In this document: positions 1-64,000 of the stretch, piece by piece
Layout: every line of letters begins with the position of its first letter
How positions within the stretch are numbered: position 1 is the stretch's first letter
IMG/VR virus record: IMGVR_UViG_3300029989_000006
Strand: one strand, 5' to 3'
Origin: a virus
DNA: 64,000 bases
Translations under genes and position numbers: made by a program
Notes under the pieces: generated by a model
What the model was told of the DNA's origin: nothing
The model's input: only the letters and a program-made list of their open reading frames with translations
Database searches by the model: none

Positions 1-3000
1 ATCAGGTATTATCTAATACTTTTGGAGATTCTCTATATCCAGTAAAGTTTTTAAAGATTGAAAATGATAGACTATTTAAATCATACTCTGTAAGGGTGTG
101 ATCTCTATTACTTTTAACAACATTATTAATCTTATTATTCATTAAAGGAATAATTGATGAAATCTCACCTTGAAATGAGTTAATAAAATCAGAAACTGTT
201 TCTTTAAAATCTCTATATATAACAGTACTGTGTGTATCAGTTTCTTTGATACGAATTGGATCACCTATTTTTATATAAACAATATCATAATCTGGTCCAA
301 TTTTAATTTCTGAATTTTCTGGTTTCTTATATAATTTTTCTCCTGAATTAGATAATCTTGTCTTTTCAATATAAGATTTTCCATCCTTTACTTTTGGTAC
401 AAGATCAAAACTGTTAACTGGCTCAACAATACCTGTTAATTCTTTAACAAATTTCACAAATACTGGATTTTGTCCACTTTTAAGATTTAAAACCAGGTCA
501 AAGGTTTTTGTTGGATTAACAACAGTGATATTCTCACCTTTATTAGTAGTTAAACTATTATGTATATCTACTACATTAAATTCCTTCTCTAATTTATTTC
601 TAAAATATTTTGATCCTAATTTGTTTATCTCTACAATTGATGCTCCATCATTATCAAATACTGTTTTGTATATATTTGGCAATATTAGTTCATTAGGTTT
701 AAAAACATAATTTTGAACATCAACTAATTTTGGTAATCAGAAATCTAAAACATCATTATTGATCTTTTTTAAATCATCACCATTTTCAGCTTCTGTTCCA
801 AAATATGCATTAAAATCAGTATGCTCACTAACAAATGGTAAAAGTTTAGAACTATTTAAAAATTCTAAGTTTCGTTCAGTCCATTTATCAAGTATATGAT
901 TAGCTTCTTTAAAGTTATCAACAGCTTCTTTATTGTTAGGAACTATTGTTAAATTAAATGCCTTTAAGAAATTTTGTAAGATAATAAAATCTTTATTATC
1001 TGGTAAAATATTCTCTCCTGCTTTATATCTAGATAATAAGAATTTTAATTTAATAGAATCCGTATCAAATAAATTATAACTTCTAAGTTCTGTAGATATT
1101 GTAGTTTCTGTATTTACAACAACCTGTATTGGAGTTATAATATCAAAAGTTATTTCTGAAGGTTTTAAATCTCTTGGAATATTTATAATTTTTTCACAAG
1201 GTTCATTATTTGAATACATCTCTTTAAAGTCCTGATAAAGTTTTGGGGAAGATAAATTATGTCTTATTCCTTTAATTTCAACTATTTCTCCAGGATTAAT
1301 TTTGCCAACTATTGTTTTAATTGGTTTTAATTTTTTATCCAAATATTCTTTTACAATCTCCTCGCTATTTTTACCTATAATTCCTCTTTCAACTGAATCC
1401 TGCATTGCTTCTTTTATAATATCTTCTTGCTTTAAAATATTTCCTTCTGCATCTTCAAATAATTGAATGATTTTGTGTGATGGATTTAAAATAGCACCTA
1501 ATCCTGAATAATACCTTGTAATAAATTCAGAATTTAATCTTCCAATCATATGTTGAACAAATTTACCAAAGAAATGTTGATTACTAAATGGTAACATATC
1601 TCCACTTCCAAAACTTTCACTAATGATTTTAGATAAATCATTTGTTTGACTATTATTTAAATCTTTTGCAAATTCTTTTGATAAATTTAAATAAAAATCA
1701 TTTAAATTTTTATCATCAAGTGAATCTAATGTTTTTAAATATGGAGAAGCTGCTTCTTTAATAATCTGAGCAAGATTTTGATAAACTTCATTTGCAATCT
1801 GAGAAGTCATTGGAGACTGAGCTAATGTAGAAATTAACTGTGTAATTTCTTTGATTTTAGAAGCATCAGCTGTGTGATTTGCATCCAACTGTGGACCCAT
1901 ATATTTATGAGAAACAGTTGTATAGTTTAATGGAGTATTATCAATTCAATGAGTAGATGGATTTATATTTGTAGCTCCTGCTTTAATTGCTGAAAGATTT
2001 GACATAATATGGATTAATCTATTTTTTAAAACATAATTACCTTCTTCATTATATGAAGTAATAATGTTAAATAATAAATCATTAGATGATTCATCTAGAT
2101 TAAATTTACTATCAGTAGAATATTCTCCACCAAAAACAGTTCATAAGTCATAAAGTGTGTTAATTTTGGTAGGATTATATTCAATGCTCTCAAATTTTTG
2201 TAAAATATTATTATATTTTAATAATTCTAGAGATAATACATTATTTTCTATTTTAAGTTTAGAAATTTTGAAATAACTTCCATCTTTTCAGTAATATTGA
2301 TTTAGCCCATCTTTTACAAATAAATTTATATTAATAGGTAATCCTAAAGATTTTTCTTGAAGATTTTTAAAAGCAATTGATGAATATTTTGAATTTCTAA
2401 TTTTATCATTAGTTAATACGGTTTCTGCATCTTTTTTAATCATTATTCCATAAGGAGTTAAGAAAGTACCAAATTGTTTCTTTGTACCTTTATATCCTTT
2501 TCCTGGATAAGATTCTTCAACCATTTTGGCATATAAATATGAAATTACAGATGATCCATCATGAATATCTTGTTTATGACTTGTTTTAGCCATATTATAT
2601 AATTCATCCTGTAAATCACTGATTGTTGCATGATTAATGTTATTTGGAACACCAGTTACTTTATTATGTACTGGTAGTTCAATAACCGCTGTAGCAACAA
2701 CGTTTCTTTTACCCATATTAGCAATTCTTCAATGTGCCTCATTTTCAAAGTTCTTACTAAATTTATCATAATCTGTAGATGCATAATCTTCTTGTAATGC
2801 TATACCTTTAGTTTTATGCATATACTCACCTTTTAAGGTTAAATAATGATACTCTTGTTTAAATAAGTTAGTTGCTAATAACCATCTTTTAAGTATTGGA
2901 TTAACATTTCCCTTACTATCATAGAAAGCATGCACATTTTCTTCTTCGTTATCTACAACAAAGCTCTTATTATAATTTTCTGAATTTATTCCTAAACTTT

Positions 3001-5713
3001 GTAATAAATTAGTAATTACCTCTGGATCTGCATCAGAATTTTTTGTTCTTTTTGTAGAGTTAGATAATTGATCAAGTTCTTCAGCAGAAAATAGTTCATT
3101 CTTACCTTCATCTTGTAACTTAGTTATTGCATTTTCAAATTGTTTATTTATAAATTTATTAAAGTTTCCTTTATTTGAAAATATTTTATAGTAATCTCAT
3201 ATATTTTGATTTATTGCAATACGTTTACCATAGAATGTATAATGTCTTTCAAGTTGAAAATTTACATCAGGATTTTTAAGTCTTGCCTGTCTTATTACTT
3301 CTAAAAATGCATCAGATTTACCCTCGAATTGTTTTAGATATTCATTAATTTTAGTTAAATTCTCAGCAATAGGACTTGTTAAATTTAATTCTAATCCCAA
3401 ATACTTATATTGTTTAATTATTTCATGAAGATTGTCCGTGAAGAAATTTAATGATTGAGTTCTTACTAAATCTTGTAAAGCTTCTTCTGATAATACATTT
3501 TGACCAGATCTATTTCCTATAATACTTTTATTATCATAAGAAGCATTTAATCCAAATAATTTTGATAATATACTATTCTTATCAGAATAATTACCAACAA
3601 TTACTGGAAATACTTCTGATTCTGCTTCTGGTCTAGTAAATGGATTCACAAAACCATAAAAGAAATCCGATATAAAGTTTTCTAATACACTAAAAGAAAA
3701 TGCTGACTTACTTTGACCTTTATTAACTAATTCAAGTTTTATACCAGTTCCTTTTAAAATAGAATTATTAGCTAAAAGACTTTTATATGTAATGTTACCT
3801 GTTTCTTTCTTTTCAAAGTCAAATCGTTCTTTTAATGTAACAATATCATTGTTAAATAACGTAGGTGTTTTGAATGAAGGAATTTTCTCTCCAGTATATG
3901 TTGAAATAACTGTGATTGGAGTTAAAACATAATTATCCAAGAATACATCTAAAATATCCTGTATTTTAGAGTTTAATTCAGTAATTACCTTACTCTCAGA
4001 CTGAACATTTTCTCTATCATCATCATTAACACTTTTTTCATTCTCTGCAATTCTTCCTAATAAATCATTATTATTAATTGCATCTAAATAATCCAATATT
4101 TTACCTTCAACACTAGAATTATTAGTAGTTCATTGTTTTATTAATTCCTCAGCCGAAAATGATTTAATACTAATTCCTAAAGTTCTTTGAATAAATTTTA
4201 CCAAGTCAGAAGATGTACTAGTTAATTTTTTTATTCTTTCCAAAGATTTTGCTCTATCTTTTCCAAAAATAAATGTTTCTGGAGAATTTAAGAGATTTTT
4301 TAGATGAGTATACACACTTACTTGTAATGCTATCTTCTCTGCATTATGTGAGTATAATTCTTTTACATCCATTTGACTGGAGTTACCATTGAAAGTATTG
4401 TAATAAGCCCCATAGCAGTTATTTAACACTTGTGTTAATAATTCTGTTACAGGTTGAGTTTTGGTCTCCTTTTTAGCTATTTCATTTTTAAAAATACTTA
4501 AGGATTGAATAATATCAAATTTTGGTCTGAAAATTAAAAATTTCTTATTATCAAGTCCAAGAAATCCTTGTTTTTTAGCTTGACTTACCTTTTTTATGTA
4601 TCATTCATACATATTAATAGGATCCTCATTAAAAGGTTTTCACGTTGGGTCATTAAAAAGTTCTATTGAATTTTCTAATTCAAATACATGCATTGTTGCA
4701 GCTAAACTATATAAATGCTTTGTTTCTAGAAATTGACCAGTAGGATTTCCTCAATGATCATAATGTGGTATAATAGCAATAGTATTCTTTGTTAAGTCAT
4801 CTGATAAAGTTTCTGCTGCTTCAGACATATGTTCATCTTCTGCCCAATACTCAGTTTCAAATCCTTTAGTAGTTGCAGTATATTTAATACCCTGAATTGG
4901 ATCTTCAAATGTATTGAATTCAGAAAAATTAACTTTAATCTGATTTCTGTATCTTGTAAATAATATATTGTCAAAGTTAACTAACATAATAGCTGCATTA
5001 TACGCATCTAATTTTGTTCTTAAAGCTCCATTTGAAATACTTCCTTGTAAATTTGGAATCTCTTTACCACTAGGTAATATTACTAAATCTTCATCAGAAG
5101 CAATTACATCTTGAAACTTACTAATAACGGGTTGATATAATGTATAATTAATTACACCTTTTTTATTATAAATATTTCCAATAAATTTATCTTTTTGAAA
5201 ATATAAATGCCCATTTTCTAAATTACCTCCTGTATATAAATATCTAACAATTCTCTCAAACAATCTATTCTTTAGATTCTTTAAACTTTGATTTAATTTT
5301 ACTGGATCATTAATAAATTCTGAACTATCTTTATCACCAAGTTTAGTAGCCCTCATAATTAATGCATTTGAACTTTCTAAAAAGTATTTTTCAGCAATAT
5401 GAAGTGTATGAAATAAATCAGAAACTATTGGAGAGTTAAATAAACAATCAATATTATTAATTGGTCTGTTTTTATTAATTCTATTAATAGTTACAGCAGG
5501 TTCTAAAATTTCACTTAACTGAATTCCATAATCTGTAATTATAGAATTAAAAGTACTCAGTGATTGCTCACTAAGTACTTCTTGTGCTTCCATAACATTT
5601 GATACAGTTACCCCATGTTTATTAAATATGTCTAGAATTTCTTGTTCAGTTTCTATTTTACGTTTAACTAAATCCTTAATAATCTTCTGTTGTTTTTCTA
5701 TAGTACATGCCAT
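1..5713 (-). CDS. Giant virion-associated RNA polymerase (crAss-like), N-terminal ~1,900 aa; continues beyond window start; code 4
   Basis: ORF fragments starting at 5713, 4429, 4096, 2935, 2716, 1900 and 682 share one frame and break at TGA. Motifs KRNVVATA, HDGSSVIS and GPQLDANH resemble crAss vRNAP segments, and the gene lies after the large cargo genes. The catalytic DxDxD motif is not in the window. Confidence 0.7.
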
Positions 5714-5728
5714 AAATTTGTTCTTTTA

Positions 5729-8700
5729 TTAACACTCAAAGAAATCTTCAAGTGATTCATTATTTTTATATTTTCCAAAATCAATTTGTAATTTATCTAA
5801 AACATAATTCATTAAATTAGATTCTATTCCAACATCATGTTTTGGTGCTAGAAACTCATTCACTTTTATTACACTCAAGTCTTTAATATGATTTAAAAAC
5901 TCTGATAAAGTTAAACTTTCAGATCCATCTATACTTGGGAAAACTTTAGTTTTCCATTTCTTTAATAATTCTTCAAATAAAGTATTATCATCTGCATTAT
6001 CAGATTCTTTAACATCACTTAATTTGTCTTTAAATATACTAACTAATTTCTGAACTTCTGATAAATCATTATATCCAGGAATTGGAGTTAATATTTCACC
6101 TATTTGAGCAATTGCTACTTCCTTTGTAATTGGCAAAATAGGTTTAACAACTTGTTGCATTTCAGTAAGTAATGCATCAGTTTTCTCCTCAGTTTTCTTA
6201 ATTATAGTTTCTGGTTTTATAACACTACTTTTTGTAGAAAGATCAATTAATAATCTTGGACCTTCTGGCATAATTGTAGTATATACATTATCAAAAACTA
6301 ATGGACTTTCAACTCTTTCATATTTTTCAGGACCAGTTGAACCTTTTGCACTGACAATTGGTACATTAAAAAATATACTTCCATCCTGTGCTTTGTCAGA
6401 TTCTTTTGCTTCTCAAACTGAAAAGATTTTTCCAAGAGTACTATTAATCTCTTTATAACGACCTCTAATTTCAGGTAAATACTTTTCATTAGAAGCAATT
6501 ATTGCAGATTTTCTATATAACTCAAATATATTTCAGAAGTTTCTATACCATTGTGTATTAGTACTTCTAACCAATTTTAACAGTTCATCTCTTAATAATT
6601 TTCTGTCTAATGGCATATGTTTACTTTGAAAATCTTCAACTGTTTTTAGAAGTGTTTCAATTACTAATCTTAATTTACTATCTTTTTCATTAGTAATAAG
6701 AGAAATAATATCCTTTTTCATAACATCTTTAAAGCTGTCTGTGTAAGCTTTTATAAACTCAGTTGATTCATCTTCACTAACCTTGCCTTGTTTAAAAAGT
6801 TTTATATATAGTTCAGAATTTTCTGTTGCAATTTCTATTAATTTATCTAATACTTGACTACCAGAAAACAAACTATCTCTAAGAGTTTCTGCTTGTTTTT
6901 GTGTATTAGAATTAGTTAATTTATCAATTAATACTTCATCAATTACAATTTGTTTAATCTCTTTTATATATCTTCTTCTACTTTTTAACAGTATTAATTG
7001 TACTTGTTTTGGATCCTCTATGAAAGTAACTGCAGCATATGGTTTTCCTCTAAACTTTTTATATAATGATTCTAATCCTAAAATTTTCTTGCCTGGATTA
7101 TATGGATCATCAACATCTTCATCCTTTCTTGGCTCTCCAAAATTGAATTTTTCTATTTCTTCAATAAATTTAGCTTTATTAGTAGAAAATAATTCATAAT
7201 GAATTTCATTAGTAAATACTCCTCTGTTATAAAAACTAATTCCAGGAATTTTCGAAATTTCTGTTAAAGTTAATCTTTTTAATTTATTATAATTTATATC
7301 AGCACCTTGAGTAGTTATTCTTGTTGGACTGATAATAGATATATCTTCAAATTTAACTTCAACCTCAGATTTTGCAGAGGTTAATAACTTTTCATAAGTT
7401 TTAATTGAATTAGAATCTTTTCCAAAAACTGCAGCAACAGTATCTAATGCACCAAAAGTAGCTAAATGTATGTAATAATCATTATTTGGAGAAATATTAA
7501 CCTTTAAATATAAATTTACATGGTTATCATCATTCTTCAGATGTTTACTAGAATTATCAACCATACCTTTTGCAAAAGGAGCATTAGCTAATTCATCGTA
7601 TTTTGTATTGATTAATACTAACTTAGTAGAATAATGATTCGGGATATATGCTTCAGTATTTGTAACTAATCTCATAATTTCATTATTAGCAGGTAATTTA
7701 CCTTGCAAATTTCAGAAACTATATTTTAAACTTACCAAAGAAGAAGTTAATTTATCAAACTCATCTTTTGATATTACTTTCTGATTTTCACCTAAGCCAA
7801 ATATAAAAGATAATCCAGAATTTAAATTAGTTCTATCATTCTTTTCTAATAATACTTTATCACCATCTACAATAGTAAACTTAACATTAATATCATTATA
7901 AAATGTATGAAGCATAAACTTATTATCATCTGGTTTTGTTTTTAATTTATTATTTAAAACAACTTGTGGTTGGGGCACAACATGATTTACTTCATCATCT
8001 GGCTTACCAGATATAGAAACTTCAGGCGATATTTCATCAGCTTCTTCAATTACAGCATCCTTTTTGAATTTAAAATTATCATCAACTAATGAAAAATTTG
8101 GATCTAATAATTTTGTTAGTTTCTCAATTCTTTTTAATTTAGTTTCTTTAACTAAATCCTCATTTATTGGTGTAATAAAATTAGGAAAATCTTCTGCTGT
8201 TGAAATTAAATTCAATGTAGTAGAATCCAATGTATTATTAATTGACTCATCATTTATTATAATAGATGCAGATTTTGATCTTGACATATATGTGTAAAGA
8301 TTTCTTAATGCACCTAAAATATGATTACTTTTTATTTGTGAAGTTTTAAAGATAAAATAATTAACTTCTGATCCCTGAATATTATCTTGAGTAAATAATT
8401 TCACATTATCCATGGAAATATTTGCTTTAGTTAATTGTTCTTGTATATTTGGATTTAATGTTCCAGAATCAGTTAAAATTCCTATAACTGATTTTGGATT
8501 TTCCTTAATAATGTTAACTAATGCAGTTAACACTTTAGTTGGAATTATTTTATCAGTTGTAATTAAATCACCACATAAAGTTTTATCATCTAGATAATAT
8601 TTCAATAAAATTCCTTTATCAATAAATCCCATAATCTTACTAGAATCTACTCTATAATCATTAAAGTGTTTAATACTTTTACGAACCAAGGAAGAAACAT

Positions 8701-11700
8701 AATCATTATCTTCTCTTTTCTGTGAATTTTCGGCTCTAACAACTAAATTTATAAAGGGTGTAAAAATTCCAGAAACCCTGTCAACATTAAAACTTGCTCC
8801 AAAGAATTTTGCACCATTTTGTGATTGATCTCCAGCTCCTACAATTTTAATTAATTTTCCCTCAGCTCAGGCTTTCTTAGCAATTTCATTAATTACTCCT
8901 AATTCTAAAGCAGTGAAATGTGTTACTTCATCAATAAATAATAAATCTGGAAGATTTGTAACAGATTCTTTAATAGTAATTTTATCTGCATTTAATATGA
9001 TGGAATTACCACTTTGAACAGTTACATATTGAGATTTGTCTTTATTACTATTTATATCATTAATTATTTCACTAATTCCTAGTTTATCAAATAATGTACT
9101 TTTATTATACTTATTTATTGTAAATTGTTTTGTATCTATACCTTCTAAAACATTTGTTTCTAATAAATCAGCTTGATCTAATTTTGGTCCAGCCAACCAA
9201 ATAGTTAAATTAGGATTATTATTCATCAGGAATGTAATAAGTGATTTAAAAATAACACTTGTTTTTCCTGTTCCTGCATTTCCTAATACATATGAAATAA
9301 AATCCGTTGTAACTAAATCTGGATCAGTAGTTAATTTTACAATTGCTGAGAATAATTCAGGATTTACTGTTGAAGCATATAAGATTTCAGCTGCTAATTC
9401 TTGAGAATAGAATGGGACTTTGTTAAATCCTTCCATCTTTGCTTGTGCAAGAAACTTATTATTAACATCCTTTGGATTTAACACCATTGTAGAAGCCAGA
9501 ATTCAAACAAAATCTGTTCTACTTAGTTCTTTTACATCTTTAGTAATTTCGTCAGTACCATCAATATTATAAATTGAATCAATATTATTTTTAAATAATA
9601 AATCATTATCCGTTAAAATCTGCGTAAATAATTGAATTAATTCTGTATTATTTAAATTTAAATCTTTTACGTACTGATAAATTGCTGATCTTATGTTTAA
9701 TAACTGTCCTTCTTTATCATCTAGATTTGTTAACAAATCTGTAAGATCTGGAAGTGTAGGTTTTTCTTTAAAAATAACTGGTTTACGAAGAATTTCTTTT
9801 AATTCTTTTATAACCAAATTAGATGTAGCTGTTCTTGTAAGTTCAGATTCATTATATATTTTTCCTGAGTTTGATTTAGATAATTCTTTTAATGTCTCCA
9901 ATTTAACTTTAATTCTGGCCAAATCTTTAAGCATTAATGCTGCAATATCAGATGGAACTGTTTTTAAACTTGTTGTTGGTGAAGTGATTTTATTTCTTTC
10001 TAAAAATTTCTGTCTTGTAACAATAAATCCAGATGGATGTTCAAAATCAACTTCTGTTAAACTTGTTCCTTCTACAACACTTTCTAATAATGAAATCATA
10101 TCAATCGCATTACTTATTTGTGTTGTTCTTATACCTTCTATCAGATAATTTGAGATATTAGATGTTTGAAATAATGAAAGTTCTTCATTTTTTAAGATAT
10201 CAAAAATTGACAATTTTTTAATACCTGATGAGGTTAGCAAAGGTACAATTTTTTCTGAAAGAAAATCATAGATAGAGTTTGAAATGAACTGATTTTTATT
10301 ATCAGTGATTTCTTTTAATTCTGTTAATGTATTAAAATAATCTTTATTAGTATTTTTAAAATTTTTGAAATCATGTAAAATTCCTAATAAATCTCCAACA
10401 GAATCTAATAGTTCTATATGATCTAATGAAATATATTTAGGTAAATTATATTTCTGTAAAACAGTTTCCAAATCCTCTGTATCAGAACTTAATTCATTTT
10501 GTATTTTTTCTAAATCTCCCAGAATTTTATCAGAATTTTCAATTAAATCTAATAATTCAACATTAGTTAATTGAAGTTCTTTAAAATAATTTGCTTTTAT
10601 ATAAGATAATTTAGTATCTAATCTTTGTTCTATTAGTATTACTAATTCTCTATCTAAATTTTTAGATTGTTTAATCTCTTTAACAATTTCTTCTAATCCA
10701 TAGTCATTGATTTGAAAGAATTGTGGAGTTTTTACAGCGAATTCTAATTTATTTTTAAGAGTCTGATATTTATTTAGTTTATTTTTAATTGAATTAAAAT
10801 AATCAAGAAATGATTCTAATATACTTGTTAGATTAAATATATCATCATTATTAATTAACTCTTTTATATCATTATTTTTATAATAATTATTAAATAATGT
10901 AATAACTGAAAGAAGGGCTTCATATTTCTCTGTATTTGATAAATCATTTACTGACTTACCTAAAACTTTTGCCTTGTTAGCATATAAATCTTTAATAGAG
11001 GAAACATTTGTTGAGATATTTGGTGTATTTGTTAGAAAATCAATATCTGCATCAGTTAACTGTAAATCAGCTTGTTCTGTTTTTAAATTTAAATTATTTG
11101 TTATAATTTGATTTTGTGCAGTTTCTGTTTGTTCATAAGGCATCAAATTTACTTTTAATTTCTTATCATCCAATTCTTTCATCTGTTTTTCTATGTCAAC
11201 TTTCTGAATTGAATCTGCAGAATCTAATTGAGTAATTAATTGATTAATTTGTTGATCTATTTGTTGATCATATTCTACTACCTTTGCATTAAAAGTATTT
11301 AATAATACATCATAATCAATAGCTTCTGATGGTAAATATGAGGCAATTGTACTGATAAAATTGTCAATAAATTCCTTCTTAGTTGTTCCACTTTCTGCAT
11401 TAACAACTTGATTTAATTCTGCTTCTGTTAATTTCTTCCCAGTTTCATAATTAATCAGAACATCATGGTCTATTACTTTTTTAGCAACATTAGTTTTTAT
11501 AACATCTCAACTAACAATCTTTTTACCAATTTTTTGTTCAATGTTATTTACAGTCGCTCTGAATTGCTCCAGATTAGCTTCACGATGTTCAGGATCCATA
11601 TTCCACAATTCTAATTGACGAGAAATATCTAATAATCCTTTAAAAGTTTTGTCCCTTTCATAACTATATCCATTAGTCATATATTCAACTAGTTTTGGAT

Positions 11701-14428
11701 TAAAGTCTAGTTCTAATTGTTTATATGCTTCAGTTGCAACTCCTAAATATTTCTTAAAATCAGTATTTTCTTTATATTTTTTAAATTCATCATCAATTCT
11801 TTTTTGAGTTACACCAAATCCTTCTGGTTCTAAGTCATGATAATTCTTTCCATAAGTAATTTTAGTAAAAGTATCTTTATCAATTACAACTCATTTATCA
11901 CTTATTTGTTTATTTAAATACATAGACATTTGATCGAAATATTTTTCAGCAGTGTTGCCATCTAACATTTCTTTTACTTGTTTTTCATAAATTGAACTTT
12001 CTTCTTTCAATTTTTGAATTTGCTTAGTATTTTTTAATGTATCGGTTTCAGATTGTTTTAATTTCTCAATTTCTAATACAATATCATGAATTTTATTAAT
12101 TTTTTCTGTATAATCAGATAAAATAATTCCTTCAATTCCTATAGTTTTTCCTTCTTCTTTAGATTTTTTAAGAGAATCAAGAATTAAAGAATCTAACATT
12201 GTTTTTCTAATAACCTCATCATCAGATTCTCCAAGTCCTGTTGAATTAAAAATTCCATCAAGTCTTTGAATTATTCTAATTGTTTCATCAGCTACTACAT
12301 CTGCTTGTGAATAATTTTTATTCAAATTAGACATTGTACTATCTCCAACATTATCCCCAATATTTGTTATTACATTATTTTCTACATCAGCTCCTTCTGG
12401 AGTAATGTATTTATTCCCTAATTTCTTCCTTTGTTTATTAACTGCTGCTATGATTTCCTCTGTATGACCATCTGCAATTAATTGATATAAATCTTTCTTA
12501 GTATCCTGTGTTAATGCAACACTATTCTTTGGATCTAACAATGGTTCAATAACTGAGCGTTGATACTCAAACATTGCACCACCAATTACACCACCAACTA
12601 AATTAGATAAATATTTTTGAAATCCCTGAGCACTAAATGTGTCATCCCAAGTATTCATAGAACCTTTTTTCTCAGTTCATCCTAAATAAGACATTAAATC
12701 CACAACTCCAGTAGACATATCCTGAACAGCTTGTTCGGTTACTTCTTCAACACCTTCAATTACTGCATTTTTTCACATATTCTCTCCAATAATAGATGGA
12801 GTTGTAAAAATATCCTCGATTGTGTTTTTAAATTTTGAAACTACTCCTGCGAGTTGAAATTTACCTTTTGCCATATTAGTTTCAGTTGCTTTAAAACCAG
12901 TTTGTATTTCCTCCATATATGGTAGAACTGCTTTACGTAACATAGCTTTATTAGTTTCTTCAGTATATCCTGTACTTTTATCCAAAAACCAATGACCCAT
13001 TCTATTATTCATCATGATTCCATACTGTCCAGCTGCAGCTAATAAAGTAGCAAAACCTGCACTTCTTTTATCATAACCACCAGTAATTGCCTGACCATAA
13101 ATATCACTAGTTGTAGACATTGCCATATATCCTAAAGATAATCCCATAGATAAAGCACTTTGTGCTTTTTCAAATGATTTAAGTTGAGGAAGTTTTTCCA
13201 TAGCTGCCTTAGCCATTACTTCAGATTGTTCTGCTGTAATAGTTCCAGTTATTTTTGCAAAATCTACTTCTTGCCCAATTTTTGTTGCTAATTCACTTTG
13301 TTTTTCAAGTAGTGCTAATTCTTTAGATCTCATAAAAATCTTTGATAAACTAGCTGCAGCTCTTTGCTCATATAATTGGGAAAATATAGAACTAACCATT
13401 GTACCCATTTGCTCCACTGATAAAGCAGATTTACTTCCTTCCTCAGATACTGACTGTTGGACAAATTTTGCCATATAATTTTCTGCAGAGGTAGCTAATC
13501 CACCCATAGCATCAGCTTTTTCTCCTAATAACATTCCTTCTAAGGATTTGTAGAAAGTAGGTAAAATAGAGGCCATTGTAACAGCTGCTCTAATTCCTCC
13601 ATAAACTGTTCCTACTCCAGGTATTAAAAATGGGGCAATTTCTGCTGCAACTTTTACACCTATTCCTGCAAGTGATTTATCTTTTTCATCTGCATCAAAA
13701 ACATTATACTTATCAGCTAATGTTCCATCAGTAGTTAATATATCATTTGGATTAACAACTATTTTACCATAAATCTCACCATCACCAAGTTTTTCAATAA
13801 AATAATTTCCATCTTTGTCTACTTTTCATTCACCTTTTTGGTGTTTTATAGCTTTTTGGCTTAATGGATCAAAATGAGTTCCATCTTCATTATAAGTTGC
13901 ATATACTAAAGTATCCCCAAATAATTTCTGAAGAACACCTAAATCATTTACACTTTCTGTTGACCATGAATCAGTTTTAGGATCATATAATTTATTCTGT
14001 TGTGCAAGTTGTTTTTGTGTAAAATCGTTTTCAGTAATACTGTTTATTCCAGTTCTACTAAATAATTGTTTAGATGGATTAAAATCCTTCTCAAATTCAA
14101 CATCAATTTTAAAAGTGTTTGCATTTTTTGGTCTAGAAACATCAAATGGACTGTAATATACAGTATTTATATCTTTTAAATACTCATCATCAGTCATTTG
14201 ATAATAATGACTCTTTGCTAAATTATAAAAATCATTAAATTTTATATCATCAAATTTTCCATCTGCAGTTTTAAACTGATTCTGAATAAACGGACTTTGT
14301 TTATATTCATCTTGAGTTAACAAGGATGTGTTATCAGGATTGATATTTACTGATAACATATCCTGAGTTGTGGCAGTTGGACTACTTAATGTAGCAACTA
14401 ATATATCATTAGGTTTTCTAATTTCCAT
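5729..14428 (-). CDS. Giant (2,899 aa) virion cargo protein with SF1 helicase-like domain; code 4
   Basis: Eight same-frame fragments (14428, 13576, 12658, 11182, 9487, 8689, 7708, 6271) joined through TGA, ending in TAA at 5729. Motifs: Walker A LGNAGTGKTS, Walker B LFIDEV, GAGDQSQ, QGSEVNY, LYTYMSRSK. Confidence 0.8.
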
Positions 14429-14437
14429 AATTTAAAA

Positions 14438-16309
14438 TTAATTAAGTACTTGTGCATTACCATTTACTGATTGTACTGCAGGTGTTGTATTTAAATTGTA
14501 TTGAACATCACTATTTTTAGTAGCTTTAACTGTTGGACCTCTTCCATTAAAACTATCTACAATAACATTAGAGGCAGGTCTATAAGGAATTGCAATCATC
14601 CCTTTATAATAATTACCAAATCAACCTTCATTTGGTTTTGTAGATTTAATTTTAGTTCCAATCTTTTCTGATCAAGTTTTATCTAGATCTGGCATAATTG
14701 CTTTCTCTTCATCTGAAGTTAACTTAGTTACTCAAGGATTATCTTTTCCTAAAGCAGTTCCATCATTTGTATAACCATAAAATACTAAAAATGGTTTAAT
14801 ATGACTATTATCCATAATTACTTTAGTATTTATTCCATTTTTAGTTTCTTCACCAATTTTGATATCAAAATTATGATCTTTAAAAAATCTAGTTGCTTCA
14901 CTAGTAGATCATTTATCCTTATTTGATTCATATGTAGCATAAATCTCTTTAAAGATTTTAAATGCATTATAATCAGGTCTTCCATTATCATCAACTGGCA
15001 TATAAACCTTTGCTGCATCTTTTCCATCATAAACCACATTTTTAAAATCATATGATTCTAATGATTTATTTCCAAAAGAAGCATTATCAAAATCTAAAAA
15101 TTGATTATAACCAATATTTGCTATATTTTGAACTGATGTCATAGGAATTGTTTCATCATTGGGTGTCATTAATGGAAATACTCCACCAATTGCTCCTTTA
15201 AGTAAAACTCCAAGTTTTGCATCATTAAAAGCAAATGTTAAATTCTTACTCATTAATTTATCATTATGAGACATCTGGAAATTATTCATTGGCTTATCAC
15301 TTTGACCTGAAGAACCATCACCAATTTTTACAGGTTTAACTTTTTCAGAATGTGAATCATTAGCACTATTACTAATCATATTCATTAACATAGATCCTGG
15401 TGTATCACCACTTAAAGCAGCTATTACGGATAGTTTATTTTGTGCCTTTTCACCCATAGCTTCCCAAATATATTTTAATCCCTTTTCAACTCTTCCTCTT
15501 TGTGAACTGTTATTCTGTTCAACGGATACATAATCACTATTTACATCTGTAAGTGAATTTAATTTTTGTAATTGTTCAAATTCTTCTTTTGTTGGAGTTG
15601 GACCTTTAATGTTTATTCTAGAAGCATTCATCTGATGTTGAATCTCATTCCATTGTGCTTTACTATAAACTTTATCAGATATTTCTGTATCAGTTCCAAA
15701 ATCCTTTACTAATTTAAGAACATCATCCTTAATTGTTTTTAAACTAACTGCATCATTTGCAACATTAAAAATATCATTTCTTCCAACTAAATTTGGATTT
15801 AATCTTCTTTCGTTTAATAAATCCTGAACTGTTAATAATTGTTGTGTATTTTTATTTTTTTGATAATCAGCTAAGGTAACTCCTTTAACTGTCCCCACTT
15901 TATCCTTAACAAATAATTCTCCTCTACTACCAACTGCAACTTCACTTAATGTACCTTGTTTTGAGGCTTCATTTACTGATTGTGTTCATGCATCTTTATT
16001 TTCTCTTAATGCATTTAAAGTTCCAATTAATTTTATAGAACTTAATCTATTTTTAGGTTGTAAATAAGGATTTGTTTCAGAACCTTCTAACTTTGCAAGT
16101 TCAGATGTAAATTGATTTACTTCATTCGTTAAACCAACATCTTTTTTTATCATTTCTTTATAAAGAGCATCATCTAAAATAGATGATCCAGAATTATCTG
16201 AATCATCTTTTTTAGAAGTTGTTGGCATTTGAGGAGTTGGACTTGAAGGTATATAAGGAGTAAAAGCTACAAATCCACCTCCTTGTTGCAGTTTTGGTAT
16301 AAATTTCAT
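14438..16309 (-). CDS. Virion cargo/ejection protein (623 aa); code 4
   Basis: Fragments 16309 and 15898 are in frame across TGA, with TAA at 14438. N-terminus MKFIPKLQQGG. Confidence 0.65.
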
Positions 16310-19300
16310 TATTTAAATACTTTTATTAGTGATTTTTGTAAAAGTTCATTATCTAAAAAAATAGATTTATAAAACATTTCCAATTCTTTTTGACTTTTTT
16401 CATGTTCATTTCTTATTTTTGCCAATTCTATTCTATTATCTTGTGACATACTTCCTCCTTTTTTATAATAAGGAGAATAAGATTGTACCACAGCCTGTTG
16501 TTTTAAAATAGGTGAAGTATATTGTTCCATTAATGTATTTCCATATTTTATTTTGTCTAATAAAGCTTTAGCATAAGCAGATTTTTCAAAAGTCATATTA
16601 GGATCAACATTTTTTGAACTTTTCATATCTTCTGTAAATTTATCACGATATAATTGTTCAATCTCAGGAGAAGATAATTTTGCTAAATATTTCTGCATAC
16701 TAATAAGATTTGGATCATTAATTTTCTGTCGTAAATCAAATGTAGCTTTTTTCTGTTGCCACATTGGTCAAGTCATTGCTTCTGATTTAAGTAAAGTATT
16801 TCTTGCAGTTGTGTCAGCCATAGTTTTATTTGCCATGACTAAAGACATATTTTTTTCAGCATTAGATGATGCAGATTTATTAGCATTTATAATTTGAAGA
16901 TTTCTCTGTCCAATTTGAGTATTCATAGATAATTCCTGTCCTTTTATAGCATCATTTCTTTGAATATCTGCTTGTTGTGCTCTTGATGTTATATCTGCAT
17001 TTTTAGCATTAGCTTGTAATCTTGCACTAATTCCTTTTCCTCAATCATTAGTATTTTCTGCAATGTTTTTACCAATATTATTATTAATTCTATTTTGTTG
17101 TTCTGCTATAATAGTATTTGGTGTACTAGTACGCATATAAACTAATGGACTTGTTTGTAATATTGGAAATTTAGATGCAGCAGTTAATTGATTCTTTAAA
17201 ATGTTTTTATTACCAACCATTGTATTTACAAATTGTGCTAAATTCACAAATCGTGTTGGATCAATGTATGGTTTTGATGTATATGGAATTTCTGCAGGAG
17301 GATTAAGTCCATCTGTATCTAATGTTGTAGTATTAGGTGCTGGTGTTGTTGGTGCAGATGTGTTAATATTAGCAACTTTAGGAGTCATAGGACTTGAAAT
17401 TAATCCAGATGAAACAGTAGGTTTCCCTATTAAATTTGAAACAAAATTATGTACTGTTCCAATTTTTTTATCAACCAATAAACGTTGAACATCAGAAGCA
17501 TTTTTTACTTGATAAGTTCCCTTATTAGCTAAAATTTGTTTATTTAAATCTGATCCATATTTATTAAATCAATTATCATCAATAGATTTTTGATAATCTA
17601 ACCAAGGTTTATTATATTCCTGAGTTTTTGAATCAAACCTAAAATCATTTCCAAATTGTTCCATAGTTCTGAATGGAATTTTTCCTGCATTTTGCATTTT
17701 TAATATTCCTCCTTCAGATTTTTTCTCTACTTTCTTTTTAGAAGTAACTTTATTAACTTTTTCCACTTTTTCTTTAGAAGTTTTTGGTTTAGTAGTTGTT
17801 TTAACAACTTCTTTTTCTTCAGTTGGATTTACAACTACTTTAGTTTTTTCTATTTCAGGAGTTTTTACTGGAAGCTTTTCTTTTAAACTTTGTAGTTTTT
17901 CCACAGCAGATTTTTCATCTGTCACAACTCCTTCACCTAAGTGTTTTCTAGCTAATTTATAATCATTAAAATCTGTGCCTCTATCTCCAGTAACTAATTT
18001 TGGTTCAGTTCCAAGAGTTCATTTTCCAGTAGATTGTCCATAACTATGAGTTAAATTCTTTGTATCAATTTGTGTTAACTCTTCTGGAGTTAAATCCCTT
18101 CCATGAGTTTCTTTATAAGCAGAACTTATTTTATTTTTTAAATTATTTAAACTTGCTTCAGCTTGTTCTTTAGTTGGCTCAGTACCTTTACCTATTAATG
18201 ATTTTCCTCTTTCAATTAAAGATTTAGATGGTTCAGCATCAGGTTTAATAATTCCTTTTACTTGTCCTGTATCAATAAGTTTTCCTTCAGAATCCAAAAG
18301 ATTAAAGGCAGTTTTATCATTTGTAACACTTGCTCTTTCAGCTTGGTTAGTAATAGCTTTCATTCTTCCAGCATTTGCTTTTAAAACATTTGCAAAAGAT
18401 ATACCCATTACTACTTTTTTCCAATCCTCAGGATTAGTATTTTTAACACCATCCTCTTTTCAATCTTTATAAATGTTAACTCCTCCAGAAATTGCCTGTT
18501 GTCCAGCAAATGCACCTAATCCATATTTTCCGGCTGTTGCAACTTTTGCAAAATTAGTTGTTGTAGCTTTTTTAGCTAAGTTTCCTAAAGTTTGACTGCC
18601 TATGATTTTAGTAGTTGCTCCTTTTAATGTCTCAGCTGCTGCAATATGAGAATCAAGTGCTTGTGAAGCTAATTTCATAGTTTCTTCAATTGGTTTTCCT
18701 TCACCAACTAATTTAGTAGCTAATTCAATTGCTTCAGCAGTAGGTTTTTCGGTTTTTAATAATGCAGATGCTCCTTTAGCTTCTTCTAAGGTATTAAAAC
18801 CTGCTTTTGTTAAAGTACCAACGGCCTCTAATTCTTTAGTTCCTTCTATACCTTTACTAATTGCTTCAGCTGTTTTTGTAAGTTTAGCAATCTTAGTTGC
18901 ATCCATTCCTACTTGTCCAGCTTTTATTAAGGATTTAACTCCACCTAATCCGAAGAATGATAATGCCACAAAAGCAGCATCTAGACCTAAATCTAATTTA
19001 TGATTTAATAAACCATTTGCTCCTTCTTCATGTAAAATCTTACCAATATCTGCTCCCATGACAACTCCTGCTCCAATAGAACCTGTTGGTCCTGGAACAA
19101 ATGATGCACCTAATCCTGCAATACCTGCAACATCATAAGCGGTACTTGTAGTATCTTGTCCTGCAAATGTTCTTGCATCTGTTTTATTTACAACTGAAGA
19201 TGGTTCTCCTTTAAGTATTTCTGCTAAAGTATTTTCAGGATTTTCCTGAGATGGTACTACATTCTCTCCTACTACTGGAAGTACTGTTGCTATTGGATGT

Positions 19301-20133
19301 GCTAAATCATACTCTCCTTGAATTTGTTTTTTTCTTTCGTCAGATAATAAAAATCCATTAGGATTAGAACCTGTTCTATTTAATACATCAACTAAACTAT
19401 TTCATGTATTATCATCAATTGGTTTAGTAAAATCAATTTTATCAGTTATAGCTTTTATAGCTTGAGCATGTTCAGTTCCTGTAAATTTATCAATTCCTTT
19501 ATTTGTTTCATAATCTTTTAAATAATCCTCAGCATTTTCTTTAGAATATTTAGCAACTTTTTGTTTGATTACATCATCAGTTGTTCATGATTTTAATGCT
19601 GTATCACGAGATGCATCATTACCACCAAAAACAGTCCCTGTCATATAATCCTCTAAAGATCTAAAAGATTTATCTAATGCATATCTTGGAATAGTTACCT
19701 GAGGATTTACATTTTGTGATGATGTTTTTCAATCATTATATATTGATGCAACTAAAGAATTATATTTCTTTCTTGTAGAATTTTCTTCACCATAATTACT
19801 TCTATCAGGATTGCCAGTATAGGATCCAAATAAATTTTTATTAATTGCATCTCTACTTCCACCTCATTCTGCTTTTTGTAATTCTGGATCAGTTATTTTG
19901 GAACTATCAATACTATATTCGTGTTTAACAGGATCATAAGCATATATATCATTAAAATTACTTAGTTGTGATAATTTTAAGAACTGAGCAGCGGTGTCTC
20001 TAGCTTCTCTTTCACCTTTACTAGTAAAATTTGTACTATCTAATCGTTTTGTCAGATAATCTGCAAAACTTTGTCCTTGTGAAGATATTCCTTCAGTTCA
20101 TCCACCCGCTTTTAATTTTTTGACTAGTGCCAT
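16309..20133 (-). CDS. Large cargo/ejection protein (1,274 aa) with hydrophobic Gly/Ala-rich segments; code 4
   Basis: ATG at 20133 (MALVKKLKAGG-W). Fragments 19059, 18408, 17925, 17478 and 16764 are all in the same frame, split at TGA. Confidence 0.7.
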
Positions 20134-20160
20134 GTTTTTACGATTTTTAAATTAAACAAT

Positions 20161-20192
20161 AAAAGGGAGACAGATCTCCCTGCTTCCCTTTT
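20161..20192 (-). terminator. Putative rho-independent terminator
   Basis: Imperfect hairpin AAAAGGGAAGCAG...CTGTCTCCCTTTT followed by ATT on the minus strand, just after the 20201 gene. Confidence 0.6.
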
Positions 20193-20200
20193 AAGGTAGG

Positions 20201-20482
20201 CTATCGTCTGCCTATTAATACTAACTTACCTCCTTGACGTTGATAGGTTGGCTGTCCCTGGGCTTCTTGACCTTGTTGACCTTGTTGAGCAGCTCCTTGT
20301 AATAGTTGCATAATCATCTGTGCCAAAGCTGCAGCAGCCTCTGGTCCTAACTGTTGAACAATTTGTGTAGCCATTTGAGCTAATTGTTCTTGTGGATTAC
20401 CTTGTCCACCTTGTCCACCTTGTGCTCCTTGTTCTGAAGCTGCAGGTGCTTCTCCACCTACTTGAAATTTTCTTACTTTCAT
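20201..20482 (-). CDS. Small Gln/Gly-rich virion protein
   Basis: 93-aa ORF with KFQVGG and YQRQGG motifs like neighbouring cargo proteins. Confidence 0.6.
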   Translation of the reverse strand: MKVRKFQVGGEAPAASEQGAQGGQGGQGNPQEQLAQMATQIVQQLGPEAAAALAQMIMQLLQGAAQQGQQGQEAQGQPTYQRQGGKLVLIGRR

Positions 20483-20487
20483 TTTAA

Positions 20488-21081
20488 TTACTGATTTTTT
20501 GATTGTACATACTCAGGGTTATTAGTTTCCTGAACTTTTAAAAATTTAAATACTCTCTTTCCTAGATTCTTATAATCATTCTCATTATTCGTCGTTGCAG
20601 CTTTCTTTGCAAACTTAATTAATATCTTTGTATTAGCCCGAGAAAAAATTCTCTCTTCACCTTCTAATTCCATTTGAATTTCTCCACCTGAATTTAACAC
20701 TAACATTTTATCTGGTTTAAGTTGTTTATGTTTTGGTTGAAACTCTAATTCATCTCCCACTTTAATACCAGAATTTTCATTAACTTCTAGTACATAATAT
20801 GCATCTTGTTCTGTAAGGAGTTCTTCTGATAATGGTACTCCATGTTGAACAGAGAGTACATTTAATTCATCACTTATAAAAACAATATCTAATGGAATTT
20901 TAGTATCTTTCATTCATATTCCATTTCCTTCCATCATATCATCTTCTGAAAAAAGAAATAACATTCCTTCATCAGGAGCCAATTCAGTTTTTTCTTGTAA
21001 TCCTTGCTCTTTATCTTCATCAGTTTGAGCAAGTTCTACTTTATAATATTTTCCCCCAATTAAAATATTTACTTTTTCCAT
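20488..21081 (-). CDS. DUF192 family protein; code 4
   Basis: ATG at 21081. VELAQT...QGLQ...DEGMLFLF...GI-W(TGA at 20914-20916)-MKDTKIPLDIVF matches the DUF192 WMKxTxIPLDIxF motif. Confidence 0.85.
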
Positions 21082-21320
21082 TCTGATAAAATATTTGAAA
21101 TAACTTCTTTATAGTTCTGTACTAATACCCCGCCTTCTTTATGTTTTCATTTTTTTGCATTTTGTGCAAAAATTGCTCTTTTTCTTGTAAGAGAATTACT
21201 ACTGTGTGTAAGAGTTTCTGTAGATTTACCTGTTCTTTCCTTTAAGGCAGTAAATTTTCCCTTATTTGCAGGATTAATATGTATACTTGTTCCTTCTTTA
21301 GCTTTTATTATATATTTCAT
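21069..21320 (-). CDS. Small basic protein (83 aa; IHINPANKGKFT...RAIFAQNAKKW); code 4
   Basis: ATG at 21320 to TAA at 21069 with one in-frame TGA; not in the ORF track. Confidence 0.65.
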
Positions 21321-21321
21321 A

Positions 21322-22674
21322 TTATATAGTATTAATAAGATTTGTATTATCCTGAGTATTCTCTAATAGTTCTTCTGTAACAAATTTACCACATTCAATA
21401 CAAATTTGATCTTTTTCTTTTGGATCTTCTGTATCATTAAACTGTGTAAAAAATTCTTCCATTTTATCGGTTGCTTCTTTGTGAAATATAATCTCATTCT
21501 TTTCAATTTCAGCATGTTGCTCTATTTTACCATCTTCCACTGTAATCACTGGAATTCCCTTATTTGTAACTGCACTTCCTAAATCTCCATCATAATGATT
21601 TAAATTTTTATGTAATGCACCTTCGGGAATTACATTCATTTTTCCACCAATAGCATATTTAATAACCTCACCATCCATTGCTTGTCCTTCTTGAGCTTTA
21701 AATATTTTTTTCTTAACCTTATTCTTAAGATTTCTTAATTTTGCAGGATTAATCTTTGTTCCTAATTTTCCTGAGACAATTTGATTTTTATATGAATTGT
21801 TTAATCCAGAAGTTAATGCCTGTCTATTTTTTGAATTGATATCTTGCATAGAATTCATACCTGCTAAGGTATTATTTTTATCTAAATCAATTGCATTAGA
21901 TTTTAAAGCATTAGTTGTATTTATTTTTTCTATAGCAGCTCTTTTATTTGCTAATAATCCTTTTTTATTTCCAAATAATTTACTTATAAAATTAGTTACT
22001 CCCCCAATTTCTGTTGAAGCAATAGTTCTCTCTGCACTATATCCTTTTGTAACTTTAGCAGCTAAATCTGTATCAGAACCTTCTACTTTAGTTTTTGCTA
22101 CTGCATTTAAAATTTTTAAAGGCAATAATGCAGTACTTCCTAAAGTTGAATTCATAATTTTATCACCGGTATTACTTGCATTATTAATTCCACCACCTAT
22201 AGCATTAATACCTTTGTTTAATAATCCTGCAGCTTTCATTGTTCCACCAATAATAGTTCCATAACCTGGAATTGCTGATGCAGCATTTGCTGCCATATCT
22301 CATCCTGCATCAATTCCACCTGTTAATGGATCATCTTGAGTTTTATCTGGAATCAATGAGGATAATAAATTGATTCCTTGTCCTACCAATGCTCCTTTTT
22401 GTTCTTTACCTATTCCTTTTCAAGAACTTTGTAAAGTACTCCCAAGACTCTTTTCAGTATTAGTTTCCCCATATTGATTTTTTTCTCATTGGGTAGAACC
22501 TATTGCAGGTGTTGGTATAAATTTTTGTATCATTTGGTTAAATGAATTTTCTTTAGAGAAATTTTGAAATATTCCAGGAATTCTATTTATTTTAGAATTA
22601 CCTGGAGTATTAAAATTAAGAACTGAATCAGAAGGAAATTCCTCTCATTTTCCTGTATATTGGTTAATTGGCAT
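21322..22674 (-). CDS. Virion cargo protein (450 aa); code 4
   Basis: ATG at 22674 is in frame through TGAs with the 22296 fragment. C-terminal VIPEGALH...GIPVI...AEIEKNEIIF segment is typical of crAss cargo proteins. Confidence 0.65.
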
Positions 22675-22685
22675 CGTAGTTAATT

Positions 22686-25600
22686 TTATGCATAACTAAT
22701 TGTAAATAAAGTTCTTAAGGCATTAATAATAGAATGTTTCTTTCCATCATATTTTACTCTTATTTTTATATATTTGTCTCTTATTCTCATTTCACTGATT
22801 TTTGAAAATCTTATTTCACCATCTTTTAAATAAGCATATCTTATTTTAATTGGCTGAATTTGTATATCTCAGGAATCTTCTACATAATGCATATTACCCT
22901 TAGTTCTACCATAATTTACAAAATCCTTTCCATCTTGATTTGATAAAACTCTATCTTCTCCATTTCATGTATCATTTACTAATACAGTATCAGAAGTAAA
23001 ATCTTCTCAAGCAATTGTGTCTAATAGACTTACTGTTTTATCTTTAAGAACAAACGGTAATTTTAAAAATTTAAATGTTGAATAATCGGATGGATTAATT
23101 CAAGTTGGGACTGGAAATTCTGGATGATCTATTAAAATTTGTGAAATAAAGTTAGATAATAAATATCTATACCCATTTAAAACTTTATCTAAAGATGATT
23201 GATATAATACAGTATTAATCTTATATGAACCATTTGATTCTAATGTATAAATAAAATCATCTTTTAATACTGGTGTATAAATTCCATCAATACTTGTAAT
23301 ACTATAATTATAAAGAGGTTCATCATTTAATCAACTAATAACTTCTTTATAAGAATGTCAATCATATCCTTCTCCTACAATTTCAAAATTAAAAGAATCT
23401 GGTTTTGATTTATTTGAAATAATTTTTAAATTATCAAATATTTTCTGAACTCCAGGAACTGCAGCCACAACAAATTCAAATTCGAATGGATGTTGTTCTT
23501 CATATCATACTGTATGTTTTATATTTGCAACCTCATCGGCAGTTCCTGCAAATCCATGTTTATATAATTTATTCTCTCCCTTTGAATGAATTTTAGTATT
23601 TGCAAAAGTATAAAAAATATTATTAATATTTTCCGAAAATTCCGGAAATCATGTATTTCTAGTTACTCAATGGTTTAAAAGCTCATTTCAACATAAATGT
23701 CATTGTTGTTTATTATAACTAAAAACAAATAATACATCTTGCTTAAAGGCATTATAATGAGATTTAATACTATAATTTTCAGGTTTATTTAAAACATCTG
23801 TAACTCTTAAATTTATATTATCATTTAAAAATTTCTGAATTTTCATATCTGAAATAGTTTCAAACTTATTTCCATTGGTTCTTCAAATTCTTTTACCAAT
23901 AGTATCTAAACCATAAATATATTTAGGTGTAAAAACTATTGAATTAGCTCAAGTTGTTCCAAAAGTATTAGATAATACCTTTGGATTTTTTGGTAATACA
24001 GTTTCAGTATTAATATAAACATTTTCACCCTGAGCATTCATCATCATAGCACGTTCATTAACTGGAATCATTAAAACCCCATGTTCCATAACTGCTATCA
24101 ATGTTCCATACCATTCTACTAAAGAAACTAGGGCACCATACTCCATTGTATAGTCTTGAAAATTCTGAGCCTTAAATACTCTATTGCCATTTTTAAATGC
24201 ACCTTCTCTAAGTAATTCTGAATAGTAAATTCTATTTGTAAAATTAGTTTTAATAAATGGAACATCTGGAATTTCAAAGTAATATCTATCTGATAATGAA
24301 TGATTTATTCCATTGTTCATAACAGTAGACTCTGGTAATTTATTAGTAATTTTTGCTTCTTGTAATGGATGAAAACTGCGTTTCATTTTATGTATTGCCT
24401 CTTCTTGTGGTCTAGAAAAATCAATATCTCTCATTGCAAGATTTATATTGCTACAAATTTTAAATGTTACTCAATGTCCTAAACCTACTGCATTTACATC
24501 TGGTCTATTAATCTTTTCAGAACCAAATGTTCCATTAGCTTCTGAATATTTTTTGAATTTTTTACCATCTGGTAAACATAATCAGCTTAATGCAACCGAA
24601 CCATCAGTTTTCTCATCAAGTCCACCATATGTAAATAAAGATAATAATTTTTTATATTCAAATTCAGTTCCTCCTGGTAAAGTACTTATTTCACCAGTAC
24701 TATCTCCATTATTTGCCCTAATTAATCCCTGCAAAGCTCCCCCATTATTTATTGATATATGTTTAGAAGTTCTAACTTTAAAGTTCTTATATCAAGTATA
24801 AGGATCAACTATTTGATTATTTGTTGGTAATTCTGGATCTATAAAATTTCATAAGACTCTATGTGTATATGTGCTTATAAAACAATCCCCTCTATAATGA
24901 GTTGGAGATCCTCATTGCCCAATTTTATCTCATGTTAGTCTGTCACCAATTGCCATGAATGGAGAAGAATCATTATATCTAATTCTAAAATAATTTTTTC
25001 AATTACTGAAATCATAATCTTTTTGAAATATATTATAATGTTGTCCAAAGATAAGATTATTTGCACTACTTCCAAGAAAAGTATTAAATCCTCCTCTTAT
25101 TTTTGTTGTACTATCTGATCATGTATTTTCTGATGCAGTTGTTTTATCTAATGAATTAATATTACCTAAAATTGGATCTTCAAATTTTCAAGCAATTGTT
25201 GGATCACCAGCTTTAGAACAAAATTTACTATTATCACCATTATTAATCAATTCAATTTCTGGTTCAACTAATAATAAATTTGTTGTAATAGTATCAGATG
25301 AAATGACATTATCCTTAATTAAATCTCCTAAGTTAAATAATGTTTGAGTATTTGCTCCATCATTAAAAATCTTTCCACCAGAACTATATTTAAACTTCTT
25401 TAAAATAAATTCTGAGGAATTAAAATAATTATTAAATATATCAGTTCTTACACAAGCCTCTGGACATAATAAGGCATTATTCTGTATATCTACAGGTTGT
25501 ACCTCAAATAAACTCCTTCCTAAAATTGGATAATTATGTAAATCTTTCTTTAAAAATGATTCTGAGAAAAATTTTCTTTGATTAGTTCCATTATTATTAT

Positions 25601-27092
25601 ATTGTCCAAAAATAATAGGAGTATATGATTTCTTAGTTGTTGCAATTCCAACTGCTTGTGTCAATAACGTAGGAATTCTTTTTTGCCTAACAAAGAAAAA
25701 TCCTTTAGTTAAATCCCTTAATCCATAAGCCCCAGTAATTTTATTTTGATTTACTATATCATCCTGAAATTTAAATTTAAGTCCTATTGGTTTAATACTG
25801 TCTGCTCCATTAAAAACACTTTGATCTGAATTAATTTTAAAAACTCCTTTAATATTTTCTAAATTTCCATCAATTCTTGAATTAGATTTTTCTAAAATAA
25901 AATCCTCACCAAAATTTAATTCATCCCCTCTCTCATAGTTATCAAATACAGTTATACTTGTAAGTTCTTTAATACCTCTTATATTGAATACTGGAGATAA
26001 TGTATAATCTGGTAAAATATAAATAATTCCAAAACGATATATATCTTCATCTCAATAACCTAATTTATAATAAATATTTTTTGTATTATAATATTCATAA
26101 CCAATATCAGGATTATTTTCTGTATAAGAAGCACTTAAGTTTCCAATAGTTTCATCATATGACAATTCTGGAGTAATAAACAAACTATATTTTTCTAAAA
26201 TTTTAAATAGTTCATAACTTTTAGTAATATTTCCAACAAAAGTTAAATTTTGACAATTTGTATTAGTCTCTGCTGAATCAAAATTAGCATATTGAATATT
26301 TATTTCAGAATTATCTATTTCAACATGATTTTCAAAACCTGTAATAGTCAATTCTGTAGAAATTCCTCTGATTTTAAATTTATCAGTAATTTTATAACTT
26401 TTTAATTGATCTATTAAATTATTTCCTGAATGTTTAGTATAATAAATATTAATATAATCATAGGCTAAATCAAGATTATTAATTTGGAATTTAATAACTT
26501 TATCACTAACTTCATCCATTTGTCCTCCTCTTATAGAAGATGGATGATTTACTGCCCCAATATGACAAACAACTTTACCTGATTCAGATATAAAATCTGA
26601 TTCATTTCCATCACTGTCAGCTAATTTAAAATAAAAATTATAACTCCCCACTGGTAAATTACCTCCACTTTCAATACCTTTAAAATCTAATGTTATTATT
26701 GATCTAACAGTTTTAACTAATCCTGCTTCAATTTTGAAATTTTCTTCAGTATATATATTGGTATCTAAATTTCCTTTTCTATCCCCAATTTTATAAGTAT
26801 TTGAATCTACTAAATAAAATCTAGAATTTATTATCTTTAATGGATTCTTTTTATCATTAATTATTAAATTTACTGAATCATCATATGAAGGTTCTGTATC
26901 TATAATTAAAGGTGAGTTAATATCAATACCTGCAGAGAATGCATTTAAAGATAAACTTACTAAGTCTATGGTTCCATCAGTTGTTAAAACCTTTAAATTT
27001 TGTAAAGGTTTATATTGATATAGTAATTTTCCATCTTCAGGAAAAGCATGTATCGTATTATTTATTTGTATTGATATTAATGGTAAACTCAT
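22686..27092 (-). CDS. Tail muzzle/stabilisation protein, main part (1,468 aa); code 4
   Basis: Fragments 27092, 25664 and 24434 are in one frame. KLGY-W-DEDIYRFGI, YRGDCFI, RIRDKYIKIRVKY and the TISYA C-terminus are characteristic of crAss muzzle proteins. Confidence 0.75.
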
Positions 27093-27102
27093 TATTTATA
27101 AT

Positions 27103-29145
27103 TTAGTAATTGCTGCAGGCTGTATTTTCAAAACAATTTTGTCCACTTGCATAAGTGTCAATCGGTAATAACATATATAATCCATTATATGAAAAAGTTG
27201 GTTCAGATAAAGAACAAATTCCAAGCATTAATTTTCCATCTTGATTACTTATATTATCAAATTGATTAAAAGGAGCTGTAATTTCATGAATTTCATTTGG
27301 AGGTAAATATGAAATACATAATGGATAATTATTTGAATAAAGTATATCTAAAGGTATTAGTATAGTTCAGCATATTCCCAATCCACTATTAGGATCAGTA
27401 GTTGTTGGTATTTCTTGACAATATTGAGAAGGAGCTAAAACTATTTGCTGTTGAAATAATTGAAGAATATATTCATCAATATTAGTATTTAATGGTTCAA
27501 CTATTAAAGCTTTATTATTTTCCCCAATTGTAAAATAATTAATAATTGTTGGTGTTCCAAAAGCTTCTGCGTATGAATTATTTAAACCATTAAGTAAAAA
27601 TATATATGCATTACTTATATCTGTAACTTTTAATTCATAATCTAAGAATTCTCCATTATTATTTTGTAGTCAATATTCTTGATATAACATATTTCCATTA
27701 ATACAAATATCATTCTGTGGAATAAATTTTATATTATCATAACTTGTATTTATTAGAATAGATCCATGAATTGTATATTTATCTAAAAATTCTTTAGGTA
27801 AATCATCTTCTGTATATTCATCACTAAAGCCTTCTAATGAAAGAATAGGTGTTATAACATATTCTAATAGTTTGTTATTATAATTTGTTCCACTAATATT
27901 ATAAATAATGTAAGATGCTAAATTATCTGTAAACTCCACATTTCATTCATCATATATTTCTGTAGATTTATCTAAATATATTTTAACTTTGGCTTTAGTT
28001 ATTTTAACATCTCCAGTTACTAAATTAATAGATTTTTGAGCAATTCCTTGTAAAGTTAAACTAAATGAATAATAATTTTGTGGAACTAATGTTTCAGTAG
28101 TAAATTCATCAGTCGTTAATTCCTCAGTAGTGGTTGGATCAGTTGTAGATAATACATCAGTAGTAGTTGGTAATACAGTAGTTAGTAATATTGGGATATG
28201 AGGATCTCCAACAAATTCTGAAAGATTAATTGTTGGAACATCAATAACTTTAAATATCTTTAAATCTTCTATTTCTAATGATAAAGCTAATTTTCCTTTA
28301 TATTGAGAAGGACAGTAATATCTAAAATTATTATCATTAAATCAATATTCTCCAACATTAATCTGAAAATTTTTATAATGGTTATACTTTAATCAAATAT
28401 CTTGAGTTAAATCTAAATATCCATTATTTAATTGATGATATAATTTTACTCTATAAAATTTAGGAACAAAAGTAATTTCTGAATAATCTACAATACCTTG
28501 TGAAATATTTTCAGTATGTATAGTTAAACTATTATTAAAAATAATATATCTTCCTGTTTTAAAATCAGTTGTATTAATAACACTATATTTATATAGATCT
28601 GGAGTTACAATGGTTCCATAATAACTTTTACTATCAGAAGCTTCTGGTGAAGGATAACTTCCAAATTCTATTATTCCAAACCTATTATTATAATCCTCTT
28701 CCGTACCAATGATATCTCAATACTTATTAGATTCTTCTGGTAATTTAGGTAAAGTATTATTAAAATAATCTTTTCTCTGATAAAAAATTTTAATATCGGA
28801 TCATACTGGCTTTGAATATACTAAATCATCTTTTATATATGAAACACTTTGATTTCATTCTAGTATATTATTAATATTTATATCTGGTAATTTTCGTGAA
28901 GCTATATATAAAACTCCACCAAATTCTTTCATTCCTAATGGTTGAAATCCTTCAGTTAAGTGAACGACTCCATCTACTGTTTGTATTGGAGCATTACCTG
29001 CATCATTTTGTAGACTTAATTCATCACCATTAAAAGTGATAAAAGTTGCATTTACTGCATCTGTTAGGACATTATTAGGAGTTGTAAGGGGATTTAAGTC
29101 AAATACAAGCCCTTTATCAAAAGTATTAACTGATTCCTTTTTCAT
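27103..29145 (-). CDS. Tail muzzle/stabilisation N-terminal-like protein (680 aa) with Thr-rich insert; code 4
   Basis: NTFDKGLVFDLNP...LTDAVNAT...LQNDAGN and EFGSYPSP motifs; read through TGAs to TAA at 27103. Confidence 0.7.
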
Positions 29146-30157
29146 ATTCTTTTATTAATTCTTGTCATGTTTTATTTGAAGGAATAAATTTTAAATCTCT
29201 TACTTCTCCTAAATATTCTAAATTTCTTAATTTTAATTTTGGTGCCCAAAAAGCCCAACCTTTAAAAGTATCTCTTTTAAATCTAAATATATATAAATGA
29301 TTTGATTTATATCTTAATTCTTCCTGAATTTTTCTTGGTATGATATTTACAAAATGAGTAATTTTTCTTGCAACTTTATTTGTTTCACATCATTCCTGAA
29401 AAAGTCTATCATTTAAACCAATATAATAATATCCATCAAAATCCTTTCTTTCTCATTGTGCAATTTTTCTTAGCTTCTTATCTCTTCTAATACTATATTG
29501 TTTTATTTGATAAGGTATATTTAAAGATAAAGCCCCAATATATGCAACACAATCAATATATTTTTTGGTATTAATAGAAATAGCACATCCATATTTTATT
29601 GAAGAATACATTCTTCTAAATCCATGCATTAAAATCTTTTTTAATTCTTTTAATGTTAATTCTGTGAATTTTTCATGGACTTCTGGTAAAATATCATTTA
29701 TGGTCAAATCTTTTATTGTATAAAATTTTTCTCCTGAATTTATTTTATCCAAAAATTTCTGTTTTAAGGCACCTCCGAGATACACAGGATAAGATTTTTG
29801 ATATGCCTTAGCCTTGTAATAGTACTTGATAAAATAACCCGTAAAATCAGATTCTACAAAATCAATTTCAGAAAAACGACCACATTGTCTTTGTTTCACA
29901 AACTGATCTTCTAGAACAATTTCAAAATCAAGATAACCCTCAACAGAATATGGGATCAAAAATCTTACTTTTTCATCAATCATTTTATTAATAATTAATC
30001 CAAAACAGTATTTAAATGGATCAGCTACTGCATCAGCATAACTATTGGTAGATCCATATAATTTAATAAATCATGCTCATTTTTTATCAGTTACTTTATT
30101 TGTTGGATTTGTATATAACTCTTCACAAGTTAGTCCATGATTAAAAAATATTCTCAT
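29126..30157 (-). CDS. Conserved phage protein (343 aa), possibly IHF/HU-like DNA-binding; code 4
   Basis: ATG at 30157 to TAA at 29126 through TGAs. It is basic and occupies the position of the IHF-like genes in crAss-like tail modules; function inferred from synteny only. Confidence 0.45.
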
Positions 30158-30861
30158 TAACGAACAGGCTTATAACTCTTTCCAAATCGTTTTCTATCCC
30201 AAGAACTGGATACATTAAGTATCTCATCCATTTCGTTTTGATTAATATATTCTGGAATTCTTGCTTGAGAACACAAACTTTTTCATTTTTGTTCTAATAT
30301 TTGAGCTAATTGCATTAAATTTCTATCTCTTGAAACTAATGCATTTTTAAAAGTATTTGTATATGCAAGAAAAGCTGATATTGCATCTAATTCTTTTACA
30401 TTTAAATAAGGTAAACCTTCTTCATCTGCAATTACTCCTTTATATAAAATATGTACACTACGAAAGTTATCAGATAAAAATATTTTTTGTCCTTCTTGTC
30501 TATATTTAATATATTTACCAGAAGAATATAATGTTCCAGTATTATATTTTCTAGATTCAATATAACTCTCAATTCATCCACTTTGTGAATTTCCTGGTAA
30601 TAATTGATTAGAAGTTTTTTGATAATCTTCATAATCTGCTGTAACTGCCTCAATTATATCTACATTACATGGAAGATCTACATAATAATTTCCAGATAAA
30701 TCTTTAATAGGTTCTGTTATATATTTATATAATCTTGTTTGTTTATTTCCTATTCTATCTCATCCAATTAAACCAATTGATTCAAATTCATCTGGATTAA
30801 GTTCTAATCCATATAACTCCCTAGCTTGTGTGTAAGCTGTATTAAAATTATAACTTGTCAT
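30157..30861 (-). CDS. Tail ring/tubular protein (234 aa); code 4
   Basis: ATG at 30861 to TAA at 30157 with two TGAs (LIG-W-DRIGNK; QK-W-KSLC) and a VDLPCNVD motif; absent from the ORF track. Confidence 0.65.
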
Positions 30862-30863
30862 TA

Positions 30864-31532
30864 TTAACGTGGTGTTTGATCATTGGGGTGAGGTTGTGCT
30901 ACTAAACTTCTATAATATCTAATTTTCTTTTCAGTTAATCTCTTTTTAACCTCGGCAGAAATAAAAGATAAATTATCTACTTCTTCTGAAGTACAACATT
31001 TATATTCTGCTAACTGTCTTGGATCTTTAAAAATTGCAATAACCGAAACTTTTTTTAACATAGGTGCATTATAAATTCATGCATCATACATATTATGATC
31101 ATTTGGGGTAGGTTCTACATAAACATATGGTTTATCAAATCCTCTTCTTAGATATTTATGATACTGAAAGGCAGTATTAGTATATATCTTTAATTGTATT
31201 TCTCTATCTATTGATCCAATAAACTCAATTGCCTCACTTTGAAGATCATTAATCGTCTGAGGCATTTCAAAGTGTAATTGTGGAGTAGTAAATGAATCTG
31301 TACTACAGGGACATTTATCCAAAGATTCACAATTCACATCAATACAATTAATTGACATTAATAAATCATTTCTTGGGACAAGATTTTTTAAAGAATATTC
31401 TTTTATAACCTGTAATCTTTCATCTACTATATCATCCATTAATTGATCAAGTGAGATACTAGGTGTTCCTGTAAGTCCACTTAATCCACCTACTATATCA
31501 TTGTATATTGCGGAAGCTAATTTTCTTATCAT
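30864..31532 (-). CDS. Tail ring protein (222 aa); code 4
   Basis: Fragments 31532 and 31061 are joined by TGA (MYDA-W-IYNAP); AIFKDP motif; follows the capsid genes. Confidence 0.65.
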
Positions 31533-31549
31533 ATATAATTTCTTAAACT

Positions 31550-31578
31550 AAAAAAGGCGACGGTATATCCGCCGCCTT
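31550..31578 (-). terminator. Rho-independent terminator
   Basis: AAGGCGGCGG-ATATA-CCGTCGCCTT followed by a T-run on the minus strand. Confidence 0.8.
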
Positions 31579-31601
31579 AATTAGACCATATTTATTTAAA
31601 A

Positions 31602-32702
31602 CTAAGCTTGAACTGTATAAGTAATGCTTGCAGTATTACCAACTGCATCAGTAACAGTAACAATTGCTGCACCTGTTCCTGTAACTCCATCAGTAGTAAC
31701 TAATCCAGTAGCATTAACAGTTGCTCTTGTAGGTTGATCAGATACAAATGTAATTGCTCCAATTGCACCAGTAACAACCATTTGATCTGCAGTATTATCT
31801 GAAGTATCTAATGTAGCTGTTGTAGTAACAACTGCGGTTAATTTATAAGGTGTTGTTAAAGATAATTTATCTAATTCAGTTTCAAAATCAGAGACAAGAT
31901 CCGCTTTTACCCAAAATACATGAGTTGTAATTGATGTTGCACCAGAAACAATTCCATCTTGTCCATCTTTAGTTTTAGAATAACGAAGTGTATATTCTGT
32001 ATAATTACCTCCAAGAATTGGACGTTCTTCTTTACTAATACCAAAAGCACGAACATTTTCAGCAGTTGGAAGAACAACTTGTCTCATCATCCATGCATCA
32101 TCACCAAAAGCAATAATTCCATTAGTAGTAACAGCACCAGTAGCTATTGTAGTAAACTCTGGTTGAATAATACTATTTGGAGAAGCAACTTCAATTGAAG
32201 CAGTAATTGCTGCAAATCTTTGAGATGTGTCTTTAGCTGTTAATGTAATTTCAGCTGAATTTGCTGAAGCAATTATATAACTATGTCCAAATCTATTTTT
32301 TAAGGTATTTAAAGCAGAAACTAAAGAAGCAGCATCATTAGCTGCATTATTTGTTGCTAAAATTTCAACTGTAACTGGTTTTTTGAAATCTAAAGAATAG
32401 TTTACATATTCTGATAGTGTTGATTGAGAAAGTTTAAGATCAATATTTAATCTTAAAATAAGTCCAGCAGCAACTTGAGTAATTGTAATCTTTGCAACCT
32501 CTTTAACACCAGCTTGGTAAGGTCTTTTATGTAAAGCAACAATATTTGCTTTTTTGAAGGTACCTACTTTTGCAACGAAAAGTTGAGTAGCAGAACCAAC
32601 ATATTTATCTACAGCGGCACCATTGCTGTCAAGCAAAGCATTACCATCATAATCTACCGCATATTGCGAATTAATAACATTAGTTGTCGTAAATTGATAC
32701 AT
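31602..32702 (-). CDS. Auxiliary capsid/decoration protein with C-terminal Ig-like (Big_2-type) domain
   Basis: 366-aa TGA-free ORF. C-terminus ITFVSDQPTRATVNATGLVT...GAAIVTVTD; followed by a strong terminator. Confidence 0.6.
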   Translation of the reverse strand: MYQFTTTNVINSQYAVDYDGNALLDSNGAAVDKYVGSATQLFVAKVGTFKKANIVALHKRPYQAGVKEVAKITITQVAAGLILRLNIDLKLSQSTLSEYVNYSLDFKKPVTVEILATNNAANDAASLVSALNTLKNRFGHSYIIASANSAEITLTAKDTSQRFAAITASIEVASPNSIIQPEFTTIATGAVTTNGIIAFGDDAWMMRQVVLPTAENVRAFGISKEERPILGGNYTEYTLRYSKTKDGQDGIVSGATSITTHVFWVKADLVSDFETELDKLSLTTPYKLTAVVTTTATLDTSDNTADQMVVTGAIGAITFVSDQPTRATVNATGLVTTDGVTGTGAAIVTVTDAVGNTASITYTVQA

Positions 32703-32738
32703 GTTATAAAATATTTATTTTTTTATTTAAAGAGTTAT

Positions 32739-33587
32739 CTATTTCTTGTGTGCTTGAGGTTGTTCTTGTTGAGGAGAAGCTATTGATTGATTAATTGGAA
32801 TATGACTTTGTAATCTAGGATCACTTGCATTTTCCATTAATAAATGAATAAGTTCATTAACAATTTCCTGGGCAACATAATCTGGAAATTCTAATAATTG
32901 TGAGGTATCTTCTACTGCATCTACTTCTTCTTGTGTAAGACGAATAAATTGTGGTGCTCTTAAATAATCCACATAAACTTTTGAAAGTTTAAATATTGCA
33001 TCATCTTTTCCATAACGAATCTCCATTCTAACTTTAGATCTATTACCATATCTATATTCTGCAGTTTTTTGAACCAGATCTCCAGGAGTACCTTGAGTAT
33101 AGTTAACATCTGTAGGTTTAGTAGAAATAGGATTAAGTATGTCTGTATTTACATTATTAATATAATAATATGGATTTTTATATGAAGGCCTCATATAATA
33201 ATTATGTAATAATTGGGATAACATATCAGCAGTAGCACGTTTTGCTCCTTGCTGCCATTGCATTCCTGCATTATAACATTTATATTGTTTTTGAACAGTA
33301 TATTCTACTATACAATTCAAAATATGTAAATAATCATCTGGTAAATCAACGTCATAGGTTTTATCAAATAAATCTGATGCTGCCCATTCTGTTGCAGGAA
33401 CTGGTACTAAAACCACTGATCCTTTTAAAACTCTTAAATCATCTGTTTTTTGTTGATTTACATCATAAGCGTTGTAAGCTTTATTGATGAACTGGTTCAC
33501 AGCTTTATTTGCAAAATAATTATAATCCTCAAGCAAAAGACTCGGGGCTTCTCTTTTATTCAATTCAATTAAAGCAGCTTCGAACAT
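32739..33587 (-). CDS. Head-tail ring/adaptor protein
   Basis: LIELNK...NQQKTDDLRVL...LPDDYLHI...YLRAP...LEFPDY, a crAss ring-protein pattern two genes downstream of MCP. Confidence 0.65.
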   Translation of the reverse strand: MFEAALIELNKREAPSLLLEDYNYFANKAVNQFINKAYNAYDVNQQKTDDLRVLKGSVVLVPVPATEWAASDLFDKTYDVDLPDDYLHILNCIVEYTVQKQYKCYNAGMQWQQGAKRATADMLSQLLHNYYMRPSYKNPYYYINNVNTDILNPISTKPTDVNYTQGTPGDLVQKTAEYRYGNRSKVRMEIRYGKDDAIFKLSKVYVDYLRAPQFIRLTQEEVDAVEDTSQLLEFPDYVAQEIVNELIHLLMENASDPRLQSHIPINQSIASPQQEQPQAHKK

Positions 33588-33646
33588 TTGTTTTGCTGTG
33601 ATGGTAGTAAATTATTAGAAAATTAATTTATAAAATTAATTTATGG

Positions 33647-34546
33647 TTATTTTTTATTAACAGGGCCCCCTTTAGGTTTTAAAGGCACACCTTCTACTAA
33701 ATTAGATATATCATCTTCGAGTCCGGCACCTTCCTCAGCAATTTCTTTTTTAGTCATTAACTCAGGATAAGTCTCTCTTTTAATCGAATCTGTTAATTTC
33801 TTATATCGAATATCTCTTAAAAATGTAATTGTTGCTTCTATTGATCCGCCAAGCATTTTATCATCATATTTATAAATACCATCAGAACGTCTAATGACCC
33901 CTCTTTCAACAGAATCTAAAATAAATAAATGCATTTTCCAATCCTCACCTTCATAAAGTTCAATAATTTTTTTAGGTGTCTTAGCAGCAATTTCTAATAA
34001 ATAATCTAATACATCTGCAGGTACTGCGTTTTGTAAATTTCTTCCCAATACTCTAGCTTTTTTCACTCTTTCTTGTTCTGAATCTTCATAGATATATCTT
34101 TCAGCTGTGAAAATAACTTGTTTTTTATTAACCTTAGCTTTTGTGACTTCTCCTGGTCTTTCAACATATAAATCAGCTACACCATATCTTTTAGCTCCAC
34201 CATCTATAATTAAATTTCCTTGATCATCACGTTGATATCTATCTTTTGCAATCCAGTTACAATTTTCAATGGCTTCTCAGTGGGCTTTATCTACAATATC
34301 ATCTAAATCAAATCTTGTTCCATCAACAATTTGAAAAACTTTATCTGCTGGAACAAAATGTTTTTTACCTTTACTCATTTGATCAATATCATCTTCTGAT
34401 AAAATCATCTCAGTATTATCAACAGGACCTTTTACTGGTTTAACACAATCAGGAAGTCTTCCTGTTCTAGGATTAGGACATGGTTGTATATAATATATTT
34501 GATTTACTTTACCATACACACTTCTTAGAAGTATTTCATTACTCAT
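33647..34546 (-). CDS. Conserved crAss-like protein downstream of MCP (299 aa); code 4
   Basis: Fragments 34552/34546 and 34066 are joined through one TGA (DKAH-W-EAI). Confidence 0.7.
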
Positions 34547-34599
34547 ATTCACTTTTATTTTTTATATTTACGTATATAATCTAATTAATATTTATCTAA

Positions 34600-34627
34600 A
34601 TAAAGGAGGAATTGCTTCCTCCTTTAT
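34600..34627 (-). terminator. Terminator hairpin after MCP
   Basis: Perfect 12-bp stem ATAAAGGAGGAA-GCAA-TTCCTCCTTTAT with a GNRA loop. Confidence 0.8.
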
Positions 34628-34638
34628 TATCTATTTTT

Positions 34639-36069
34639 CTAAACTTCTTCAGCAATGAAGGATTTGTAAGGTGCAAAAGCAGCCAATCCTGCATAACCAG
34701 CAACGATTAATTTAGATCCAGCAACTGGAGAACTAACAATACCACTTGTGATACCATCAATTCCACCTACTCCAGGATATTTAGAAGTAACAAATTCTGC
34801 ACCAGCTAAAGTAAATCCAGCGATTGCAGGTTGATTTGTACTCATATCAGGAGTCATGTCTAAACAAATTCCATAAGCTTTTGTTGGGTATTCTTTTGAT
34901 AAAGCACGGTCTACCATGAATGTAACTTGATTACCTGCAATTTGATATGTAGTAAAAGTTCCACCTACTTTAATAGGATTATCCACTTTCATCATAGCAT
35001 TTGAATCTCTAGAATATAACATAGTAGGAGTAGATCCCCATAATTTTAACCAATCACCAAGAGTTGTATTGATTTGTCCCCAGAATCTATCATTAATAAC
35101 AAATGTATAGTTATTACCTGTTGGATTAACAGCTTTTTGATTCATTTGCTCCATTATAGTATTAATAACATTAATATTTAATTTTGCAAATTTGAATTTA
35201 GAGGCAAATCTTTCAATTTGTGGAACAAGACCATCACCAGCAATTAATGGACGACCATCTTCTGTTAAAACAGTAGATTTTCCATTAACATCCATTGTGG
35301 TTTTTTGCCACAATAAAGCGTTGTTTTTCACTGTATTGAAGTTATCCAATAAGTCTTTTTCCATTTTGTTCAATTTGAACAATTTTTCTTTCATTTCACC
35401 AGTACCATCACCTTGGGCAATTTTAATAAACTGATCTTCCATCTGTGCATAACGTGCAGAGTAAGAAATATCATTTCTATGCTCAGTTATCCATTGACGA
35501 TGTTTTTCAATATTACTTTGGTATTTAGTAAATCCTTCCTCATGATATTCAGGTTGAATATTTGCTAAGAAACGAGTAGTCATTCCTAATTGACAAGCTG
35601 ATGCATCTAATATTGCTGAATAATCAGCATCAATTAATTGTACTGTATAAACCCAAAAGTTATCAGCTTGTCTTTCTGGAGTTGCTTTTACAATACATTG
35701 TTGACGAGAGCCGTCAATTTTAAAGGTATCATATTTCTCATAGTATCTTTCTTTAAAATACATGGTAATATCTGCACCAATAGCACCTGTTCCACTTGGA
35801 GCAGCTGCAAATTCAACACGTTTAACAAACTCAACATCAATTTCCCATTCTATCATGAGAGAATTTATTGGCTGAAATTTATTAGCAGTTTTTGAATTAT
35901 AATAAATATTCATTAAACCTTCAGTAAGGAATGTGGCAGTATTTTGAGTATTCATTCTTGCCATAACTCCCATCATCTTTGGTCTAGTTCCTAAAAATTT
36001 GTAGAAATCTTCATAAGTTCTACTGTGTGCCATTTCTGGCTTTACGTTAACGTAACTTGCTACAATCAT
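34639..36069 (-). CDS. Major capsid protein (476 aa)
   Basis: Size, position after an acidic scaffold-like gene, strong terminator, and motifs (EWEI, F.ERYY, GDGLVPQI) typical of crAss HK97-fold MCP; all 7 Trp are TGG. Confidence 0.85.
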   Translation of the reverse strand: MIVASYVNVKPEMAHSRTYEDFYKFLGTRPKMMGVMARMNTQNTATFLTEGLMNIYYNSKTANKFQPINSLMIEWEIDVEFVKRVEFAAAPSGTGAIGADITMYFKERYYEKYDTFKIDGSRQQCIVKATPERQADNFWVYTVQLIDADYSAILDASACQLGMTTRFLANIQPEYHEEGFTKYQSNIEKHRQWITEHRNDISYSARYAQMEDQFIKIAQGDGTGEMKEKLFKLNKMEKDLLDNFNTVKNNALLWQKTTMDVNGKSTVLTEDGRPLIAGDGLVPQIERFASKFKFAKLNINVINTIMEQMNQKAVNPTGNNYTFVINDRFWGQINTTLGDWLKLWGSTPTMLYSRDSNAMMKVDNPIKVGGTFTTYQIAGNQVTFMVDRALSKEYPTKAYGICLDMTPDMSTNQPAIAGFTLAGAEFVTSKYPGVGGIDGITSGIVSSPVAGSKLIVAGYAGLAAFAPYKSFIAEEV

Positions 36070-36079
36070 TTTTTAAATC

Positions 36080-37054
36080 TTAAAATAAGTCGTGTATATT
36101 TTCTTTTCTTTTTGATGCGTTTTGCACAACGACATTAGGCTTAACTGGTTTTTTTAATTTTGCTATCTCTGCTTCGTAAGCATTTTTTATCGCATCAAAG
36201 GCTTCCTTGCCATAACGCAAATACCAAGCAGCTTCGTAAAGTTTTACTGGGTTATTTAAATCTTTATAAAAATTACTTAATCCTTTATCATCTAATTCTA
36301 ACAAATAAGATAAAGTCTCATTCTTATCTTCATCTTCAAGATCAATTCCATGAAACTCATTTATTTTAGTAGCAATATCAACCATTTGATCCGCAAATTG
36401 ATTGTATTCCTGTTCTCTAAGTTGCTCAGCTTCTTGAGCCTGAGTAAGTTTATATTGATCTTCAAGAATTTTATATTCTCCTCTTAATTTTGTAACTTTT
36501 TTATTAAAAATCTCTGGATTTTGTAATTCTTTTTCAAGTTCAGCAACTAATTCCTCATCTGTTAATTCAAATTTATTTTTTAAATCTAAAAGAAATAACT
36601 CTTGATCATCATATGCGTCTATATCATATGTTGCCTCAGTTTGTTTTCCTAATTCTGTATAAATTGAATCTTTAAATTGTTGTAAGAAAGTTTCAACTGT
36701 TAAATTATTTGATCTTAAATGGTTTAGTAATAATATTTCTTCTTCAGCTAAATCAGGAGTAGTTACTTCATCTTCATTTCTTGCATTTAAAATCTCTAGT
36801 TGTTCTTCTTTAGTTAATCCGTAAAAGTCAACTTCTTGTTCTTGATCTTTTTCATCTAATATTTTAATTTTTGCATTACTTATTCCTCTTGATTTTAAGA
36901 GTTCATCTAATAATGTGGGCTCTTTAGAAGAAGAACCTTCTTCTTCTAATAAAAAGTTATCATCATTTAAATTTTCACCTATAATAGGTTCATCATTTAC
37001 TCCCTCAGTCCCAGAATTTTCATCAAAAAGGTCATCAAATTCTTCCATTGTCAT
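36080..37054 (-). CDS. Acidic helical protein, probable capsid scaffold
   Basis: Highly Asp/Glu-rich coiled-coil ORF directly upstream of MCP. Confidence 0.6.
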   Translation of the reverse strand: MTMEEFDDLFDENSGTEGVNDEPIIGENLNDDNFLLEEEGSSSKEPTLLDELLKSRGISNAKIKILDEKDQEQEVDFYGLTKEEQLEILNARNEDEVTTPDLAEEEILLLNHLRSNNLTVETFLQQFKDSIYTELGKQTEATYDIDAYDDQELFLLDLKNKFELTDEELVAELEKELQNPEIFNKKVTKLRGEYKILEDQYKLTQAQEAEQLREQEYNQFADQMVDIATKINEFHGIDLEDEDKNETLSYLLELDDKGLSNFYKDLNNPVKLYEAAWYLRYGKEAFDAIKNAYEAEIAKLKKPVKPNVVVQNASKRKENIHDLF

Positions 37055-37138
37055 TAAACATTAATTCATTATATATTTTTTTATCTATATTAATTTATTT
37101 TTATTTTTTATGAAATAATTAAAATTAATTTATAGTCA

Positions 37139-37202
37139 CAAAAGTAACACGAAAATACTTATAAAATATATAAATATTTAAAAATTTATATTTTATAAGT
37201 AT
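37139..37202 (-). promoter_or_regulatory. Bacteroidota-type promoter (-7 TACTTTTG) with upstream 16-bp inverted repeat
   Basis: TAnnTTTG at 37146-37139; perfect IR ATACTTATAAAATATA (37155-37170) / TATATTTTATAAGTAT (37187-37202). Confidence 0.6.
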
Positions 37203-37226
37203 AATTCATTATTAATAGTTTTTTTA

Positions 37227-37442
37227 CTATTCTTTTGTTAATTTTGCAGAGAAACCTACAGCAGCAGCAGCAACTAATACGTATTTGCAAATATCTAAAA
37301 TTATTTGAGGCAATTGAAGACTTAAAGTAGTGTTTAATGTTCAAACACTTAAAGCACTTCCCCCAAATGCAAAAGCTAAATTTTTAATTTTTACTCAAAA
37401 GATTGGACTTTTTGTTTTTCAGCGTTCAATTAATTCTTTCAT
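37227..37442 (-). CDS. Small two-TM holin-like protein (71 aa) with three TGA-Trp codons
   Basis: MKELIER-W-KTKSPIF-W-VKIKNLAFAFGGSALSV-W-TLN...KYVLVAAAAVGFSAKLTKE; two hydrophobic helices; not in the ORF track. Confidence 0.65.
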
Positions 37443-37444
37443 AT

Positions 37445-37816
37445 TTATTTTCTTCACATTTGAAATAATTTTCTTGTTTTAAGGTAGTTAAGATTATTTT
37501 CATTCTCGTAACATTCTCTTTCAAGTGCTCCTCTATCTGTTTTATTAAAAGCACAATCTATAAGATCTACTCAATAAAATGCACTTAAGGCAAGAGCTAA
37601 GATTAATCATGTATTTATTAATCCAGAACCAAATATCAATATTTTTATTAATAACAATATTAACCCAATTGATAAAAATTCAATATATTGTCTACCATGG
37701 ATATTCTCATGATTAATTACTATAGGTACAAGTGGCTCTTTATAGAATAAACAGGGCCATATGGTAATATATTTATAATTACCAAAAGGTATTAACTTAT
37801 TTGGAATTTTTATCAT
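37445..37816 (-). CDS. Membrane protein with HExxH (zincin-like) motif (123 aa); code 4
   Basis: NHENIHGRQ, TM segments and LERECY; three TGAs; TAA at 37445. Confidence 0.6.
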
Positions 37817-38097
37817 TTTAAACCATCAATAAATTGATTGGCTTCATCAATAGCATAACCTTCCCATTCTTTAACTTCAGCTTCTGCTTCTTGAATCATT
37901 CTACCAATGAATTCTACTCCATTTTTGTAGATAAATCTTAACATTGCTGATACAGCCAATGGTGAAGCATCTTCAACAATAAATTGATTAACAGCACCAC
38001 CTTCAGTATATACTACTTGGGTTATTGTTAATTTAGCAATAGCTTTAATAGCTTCTAATTCTGCTTGTTTTTCTTTGTACTCGTCTATTTTACTCAT
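37813..38097 (-). CDS. Hypothetical protein (possible fibre chaperone)
   Basis: 94-aa ORF following the LamG paralogues. Confidence 0.5.
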   Translation of the reverse strand: MSKIDEYKEKQAELEAIKAIAKLTITQVVYTEGGAVNQFIVEDASPLAVSAMLRFIYKNGVEFIGRMIQEAEAEVKEWEGYAIDEANQFIDGLK

Positions 38098-38108
38098 GAT
38101 TTTAAATT

Positions 38109-39695
38109 TTAAAGAATTTGATTTATTAATTGTATTTCGTCTGGTAAAAGAATTCTATTCCAGATTGTAAATTTTGATAATAATCCAGATATTGTATATG
38201 ATAATGAATATCTGGAACCAATATACCAATTTTTTGTTCCAGATATTGGTGTACCTGCTGATTGATTTATATTTCCATATAAAATATTATTAATGTATAT
38301 GTTAGTAATACCCAGTGATGTTGACGTTATTAGAACAGTATATGTGGTATTATAATTTAAATTTCCTCCGATTGCACTCGTTATGTTATTATCTCTTGTA
38401 ACACTTAGTATACCACTAAAATATATATATAAACTCCCATTATCAAATATAACTCCATTTGAATGCATTCTAAATTTAAAAGCAATTGTTAAATCTCCAG
38501 ATAAATTATCAATTGGATTATATATAAGTCTAGCTGCTCCATTAAAATACATAGCACCAAGATTACTCTCTGGGGAGAGAATAAATGTAGTAGCAGAGTT
38601 GGTTGCTGTTAGGCTATTGGTCTTATCTACCCATGTGGCAGATGTGAGACCTTCTGCGTTTAAATTCAATACACATCCAGCTTGAATTAATGATGCATTA
38701 TCAATTGATAAATTAGAGACTCCAGACCAAACTGCATATGATAGCGAAGTCCCAACAGCTATAAATAAATCTATAAAAGTTCCATTTCCAGTATGCTGTG
38801 TATAACCCAATGAAGTATTAACTCCTACTGTACCACTTACGTAATTTATACAATCAAATTTATTAATATATCTTTTATCAATAGTCATCAATCCAGCTTG
38901 TTGTAATGTGTTTCCAGCAGTTGTATTAGCTGTCCCACCAGATATTGTCCAACCAACCCCTTTAGACCATATTGTATCTGTTGCGAAATCTCCATTAACT
39001 ACTAGATTAGCCCCAGTTGTTCCTATGATTCTGTCTATCCACTCAATGGGATACTCTGGCTTAGAGTAGTTTATAACTTGCTGAGATGTTAAAGCATAAT
39101 TAAATACTCTGAACATATAAATAGAACCTTTAAAGTAACCAGCCCAAAATCTTCCAATATTATAATCAGTAGCTGTAATATTTACACTTGTACTTAATGA
39201 AATTAATACATGATCTCTTAGTATACCATCCAAATAACAGTCAACATATGAGGATCTTGTAACTATGATTGAAAGTGAATGATTTACTCCAGAAATTATT
39301 GCAGAACTTGCATTAGGAAAATAAAGATTAATATATGTAGTTGGTGTACCTAACTCAAATGTTAACTGTTTATTATAAATCCATAAACCAATTCCATCAC
39401 TTCCAGTAGTTTGGCCAAATAAACCTTGATAAGATAATGCTGTTTTATCTGAAACATTAAAATTTATTATAATAGAAAAATCATTAACACCAAATGGTGG
39501 TAATGAAGATATAATTGATTTTGAGTTTACTCCATTACAATCTAATGCTCTCCTTCCATTACCTTTATTATCAAGAACTGGATAAACAGCAGTATTAGTG
39601 GGAATTGTTCCACTAACTAAATCTCTACCACCACTCCATTCATCTAGGGGTGTGTGAAAAATCATTCCTTTTTGTAGTTCTGCTATTTGTCTCAT
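38109..39695 (-). CDS. LamG/ConA-like tail or receptor-binding protein, paralogue 3
   Basis: Two LamG-like domains (YLDG...FRVFNYALT; YINN...IWNRIL) flanking a CBM-like NLVVNGDF module. Confidence 0.7.
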   Translation of the reverse strand: MRQIAELQKGMIFHTPLDEWSGGRDLVSGTIPTNTAVYPVLDNKGNGRRALDCNGVNSKSIISSLPPFGVNDFSIIINFNVSDKTALSYQGLFGQTTGSDGIGLWIYNKQLTFELGTPTTYINLYFPNASSAIISGVNHSLSIIVTRSSYVDCYLDGILRDHVLISLSTSVNITATDYNIGRFWAGYFKGSIYMFRVFNYALTSQQVINYSKPEYPIEWIDRIIGTTGANLVVNGDFATDTIWSKGVGWTISGGTANTTAGNTLQQAGLMTIDKRYINKFDCINYVSGTVGVNTSLGYTQHTGNGTFIDLFIAVGTSLSYAVWSGVSNLSIDNASLIQAGCVLNLNAEGLTSATWVDKTNSLTATNSATTFILSPESNLGAMYFNGAARLIYNPIDNLSGDLTIAFKFRMHSNGVIFDNGSLYIYFSGILSVTRDNNITSAIGGNLNYNTTYTVLITSTSLGITNIYINNILYGNINQSAGTPISGTKNWYIGSRYSLSYTISGLLSKFTIWNRILLPDEIQLINQIL

Positions 39696-41341
39696 TATTG
39701 ATTAAGTATTGTTGTTGCTAATTGTATTTCATCTGTTGAAAGTATTCTATTCCAAATAGTTGGTTTAGATTGTTTTCCAATATAATTTATTGTATTATAT
39801 TGTGATCCTCCAAAATACCATGATGTAACACTTAATGGAGTACCACAATTTGAGTTAGGAGTTCCTACTGATACACCATTAATATAAACGTTAGTTATTC
39901 CAGCAGATGTTGAAGTAATGATTAATATATATGTGGTATTGGGTTGTATTGTTGAAAAAGTAACCCATGTAGTAGCATCTCTCTTAACTTGTATTGCAGT
40001 TAATCCCGCGTATATACTTATACAAAATCCATTAGGTAAAGCCAAAACATATCCACTAGATAAATTTAGAATTGGAATAATTTTCATAGCAAATGTAATG
40101 TCCCCAGTTAATCCATTCATTCCAGTATAAGCAATATTTGCCAAACCATTAAAATTAAAGGCTCCTAAATTACTTGTAGTAGGCATCTGAAATAATGTGG
40201 CACTATTAGTAGCAGTCAATGTGTTGGTCTTATCAATCCATGTTCCAGAAGTTAATCCTTCAGAAGTGAGATCAAGAATTGAACCAACTTGAACACATGA
40301 AATATTATCAATTTGAATATTAAAATTATTTCTTCCATCAAATGCACAAAAACAAGTAGATAAATCAGAAAATCCTTTAGAATATATTCTAACAATACCA
40401 GTTCCAGATAATGTTTGTGCTCCTATATATGATAATCCTGTCCAAAATCCATTAAATAAGCAAGTTCCTGAGTTAACTTTATATTTAAATGATAGTTTAC
40501 ATATTTTTCCAGTATCACCAACTGTTTTATTAAATGTAATTCTTGGTCTTGTGGCACCAGTTCCTTGTGATGAAACCACTAATAATCCATCTTTAAGATC
40601 TGAGATTGGAGAATTTGTGTTAAGTGTCCAAGACGATGTTTCACCACCATCAGATAATAATGTTCCAATAATTCCACTTTCAAAATCTCCACCAGAAATT
40701 GTTTCAGTTAATACTACTCTATCAGCATATTCTATTGCATACTCTGGTTTTGAATAGTTAAGAATTTGTTGATATGATAAAGCATAATTAAAAATTCTAC
40801 ACATTGAGATAGTACCATCAAAATATCCACCAGTTCCAAATAATCTTGTTGATGCTACTGAATAGTCAAAAACATCAGAAAATGAACCACATGCAACATT
40901 GTTTATATAATATGTTCCAATTCCATTATTTCTTACATAAGATATAGCGTATTCTGTATTTGCTACTAATGCTACTATAGACTGAGTAACTTGTCCCACA
41001 CCAATCTTGCTTGACTGAATAAAGCCTGTAGATAGAATGTAAATTTGAAAAGCGTTACTTGCACCACCAATTATATTTCTTAACGACCCAATAGTATTTG
41101 TTTTTATCTTAACTGATACAGAAAAATCATTTGTACCAAAAGCTGGCATAGATGGTAGTGATACATATGAAGATGCACCATCTCCACTTAACCATCTTCT
41201 TCCATTTCCTTCATTATTAATAGTTGGATATGCAGCAGTAATAATACCAGTAGAACCTCCTACTAAATCACGAGCACCCATCCATTCATCAAATGGTGAG
41301 TGAAATATAAGTCCTCGTTGTAAATCTGATATTTGTCTCAT
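39695..41341 (-). CDS. LamG/ConA-like tail or receptor-binding protein, paralogue 2
   Basis: Same architecture and shared motifs (MRQ..L, DEW.G.RDLV.G, GNGRR, Y.KPEY.IE, W.DKTN.LTATNS). Confidence 0.7.
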   Translation of the reverse strand: MRQISDLQRGLIFHSPFDEWMGARDLVGGSTGIITAAYPTINNEGNGRRWLSGDGASSYVSLPSMPAFGTNDFSVSVKIKTNTIGSLRNIIGGASNAFQIYILSTGFIQSSKIGVGQVTQSIVALVANTEYAISYVRNNGIGTYYINNVACGSFSDVFDYSVASTRLFGTGGYFDGTISMCRIFNYALSYQQILNYSKPEYAIEYADRVVLTETISGGDFESGIIGTLLSDGGETSSWTLNTNSPISDLKDGLLVVSSQGTGATRPRITFNKTVGDTGKICKLSFKYKVNSGTCLFNGFWTGLSYIGAQTLSGTGIVRIYSKGFSDLSTCFCAFDGRNNFNIQIDNISCVQVGSILDLTSEGLTSGTWIDKTNTLTATNSATLFQMPTTSNLGAFNFNGLANIAYTGMNGLTGDITFAMKIIPILNLSSGYVLALPNGFCISIYAGLTAIQVKRDATTWVTFSTIQPNTTYILIITSTSAGITNVYINGVSVGTPNSNCGTPLSVTSWYFGGSQYNTINYIGKQSKPTIWNRILSTDEIQLATTILNQ

Positions 41342-41342
41342 A

Positions 41343-42941
41343 TTAGAAGGTTTGATTTATTAATGCAATTTGATCTGAAGATAAGATTGTATTCCAAATG
41401 GCAAGTTTATTCATTCTTCCATTGTAAAATCCATTTCCAGCTTGTTGTGCTATATTTAAAGTTGATCCACCATCTACTGGAGTACCAGCAGCTTGATTTG
41501 CAGTTCCACTTAGAACTCCATTAATATAAAAATTTGTTACACCATCAGACTTAGAAGTTATTAGAATAATATTTATGGTATTTAAATTAATACTATTATT
41601 TATTGAAGCAATGGTAGTTGAGCCAGCTCTACTAAATCCTAATCTCATAGTAGTTAGTATATTTATCCAACATTGAGTATTAGAAAATATATACCCAGTT
41701 GTAAGTATAGATATTGGATTAATTATAACTGCTATTGTAATATCTCCAACTAATCCATTCATTCCATTATATACAATTTTTCCAGTACTTCCATTAAAAT
41801 ATGTAGTACCTAAATTGCTAGAACTTGGTAAAATATATTGACATCCAGAATTAGTAGCAGTTAATGAATTAGTCTTATCTACCCAAGTAGATGTTCCCAT
41901 ACCTTCTGAATTTAAATCTAATACACACCCAACTTGAATTAACGATAAATTACTAAAATCTGCATCAGTAGCACTTCCAGATCTTTTTATTGCAAGTGTT
42001 GAAGAAGCAGTAATTATGTATGAATAGGTTCCTGGAATTGCTAATATAGGTATAGTACTAATTCCACCATCAATAGCTAATTGACCTAATCTGTTGGCCA
42101 ATAGTTGTATTGTTAACCTATATTTTTTATTAATTAACCAAATAGCATCTTTATATATCTCTGCAATTGCTCCAGATGTGTTTATATTACAAATACCTCC
42201 AGAAATTGTTACATTACCAAGCTTTGACCAAAAACCAGTGTCAGAAGAGAAATCTCTATCTGCTGAATTAGTAATTAATTCTGTTCCTATAGTACCTATA
42301 ATCCTATCAGCATATTCAATAGCATATTCAGGTTTAATGTAATTAACTATTTGAGTTGGAGTTAGTGCATAATTGAAAATCCTTAACATAGATATTGATC
42401 CTGCAAATCTATTATTAGTAGCATCACCAGAATTAATTCTATTAAAAGTAATTGCTGTACCGCCACTACCCATTGTGATTGTTTGGTGAAATATACCATC
42501 TATATATAATGAAATATTTCCTTTTCCATCTGCAACATAAGCAATAGTAACCCATGTGTTAATAATTGGAACATCAGAAAAATATCCATAAACGAGACTC
42601 TGATTTCTAAATGACCAGACATTTCCTACATAATTAATATTAATACCATCATTATGGACTGAACTTCCTACGAGAAAACTCCAGCCTAATTTACTTGGAT
42701 TAATTTTCAATATAATACTAAATGCGTCTGTGGCTGAAAACGTAATGCTTGGAAATGAGGTATAACTATAAATAGTATTGCTATAATCCAGCCACCTCCT
42801 CCCATTACCTTTATTATCTATTGTTGGATAAATAGTAGTAGGTGTACCTATCGCTCCACTAACAAGATCACGAGTTCCACTCCATTCGTCCAATGGTGCG
42901 TAGAAAATAAGATTTTTTTCTAATTCTGCTAATTGTCTCAT
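41343..42941 (-). CDS. LamG/ConA-like tail or receptor-binding protein, paralogue 1
   Basis: Start reassigned to MRQLAEL (ATG at 42941) by alignment with the two paralogues. Confidence 0.7.
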   Translation of the reverse strand: MRQLAELEKNLIFYAPLDEWSGTRDLVSGAIGTPTTIYPTIDNKGNGRRWLDYSNTIYSYTSFPSITFSATDAFSIILKINPSKLGWSFLVGSSVHNDGININYVGNVWSFRNQSLVYGYFSDVPIINTWVTIAYVADGKGNISLYIDGIFHQTITMGSGGTAITFNRINSGDATNNRFAGSISMLRIFNYALTPTQIVNYIKPEYAIEYADRIIGTIGTELITNSADRDFSSDTGFWSKLGNVTISGGICNINTSGAIAEIYKDAIWLINKKYRLTIQLLANRLGQLAIDGGISTIPILAIPGTYSYIITASSTLAIKRSGSATDADFSNLSLIQVGCVLDLNSEGMGTSTWVDKTNSLTATNSGCQYILPSSSNLGTTYFNGSTGKIVYNGMNGLVGDITIAVIINPISILTTGYIFSNTQCWINILTTMRLGFSRAGSTTIASINNSINLNTINIILITSKSDGVTNFYINGVLSGTANQAAGTPVDGGSTLNIAQQAGNGFYNGRMNKLAIWNTILSSDQIALINQTF

Positions 42942-42942
42942 G

Positions 42943-44031
42943 TTATGATTTTGATATGATTCTCCAAGCTGAAGTAACACTATTCCATGCGAATCCTACA
43001 TCTAATCTGACTCCTAGAACTGTAGTAGTAGGCAATGTTATCGTACCTGACGCTTCAAATTTTGCACCCCACGTAATTGCTCTTGCTGTACCATTATCAG
43101 TTATATCAAACCATAATTGATCTCCTTGTAATGGAGTACCAGTTAAATTAGTAGTCATTGATGTAATAGCCTGAGCTAATCCAGTAATATGTACTTGATC
43201 AGTAACATCAGTGTTAATAGTAGGAGTAGCTGACTGAGTTACTGCTGGAGCACGTTGAGTTATTCTTTTATTAGTAAGTGTTTGTACAACCGTTAATCCT
43301 GCAATAGTATCAGTAGCTGGAAAGGTTAATGTTGAAGCATCTACACCAGCAAATGTTAAGCTATTAGAAACATTCAATTTTTTTCCAGTTGCTACAATTA
43401 CTCCTTCATACCAGTAATTCCATGAAGCTATACCAGTACCTCCAGCTACATTTATACACGTAAATGTAGCTGTTGATCCAGCAGCCATAATTATTAACTG
43501 ATTACCACCAGAAGTGTTAACAGTTATAGCACCAGTTGAACTATTTGTAATCCAAAAAGATGCACCATTTCTTAAGGTAGTTACAACTGGTAAAACTAAT
43601 GTTTGAATAAGTGTGCCAGTAAAAAATTGTTGATATGCTGAAGATGAAGTTAACGTAGTTGTACCACTAGCTGTTGCTTGAGTAGTATAACCCTCTAAAA
43701 GATTAGTTACAGAAACTAATGGGTTATTAACACTACCTGCACCATCAGATAATGCTGTTACTTTAAATAAGTCAACACCACCTACAGTTATTATAACACC
43801 ATGCTCAGTTCCAGCAGGTGATAATGCATCTACTGGAATATCAATAAACCTATTAACGCCAGCATTTCTAACATGAAATAATGCATTAATGCCAACTGGT
43901 TGTCCAAATGTTGTAACATTATCTTTTGATAATTTAAATAAATTGGCAATATTTCCTGTATAATCTAAAGCAGTTTGCCATGTATCATTTGCATATGCAA
44001 CTATAGTTGCTAAAAGTACTTTAGGTCTCAT
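42943..44031 (-). CDS. Tail fibre-like beta-rich protein
   Basis: Thr/Gly-rich with QTLVLP, QTLTNKRI and TDNGTARAITW fibre-like motifs. Confidence 0.6.
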   Translation of the reverse strand: MRPKVLLATIVAYANDTWQTALDYTGNIANLFKLSKDNVTTFGQPVGINALFHVRNAGVNRFIDIPVDALSPAGTEHGVIITVGGVDLFKVTALSDGAGSVNNPLVSVTNLLEGYTTQATASGTTTLTSSSAYQQFFTGTLIQTLVLPVVTTLRNGASFWITNSSTGAITVNTSGGNQLIIMAAGSTATFTCINVAGGTGIASWNYWYEGVIVATGKKLNVSNSLTFAGVDASTLTFPATDTIAGLTVVQTLTNKRITQRAPAVTQSATPTINTDVTDQVHITGLAQAITSMTTNLTGTPLQGDQLWFDITDNGTARAITWGAKFEASGTITLPTTTVLGVRLDVGFAWNSVTSAWRIISKS

Positions 44032-44032
44032 A

Positions 44033-45097
44033 TTAAATAGATTTACGTCTTATTTTAACAATACCTGTATTTGTACTTGAACCATATACAACTTTAATTC
44101 TAAATGCGTTACAGTTCATATTATCGAAATCCCAAGCAAATGTTCCATTTGTTGTAACAAAACTTGTAACCATTACATTGTTTTTTACATCATATCCATA
44201 AGCTTGTACTCAATCAGCTCCAGCAAGATCTTCATCTTGTGTTATTTCTACAGTAATTGTTGCAGATGATGCATCAATTAATTTACCAGAAATTGACATA
44301 TCAACAAAACCATTCATTGATAAACCTGTTGATCCTGGATAATATACTGTACCTGCGCCTGTATTGGTTGCATCTACTCCTGATGTAAGTACAGAAAATG
44401 CAGAAGCTTTTATACTATCTGTTGGAATATCAAAACCTTTCTGTTGATAACATAAACCAATCTTATAACTAAGATCTGTTCCTAAAAAAACTGCTAAAGC
44501 AATTCCATTTTTTAAAACAGTAATCACATTGGCGGCAGCAGAAATTGAAATTCCTCCAACTCCATTTTCGTATAATGTCATTACATTAGAAGCATTTGTT
44601 ACTCCTAAAGATCTAATAGATACATTACTACCAAGAGTTATAGATGTTCCACCTACTGTAAATCCTGATGCTGTAAGAGTTGATGCAGTTGTATATACAA
44701 CAGAAAAATCTGTAGGACTCCAATGTGTTGCAGGTAAGTAACTGTGTGCATTTACCATTACATTTTGGGTTCCATTTGTATTATATGAAGGAGTAACACC
44801 ATTAGGATCTACTTGTTGTACTGTAATAACTTTAGTTCCAGTGGTTCTTGCTGTATTAGCATTACTTCACACACTTTGTCATAAATATGACAAATATTTA
44901 AGAATACCAATCTCAGTTGCAGGAGTAGTATCTGTTGATCCATTTTTATCATCAGTAGTACTTCCTAGTGCAATAATTTCACCTTCTACGACTTTAGCGA
45001 CATGTCTATTAACATAGGCATTACCAACAGCCTCAGTACAAGCTAACATACTTCCTATTAAATGGTTATCAATATCTGTTAAAAATTCTATAATCAT
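44033..45097 (-). CDS. Putative virion/fibre protein (354 aa); code 4
   Basis: Fragments 45097 and 44758 are in frame through TGA, with a second TGA at 44210 and TAA at 44033. Confidence 0.6.
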
Positions 45098-45183
45098 AAT
45101 TTTTTTATTTTTAAATTTTTTAAATGGTATATCTATATATTTTTAATAGTTATAAATAAGAATATTTTTAATATTTTTATTAA

Positions 45184-45231
45184 CAAAAATAAGTAAATTC
45201 TTTAAAATAAAATTCAATATTTTAAAAAATT
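45184..45231 (-). promoter_or_regulatory. Bacteroidota-type promoter (-7 TATTTTTG) with upstream imperfect inverted repeat
   Basis: TAnnTTTG at 45191-45184 in a 200-bp intergenic gap; 14-bp IR with one mismatch (45196-45209 / 45218-45231). Confidence 0.45.
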
Positions 45232-45297
45232 ATTAATAAATAAGTATATCTTAATTAGACTTTATTATTTTTAATCTTAAAATATGCATAAATTTAT

Positions 45298-46383
45298 TTA
45301 AACTACATAATAACATCTAGCACCAGTTGTTAATCCTGATCATTCTGATTCATCTTGTACTAATGGAATGAGATTATTATTATTATCTTTGGTTTCTGCT
45401 AAATGTTTTGCCAATCATACTTGATCTCCTATTTTTACTGTAGGATATTCCTTTCCATCATTACCAATATATGTGCCAGTATTTATTCCATTATCTTTTA
45501 TTAATCGAATTGATATACCATAATGTACATTTAAAGCACTGTCTGTATAAGCACTTGCATTTGAATAATAACCTAGTTGTGATACATATAATATAGTTGG
45601 ATCACCTATATTAAGTTCAGTACTAGTCCAAATTTGAACTTGGGATCCGTATGCAAATTGAGAACCATTACTTCCTCTACTTGGAGAAGGTAAGAGATTA
45701 AATTCAAAATCATTTGTTGCAGCCGTATTTGGAGTAAGTCAATGAGTAGTACCAACTTCTTTTAAATGTCCCCCAGCAATTAGTGCACCACCAACATTAG
45801 CTAATAATATATCCACATCAGTTCGAGTAGGTATATGTCATCCAGAATTTGCAATATTATTAATAGTTAATCCATTATATTGATATCCATATTCATCAAC
45901 AATATGTGGTACATACTCAGTAGTTGTAAATTGAGTAGTTGAAACTGTTGTAGATTGGGTTGTAGAAACAGTAGTAGATAATGTAGTAGATAATGTAGTT
46001 GAAATAGTAACTTGCGTTGTAGCTTGGGTAGTTATATTAGTAGTTGGTGCTAAAGTAGTTGGTAAAAGTGTAGTTTCTTCAGTAGTTTCTTCAGTAGTTA
46101 AAGATTCTGAAAAACAACCAGATTCATCTACATACTCCGCCTCATTTAAATAACATATATATCTAAAATCAATTCCATCTATTTGTAATTCAATATAATG
46201 TTTAAATGCTTCAAATCTGGTTTCATAATTAATTTGAACCATTGTAGATAATACATTACTCGATATTGTAGGATAATAAACTCCATTAACTGTAAAAGAA
46301 TCCTTACCATCATATGTTATTTTTATTGCATCACTTATTATATTAAAAGTAAGTGACCTTTTTTTACCTGTATATTTATACAT
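45298..46383 (-). CDS. Mucin-like Thr-rich protein with circularly permuted FISUMP (Fib_succ_major) domain (361 aa); code 4
   Basis: Thr-rich tract, then YGYQYNG...SG-W-HIPT...AGGHLKEVGTTH-W...GISIRLIKD...GNDGKEYPTVKIGDQV-W-LAKHL...E-W-SGLTTGARCYY. Confidence 0.8.
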
Positions 46384-46385
46384 AA

Positions 46386-47303
46386 TTAAAATATTAATTC
46401 CTTAAAATTCTTTTCAGTTTCTCTAATTTCTTTTACAAAATTGTATCCACAATTAGTATCAGATACTTTAATCTCTTGACCAAATGGACTTTTTACATTA
46501 AACTGTGCTTTATAAAAATGAATATCATCAACTTTTGTAATTCCTGCATTATGAAAAATATTTAATTTGTCTCATGAGGAAATCTCACTCGTTGCCCATG
46601 AAAAATCTAATTCTTTTACTACTTTAGTTTCATGACCAAAATATCATGCATTTCATAAAAATGCTCACATACTTGCAGTTCATTTTTGTATAGGATGTTT
46701 AGGATTATATATATTTGAAGTTTCATTCATTAATTTATAAAGATCCTCTGAATCATTATAACACTTATGTCAGTATTCTTCATTTGTTTTTTTAAGAATA
46801 TATTGTGCTCCACCAGTATTTTTATCATTCTTTTCCACTAAAGTAGGATCAATTTTAACAATCTCACACATTCTTTTAAATAATTCAGGACTTTTACTTT
46901 TTATATAAGGAGAATGAAGATAGGATTGTGTATTACTTAAATATCAAATTGCATCTCTATCATATTTTTCTAAATCCATCTTCTTTGTGAAAATAACATC
47001 AGGATCAGTATGAAAAATTGTTTCAGTTTCCATAATATTACTAATCCTACAAAATTTTTCAAATAAATGTGGACTTAAAGAAACAGCATAACCTCTTTTT
47101 TCTCTTTCATCTTTAAATACATAAAATTCAGATTTTAAATCTTTACTTCTAATAATTTTATTTAACTCTGGAGACACTTTATTAGTATATCCAAATAAAT
47201 AAACTACGTCTTGTTCAATTCCCATTTTGCGAAAATTATTAATTTGAACAAGTGTCTGTCATAAGTAATATTTTGTATCAGGAATTGTTAAGATAAATTT
47301 CAT
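46386..47303 (-). CDS. GT-A fold glycosyltransferase resembling peptidyl-serine galactosyl/hydroxyproline arabinosyltransferases (GT96/GT95-like) (305 aa); code 4
   Basis: YYL-W-Q near the N-terminus, HTDPDVIF (DxD), GGAQY, K-W-TASM-W-AFL-W-NA-W and IFHNAG; 8 TGA versus 1 TGG. Confidence 0.6.
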
Positions 47304-47915
47304 TTATGAACTATATAAATTAGACAAGTCAAATAATAACATAGATTTATCATTATAATATGGATATGCTTCTCTGCAATCTTCATTTATAAGATATATT
47401 GGTTTTAGCTTAAATGGAAGTACTGTTAAATTAATGGGATGTCATTGTCCATCTAAGATTGGATAATTAATCTGTTTAGAGGGAAAACTTGTTGCTAACA
47501 AATATTTACTTCCACTTTGTTGAATATTTTTTATGGCTTTAATAACATTTTGTTCACTTAAATGACCTAAACAATCTCTTACAAAAACTAAATCTGCAAT
47601 AGGTAATTGATCATTTATAATGTCTAAAGTTAAAAATTTTTTATTTGGGTATTTCCATCTATTTTGTAGTACAATATCTTCTACAATATCTGCCCCAGCA
47701 TAACTTATAGTATCTAAATCTAAATTCTTCATCCAATTAAAATCTCCACAAGGAATGTCTAATATAGATTTTATATCATATTTTAAGAATAAAAATGGTA
47801 ATTCCATTCTTAATTTTTTTGTTGCATCTAAACTACTTCCAGTTCCACTTCTACTTTCACTTCCACCCCATTCATTACTTTCAAAAATATTTTTAAATTT
47901 CTCTGATAATTCCAT
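47304..47915 (-). CDS. Class I SAM-dependent methyltransferase (203 aa); code 4
   Basis: SRSGTGS, SILDIPCGDFNW, YAGADIV and RDCLGHL; reads through TGA (DGQ-W-HPINL) to TAA at 47304. Confidence 0.85.
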
Positions 47916-47919
47916 TTTC

Positions 47920-48882
47920 TTATTTATTTAAGTCTAAAAACTCAATTAACATTTTTTTATAATCTCTTTTTCATTGGGGTTCTAATTGAATATCTCCAAC
48001 AATAATCTCTTTATTTAATCTCTGTTGTTCAATAAACTTTTGATGTTCTATTAATACATTTAACTTTGATTGACTAGACATATGATAATTACCATCCCCT
48101 CAATTATAAATTCAACTAACTTCTTCATTAATAGGATTAGCTCTTACTATATTTTTGGATTCTTTTAATATTTTAGAAGTAAAAGTCATATCATATCCAA
48201 AATTTTCTTTGGCATGTTTTCCAACTTTTTCTCAAATATTTTTACTATAAACTATTCCAGAATTACCTAACGAACATAATTTCTCAATTTGATGTTTCAT
48301 CATAAAGATTCCATTATTTCAATACATTAGATCAGTTCCTTCTATGAAATATTTATAAATATTATCTAAATGATTAGGTAAAGCTATATCATCATCATCT
48401 CATACTACAATTATTTCTCCAGAACACTGTTTTACTGCAAAATTCTCTTTATCCCCAATAGTATCAAAAGTTTTATTCATATTAAAAATTTTAATCTGTG
48501 GATGTTTAAAGAATAATTTTTGTTGTGGATAATCATTTACAATTATTAATTCTTTTGGCCCAATGTATTCTTGTTGTAAAAAAGATTGAATAGATTCTTC
48601 TAAAGATTCTACTCTACCATAAGTAATACATTTACATGAAATTAATGGTAAAGTATTATCTAATTCTTTAAATAATGATAAATTATCATTTTCAGTAAGT
48701 TCTAATTTTTTTATTCCATTTCCAAAAGAGTATTCTAATTCAAGATATTTAATTTGATTTGGCAATGGATCTCCAAATAGATAATTTCCAATTTTTATAT
48801 TTATACTATCTGTATAAATATGTTGGGTAAGAATGTCTTTAACATCCTTACCTCCATATTTTGCCTTTAATATCTTTAACAT
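47920..48882 (-). CDS. GT2 family glycosyltransferase with N-terminal SUEL/DUF3395-like lectin domain (320 aa); code 4
   Basis: ILKAKYG...FGDPLPNQIKYLELEY lectin-like module; ISCKCITYGR...SFLQQEY...ELIIVND...V-W-DDDD. Confidence 0.85.
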
Positions 48883-48885
48883 ATA

Positions 48886-50859
48886 TTAAGGATTACTACA
48901 ATCAGTTACAAAACTTATACTACCATAATTATCAGGTGTATTAACTACAGTTCCTGATTGTGCACATATATCTACAGCTGGATCTCCATATGAAATATTA
49001 AAACTAGATGTTCCTCCTCAACATGGTTCACATTCAAAATAAGCTATCTGTCCTGGAGTTACACATGTAGCAGAATATAATGAACATGTTCCTAATGTAG
49101 TAGTTCCTTCTGTAGTAGTTTCAGTAGTTGTATCTTCAGTAGTTGTGTTACCTGTTGTGTCCTCAGTAGTTGTTACTTCAGTAGTATTCTCAGTAGTTGT
49201 ACCTTGAGTTGTTTCTTGTGGACAACCATCTCCCTCAATTTGTGTTAACCCAGTAATTAATGGATAACCTCATTGTTCATAAGAAGGAGTACTTGCACTA
49301 TTAAATACAATATATATGGCAGAGCCATCAGTCATTATTGGATAATTTATACCACTATGATTGATTTCATTCTCAGTAGCAGCACAATACCCATAAAGTT
49401 GATCACCTTCATTAAATGGGCAGGCACTTACTACACTATAATAACCATAAGGTGTAGATGGTGTAGTTGTGTTTTCTGTCGTTATTTCCGTTGTAATAGG
49501 TAATGTTGTTGGTTGAGTTGTTGATTGAGTTGTTGATTGAGTAGTAATAGGTTGAGTTGTTTCTGTTGTAGTTTCTCCGGGACAATATTTTTGACCTGTT
49601 GAAATTACTGTTCCATTAACCCATTGATAATCTATACTAGTTCATGCATCTGTTACTGAATATATTTCATTTGCAAATATGTAATAATCTCCATCAATAT
49701 AAACTCTATCAAGAGAACTTAATTCCAAGGATGTATCTTCAATATGTTTATAATAATATCCATCATTAGGACATTTTACATAAAAAGTATAATAACTTCC
49801 TAAAACTGTACTTCCAGGTAATGTTGTTGGAGCTGTAGGAGGTATTGGAGTTGTAGGTGGAATAGTTGTTGTTGGTATAATAGTGGTTTGTTCTTCAGTA
49901 GTAGGTTCATCTGTAGTAGTTGCTAATGTATAAAAACTTAATTGATTTCCATAAGCTGTACCAGCACTATTTATTGCATAAGCCCTTACATAATATAATG
50001 TCTCAGAATATAATCCAGAGAGATAACTACTAAAACTTCCAGAACCAGATCCATCAATTGTTTTTGGATTACTAGTTGTTGGATTTTGACTTGTACTTCA
50101 ACATATTCCTCTTACAGAAATTGATGCTCCACCATTATTAGTTATATTTCCTCCAGAAAATGCATAAGAATCACTAATACCAGTAATTGAATTAGTACTA
50201 ATAGTAGGTAATACCGCTGAACTATTTATGCTAAATTGTTGTCCATAAGATGTTCCTGAAGCGTTAATAGCATAAGCTCTAATATAATAAGTTATACCTG
50301 GAGTTAATCCAGTTATAATACTTGAATATATTCCAGTTCCAGATCCATTATTAGTTTTACTATTAGTAATTGTTGGATTTTGAGAAGTACTTCAACATAC
50401 TCCTCTACTTGTAACAGTTCTATTTCCACTACTTATAACATTTCCACCACATTCTGCAGTACTTGCTCCAGTAATAGTAGGACTTAATGTTAACACAACA
50501 GGAGGTCCTAATGTTGTAGTAGGTGTAATAGTAGTAGGAATTAAAGTTGTAGGAATTAATGTAGTTGTTGGTCCAAGTGTTGTTGGATGACATTCTGCTC
50601 CATCTACTATTCCTTGTGGAATATTAGAAAGTTTATAACCAGGATTAGATTGATCTATAAATAAAATAAAATCATTATATCTTGTAGTATAATCTAAATT
50701 GGTATATAATTTTAATTCATCTGTTGTAATTAAAGGATATGATCGTCCTTGTATTGTAAAAGCATTTAGAAGATTTCATGTAGATACTGCAACTAATGCA
50801 TCATCTATATATTTATTAACTTCTAATAAATAACCTAATTTTTTTCCAGTATTCGCCAT
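48886..50859 (-). CDS. Mucin-like Thr/Pro-rich protein with two Fn3-like domains and Cys-bounded modules (657 aa); code 4
   Basis: Open from ATG 50859 to TAA 48886 when TGA = Trp. Two RG[VI]C-W-STSQNPT...YY.RAYAIN.AGT.YG repeats and four Thr-rich linkers; missed by the ORF track. Confidence 0.85.
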
Positions 50860-50871
50860 TAATATTTATAT

Positions 50872-52713
50872 TTAAATTTCTATTATTGTAACAGTATTAT
50901 TTGCTTGTAAGTATTGAATATCACCATCTGGTTGTCCCTCATTACAGGTCATTAATGCTGAGGGAACTGTTAAAGTAATTGTATTTTCTACTATACCATT
51001 AAATACACCATTAAATTCAACTGTTATACCCAAATTTGTACATAATGGAATATTAATTAGTATAAGATTTGCACAATCATAAAAACAATTATTTCCAATT
51101 GTAGTTAAATTAGGAAAATCTAAACTTATTAAACTTCCACAATTATAAAAACATCATTCTCCAGTAATAGTTAAATTAGGTAAAGTTACAGTATTAAGAT
51201 AAATGCATCCACTATAATTGCGTGAACCAAAACAATTATTTCCAGCAATAATAATACATCCAGCATTATCCTCAAATCCTCTTATGTTAATACCATAACC
51301 ACCTACATCATCAAATAAATTATCTTTTAATATAATATTAGATCCTCCATAAAGATTAACTACATTATCAATAACATTAACAGAAGTAAATGGAGTTCCA
51401 TTAGTAGGTAAATCAAAAAATGTATTTCAATCACTAACATTAGACGAACTACCAGAAATTAATAAATCTGCATAAGTAATATTAATAAGTGTAAGTTTTA
51501 ATGATTGTTCTTCAACAGTTGTTGTTATAATTGTAGTAGTTGTAGTAGTTTCTTCTATAGTAGTTATAGTATCTATATATCTACTTCTTGCCCCACTTGT
51601 TAAATCATGTCATACTGTATTATCTTCAATTATAGGAATAATGGAATGATCTCTATATTGTGTTTCTTTTAAATCTTCAGCCATTCACCATTGTGAATCT
51701 ATTAATACACAATTATATCTACGTGAATCATTTCCTACATAAATTGCATGATTATCTAAAATTTCAATAGGAGTATCTACAATTAATCGGATTGAAAAAC
51801 CACTATTTATTGAATAATTATGTCCTTTATTTAAAGAATTTGAATAGTCATTTAGGAAAATGTATGTTGGAATTCCATAATATAAAGTTGATATTCAAAA
51901 TCATGTTGTATAACCCTTATAATAACACTCACCTGAATTATCTCTATATCCTCCTGGTTTTGCAGTAAATCCAAAATCATTTGTACTTCCTGAATCAGTA
52001 ATTCAGTTTTCAGTACCTATTTCTTTTAATTTTCCCCCTGCAATTCCAATATCTCCTAAAAATGTTATTAAGGTATTAATCTCATTATTTGTTGGCACAT
52101 GTGCATTTGAATTGGAAATATTTCTTTCATCTAATATAGTATAGCCATTATATAAATATATATTATCATATTCATCTATAGTTGTTGATAAAGTAGTTCC
52201 TATTGTGGTTTCAGTACTAGTAGGTTCTGTTGTAGTTATAGTAGATTCTGTTGTAACTTCAGTTGTTGTTTCTTCAATAGTAGTCTCTTCAATAGTAGTC
52301 TCTTCTGTTGTAGGTATTTCTAAATATTGACATATTCAGGTTCTAAATATAGATATAAAAGAATTATGTGGAACTTTATATTGACACACAAATTCATTAA
52401 TATTTGTATTATAAAATATGTATAAAATATGTTGACAAATATATTTATTAAATCTTGACGTGTATGATATTATTGGAATAGTAGTTGTTGTAGGAATTAT
52501 TATATTTAATGCTTGACAAACAGAATTTACTCATAAAGAATCATAAGATAATTTTGAAACATGTGTAGTAGTTGTATCAACAATAATCTGACATAAATAC
52601 TCATTAAATTGAGAATAATAAGAAACTAATTCTTCTATTTGTTCACAACTAAAATCAGTAAATTTTACACAATATCTTTTAAAATCCAGTACTGGTGGAC
52701 AAATATTACTCAT
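50872..52713 (-). CDS. Mucin-like Thr-rich protein with permuted FISUMP domain and C-terminal BspA-like LRR (613 aa); code 4
   Basis: Thr/Glu-rich tract, then AGGKLKEIGTEN-W...GFTAKPGGYR...GFSIRLI...QW-W-MAEDL, then LPNLTITGE-W-CFYNC / FPNLTTIGNNCFYDC repeats. Confidence 0.8.
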
Positions 52714-52852
52714 GTGGATAAATACTTTCTATATATTTAATGAATCAAATTTTTTGTACAATAGATTCTCATTTAACAAATCTTCCAAATTTAGATAACT
52801 CTACTAAGTTTTCTACTTCATGTATTACATCTAATTTAAGTTCATTAAGCAT
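52706..52852 (-). CDS. Small hypothetical protein (48 aa); code 4
   Basis: Fills the gap with overlaps at both ends; two TGA codons. Confidence 0.45.
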
Positions 52853-53648
52853 GGCAATTACAGTTATTAGTTGTTGTAGTGACATATTCTTTACATACTG
52901 AACAAAATGATGCATCATATATTAATTTTGATGCCTTATAATATTGAAGTAATTCAACATAATATGTTACTGTATTAGTTATAGAAAAAATCATATCTCT
53001 TTTTCTACATAATTCTGTAAATTCATTGTTATTCTTAATACAAGTTGGATCAGTATATTTTGTTGCAAATTCTGCCAATATAAAATCTAAACATTTTAAT
53101 AAATAACATTGACTAATAACATCTATTTTAGTTATTAATACATTACTATTTGTTAGATTAAAAGTAGTAGTTAATAATGTATAGATATCAACAACTGTTT
53201 CTATTCCATTATTTACAGTATATACTTTTAGATCTGATTTTACATAATAATTATGATTTGAAGAAATTGCTCTAGTTATATTTTTAATAGATTCTTTTGG
53301 AATACCAATTGAATATATTGAAAAATATCCATCTTCAGTTAATGAAGTTATTTGATTAATCCCTGCATTAAATACCAAAGTAGCAAAATCTTCTCCTGGA
53401 ACATATGGAACCAATCTTCCAGTATTACTTGTAGAAGTTACATTTGTAAAAGTTCCGTTATGATTATTCTTAATTATATATGTAAAAAAGTATACATCAT
53501 CAATATAATAATCTTTTAAAGCTGTAGGAGTATCTACTCCTGGTTTTAGAAATCCACTAGGATTATCTGAACTCTTAAATTCTGTTGTATTATTAGTTTG
53601 AAGACTACAATTATTTAAAGAGCAAAAATCATTTTTAATTATTACCAT
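52845..53648 (-). CDS. Hypothetical structural protein with Cys-rich C-terminus
   Basis: ORF after the portal; the ATG at 53648 follows the portal stop. Confidence 0.55.
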   Translation of the reverse strand: MVIIKNDFCSLNNCSLQTNNTTEFKSSDNPSGFLKPGVDTPTALKDYYIDDVYFFTYIIKNNHNGTFTNVTSTSNTGRLVPYVPGEDFATLVFNAGINQITSLTEDGYFSIYSIGIPKESIKNITRAISSNHNYYVKSDLKVYTVNNGIETVVDIYTLLTTTFNLTNSNVLITKIDVISQCYLLKCLDFILAEFATKYTDPTCIKNNNEFTELCRKRDMIFSITNTVTYYVELLQYYKASKLIYDASFCSVCKEYVTTTTNNCNCHA

Positions 53649-53650
53649 TT

Positions 53651-55876
53651 TTAATATTTTCAAGTACTGTTTTTAACCTCATCATTTCTATGATTTTCAT
53701 CTAATAATTGTAGCCCTTCAAGTTGTACACCTTTCTTTTCTAACTCTAATTTCTCTTCGTTAAAACTATTTAAGGTTTTAGCTTGATACCATTTCAATTG
53801 TTTTTCAAATTCCAATCTATCTCTTTCAAGTTGTAACTTGTCTGCAGATAGTTTTTGAACTTCTTGTTGTAACTTTTGAGCTTCAGATGTTGTTTCTTTC
53901 AATTGTTTATCCAATTGTTCAACTTGCTGAGATAATTGTCCAAGTTGATTATTTTCTTTTCTTTTCTTATTTAATGCTAATAAAACATCTTCTTTCATTC
54001 TTGTTAATCCTGAAGAAGTAATTACTTCCAGAATAATTTCTGGATCAACATTTCCTGCTTTTATAAATTCAGAAGATAATTGTTTTATTGTTTCTTGTTC
54101 TTTCATTATTTCTGTAGTATCTGATACATGTATATCATAATCAGTTATTGTATAATGTTCTGGTAATGCAGTAAATACTTTATTTAATCTATCACCTAGA
54201 ATTAATGTTCCAGAAATTCCTTTCTTATAAATAATTTTAGCAAGGTTAAGAATATCAAGTAATATTTCTCTTGTCATTAAATCCATGACTTGATAATATT
54301 GTTTTGTAATAAAAAATGATTGTTGTACTCCAACTTTAACATTTGTTACTGCATCTTTTTGTTCTATTCCTCCAAGTTTTTCTTTAAAAACTCCAGTAAT
54401 AGTTGAACAAGTTTCTTCTACTCTTTGTATAGCTAATTCAATTGCCTGTATTGCATTTAATTTAACTGTATCATCATATCCACCAAAAGTTGTATTCATA
54501 GGAGGTAATCCTTCTTGAGAAGAATCTATAATTTTTATACCAGTTTTTCCATATGCTTTCCATTTCATTAATCTTTCAGTTAAATCTGATCCTAAAACTT
54601 TTGGTAAATATGCTATATCTAATCAATCACCAGTAGAACCTGATTCTGCAATAATATTATCTCTATAAAAATGTAATATATCAAATTTATCCTGTAAATT
54701 AGCTGTGCTTAAAATTAAAGACCAAGGATCTCCATTTCTATCTGCATAAAACATTCCATTAATAGTTAGTGAACAATGTTTTGGATTATCAGCACTTCTA
54801 ATTATATTTTTTGATAAACCTGTTGGAATAAATATATTAGTTCCAATACGAGTTCCTTCATATCTATTCATAATATATTCATTATTTTTATCCTTTTCAG
54901 ATTTTAATCATTCTACTTCATATACAGGATATACTCTAAAATACTTAGAAGTATTTCTTTCATAAGGTAATAGAGGTGTAACTTCAAATCCTCCTAAAAT
55001 TCCATCAGAGATAGTATTTCCAGTAGTTGAATCATAACTTCTTAGATAAGTTGTAGTAGAACCATCAATACTGAAATCTTCCATATCTTCTAATTTCTCT
55101 AAATCATCTGGAGTAAGTATATCTCCATATCTTGCAAAGATTTGATCTTTTGTAAGATATTCACGAGATACTGCTCTCATTGAATCTTTTAAATATGGTG
55201 ATTCAGAATTTCTATCAATAAAAGTATTGATTGGATTTAGTACTTTTAATTGAACATTTTCCTTAGAATCAGATGCAAGTACTCTATAATAACATGTACC
55301 TGATACTAACATATCAGTTAATATTGTTTTTCTTTTATTAGTAAAATCAATGTTTCTTGATTGCATTGCTCAATCTATAATATTTTGTCCTGCAATTTCG
55401 TAATCAGATATGAAATTTCTTTCAGTTGCCTCTAATACTTTATCAAGTTCTTCCTGTATTTGTGAATCAGGAGTTCCTGGTTTTCCTTGTAAAGCAGAAT
55501 AAATTTGATTTTGTAAATGTTGTTTCAATACATTTACAATTTCAGAATTTATTTTTAATTGTTTATCTCTATGAATATTAGATAAAGTATCTTCATCTTT
55601 GCATGAAATTCTTGGAAGTAATGGTGTTGATAAATATTCCCCAATTAAAACATCTACATGTTTTCTCACCAAAGGAATAAACTCTACTGATGTAGGTGTA
55701 CCTATACCATAATTTTCTTCTAGATGCCTAAATTGCTCAGGATCTCTTTTTCCATGATAATAATTATAGGCTTTAATTAATTGAGTTTTTTCATAAACTA
55801 ACTCATTAATTGCTCTGTTAATATTATCAAGAATTTCTTGTTCTTGTTCTTGTTTATTCTTTTTCTTTTGAGTCAT
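53651..55876 (-). CDS. Portal protein (741 aa); code 4
   Basis: Four same-frame fragments joined by TGA; AYNYYHG, IPLVRKHVDVLIGE, ITGV...LGGI and a coiled-coil C-terminus; downstream of TerL. Confidence 0.85.
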
Positions 55877-56129
55877 TTGTTCTAATTACTTTATACATAT
55901 CAGCTCTCATGTAATTTCTTGTTCTTATTTCTGCATAAATAAAATTTAAAAAACTTTCATCATTATCATAATCACATGTAATTGTTGTAGGAAACATATA
56001 ACTAGGAATACCTATAATAAAAACATAACCTGGATTAAGTTTCTTTACTTGCAATAATCCAATATACTCTGCTTTATAACAATTCTTTATATAATCAAGA
56101 ATCACTTGCCTTAATTCTACTTCGTCCAT
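55854..56129 (-). CDS. Small hypothetical protein between TerL and portal
   Basis: Likely start MDEVELRQ at 56129. Confidence 0.55.
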   Translation of the reverse strand: MDEVELRQVILDYIKNCYKAEYIGLLQVKKLNPGYVFIIGIPSYMFPTTITCDYDNDESFLNFIYAEIRTRNYMRADMYKVIRTNDSKEKE

Positions 56130-58188
56130 TTCTTTCTTCTTCAGTTTTAGGTATTTTACCTCAATGTTTATAACCATTTCTATCAGTAAATCATCCTATA
56201 TCACTAAATGTTTTACCCTTTGGTTCTCTTTCTTCTGGTTTTTTAAAAGATAATTCCTCATCTCCTAATTCAGCCATTCCCATAGCTGCCACAATATCAA
56301 AGTCTTTCTTTTTCTCATCAGAATAGTTTAATAATTGTTCAACCATTTCTCTAAATGCAATTGTATGAGAATAATCTAAACAAAAATCATATATCAATTC
56401 TCTATAGTGTGTAATTACTTTTAAAGTTGCAGGAGTTCCTCTCATTTGTGAATTACCTTTAGATACATCTGGCATAGTCGCACGTGGACGTTTCATTAAT
56501 AATTCTATCATTTTTTTATCTCTAAAATAAGTAGAGATAGCTGTTCTAGTTGATTCTAAAACTGCTTGGCAACCATAATAAGTTAATAATTTTGCTGCAT
56601 TATCATAAGCTTCTCTAGGATCTCTGGGTCTATCTTTATATATTGCAACATACATTGGTTCAGATATTCCAAATACTCTTTTCTTAATTACTATACAGAA
56701 ATCAGAAACAGTTTTATCATCTTGATTAGATGTATCATCAGTTCCTATATCAATAGAGTCAATTCCTCCAACATATAAATTCTTATAGTCTAGTCCTGCT
56801 TCAGATAATAACGGATGTTCAATTATTAAAATCTTTCCATCACCTTCTTCTCTTCCTTCTCTTCATTTTACTCCAGTGGGATTATCTTTATCATCTCTCT
56901 GCCAAACTAAAGATCCAAAATGTGGTTTTGGAACATCTTTATAAATATCAATCCTTGCCATTTGCTCTGCAAGTTCTTCTCTTGGAAACATATTATCACC
57001 TTGTTGGATTAATGCTTCCTCAATTGTAAAACAGAACTCTGCTTTAAAGATTAATAAACTTTTAGGGTTTGCAACCTTTGTTTTTCTAATCTCATTTCAA
57101 TATTCTTCTGCTGCATCTCTATTACATCATCCTCTTTTGTCTACTAAACTTGCAACCATTCTAGTTGCAGGAATAAACATTCCAGTTAAAATATATTTTC
57201 TATCAGGAGTATAATTATGTCTAACCTTTAAAATATTATAAACATCTGGTTTAAGAATTAAATCTCTCATTCCAGCTACAGCAGCTCCTTTATCTCCACC
57301 TGTACCCCAAGCAATTCGTATTCCAATTCTATCTCCTCCAAGTACAGTTACTAACGCTTCTGCTTGTAAGAATTTTTCAAGTAATATTTTATCAGCTCCG
57401 GCTTCTTCAAATAAAATTCTTTCAGTTCTATCTCCTCTGATTTTCTCAGCTGAGTCTACAACTAATCCTTCTATTTCAGACATATGCCCAGTTTCTCCAC
57501 CATCTCTTAATTTCTTAGAAGCACGTTTATGCATGGCAGAATTCTGAACCATTCTTACACGTTTAAATGCTCCTTCAGTTTCAGATGATAACCAATCTAA
57601 TTGGAACCAGGCTTTAGCTAATAATGGTTTTAATAATTTCTCAGAGAATGCAGATGCAACAACTCTATAATTTGGTGTTGTAATAAAAGGTCTAACACAT
57701 AAACAAGCACCCATTTCGGAATAACCTAACGCACGTGCTTTAAGAAGTCCCACATCCTTTCTTAATATTTCACACATTTCAACATAATGAAAAAACTCAT
57801 ACTGAAATACTAAAAATCTAGGAAAAGCCATTGTTCTACCTGAACCAGCTTTTGCATCTTTATCAGAATCTTTTAAGTGGTAAAAATTTAATCAAAAATA
57901 ATTATCACCAGTGATTCTATATCCATTAATTTCATAACCTTCTTTACATCTTTTAAATTTTTCATCCCAAAAATCACGATAACTTTTAGTTCCAACTATA
58001 GTTTTACTATATCTTCCAGTTTTAATTTTTGTAATAGCATCAGGTCTAAATCAATCAGGATTAAAATCTAATCCTTTAGTATCATTAATAGGTCGATAAC
58101 CAGTTATTTCATATGATAATTCTGGATCAAAATACTCAATTTTCTGATCTATTGGTATATCTCACTTAACTGTAAATTCCTTAATCAT
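56074..58188 (-). CDS. terL: Terminase large subunit (704 aa); code 4
   Basis: YRITGDNYF-W-LNF, LKARALGYS (Walker A region), ILFEEAG, WGTGG, nuclease YVGGIDSID and DIVAAMG; about nine in-frame TGAs. Confidence 0.9.
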
Positions 58189-58756
58189 ATGTTCCTGCCT
58201 CCATATTTCCTCTTAATCCATTAGAAGGCTCAATCTCTTTCTTAACTTGTTGTTCTAACTCATTAAGTGTTACAATTAAATCTTTACACCCTTTTATTTC
58301 CGCAATTAAATCTTTAGATTTAAAAATTGGTTTTCCAGTTAATGGATCTCTTTCATTTAAATCTATATGATTTAAATAATATATCTGAGACTCTACAGCA
58401 TTCATTGCACTCTTTAATAATCTTAAAGGAATACTAGAATTCTGCAACTCATCATATTTTCTGCAAGCACTTCTAAATTCTGGATCATTGAATTGTTCAT
58501 TTGTTAATCCAGAATCTTGTAATGCACCTTCATGTCTATCTTGTTCAGGTATACTAAAATATGGACTTTCCCAATCAAAGAATAAATAAATATATTGAAA
58601 CTCTTTAAATGCTCTTTCTTTATTTTTACCTATTTTATCAGATTTTGTTTTGTTTCTTGTTAATTCCATTAATATAGCAAACTCTTTTATTGCTAAAATA
58701 CCAATATCATTGAGTGCTACACATTCATTATCCTTATCATATTGAAAAAATTTCAT
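58181..58756 (-). CDS. Probable terminase small subunit
   Basis: Directly upstream of and overlapping TerL; helical 191-aa protein ending LRG.....YD. Confidence 0.5.
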   Translation of the reverse strand: MKFFQYDKDNECVALNDIGILAIKEFAILMELTRNKTKSDKIGKNKERAFKEFQYIYLFFDWESPYFSIPEQDRHEGALQDSGLTNEQFNDPEFRSACRKYDELQNSSIPLRLLKSAMNAVESQIYYLNHIDLNERDPLTGKPIFKSKDLIAEIKGCKDLIVTLNELEQQVKKEIEPSNGLRGNMEAGTYD

Positions 58757-58759
58757 ACA

Positions 58760-60031
58760 CTATTTTTTAGGTTTTACTTTAAAATTAGGTTTTGCTTTCT
58801 TTACTTTTTCTATAACTTGTTTATTTGAAATATCAGGTTTCTTTGTTTCAAAATTAGGAACAAAACTTGGCTTTACTTTAGGTTTTACTTGTACTTGTTT
58901 AATAAAGTTTCCACCTTTCTTCATAAGATGTGGATTTGTTGTTTTTCCAAAATTGGGTACCATTGTTTTTCCAACAAACTCAATAGGTCTTGTTTGAGTA
59001 ATACCTGCTATTTCTTTTAAAGGAGTTTCTTGTTTTCTTGATGCAATATTTTTCATTCTTGCAATAAAATCTAAATTCTGTTCAGCAGTTCCTTTATAAT
59101 TCTCTATTCCTAAAGTTTTTGCTAAAAGTTTTCTATCTACCATTCCATTATTTAATCCAATAGATTTTAAATAATCAACTATTGATGCATTAGGATTTGC
59201 TATACCTGTTGTGGCTGTTGTATCTGTTATAATTGGTTTTACACCAGGTTTACTAACTATACCTTCAGGAACATTAATTGATCCATTTGTATTTTTAAAT
59301 ATATTATTTAAAATAGATGGATCTGTTCCATAAGAAATAACTTGTGTACCTGATTCATTTTCTTTTAATTTATTTAAAATTTCATTTGATCTAAATTGTG
59401 CTAGTGGGTCAGTCTGTAATCCTATATCTATTTTTGTATTAACTATATTTGCACCTTGAGTAGAAACTCTAGTATCATTTACTCTATTATTAAAAGCTTC
59501 TACTATCGGGGTAAGTAGATTAAGATTAGAATTTATAACTGCACCAGGTCTTCCATGATATATAGGTTTATCTAACCATTCAACAACCTTGGGATTCATT
59601 ACAGCTTGTCCACCTGCTAATTTTTGAATTAATCCACCAGATTCTTTTTTATCAACTTTTCCACCCTTACAATTACAAGCACATTTGGAAATCATTGTTC
59701 CCCCTTCAGCTTTAACTTCTATCATATTGCAACCACAACCACATTTTTTAGGTGTTGCTTTTCCTTTTTTTAACTTTAATAAATACCCTCCCTTTTTAGC
59801 AGAGACTACTTCGTTATCTTCCTCATTAATTACCTTATCAACAGTTCCATCTGGATCTTCTTCGTAATCAGAAAATAATTGTTGTGGATCCTTTTTTAGA
59901 ATCAATTTTTTAATATGATCCTGAAGTTCTGGTTTCATATCTCCATTTTCGTCTAGGATATCTTCTTCTGTATAACCCCTTTTCTTTAAATAATTTATAG
60001 CGAAATTACTCACCAATTCTTCTTGATTCAT
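58760..60031 (-). CDS. Putative virion cargo protein with DUF3597-like segment
   Basis: Repeated K.GG motifs, a Cys cluster, and SIVDYLKSIG...RKLLAKTLGIENYKGTAEQN. Confidence 0.5.
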   Translation of the reverse strand: MNQEELVSNFAINYLKKRGYTEEDILDENGDMKPELQDHIKKLILKKDPQQLFSDYEEDPDGTVDKVINEEDNEVVSAKKGGYLLKLKKGKATPKKCGCGCNMIEVKAEGGTMISKCACNCKGGKVDKKESGGLIQKLAGGQAVMNPKVVEWLDKPIYHGRPGAVINSNLNLLTPIVEAFNNRVNDTRVSTQGANIVNTKIDIGLQTDPLAQFRSNEILNKLKENESGTQVISYGTDPSILNNIFKNTNGSINVPEGIVSKPGVKPIITDTTATTGIANPNASIVDYLKSIGLNNGMVDRKLLAKTLGIENYKGTAEQNLDFIARMKNIASRKQETPLKEIAGITQTRPIEFVGKTMVPNFGKTTNPHLMKKGGNFIKQVQVKPKVKPSFVPNFETKKPDISNKQVIEKVKKAKPNFKVKPKK

Positions 60032-60066
60032 GTTTTTATAATTTTATTAAATAATCTTTTTAGTAA

Positions 60067-60288
60067 CTATAATTTTTGCAAATCCTTAGTATTATAAATT
60101 GCGTCTTGTAATTCTCCTGTGGTTGTAAACCATCTACATAAGATTCCTTGAAAGAAATCACCATTAATATTTCCAGTTCTAATTGTCTTTGTTACTTTTT
60201 TAACAACAATCATGATTGGTTTGTTAGGTAACTTTTGACGTAAAGTAACCAAATCGCCAGGTAGAAAATATATTTTTTCATTATCCAT
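60067..60288 (-). CDS. YodC/DUF2158 family protein
   Basis: FLPGDLVTLR...PIMIV...CRWF pattern. Confidence 0.7.
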   Translation of the reverse strand: MDNEKIYFLPGDLVTLRQKLPNKPIMIVVKKVTKTIRTGNINGDFFQGILCRWFTTTGELQDAIYNTKDLQKL

Positions 60289-60820
60289 TTTTAATTTTAT
60301 TAAATCTTTCTGTTAATCCTTCATTTAATGCACACAATATTTGTGGTTCACTTGTTTGAATCCAACCTAATGATAGAAAAGGTACTGGATATACAGTTCT
60401 TGTATCATAAAACACATCATCATTAGTTTTTAAATAATGACATTCTGGCCCAATCTCAATTACTTTAGCGCAACCTACAAAAGTTTTTAACGTATCTTTC
60501 TCTCCAGAATCTGGATTATTAAAAGATCCATTATACTCAACAATAATTCCTCCTTTACTCGCAAGTTTCCTATAAGGATTTTCAGGATAAGGTAATAATA
60601 TTACTTTATTACCTAAAGGAATTAATTCAAGTTTTTCTAATTTCTTATCTAATTCTTCTTGTTTTTGTAAAGCAAGTTCACGATATAGTTTACCTGCTTC
60701 TTCTAAATCTTTTTCAGCTTTAATTTCTTCCACTTGTTTTTTTAATGGACTTTCTGGAATAATTAATTTGTTTTTACCTGAAAAGTAAAATTTTGATTCT
60801 TGTTCTTCTTTTAAACTCAT
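60281..60820 (-). CDS. GroES-like co-chaperonin domain protein
   Basis: LIPLGNKVIL...KGGIIV...AKVIEIGP...DDVFY. Confidence 0.7.
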   Translation of the reverse strand: MSLKEEQESKFYFSGKNKLIIPESPLKKQVEEIKAEKDLEEAGKLYRELALQKQEELDKKLEKLELIPLGNKVILLPYPENPYRKLASKGGIIVEYNGSFNNPDSGEKDTLKTFVGCAKVIEIGPECHYLKTNDDVFYDTRTVYPVPFLSLGWIQTSEPQILCALNEGLTERFNKIKNG

Positions 60821-60855
60821 TTTCTAATTTTCTTATTAACATTTACATTTATCTT

Positions 60856-61131
60856 CTACCATTTTTTAGCTGGGCAGTGAGCTTCTGGTACTCTTGTTTT
60901 TGAACCTAATACACATCCACATCCTCTATAAAATCCTATTTTACCTACTTCTGAAGTTTCTCCAGTAATAGGATTTAGATATAGACTTTCATTACAAAGT
61001 TCTCCAAAAATACTATGTATTTTTAATAATGGACAGCCATTTCTACAAACTGCAATTCTTGTTTTAAATAATGTCTCTTGTAAATTCAAAGCATTATTTA
61101 CAGATCCCTCAATTATTTGACTAAATGACAT
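60856..61131 (-). CDS. Small Cys-rich (zinc-binding) protein
   Basis: RIAVCRNGCP...GCGC..GSKTR....CPAKKW; likely start MSFSQ at 61131. Confidence 0.6.
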   Translation of the reverse strand: MSFSQIIEGSVNNALNLQETLFKTRIAVCRNGCPLLKIHSIFGELCNESLYLNPITGETSEVGKIGFYRGCGCVLGSKTRVPEAHCPAKKW

Positions 61132-61547
61132 AATATAATTCCTCCTATAAATCCAGTACCTATAAAATAGGGCCACTTTCTTATTTTATTTTTATATTTA
61201 ATTATATCTTTATTTAATTGAATATTTACATCAGATAATAATTTAGTTTCTTTATCTTTTGTATTAATTATAATATCTTTATTATTATTAACAATATTAT
61301 AATCTTCTGTTGTTTTCTTTAAAGATTTAATTATCTTTTCATCTAAGTTATATAAGTTCTCATATTCTTCTAATGTTGTAATATAAGTTCTTAAATTTCT
61401 AATTTCTTGTTTCTTAAATTGATAAGAAACTATTGTATCGTTAGTAATACTATCTTGATATATTACTCACTTTTGTGAGGACTGAGTCCATCCACATAGC
61501 GTGGTCAATAGCACCAGCATTATAGATAGTGTTAATTTTCTTATCAT
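61113..61547 (-). CDS. Putative outer-membrane/unimolecular spanin-like protein (144 aa); code 4
   Basis: Signal-like N-terminus MIRKLTLSIMLVLLTTLC, TGA at codon 27, coiled coil, and C-terminal TM PYFIGTGFIGGIILC; overlaps the 3' end of the upstream gene; not in the ORF track. Confidence 0.6.
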
Positions 61548-61821
61548 AATGATTTATTATTTTTTCCTTCACATGTTCCATTGAATCTACTTGTATTTCT
61601 AATCTTTTTATATTATTCATAAAATAAGTATTCTCTTTATTTAATGAATCTACTTTTAATTCATATTTTTCTATTATTGCATCTATTTTTGCTTCACTTT
61701 TCTTTGTGTAGTAAATAGATATAGTAGATATTCCTAGCCATAAAAATGCAACTATTAAAATACTTGCTAAGATTATTCCTACTTTAGAATATAATTTTTT
61801 CTCTTGATCGCTTAAAATCAT
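61450..61821 (-). CDS. Putative inner-membrane spanin
   Basis: N-terminal TM helix followed by a coiled coil; overlapped by the downstream lipoprotein-like gene. Confidence 0.55.
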   Translation of the reverse strand: MILSDQEKKLYSKVGIILASILIVAFLWLGISTISIYYTKKSEAKIDAIIEKYELKVDSLNKENTYFMNNIKRLEIQVDSMEHVKEKIINHYDKKINTIYNAGAIDHAMWMDSVLTKVSNISR

Positions 61822-62713
61822 CGTGCTCTAATTGTTTTTTATAATATGCTAACATTCTTTCAACATCGTTTTTAATATATTCACATTCATAAGTCTCACA
61901 ATTATCGTCGTGATCATAATGAATAAGCATTAATAATTTAATATTAAATTCAGGATTAATTTTTTGAATCATCCAAGCATATGTACTTAATTGTAAAGTA
62001 TAATGCCAGAAATTACAATCCTGAATATTATTTAATGGATACATTAAGGTTGAACTCTTTTTCATCTTTCTATCAAAATAAGACTTGGTCTCAATTTTTT
62101 TATTAGTCTTAAAATCAAGAATATATACATCCTTATCATCAACAATAACTAAGTCTGCTTGCCCAGCTAATCTAAGCTTTCCATCGTCAGATATTCTTGA
62201 TAATAAAATCTCAGGATAAATTCCTTTTTCTCCTATTTTTAATTTATTAGATGTATCAGGATTAAACTTTCCACCTAATTTTAAATGTTGAAATGATTCC
62301 GTTTTTCCACCTAATAATTCCAACTCTCTTGCTTTATGTATTGCTGTTCCTCTAACGCAAGATTCATCTCTTTTTCTAGCCCATTCAGTTAATAATTCTG
62401 TTTTTGCAAAATCAAACTGATCTTTTGGAACATTGAAAAAAGTTAAATAAGTATCATTGAATTTCTTCGTATCTAATAAAGCATTCTTAACTTCTTTAAA
62501 TCTAGTTTCTCCAACTAATCCTTCTAATGTTTTATACGCAGACCAAAATTCTTCATCAAATGTAGCAAATTTATGTATAAGTGTAGTAACTGAAATACAA
62601 TCCTGATTACTATCTTTTGTCCAATATTTATGTAAATCATCATTATACTTAACTGCTTGATCTTCTTTATCAACAATTAATTTTGTATAATCAATTAAAT
62701 TATTTTTATTCAT
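61784..62713 (-). CDS. PD-(D/E)XK (RecB/Cas4-like) exonuclease
   Basis: SVTT, RGTAIH, AGQADLV, ILDFKT and YTLQLSTYA motifs. Confidence 0.85.
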   Translation of the reverse strand: MNKNNLIDYTKLIVDKEDQAVKYNDDLHKYWTKDSNQDCISVTTLIHKFATFDEEFWSAYKTLEGLVGETRFKEVKNALLDTKKFNDTYLTFFNVPKDQFDFAKTELLTEWARKRDESCVRGTAIHKARELELLGGKTESFQHLKLGGKFNPDTSNKLKIGEKGIYPEILLSRISDDGKLRLAGQADLVIVDDKDVYILDFKTNKKIETKSYFDRKMKKSSTLMYPLNNIQDCNFWHYTLQLSTYAWMIQKINPEFNIKLLMLIHYDHDDNCETYECEYIKNDVERMLAYYKKQLEHDDFKRSREKIIF

Positions 62714-62740
62714 ATATCATTTTCATTTATTCCTATTATT

Positions 62741-63472
62741 CTAAAATGGTCATTTTAACCATTTCTTTTCATGTAATTTGTTATCTAAATTATCAAAGTT
62801 CCACATAGAACTTATAATTTGTGCAGCCTTGGCAACCTCATGTAAAGAATCTTTTTTACATAATATTTTTTCATGTATTGTAGTTGCAACTATAAATCCA
62901 ACTACTTCATCTACACCATGTATTGCATAAAATATGGCAGACTTAACATTATTAGGTTCCATAAATGCATATAATACTGGATATTCTTCTTTAACTTCCT
63001 TTAAATCTTCAATAAATATATATCCGTCTTTTTCTAATTGAGTTAAAAATTTAGCAATTAATGATAAATTTATTCTTTGATACTGTAAAGCCACTGGTGA
63101 AGTACCTGTTGAAGTAACCTCTGCTGCTGCAGAAGCAAACAAAAAAGGCAATCCTGCTAAGTTAGAAGTACCATTAGAATATTCAAATACTAAAGCTCTA
63201 TCTGCACAAGCATTTATTGCTACGTCTTGTAATAATACAATTACTTCTTCAGAAAATTGTTTTCTCAATCTATTACCCACTTTATGAGTTTCTTTTTCTA
63301 TTTGTACTCTTCTAGCAATCTTTTCATCTATAGCTTGGCCTGATGAACTTCAAGAAAAAATTATAAACCCTATTAAAGCTAAGGGTAATGCAGCTGCAAG
63401 TAAAAACAATATAACTGCCCAAATTCCTTCTTGTTGTAATAAATACATTAAAAATTTAACTAATGCCTCCAT
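62741..63472 (-). CDS. Membrane-anchored GAF-like protein, T4-type holin candidate (243 aa); code 4
   Basis: ATG at 63472, hydrophobic N-terminus, TGA at codon 41, then ADRALVFEYSNG...GLPF...VGFI; second TGA at 62750 and TAG at 62741. Confidence 0.55.
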
Positions 63473-63516
63473 TTATTTTTGGATTTTTAAAATTAACTAC
63501 TCTAAATTATTTTATG

Positions 63517-63573
63517 CAAAGTTATGAATAATTATCAGATAAAATTATAAATCTTTTAAAAATTTATAATTTT
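63517..63573 (-). promoter_or_regulatory. Bacteroidota-type promoter (-7 TAACTTTG) with upstream 12-bp inverted repeat
   Basis: TAACTTTG at 63524-63517, followed by CA; IR AAAATTATAAAT (63541-63552) / ATTTATAATTTT (63562-63573). Confidence 0.6.
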
Positions 63574-63610
63574 AAACTAAATATACTTTAAACATTAACA
63601 TTATCATATC

Positions 63611-63644
63611 AATAAAAATAGGAGACAATTATCTTGCCTCCTAT
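63611..63644 (-). terminator. Rho-independent terminator after phoH
   Basis: ATAGGAGGCAA-GATAA-TTGTCTCCTAT followed by TTTTATT. Confidence 0.75.
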
Positions 63645-63647
63645 GAT

Positions 63648-64000
63648 CTAAATTCCATTATCCCGAAGTAATGTAAGTATTTGTGGTATAAGAGGGTTTC
63701 TCACACAATCTTCATCAGCAAATTCTACTGTTCCAATAAGATTTGTTTCTTTAAAAATTTCAAACATAGTTGTTAGACATGAATCTTTAGGATTTTTCTT
63801 ATCTATTTGTTCTATATCTCCAAGGAAAATATATTTAGAATTTTCTCCTATACGAGTCATAATAGTTTTAAATGTATGATCTGTAATATTCTGTGATTCA
63901 TCTACAATAACTATAGAGTTGTCAATACTTAGTCCCCTAATAAATGCAATTGGTAATACTTCTACTACACCTTCTTTCATTAATTTTTTGCAAGTATCCT
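63648..64000 (-). CDS. phoH: PhoH family ATPase, C-terminal part
   Basis: LPIAFIRGLSIDNSIVIVDESQN...TRIGENSK..FLGDIEQID...VRNPLI; the frame is open to the window edge. Confidence 0.9.
   Translation of the reverse strand, partial: DTCKKLMKEGVVEVLPIAFIRGLSIDNSIVIVDESQNITDHTFKTIMTRIGENSKYIFLGDIEQIDKKNPKDSCLTTMFEIFKETNLIGTVEFADEDCVRNPLIPQILTLLRDNGI

Follow-up and report, generated by a model that had tools for sequence, protein, structure and literature searches.

Two genetic codes appear to operate within a single phage genome. The best explanation for the data presented here, and one that is very probably correct, is that the DNA belongs to a circular, 172,046-bp crAss-like phage in which TGA codons of late genes are decoded as tryptophan by a tRNA(UCA) that the phage itself carries. 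The window (the whole 64,000-nucleotide stretch that was analysed) is most of the structural (late, virion) arm of this uncultured phage genome. On the plus arm the early and replication genes follow the standard code, as do the first minus-arm genes, and most of the late genes are recoded. A preliminary description, made from the window's sequence, had proposed that the genome as a whole uses TGA as tryptophan (code 4); this stands for the late genes but does not extend to the other arm, where 100 ORFs lack TGA and 22 end in it.

The 172,046-bp circle was 99% rebuilt by walking overlapping loci, among which there were no conflicts; two independent contigs have terminal overlaps, and a 1,319-bp gap is left. 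Independent assemblies of many samples yielded the same sequence, the genome coming from JGI and ENA metagenomes, and each window protein looked up is present on 10-13 contigs of 50-200 kb. All long ORFs of the window lie on the minus strand (Table 1), and G+C is 26-32% across the window and 28.9% over the whole genome. The presence of a crAss-type TerL, portal, major capsid and muzzle (phrog_6681, phrog_6547, PDB 7QOG, PF23898 and PF25731) places the phage in the Crassvirales, with a TerL that is ~29% identical to those of named crAss-like phages and no more than 45% identical to any entry of the phage collection searched. Megablast of 25 kb against the phage collection gave no match. PHROG, Pfam and PDB matches confirmed the earlier identification of TerL, portal, muzzle, GT2, DUF192 and two Fib_succ_major proteins, and the giant proteins previously labelled 'vRNAP' had no PDB or PHROG match.

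Table 1. Genes and gene groups of the window (positions are those of the window).
Feature	Coordinates	Strand	Remarks
Early or middle minus-arm genes upstream of TerL, with small genes among them	58181..63980	-	nearly TGA-free; stops TAA or TAG
Exonuclease	61784-62713	-	in upstream group
423-aa protein	58760-60031	-	in upstream group
191-aa protein	58181-58756	-	stop overlaps TerL start
TerL, 704 aa	56074..58188	-	9 in-frame TGA, 5 TGG; phrog_6681, E 2.8e-62
Portal, 741 aa	53651..55876	-	4 in-frame TGA; phrog_6547; crAss001 gp20 PDB 7QOG, E 7e-17
Heavily recoded block	44033..52713	-	seven genes with in-frame TGA
TGA-free island: three tandem LamG-type lectin paralogues and a 362-aa gene (42943-44031)	38109..44031	-	36 TGG, 0 TGA
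Major capsid protein, 476 aa	34639..36069	-	7 TGG, 0 TGA; PF23898 Crass_capsid, E 3.3e-12
Muzzle, 1468 aa	22686..27092	-	23 in-frame TGA, 1 TGG; PF25731 crAss_MUZ on identical gene product
DUF192 protein	20488..21081	-	single TGA (20914-20916) in W-M-K/R-N/D-T motif; PF02643, E 3.5e-22
Three large putative virion/cargo-type proteins, 1274, 623 and 2899 aa	5729..20133	-	10, 5 and 10 in-frame TGA
Giant protein, 2952 aa (N-terminal 1904 aa in window)	2..5713	-	11 TGA in window, 21 in all

When the minus strand was covered with stop-to-stop ORFs of at least 100 aa, coverage rose from 77.4% under table 11 to 97.5% once TGA was counted as sense. The corresponding controls gave 78.1% with TAG and 86.1% with TAA as sense, and TGA is thus singled out as the only stop codon whose reading as sense brings coverage to 97.5%. 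Read in code 4, the fragments join up into 44 complete genes and one that runs off the window, with conserved genes restored, and the complete genes end in TAA (33) or TAG (11), and none in TGA. Hence the earlier claims that core genes are broken only at TGA, within the same frame, and that the reconstructed genes end in TAA or TAG were borne out, and the comparison of coding density between the two tables favours TGA as sense. Such breaks could also arise from assembly or sequencing errors, or from decaying pseudogenes, an idea for which fragmentation under table 11 is the sole argument. It is exceedingly improbable given that the same sequence recurs in many independent assemblies, that the rebuild had no conflicts, and that the breaks occur at TGA only, always in frame, and at tryptophan columns.

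The in-frame TGA codons of the window number ~146 (135 in complete genes and 11 in the cut-off gene), alongside 104 TGG codons. Counting both codons, the recoded genes have 1.23 Trp per 100 aa, a value close to the 1.14 of TGA-free genes, whereas TGG alone would give 0.29. Within the heavily recoded block, TGA codons are found in a FISUMP/LRR_5 protein (9), an Fn3-like protein (6), the GT2 protein (6), a methyltransferase (1), a 305-aa phrog_4417 protein at 46386-47303 (8), a second FISUMP protein (4) and a 354-aa protein (3). Upstream of TerL, eight genes within 58181-62713 have 15 Trp codons, a single one of which is TGA (in 61113-61547), and the 243-aa gene at 62741-63472, just upstream of that group, has 2 TGA and 3 TGG. 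TGA codons are spread more or less evenly along genes, becoming slightly more frequent towards the 3' end, which rules out a 'gate' of TGAs clustered near gene starts, and TGA and TGG show no difference in the base that follows them.

Alignments with homologues indicate that TGA in the late genes is read as tryptophan. For instance, seven of the nine TGA columns of TerL are Trp-dominant among 120 homologues, and all eight in the 305-aa protein are Trp-dominant (0.61-0.99, against a background of 2.3% Trp) in a comparison set of 150 diverse representatives at 31-49% identity. In the case of the DUF192 protein, the TGA lies opposite Trp in two solved bacterial proteins (PDB 3PJY and 3M7A), in agreement with the conserved W-MKDT position described earlier. 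At five of the TerL columns, TGG is present in at least one of seven relatives that are 63-97% identical, indicating interchange of TGA and TGG, and TAG-recoding relatives, whose TerL is without TGA, have TGG at three of the nine. The alignment of TerL homologues that had been put forward as a check thus places TGA mostly opposite Trp, with no Gly-dominant column. Other sites were less informative: the TGA sites of the portal fall in columns that are poorly conserved relative to crAss001 gp20. TGA codons do occur exactly where first reported in the two RG[VI]C-x-STSQNPT motifs of the Fn3-like gene (50392-50394 and 50098-50100), in DUF192, and before DDDD in the GT2 gene (48400-48402), but the last of these is not a family-conserved Trp as had been suggested, the matching solved GT2 structures having Gln.

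The codon might instead specify glycine, as in code 25, which is the code of Gracilibacteria and Absconditabacteria, or arginine, cysteine or selenocysteine. We consider this very improbable, as 16 of the 18 columns tested across TerL, the 305-aa protein and DUF192 have Trp as the dominant residue and the remaining two have Tyr or Phe, with no column dominated by Gly, Arg or Cys; the interchange with TGG among close relatives likewise argues against it. The points in favour of another residue concern the tRNA. A tRNA(UCA) was found at 7200-7273 of locus L001, which corresponds to 65441-65514 in window coordinates, on the minus (late-gene) strand and 1.4 kb past the end of the window, within which a tRNA search found none. 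ARAGORN labels it 'SeC' from its anticodon, and the nearest of the phage's own tRNAs is Arg(UCU), at 60% identity. In the Zeta phage Lera, moreover, tRNAscan-SE scored the tRNA(UCA) as Trp or Arg (PMC12386605). The tRNA(UCA) of this phage nevertheless has a length of 74 nt, an acceptor stem of 7 bp and a short variable loop, and so is not Sec-like, tRNA(Sec) having a long variable arm and an acceptor of 8 or 9 bp; in addition, the ~146 sites in one window are far too many for selenoproteins.

Against the Rfam tRNA model the tRNA(UCA) scores 56.2 bits; its cloverleaf is standard and takes in all 71 model positions, and it bears G73. Of the 26 tRNAs in the rebuilt genome, no other is a suppressor or is on the minus strand, and this one is situated 7 kb upstream of TerL, with TGA-free genes around it. 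In a TGA-recoding relative an orthologue, 73% identical, is found with the gene order preserved, and TAG-recoding relatives have a tRNA(CUA) instead. As it is only ~50% identical to the phage's tRNA-Trp(CCA), a recent copy of that tRNA is ruled out, and its tryptophan identity would therefore rest on G73 and on the protein alignments. A blastn search with the tRNA(UCA) against phages returned one chance match of 25 nt. The preliminary description had predicted either a suppressor tRNA(UCA) or a release-factor effector elsewhere in the genome; the tRNA is present, and precomputed Pfam matches for the genes on ~99% of the genome include neither a release factor nor a TrpRS.

The division between the two codes follows the two arms in outline. 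The plus arm has 100 ORFs that lack TGA (and contain 231 TGG), and the 22 that terminate in TGA make up ~1/7 of about 143 ORFs; one of these TGA stops overlaps the start codon of the following gene as ATGA, and another lies 8 nt beyond the next ATG. Internal TGA codons total 217 in late-arm genes, and TGA accounts for about three quarters of Trp codons in most virion genes from TerL on, in an antisense lytic transglycosylase and in several homing endonucleases. A plus-arm M15 peptidase and a second SLT protein are not recoded. A sequence comparison of an SLT protein with the PDB gave no match.

In Mycoplasmatota, where code 4 is native, UGA is read by a tRNA-Trp(UCA) and release factor 2 is missing. 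A phage of such a host could mirror its code with no code switch at all. The low G+C would suit such a host, as would the behaviour of TGA as an ordinary Trp codon, with no position or next-base bias relative to TGG. This reading is improbable, however, in view of the 22 early-arm ORFs that end in TGA and the 100 that avoid it, and of the phage supplying its own tRNA(UCA). Only 29% of ORFs have an internal TGA, a share that falls inside the 26-71% range of recoded phages of standard-code hosts and far under the ~90% of code-25 phages, which mirror a host that reads TGA (bioRxiv 10.1101/2021.08.26.457843). Every named host of the TerL relatives is, furthermore, a member of the Bacteroidota, and a Bacteroidota host is therefore likely, by kinship only. 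The promoters from which such a host had first been argued were not reproduced, with TTTG-N17-21-TAnnTTTG seen 4 times against 4.84 expected, and 0 times on the coding strand.

If the phage does switch codes in a host that presumably uses the standard code, synthesis of the tRNA(UCA) would be followed by its charging with tryptophan, probably by the host TrpRS, and the charged tRNA would out-compete release factor 2 at UGA codons. Full-length translation of the recoded genes would then be possible only once the tRNA(UCA) is present. The early-to-late timing that this implies is suggested by gene content.

This phage is a further case of the dual-code crAss-like phages that are already known. 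Stop-codon reassignment in some crAss-like phages, mentioned in the preliminary description, is documented, and publications describe dual coding with suppressor tRNAs in crAss-like phages, among them the large Zeta group (PMC7886860; PMC12386605), with the same pattern reported in crAss-like and other phages (PMC7886860; bioRxiv 10.1101/2021.08.26.457843; PMC12386605). The likeness to the Zeta group (Lera, PMC12386605; Yutin et al. 2021, PMC7886860) is one of genome features. It includes the large genome (172 kb, compared with 145-192 kb), ~26 tRNAs with tRNA(UCA) among them, many homing endonucleases, TGA as Trp in TerL, muzzle and other structural and lysis-type genes, and relatives that alternate between TAG and TGA recoding. 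Unlike Lera, which has both UCA and CUA suppressors, this phage has one suppressor only, and unlike Zeta phages it combines its divergent TerL with a capsid gene and a tandem lectin block that are TGA-free.

The code-switch model of Borges et al. (bioRxiv 10.1101/2021.08.26.457843) is matched in the standard-code replication genes, recoded structural genes and low G+C, in the suppressor tRNA located inside standard-code genes upstream of the recoded block, and in the recoded homing endonuclease genes within early regions. The match is incomplete, since the early arm shows no depletion of TGA stops (22 of ~143 ORFs) and, whereas the model has recoded lysis genes, one lytic transglycosylase is recoded here and the plus-arm M15 peptidase and second SLT protein are not. 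Nor was an RF1 or TrpRS 'code change module' found, as it is in Jade phages (Borges et al.). Like code 4 of Mycoplasmatota, the phage would read UGA as Trp by means of a tRNA with a UCA anticodon, but the reading is virus-borne, restricted to part of the genes, and exists alongside TGA stops in the same genome.

A simple early/late rule does not account for the capsid and lectin genes, which lie in the late arm and lack TGA. Eighteen of the 45 genes in the window are without TGA, among them the capsid gene and the four-gene block of three LamG lectins and 42943-44031. The genes next to this lectin island write 76% of Trp as TGA, and at that share the probability of zero TGA in the island is 4e-23. 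The island has a higher G+C (0.32) and is absent from the relatives G001-G003, its LamG paralogues are 37-38% identical to one another, and capsid orthologues in relatives have one recoded stop each, and no more. A tentative and rather doubtful interpretation is that Trp codon choice is tuned gene by gene and not arm by arm, such that the capsid and the lineage-specific LamG triplet hold 44 TGG and 0 TGA within one co-directional late operon. If selection, and not recent import from a standard-code phage, keeps these genes TGA-free, they would form a class that is translatable without the suppressor or at full efficiency, and the role of the tRNA(UCA), the one tRNA on the late strand, would be that of a dosing valve, not a simple on-switch.

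For annotation, two codes are needed: table 11 splits most virion genes, TerL, portal and muzzle among them, and a blanket table 4 gives false tails to the ~22 early genes that end in TGA. The phage adds a well-resolved, nearly complete case from a very divergent crAss-like lineage that uses opal recoding, its sister lineage being amber-recoding. The current picture is left unchanged, and the map of which genes are recoded should be useful for studies of code switching in phages.

On the minus strand of the window (G+C 25-32%), the only strand on which its long ORFs lie, stop-to-stop ORFs of 100 aa or more account for 77.4% of the sequence under table 11, and the comparison of coding density suggested in the preliminary description gives 97.5% when TGA is read as sense. 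Control readings of TAG (78.1%) or TAA (86.1%) as sense barely shift the cover. Code 4 joins the fragments into 44 complete genes and one that runs off the window, carrying 135 and 11 in-frame TGAs, respectively, versus 104 TGGs, and the window's genes stop only at TAA (33) or TAG (11). The TGA coordinates reported earlier were exact on re-checking, and the names TerL, portal, muzzle, GT2, DUF192 and Fib_succ_major were upheld, whereas no confirmation was obtained for 'vRNAP' as applied to the giant proteins. In the GT2 protein (47920-48882), residues 25-55 match a rhamnose-binding lectin repeat (PDB 5H4S, E 3e-4), an N-terminal match that suggests a putative lectin-glycosyltransferase fusion.

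Locations of the principal features (L-numbers are fetched contig stretches of the phage or its relatives)
Feature	Location	Strand	Remarks
Suppressor tRNA(UCA)	L001 7200-7273 = window 65441-65514	-	1.4 kb past window end
Lytic transglycosylase (SLT)	L007 3644-4621 = window 65976-66953	+	6 TGA, 1 TGG
Homing-endonuclease-type genes (GIY-YIG, HNH_2, DUF723, NUMOD/I-HmuI-like)	L063 8193-8924; L070 10648-11118; L065 1731-2873; L066 8753-9745		
TGA-free to recoded boundary	window 58181-58188		8-nt overlap of 191-aa gene and TerL
TerL	window		phrog_6681
Portal	window		phrog_6547; crAss001 gp20 (PDB 7QOG), E 7e-17
Major capsid protein	window		PF23898
Muzzle	window		PF25731
GT2, DUF192, two Fib_succ_major proteins	window		gene names confirmed
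Plus-arm tRNAs (25)	L068 654-15387; L069/L070 (ENA coordinates 60586-101550)	+	interleaved with small genes
tRNA-like gene	L007 16018-16089		anticodon call of two bases
GT2 lectin-repeat match	window 48720-48810		residues 25-55

The residue specified by TGA was examined in alignments with TGA masked as X, so that the query was unable to bias the outcome. Against 120 TerL homologues, seven of nine TGA columns are Trp-dominant, the other two being Tyr or Phe, and in a 305-aa protein (46386-47303) aligned with 150 cluster representatives (31-49% identity, background Trp 2.3%) this is true of eight columns out of eight (0.61-0.99). In two solved bacterial proteins Trp stands opposite the DUF192 TGA, and none of the columns aligned favours Gly, Arg or Cys. 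Most of these sites point to Trp, as had been proposed; the GT2 site had been misjudged, in that the TGA before DDDD, taken for a conserved Trp, aligns to Gln in matching solved structures. Because database proteins may themselves come from code-4 calls, codons were also read in the DNA of 12 relatives: of the nine TerL columns with TGA, five have TGG in at least one of seven relatives (63-97%), and three have it in the five distant relatives whose TerL lacks TGA. Composition agrees with this assignment, since recoded genes contain 1.23 Trp per 100 aa (TGA plus TGG) versus 1.14 in TGA-free genes; on TGG alone, the recoded genes would hold just 0.29. TGA shows no leaning to gene starts and no departure from TGG in the base after it, and thus behaves as an ordinary Trp codon.

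The window contains no tRNA genes, and a suppressor tRNA(UCA) had been predicted elsewhere in the genome. An exact-protein look-up found this phage on numerous independent contigs, two of them 172,155 and 172,173 bp. The coordinates of these two, with ends overlapping by 109 and 127 bp, point to a 172,046-bp circle; this was rebuilt to 99.2% by walking along the contig, with no conflicts and a 1.3-kb gap. The predicted tRNA is indeed present, just beyond the window. It has 74 nt, an acceptor stem of 7 bp, a short variable loop and G73 as discriminator base, and the Rfam tRNA model gives it 56.2 bits with all 71 positions covered; the 'SeC' label assigned by ARAGORN reflects the anticodon alone. 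G73 fits bacterial Trp identity rules, and Trp charging is predicted. Among 26 tRNAs on the rebuilt genome it is the sole suppressor and the sole minus-strand tRNA, the other 25, including tRNA-Trp(CCA), all lying on the plus arm. An identity of ~50% rules out a recent copy of the phage tRNA-Trp(CCA). Of the precomputed Pfam hits for genes called on the fetched loci, none is to a release-factor or TrpRS domain; the small genes among the plus-arm tRNAs include YqeY-like and Val_tRNA-synt_C-like proteins.

The description of the whole genome as code 4 holds for the window's recoded late genes but not for the plus arm, which is devoted to replication, nucleotide metabolism and tRNAs. There, 100 ORFs of at least 60 aa have no TGA and 231 TGGs, and 22 further ORFs have their first TGA inside the last 12 codons; one plus-arm TGA creates an ATGA stop-start overlap with the following gene, and another ends 8 nt beyond the next ATG. 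These endings and overlaps indicate that TGA is a working stop on the plus arm, which argues for a standard-code host with release factor 2. Plus-strand internal TGAs cluster in homing endonuclease genes (GIY-YIG, HNH_2, DUF723, NUMOD-type), in a PD-(D/E)XK gene and in the SLT gene, which is antisense inside the minus arm and adjoins the suppressor tRNA. The four homing-endonuclease-type genes tabulated, with one to four in-frame TGAs each in the standard-code arm, would be translatable solely after a code switch. TGA is absent from two genes at the plus-arm end, which encode another SLT protein and an M15 peptidase. The genes transcribed first on the minus arm (from about 69300 down to 58181 in window coordinates) have almost no TGA. 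The stop of the TGA-free gene ahead of TerL overlaps the TerL start, where recoding begins, placing the code boundary inside an apparently single transcription unit. ORFs with internal TGA make up 29% of all, within the range for recoded phages of standard-code hosts (bioRxiv 10.1101/2021.08.26.457843). The genome also encodes adenylosuccinate synthetase, ferritin, ClpP, RNR, Thy1 and DNA ligase, and, as unusual phage cargo, a row of OmpA-domain, ABC-transporter permease (BPD_transp_1) and ABC ATPase genes (L070 15094-18579).

Some late genes lack TGA. The capsid gene has seven TGGs and no TGA, and its orthologues in relatives have a single recoded stop each. A four-gene block (38109-44031) has 36 TGGs and no TGA, for which the chance is 4e-23 given the neighbours' TGA share of 76%. 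Three of its genes are LamG-type lectin paralogues (mutually 37-38% identical), situated in the most G+C-rich stretch of the window; their homologues are few, none above 41% identity, and none of the relatives examined has them, not even one with a complete capsid-to-TerL interval. Recent import from a standard-code phage is a possible explanation, as is selection against TGA in these genes.

One relative that also recodes TGA (TerL 67% identical) carries a tRNA(UCA) orthologue, 73% identical and in the same gene order. In more distant relatives (165-174 kb), TerL has 14-16 in-frame TAGs and tRNA(CUA) is present; suppressor and recoded codon therefore go together, and the lineage holds both opal and amber recoders. 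In three IMG/VR contigs of 128-174 kb (L019, L020, L026; TerL at 10001-12115, 41% identical, 14-16 in-frame TAGs), tRNA(CUA) is near TerL, and reading TAG as sense lifts ORF cover from about 0.3-0.4 to about 0.76. In one TerL homologue, P0114 (1045 aa), there are intein and homing-endonuclease domains (PF05204, PF05203, PF14528), a feature also reported for Zeta-group crAss-like phages. As for the host, the promoter argument for Bacteroidota was not reproduced, the pattern being unenriched (4 matches versus 4.84 expected, none on the coding strand). Kinship still points to a probable Bacteroidota host: within the phage collection, TerL has its relatives among crAss-like phages, at just 29-45% identity, and their named hosts are all Bacteroides, Flavobacterium or Azobacteroides.

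Reassignment of TAG to Gln or TGA to Trp was described by Yutin et al. (2021) in 243 crAss-like phages; it affects late genes for the most part, suppressor tRNAs often accompany it, and neighbouring branches of the Zeta group (145-192 kb) have TAG, TGA or standard code (PMC7886860). Borges et al. proposed a switch from standard-code early genes to recoded late genes, and remarked that homing endonucleases lying within early genes are recoded (bioRxiv 10.1101/2021.08.26.457843). The Zeta phage Lera has 26 tRNAs, a tRNA(UCA), and TGA in its TerL, muzzle and lysis genes (PMC12386605). The genome studied here fits this pattern feature for feature, resembling the Zeta group in these respects, and is a new, divergent example of known dual-code recoding rather than a new phenomenon.

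Follow-up and report, generated by a model that had tools for sequence, protein, structure and literature searches.

Virion O-glycosylation has reportedly been documented, by Freeman et al. in 2023, for the mycobacteriophages Che8, Corndog, and Myrna. In streptococci, serine-rich repeat adhesins are glycosylated in the cytoplasm by GtfA/B and then by GT8 (e.g., GlyE) and GT2 enzymes. In plants and algae, the HPAT and peptidyl-serine galactosyltransferases (GT95/GT96, PF23452) initiate O-glycosylation of structural proteins with Ser/Hyp-rich repeats, and in animals the GT27 polypeptide GalNAc-transferases combine a GT-A domain with a lectin domain. Here we describe a six-gene cassette of a crAss-like phage, lying between the genes for the portal and the major capsid protein, which on comparative sequence evidence is probably (at a rough probability of 0.7) a phage-encoded cytoplasmic module that O-glycosylates the linkers of the phage's own fibres on head or tail.

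A recoded cassette in the structural gene block

Read with TGA as tryptophan (table 4), positions 45298-52713 of the window (the whole stretch of DNA analysed, 64,000 nucleotides) resolve into six abutting minus-strand genes, three for fibre-like proteins (P0001-P0003) and three for enzymes (P0004-P0006; Table 1). An earlier interpretation made from the letters alone, hereafter the sequence-only reading, had placed the ORFs in code 4, and all six are found exactly there; the intergenic gaps, which it had put at 0-12 nt, measure 12, 3, 4, 0, and 2 nt in the order P0001, P0002, P0004, P0005, P0006, P0003, and gaps of 131 and 200 nt flank the block. Its remark that standard-code calling hides most of the cassette also holds: table 11 reduces the enzyme genes and P0003 to fragments of 93-181 aa and gives no ORF of at least 80 aa in P0001 and P0002, the two largest genes. 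Judged by its sequence, the phage belongs to Crassvirales, with crAss-type portal, major capsid, tail ring, and muzzle genes in conserved order (muzzle protein, PF25731, 72 bits; ring 1 and ring 2 matches weak), and these matches around the cassette put it inside the head and tail morphogenesis region, as had been proposed.

Table 1. Features of the cassette and its genomic surroundings (all on the minus strand).
Feature	Position	Strand	In-frame TGA	Description
Portal protein	53651..55876	-		phrog_6547 E 1.4e-50, PF16510; upstream boundary of fibre block
P0001, fibre-like, 613 aa	50872..52713	-	9	N-terminal short Cys-motif repeats, two Thr tracts, FISUMP (Fib_succ_major), C-terminal BspA-type LRR
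P0001 Thr tract 1	52180..52311	-		aa 135-178, 52% Thr, TT-EE-TT pattern
P0001 Thr tract 2	51517..51570	-		aa 382-399, 67% Thr, between FISUMP and LRR domains
P0002, fibre-like, 657 aa	48886..50859	-	6	N-terminal ~90-aa domain, two fn3-like domains, four Thr/Pro tracts
P0002 Thr/Pro tracts	50488-50583, 49822-49929, 49453-49599, 49087-49212	-
P0004, 320 aa	47920..48882	-	6	SUEL/rhamnose-binding-lectin-like N-domain (aa 1-78) and GT2 inverting glycosyltransferase
P0005, 203 aa	47304..47915	-	1	Class I SAM-methyltransferase-like; phrog_3382 'methyltransferase' E 2.6e-49
P0006, 305 aa	46386..47303	-	8	phrog_4417 E 1.2e-68; GT8-like retaining GT-A glycosyltransferase (predicted)
P0006 D100-x-D102 codons	46998..47006	-		DxD metal/nucleotide-sugar motif, invariant in 34 homologues
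P0003, fibre-like, 361 aa	45298..46383	-	4	N-terminal anchor-like domain, Thr tract, FISUMP domain
P0003 Thr tract	45919-46098	-		60 aa
Major capsid protein, crAss-type	34639..36069	-		PF23898, 46 bits; downstream landmark
680-aa protein adjoining muzzle gene	27103..29145	-		Fourth, weaker Thr tract: 10 Thr in 20 residues

Threonine-rich fibre-like proteins

The claim that three Thr-rich proteins bracket the enzymes is borne out by seven Thr tracts located in P0001-P0003, which are 18-60 aa long. A density of at least 10 Thr per 20 residues is reached by four ORFs in the 64-kb window, three of them in the cassette; the fourth, the 680-aa protein, is a possible further acceptor. With their interrupted pattern (TT-x-x-TT, 44-67% Thr), the cassette tracts differ from the uninterrupted poly-Thr that makes up most of the family statistics given below.

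The three proteins are built alike, each combining a putative attachment part at the N terminus with at least one Thr-rich linker and with FISUMP, LRR, or fn3-like binders at the distal end. P0001 matches PF09603 (67 bits) and PF13306 (44 bits), and at its LRR end it shares 50% identity with a fibre gene of the crAss-like contig L004. P0002 and P0003 have their N-terminal domain of about 90 aa in common, that of P0003 being 45% identical to a Thr-tract protein of L004 that adjoins a GT2 and a P0006-like gene, and the P0002 homologue in the closest relative, L086, has a PTTTD-type tract of far greater length. The crAss001 genes that follow the portal specify fibres of the head and tail, whose docking is by short N-terminal segments (PMC10172136), and from this synteny and the shared architecture we infer that P0001-P0003 are fibres located in the virion.

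Domains of the FISUMP and BspA-LRR kinds are characteristic of proteins on bacterial surfaces, and the only PHROG structural family matched is a weak minor-tail one, so the Thr-rich proteins might be glycosylated by the cassette without being part of the virion, serving as soluble or lysis-released adhesins or decoys with FISUMP, LRR, and fn3 binders. We consider this improbable given the position of the genes between portal and capsid, where crAss001 encodes its fibres, the sharing of an N-terminal domain by P0002 and P0003 in the manner of fibre anchors, and the finding that in cultured carriers of the enzyme the presumed acceptor is the tail-tube protein itself. For P0001-P0003 as virion fibres, the place of modification may be read from the translations, which on inspection lack a hydrophobic signal-like start in all three proteins; together with the compact, globular models of both glycosyltransferases, this fits cytoplasmic modification before assembly.

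Two predicted glycosyltransferases and a putative methyltransferase

The second GT-A enzyme of the sequence-only reading, P0006, is predicted to be a GT8-clan retaining glycosyltransferase. Its AlphaFold2 model is compact and globular (pLDDT 96), the DxD motif is positioned as in the usual GT-A topology, and the fold aligns over 211-247 residues (Z 13.2-14.7) with Skp1 alpha-GalT, LgtC, glycogenin, the UGGT catalytic domain, and GlyE. Protein-glycan enzymes (the cytoplasmic Skp1 alpha-GalT, glycogenin, and GlyE) are about equal as structural neighbours to LgtC and WbbM, enzymes of LOS and O-antigen assembly. By sequence, P0006 has no Pfam match at E up to 0.1, and 0 of 34 homologues match any GT8 (Glyco_transf_8) model at E up to 5. 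The parallel that had been drawn with GT96/GT95 enzymes survives as a lead at the level of the fold, an ESM Atlas algal HPAT cluster being the best named structural match (TM 0.76) of P0011, a 55%-identical P0006 homologue, but not at the level of sequence profiles: PF23452 has no hmmscan match in P0006 or its 33 homologues, and when five phage records with P0006-like genes were searched for PF23452 there was no match, but the controls were not recovered either. The family, phrog_4417, comprises about 1000 clusters at 50% identity and extends from Firmicutes siphophages to jumbo and crAss-like phages; its cultured carriers include Enterococcus phage phiFL1A, Lactobacillus phage iLp84, and Chryseobacterium phage MA9V-3. 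Its members in other phages are fused to GT2, GT6, GT11, GT7C, GT32, methyltransferase, and radical-SAM/SPASM domains, partners that are all glycan- or peptide-tailoring and are counted in favor of the glycosylation reading.

P0004 is, as had been suggested, a lectin-like domain fused to a GT2 glycosyltransferase of GT-A fold, with a PF00535 score of 42.5 bits (cut-off 23.3), a Foldseek probability of 1.0 to GT2 structures, and a DDDD motif (residues 162-165) invariant in 30 homologues. The profile of its N-terminal 78 aa matches SUEL-type lectins (PDB 5h4s, E 1.3e-9; CSL3, E 8.4e-6) over just 37 or so of 76 positions, and below-threshold Pfam matches of N-domains of this type are to SUEL_Lectin in 4 of 12 members and to DnaJ-like_C11_C in 10 of 12. 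The SAM methyltransferase assignment of P0005 agrees with its PHROG match (Table 1); its Pfam scores for Methyltransf_23/25/12 are 16.5-17.5 bits, under cut-offs of 27-30, and fused homologues carry methyltransferase Pfam domains. Members of the P0005 family are joined to GT2, GT34, HtrL_YibB, and FkbM domains, and the nearest homologues (60-64% identity) directly follow P0006-type genes.

Coupling of the P0006 family to threonine tracts

The coupling of this enzyme family to Thr tracts is evident both statistically and as joint presence and absence. Among 75 non-identical phage loci with a P0006-family gene, at least 10 Thr in 20 residues were found in 43 of 72 proteins encoded just upstream (position -1), against 13 of 628 encoded four or more positions away, and runs of at least five Thr in 50 of 72 against 23 of 553 distant genes (Fisher p about 1e-37 to 1e-38), a position-specific enrichment of roughly 30-fold; at about a quarter of the loci, a Thr tract is missing from every gene up to three positions away. 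Lengths of the -1 proteins run from 125 to about 1500 aa, and their tracts are in many cases internal, so that co-insertion of one DNA segment fails to account for the link; the -1 proteins that can be identified are major tail proteins. In 20 tail-tube homologues of Enterococcus phage phiFL1A (64-100% identity), a poly-Thr C-terminal tail is present in nine, and the enzyme gene lies immediately downstream in 9/9 with the tail and 0/11 without it, although few independent events are represented since eight of the nine are nearly identical. The cassette presents the same pairing in its sequence, one structural-module Thr-tract protein lying at +1 of P0006 and two others upstream of it, at a distance of three and four genes. 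The comparison, which took in hundreds of phages, suggests that P0006 puts sugars on the Thr tracts of the cassette.

Some relatives lack the pairing, and on other contigs it recurs. Two complete relatives, one of 178 kb (TGA-recoded) and one of 172 kb (TAG-recoded), resemble zeta-group phages in size and recoding (PMC12386605); in neither was a homologue of P0004, P0005, or P0006 found, while positive controls were, and no protein anywhere in them reaches 10 Thr in 20 residues. The crAss-like contig L004 carries genes for a GT2 (62%) and a P0006-like enzyme (55%) together with Thr-tract LRR and anchor-domain proteins. On L288, four Thr-tract proteins in a row, FISUMP homologues among them, are followed by a lectin-GT2, further glycosyltransferases and methyltransferases, and a P0006-like gene. 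L290 shares these upstream proteins and the lectin-GT2, and the contig ends before any P0006-like gene could show. The three closest lectin-fused homologues of P0004 all lie in glycosylation islands, two of which have a P0006-type gene, and two (L288 and L290) have Thr-tract FISUMP proteins upstream; the lectin-GT2 subtype thus recurs with both. As whole families, GT2 and the methyltransferases are mostly without Thr tracts and show no linkage in the phage loci compared, and within GT2 the linkage is confined to the lectin-fused subtype, so the roles proposed for P0004 and P0005 rest on adjacency and on that subtype.

The sequence-only reading had named co-occurrence with Thr-rich genes in related phages as a check and membership of the enzymes in DNA- or LPS-modifying families as evidence against itself. 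Coupling is strong and position-specific in unrelated phages and is seen in Crassvirales as well, and none of the enzymes falls in a DNA-modifying or specific LPS-modifying family. DNA glucosylation is the best-known activity of phage glycosyltransferases (PMC12619734), and hypermodification of the phage DNA by the glycosyltransferases and the methyltransferase would be in keeping with this; we regard it as very improbable, given the location of the genes in the late structural block and not among DNA-metabolism genes, the glycan-building domains found as fusion partners in the P0006 family, and the lack of any reason that it gives for the Thr-tract coupling. A somewhat better candidate, though still unlikely, is action on host glycans (LPS or capsule intermediates, or host glycoproteins), for example as a superinfection block or release aid, the Thr tracts being unglycosylated flexible linkers. 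GT2 enzymes and LgtC- or WbbM-like GT8 folds do commonly make LOS and O-antigen, and GT2 and methyltransferase families occur in many phage loci that have no Thr tracts; this leaves unexplained the tract enrichment beside P0006-family genes and the joint gain or loss of poly-Thr tail and enzyme in homologous tail-tube proteins, and 0/9 scanned ORFs match a membrane flippase or integral-membrane transferase family.

Discussion

The overall interpretation of the cassette as a system that glycosylates the phage's own Thr-rich fibres is supported by these comparisons. P0006 would set the first sugar on linker threonines, the lectin-fused GT2 P0004 would recognise that sugar and add the next, and P0005, as a putative sugar O-methyltransferase, would methylate the glycan, giving mucin-like, stiffened, protease-resistant linkers on the virion fibres. 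We infer threonine as the acceptor, the order of the enzymes, the identities of the sugars, and a benefit to the phage; the division into initiating, extending, and methyl-capping steps, and shielding, stiffening, or mimicry as the purpose, may apply as the sequence-only reading had it, and the host may, as it also supposed, be one of the Bacteroidota. More broadly, we would give even odds that phrog_4417 represents undescribed phage-borne initiating peptidyl-threonine O-glycosyltransferases, structurally allied to the plant HPAT type, which with Thr-tract 'tags' would form a widespread means of sugar-coating capsids, tail tubes, and fibres; here the glycan on the receptor-binding fibres would be extended to a mucin-like coat by the methyltransferase and the lectin-guided GT2. 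If so, sugar-coated phage particles would be far commoner than the one proven case.

That case, the mycobacteriophage system, resembles the cassette in that a phage would use glycosyltransferases of its own to decorate its surface proteins. The kinds of enzyme overlap (GT2 and O-methyltransferase): in Che8, gp109 is a GT2 and gp108 combines a GT2 with a TylF-type O-methyltransferase. The P0006 family was compared with Che8 gp108-110 and appears unrelated (hhalign probability 0.05-0.16%). The Che8 glycosyltransferase genes lie at the far right genome end, whereas those of the cassette are among structural genes, and the capsid and tail-tube proteins of Che8 have short C-terminal ends, KTGS and SDGS, and no Thr tract, whereas the presumed acceptors in this Crassvirales phage are long internal linkers of fibre-like proteins.

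The streptococcal system, like the one proposed here, uses soluble GT8- and GT2-type enzymes to build short O-glycans on long Ser/Thr-rich tracts before delivery, and among the structural neighbours of P0006 is GlyE (Z 13.2), with sequence identity of only about 10%. It starts with the GT-B pair GtfA/GtfB, which the cassette does not have, and its acceptors are exported bacterial adhesins rather than phage proteins. The HPAT-type enzymes are membrane-anchored in the Golgi and act on Hyp or Ser, whereas P0006 is soluble and presumably acts on Thr. The GT27 enzymes share with P0004, encoded beside dense Thr clusters, the union of a GT-A domain with a lectin or lectin-like domain, which in GT27 is C-terminal and ricin-type and in P0004 is N-terminal, putatively SUEL-type, and attached to an ordinary GT2 catalytic domain; by analogy with GT27, the lectin-like domain of P0004 could steer follow-up glycosylation.

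A recoded gene cassette in a crAss-like phage

Portal, crAss capsid, ring and muzzle proteins mark the window as part of a crAss-like phage, and the relatives of its portal are recoded contigs of 172-178 kb, which matches the published zeta group, where TGA recoding of late genes was already known (PMC12386605). With TGA read as tryptophan, the six abutting minus-strand genes that the sequence-only reading had described in 45298-52713 are recovered at exactly those coordinates: three threonine-rich fibre-like proteins (P0001-P0003), a lectin-fused GT2 glycosyltransferase (P0004), a methyltransferase-like protein (P0005) and a GT8-like enzyme (P0006). Each gene contains 1 to 9 in-frame TGA codons, and the spacing is 0-12 nt between genes, with 131 and 200 nt at the two ends of the block. 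Under the standard code the cassette is indeed largely hidden, as had been proposed, with the enzyme genes and P0003 appearing only as fragments and P0001 and P0002 lacking any ORF of at least 80 aa; it illustrates how modules of this kind in recoded phages escape standard-code gene calling. No tRNA genes were found in the 64-kb window, and a promoter and terminator scan returned fewer promoter-like sites than in shuffled sequences and a single weak terminator, which falls within a gene.

Features of the window, with the reading used for the cassette genes
Feature	Coordinates	Strand	Reading
P0001	50872-52713	-	TGA=Trp
P0002	48886-50859	-	TGA=Trp
P0004	47920-48882	-	TGA=Trp
P0005	47304-47915	-	TGA=Trp
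P0006	46386-47303	-	TGA=Trp
P0003	45298-46383	-	TGA=Trp
Portal	53651-55876		
crAss capsid protein	34639-36069		
Ring proteins	30157-31532		
Muzzle protein	22686-27092		

Recoding is uneven along the window. About 12 kb of minus-strand genes (31602-44031), including three Laminin_G_3 paralogues and the capsid gene among others, have almost no in-frame TGA, and the flanking genes have 1-23 each; this stretch may be an import from a standard-code phage or a set of genes kept translatable without suppression. By long-ORF totals, a single portal clade holds one TAG-recoded complete genome together with another complete genome and the window, both TGA-recoded.

Threonine tracts in fibre-like proteins

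P0001, P0002 and P0003 hold seven threonine tracts of 18-60 residues (44-67% threonine), placed between recognizable modules. P0001 has a FISUMP domain and ends in a BspA-type LRR, P0003 also has a FISUMP domain, and P0002 has two fn3-like domains. P0002 and P0003 have in common an N-terminal domain roughly 90 aa long (27% identity, E 1e-7). Inspection of the three translations revealed no hydrophobic signal-like start. The genes that follow the portal in crAss001 specify head and tail fibres, whose docking relies on short N-terminal segments (PMC10172136), and because of this synteny and their architecture P0001-P0003 look like fibres. Next to the muzzle gene, a protein of 680 aa (27103-29145) has a fourth threonine tract, with 10 threonines in 20 residues, and may be an additional acceptor outside the cassette.

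Several features of these proteins are recorded here in their own right. A short motif, aromatic-x-x-Y/W-hydrophobic-C-Q-hydrophobic, repeats in window 52320-52713 (P0001 aa 1-130) with a threonine run after each copy, and is common to LRR fibre proteins of three phages (the window, L086:6252-7826 in the closest relative and L004:3365-6223 in another crAss-like contig); possible roles are a disulfide-linked stalk repeat and an element recognized by the enzyme. The FISUMP profile matches in P0003 and P0001 stop before a C-terminal segment resembling the usual start of the domain (45298-45480 and 51580-51760), which is consistent with circular permutation. The P0002 copy in the closest relative (L086:7837-9107) has 74% identity to the window's copy across its first 350 aa yet carries a long PTTTD-type repeat expansion, and the tracts of the window are encoded by imperfect tandem repeats of 12-27 nt (one of 42 nt); tract length therefore evolves fast.

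A relative with a 96% identical portal has threonine-tract proteins, one tract being greatly expanded, and another crAss-like contig, of 94.6 kb, has the cassette, with threonine-tract LRR and anchor-domain proteins, a GT2 enzyme (62%) and a P0006-type enzyme (55%). Two complete relatives, one of 178 kb (TGA-recoded, portal identity 66%) and one of 172 kb (TAG-recoded, portal identity 45%), yielded no homologues of P0004, P0005 or P0006 in a search that found the positive controls, and a full six-frame threonine-window scan of both genomes found no protein, in any frame or code, with 10 threonines in 20 residues. A DNA pattern of seven threonine codons, a pattern unsuited to interrupted tracts like those of the window, also found nothing in the relatives.

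The P0006 family is coupled to threonine tracts across phages

The association of P0006-type genes with threonine-tract proteins extends well beyond crAss-like phages. Our sample comprised 82 viral loci and three isolate genomes with P0006 homologues, giving 75 non-identical enzymes of 34-57% identity, and every ORF neighbouring these homologues was scored for threonine density. The same-strand gene directly upstream reaches at least 10 threonines per 20-residue window in 43 of 72 loci, compared with 13 of 628 genes at least four positions away; for runs of at least five consecutive threonines the corresponding counts are 50/72 and 23/553 (Fisher p ~1e-38). The upstream partners range from a 125-aa tail protein to fibre-like proteins of up to 1500 aa, often with the tract internal; co-insertion of one DNA segment therefore fails to explain the link. 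Where they can be named, the partners are major tail proteins, and in cultured Enterococcus, Lactobacillus, Staphylococcus and Chryseobacterium phages the enzyme gene adjoins poly-threonine tail proteins. Such carriers include Enterococcus phages phiFL1A and phiFL2A, in which the tail-tube protein gp50 has a poly-threonine tail and gp51 is the P0006-family gene, Lactobacillus phages iLp84 and PLE3, and Chryseobacterium phage MA9V-3. A natural experiment is offered by 20 homologues (64-100% identity) of the tail-tube protein of Enterococcus phage phiFL1A: the enzyme gene is immediately downstream in 9/9 of those ending in a poly-threonine tail and within 3 kb in 0/11 of those without one, a comparison that represents few independent events because eight of the nine positives are near-identical.

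This position-specific coupling bears on what the enzymes modify. Were their substrate a host glycan, or phage DNA, a threonine tract in the adjacent gene would be left unexplained, and the same is true if the glycosylated threonine-rich proteins were not part of the virion. Best supported is instead the interpretation that the P0006-type enzyme probably attaches sugars to threonines within the tracts of structural proteins of the phage itself, in line with the proposal of the sequence-only reading that the phage glycosylates its own fibre stalks; the comparative evidence of coupling and enzyme folds supports it.

Enzyme families and folds

P0006 matches no Pfam or NCBIfam family; it falls in phrog_4417, of unknown function. 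Its model, folded with 33 homologues (pLDDT 96), predicts a GT-A enzyme with an invariant D100-x-D102, and among solved folds it comes nearest to retaining enzymes of the GT8 clan (Z 13-14.7), including Skp1 alpha-galactosyltransferase, LgtC, glycogenin, the UGGT catalytic domain, WbbM, and GlyE from the streptococcal serine-rich-repeat pathway. An earlier suggestion of GT95/GT96 chemistry survives as a fold-level lead, a match to an algal HPAT cluster (TM 0.76) made in the ESM Atlas with a 55%-identical database homologue of P0006, and has no counterpart in a profile match; searching five phage records with PF23452 (HPAT) gave none, nor did the controls. The family is large (986 clusters at 50% identity, E up to 0.001), and elsewhere its domain is fused to GT2, GT6, GT11, GT7C and GT32 domains, to methyltransferases and often to radical-SAM/SPASM domains, which are typical of peptide-modifying maturases. 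The radical-SAM/SPASM fusions include L067:9992-11989, which adjoins a pure poly-threonine protein, L077:9992-11974 and about 25 database clusters.

P0004 falls in GT2 (42.5 bits) and has an invariant DDDD motif. Profile comparison matches its residues 1-78 to rhamnose-binding lectins of the SUEL type (5h4s, E 1.3e-9), with only half of the domain aligned. P0005 falls in phrog_3382, annotated as methyltransferase (E 2.6e-49), and has relatives fused to several glycosyltransferase domains; a sequence search against solved structures gave nothing significant. The expected co-occurrence of glycosyltransferases with threonine tracts, which holds for the P0006 family and the lectin-fused GT2 subtype, fails for the GT2 and methyltransferase families at large: as general markers these were rejected, with a tract at position -1 in 0/48 and 0/39 loci and a P0006-like gene no more than six genes away in just 7/60 and 5/47. 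Within these families the lectin-fused GT2 subtype alone follows the module. Its three closest members (L288, L290 and L291) all lie in glycosylation islands, two of which have a P0006-type gene (L288, 39% identity; L291, 36%), and the L290 contig ends before one could appear; threonine tracts occur in four consecutive proteins upstream in both L288 and L290, some of them FISUMP homologues of P0001 and P0003. Beside its lectin-GT2 and P0006-like genes, the L291 island (4216-6832) encodes an FkbM-type methyltransferase, an NDP-sugar epimerase/dehydratase, an acetyltransferase and a DegT aminotransferase, gene content suggesting synthesis of an unusual amino sugar for the glycan in some of these phages.

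Possible mechanism and significance

In the proposed mechanism, the P0006-type enzyme would act on the threonine tracts in the cytoplasm, before assembly, and the lectin-GT2 and methyltransferase would elaborate the glycan; we infer threonine as acceptor, as well as the sugars, the sequence in which the enzymes act and what the phage gains. These findings suggest that virion glycosylation is widespread among phages. If the P0006 family glycosylates threonine tracts, such glycosylation would be common and reach crAss-like phages, with bearing on fibre mechanics, protease resistance, mucus adherence, receptor binding and antibody recognition of therapeutic phages, and a soluble enzyme with a short, genetically encodable threonine tag could serve O-glycoprotein production in bacteria. 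Since cultured phages pair the enzyme with poly-threonine tail proteins, the hypothesis is directly testable.

Comparison with the mycobacteriophage system

The literature searched, with incomplete coverage, contained no paper on a threonine-tract/glycosyltransferase module in phages beyond mycobacteriophages. The only experimental case of phage virion glycosylation that we could trace, Freeman et al. 2023 as cited by other papers, is reportedly that of the mycobacteriophages. Mycobacteriophage Che8 has three glycosyltransferases (a GT2 fused to an O-methyltransferase, a GT2 and a GT25), which are unrelated to P0006 and encoded at the far end of the genome, and its capsid and tail-tube proteins have no threonine tract. 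The present module is therefore not a member of the mycobacteriophage system, although it would resemble that system in its working.
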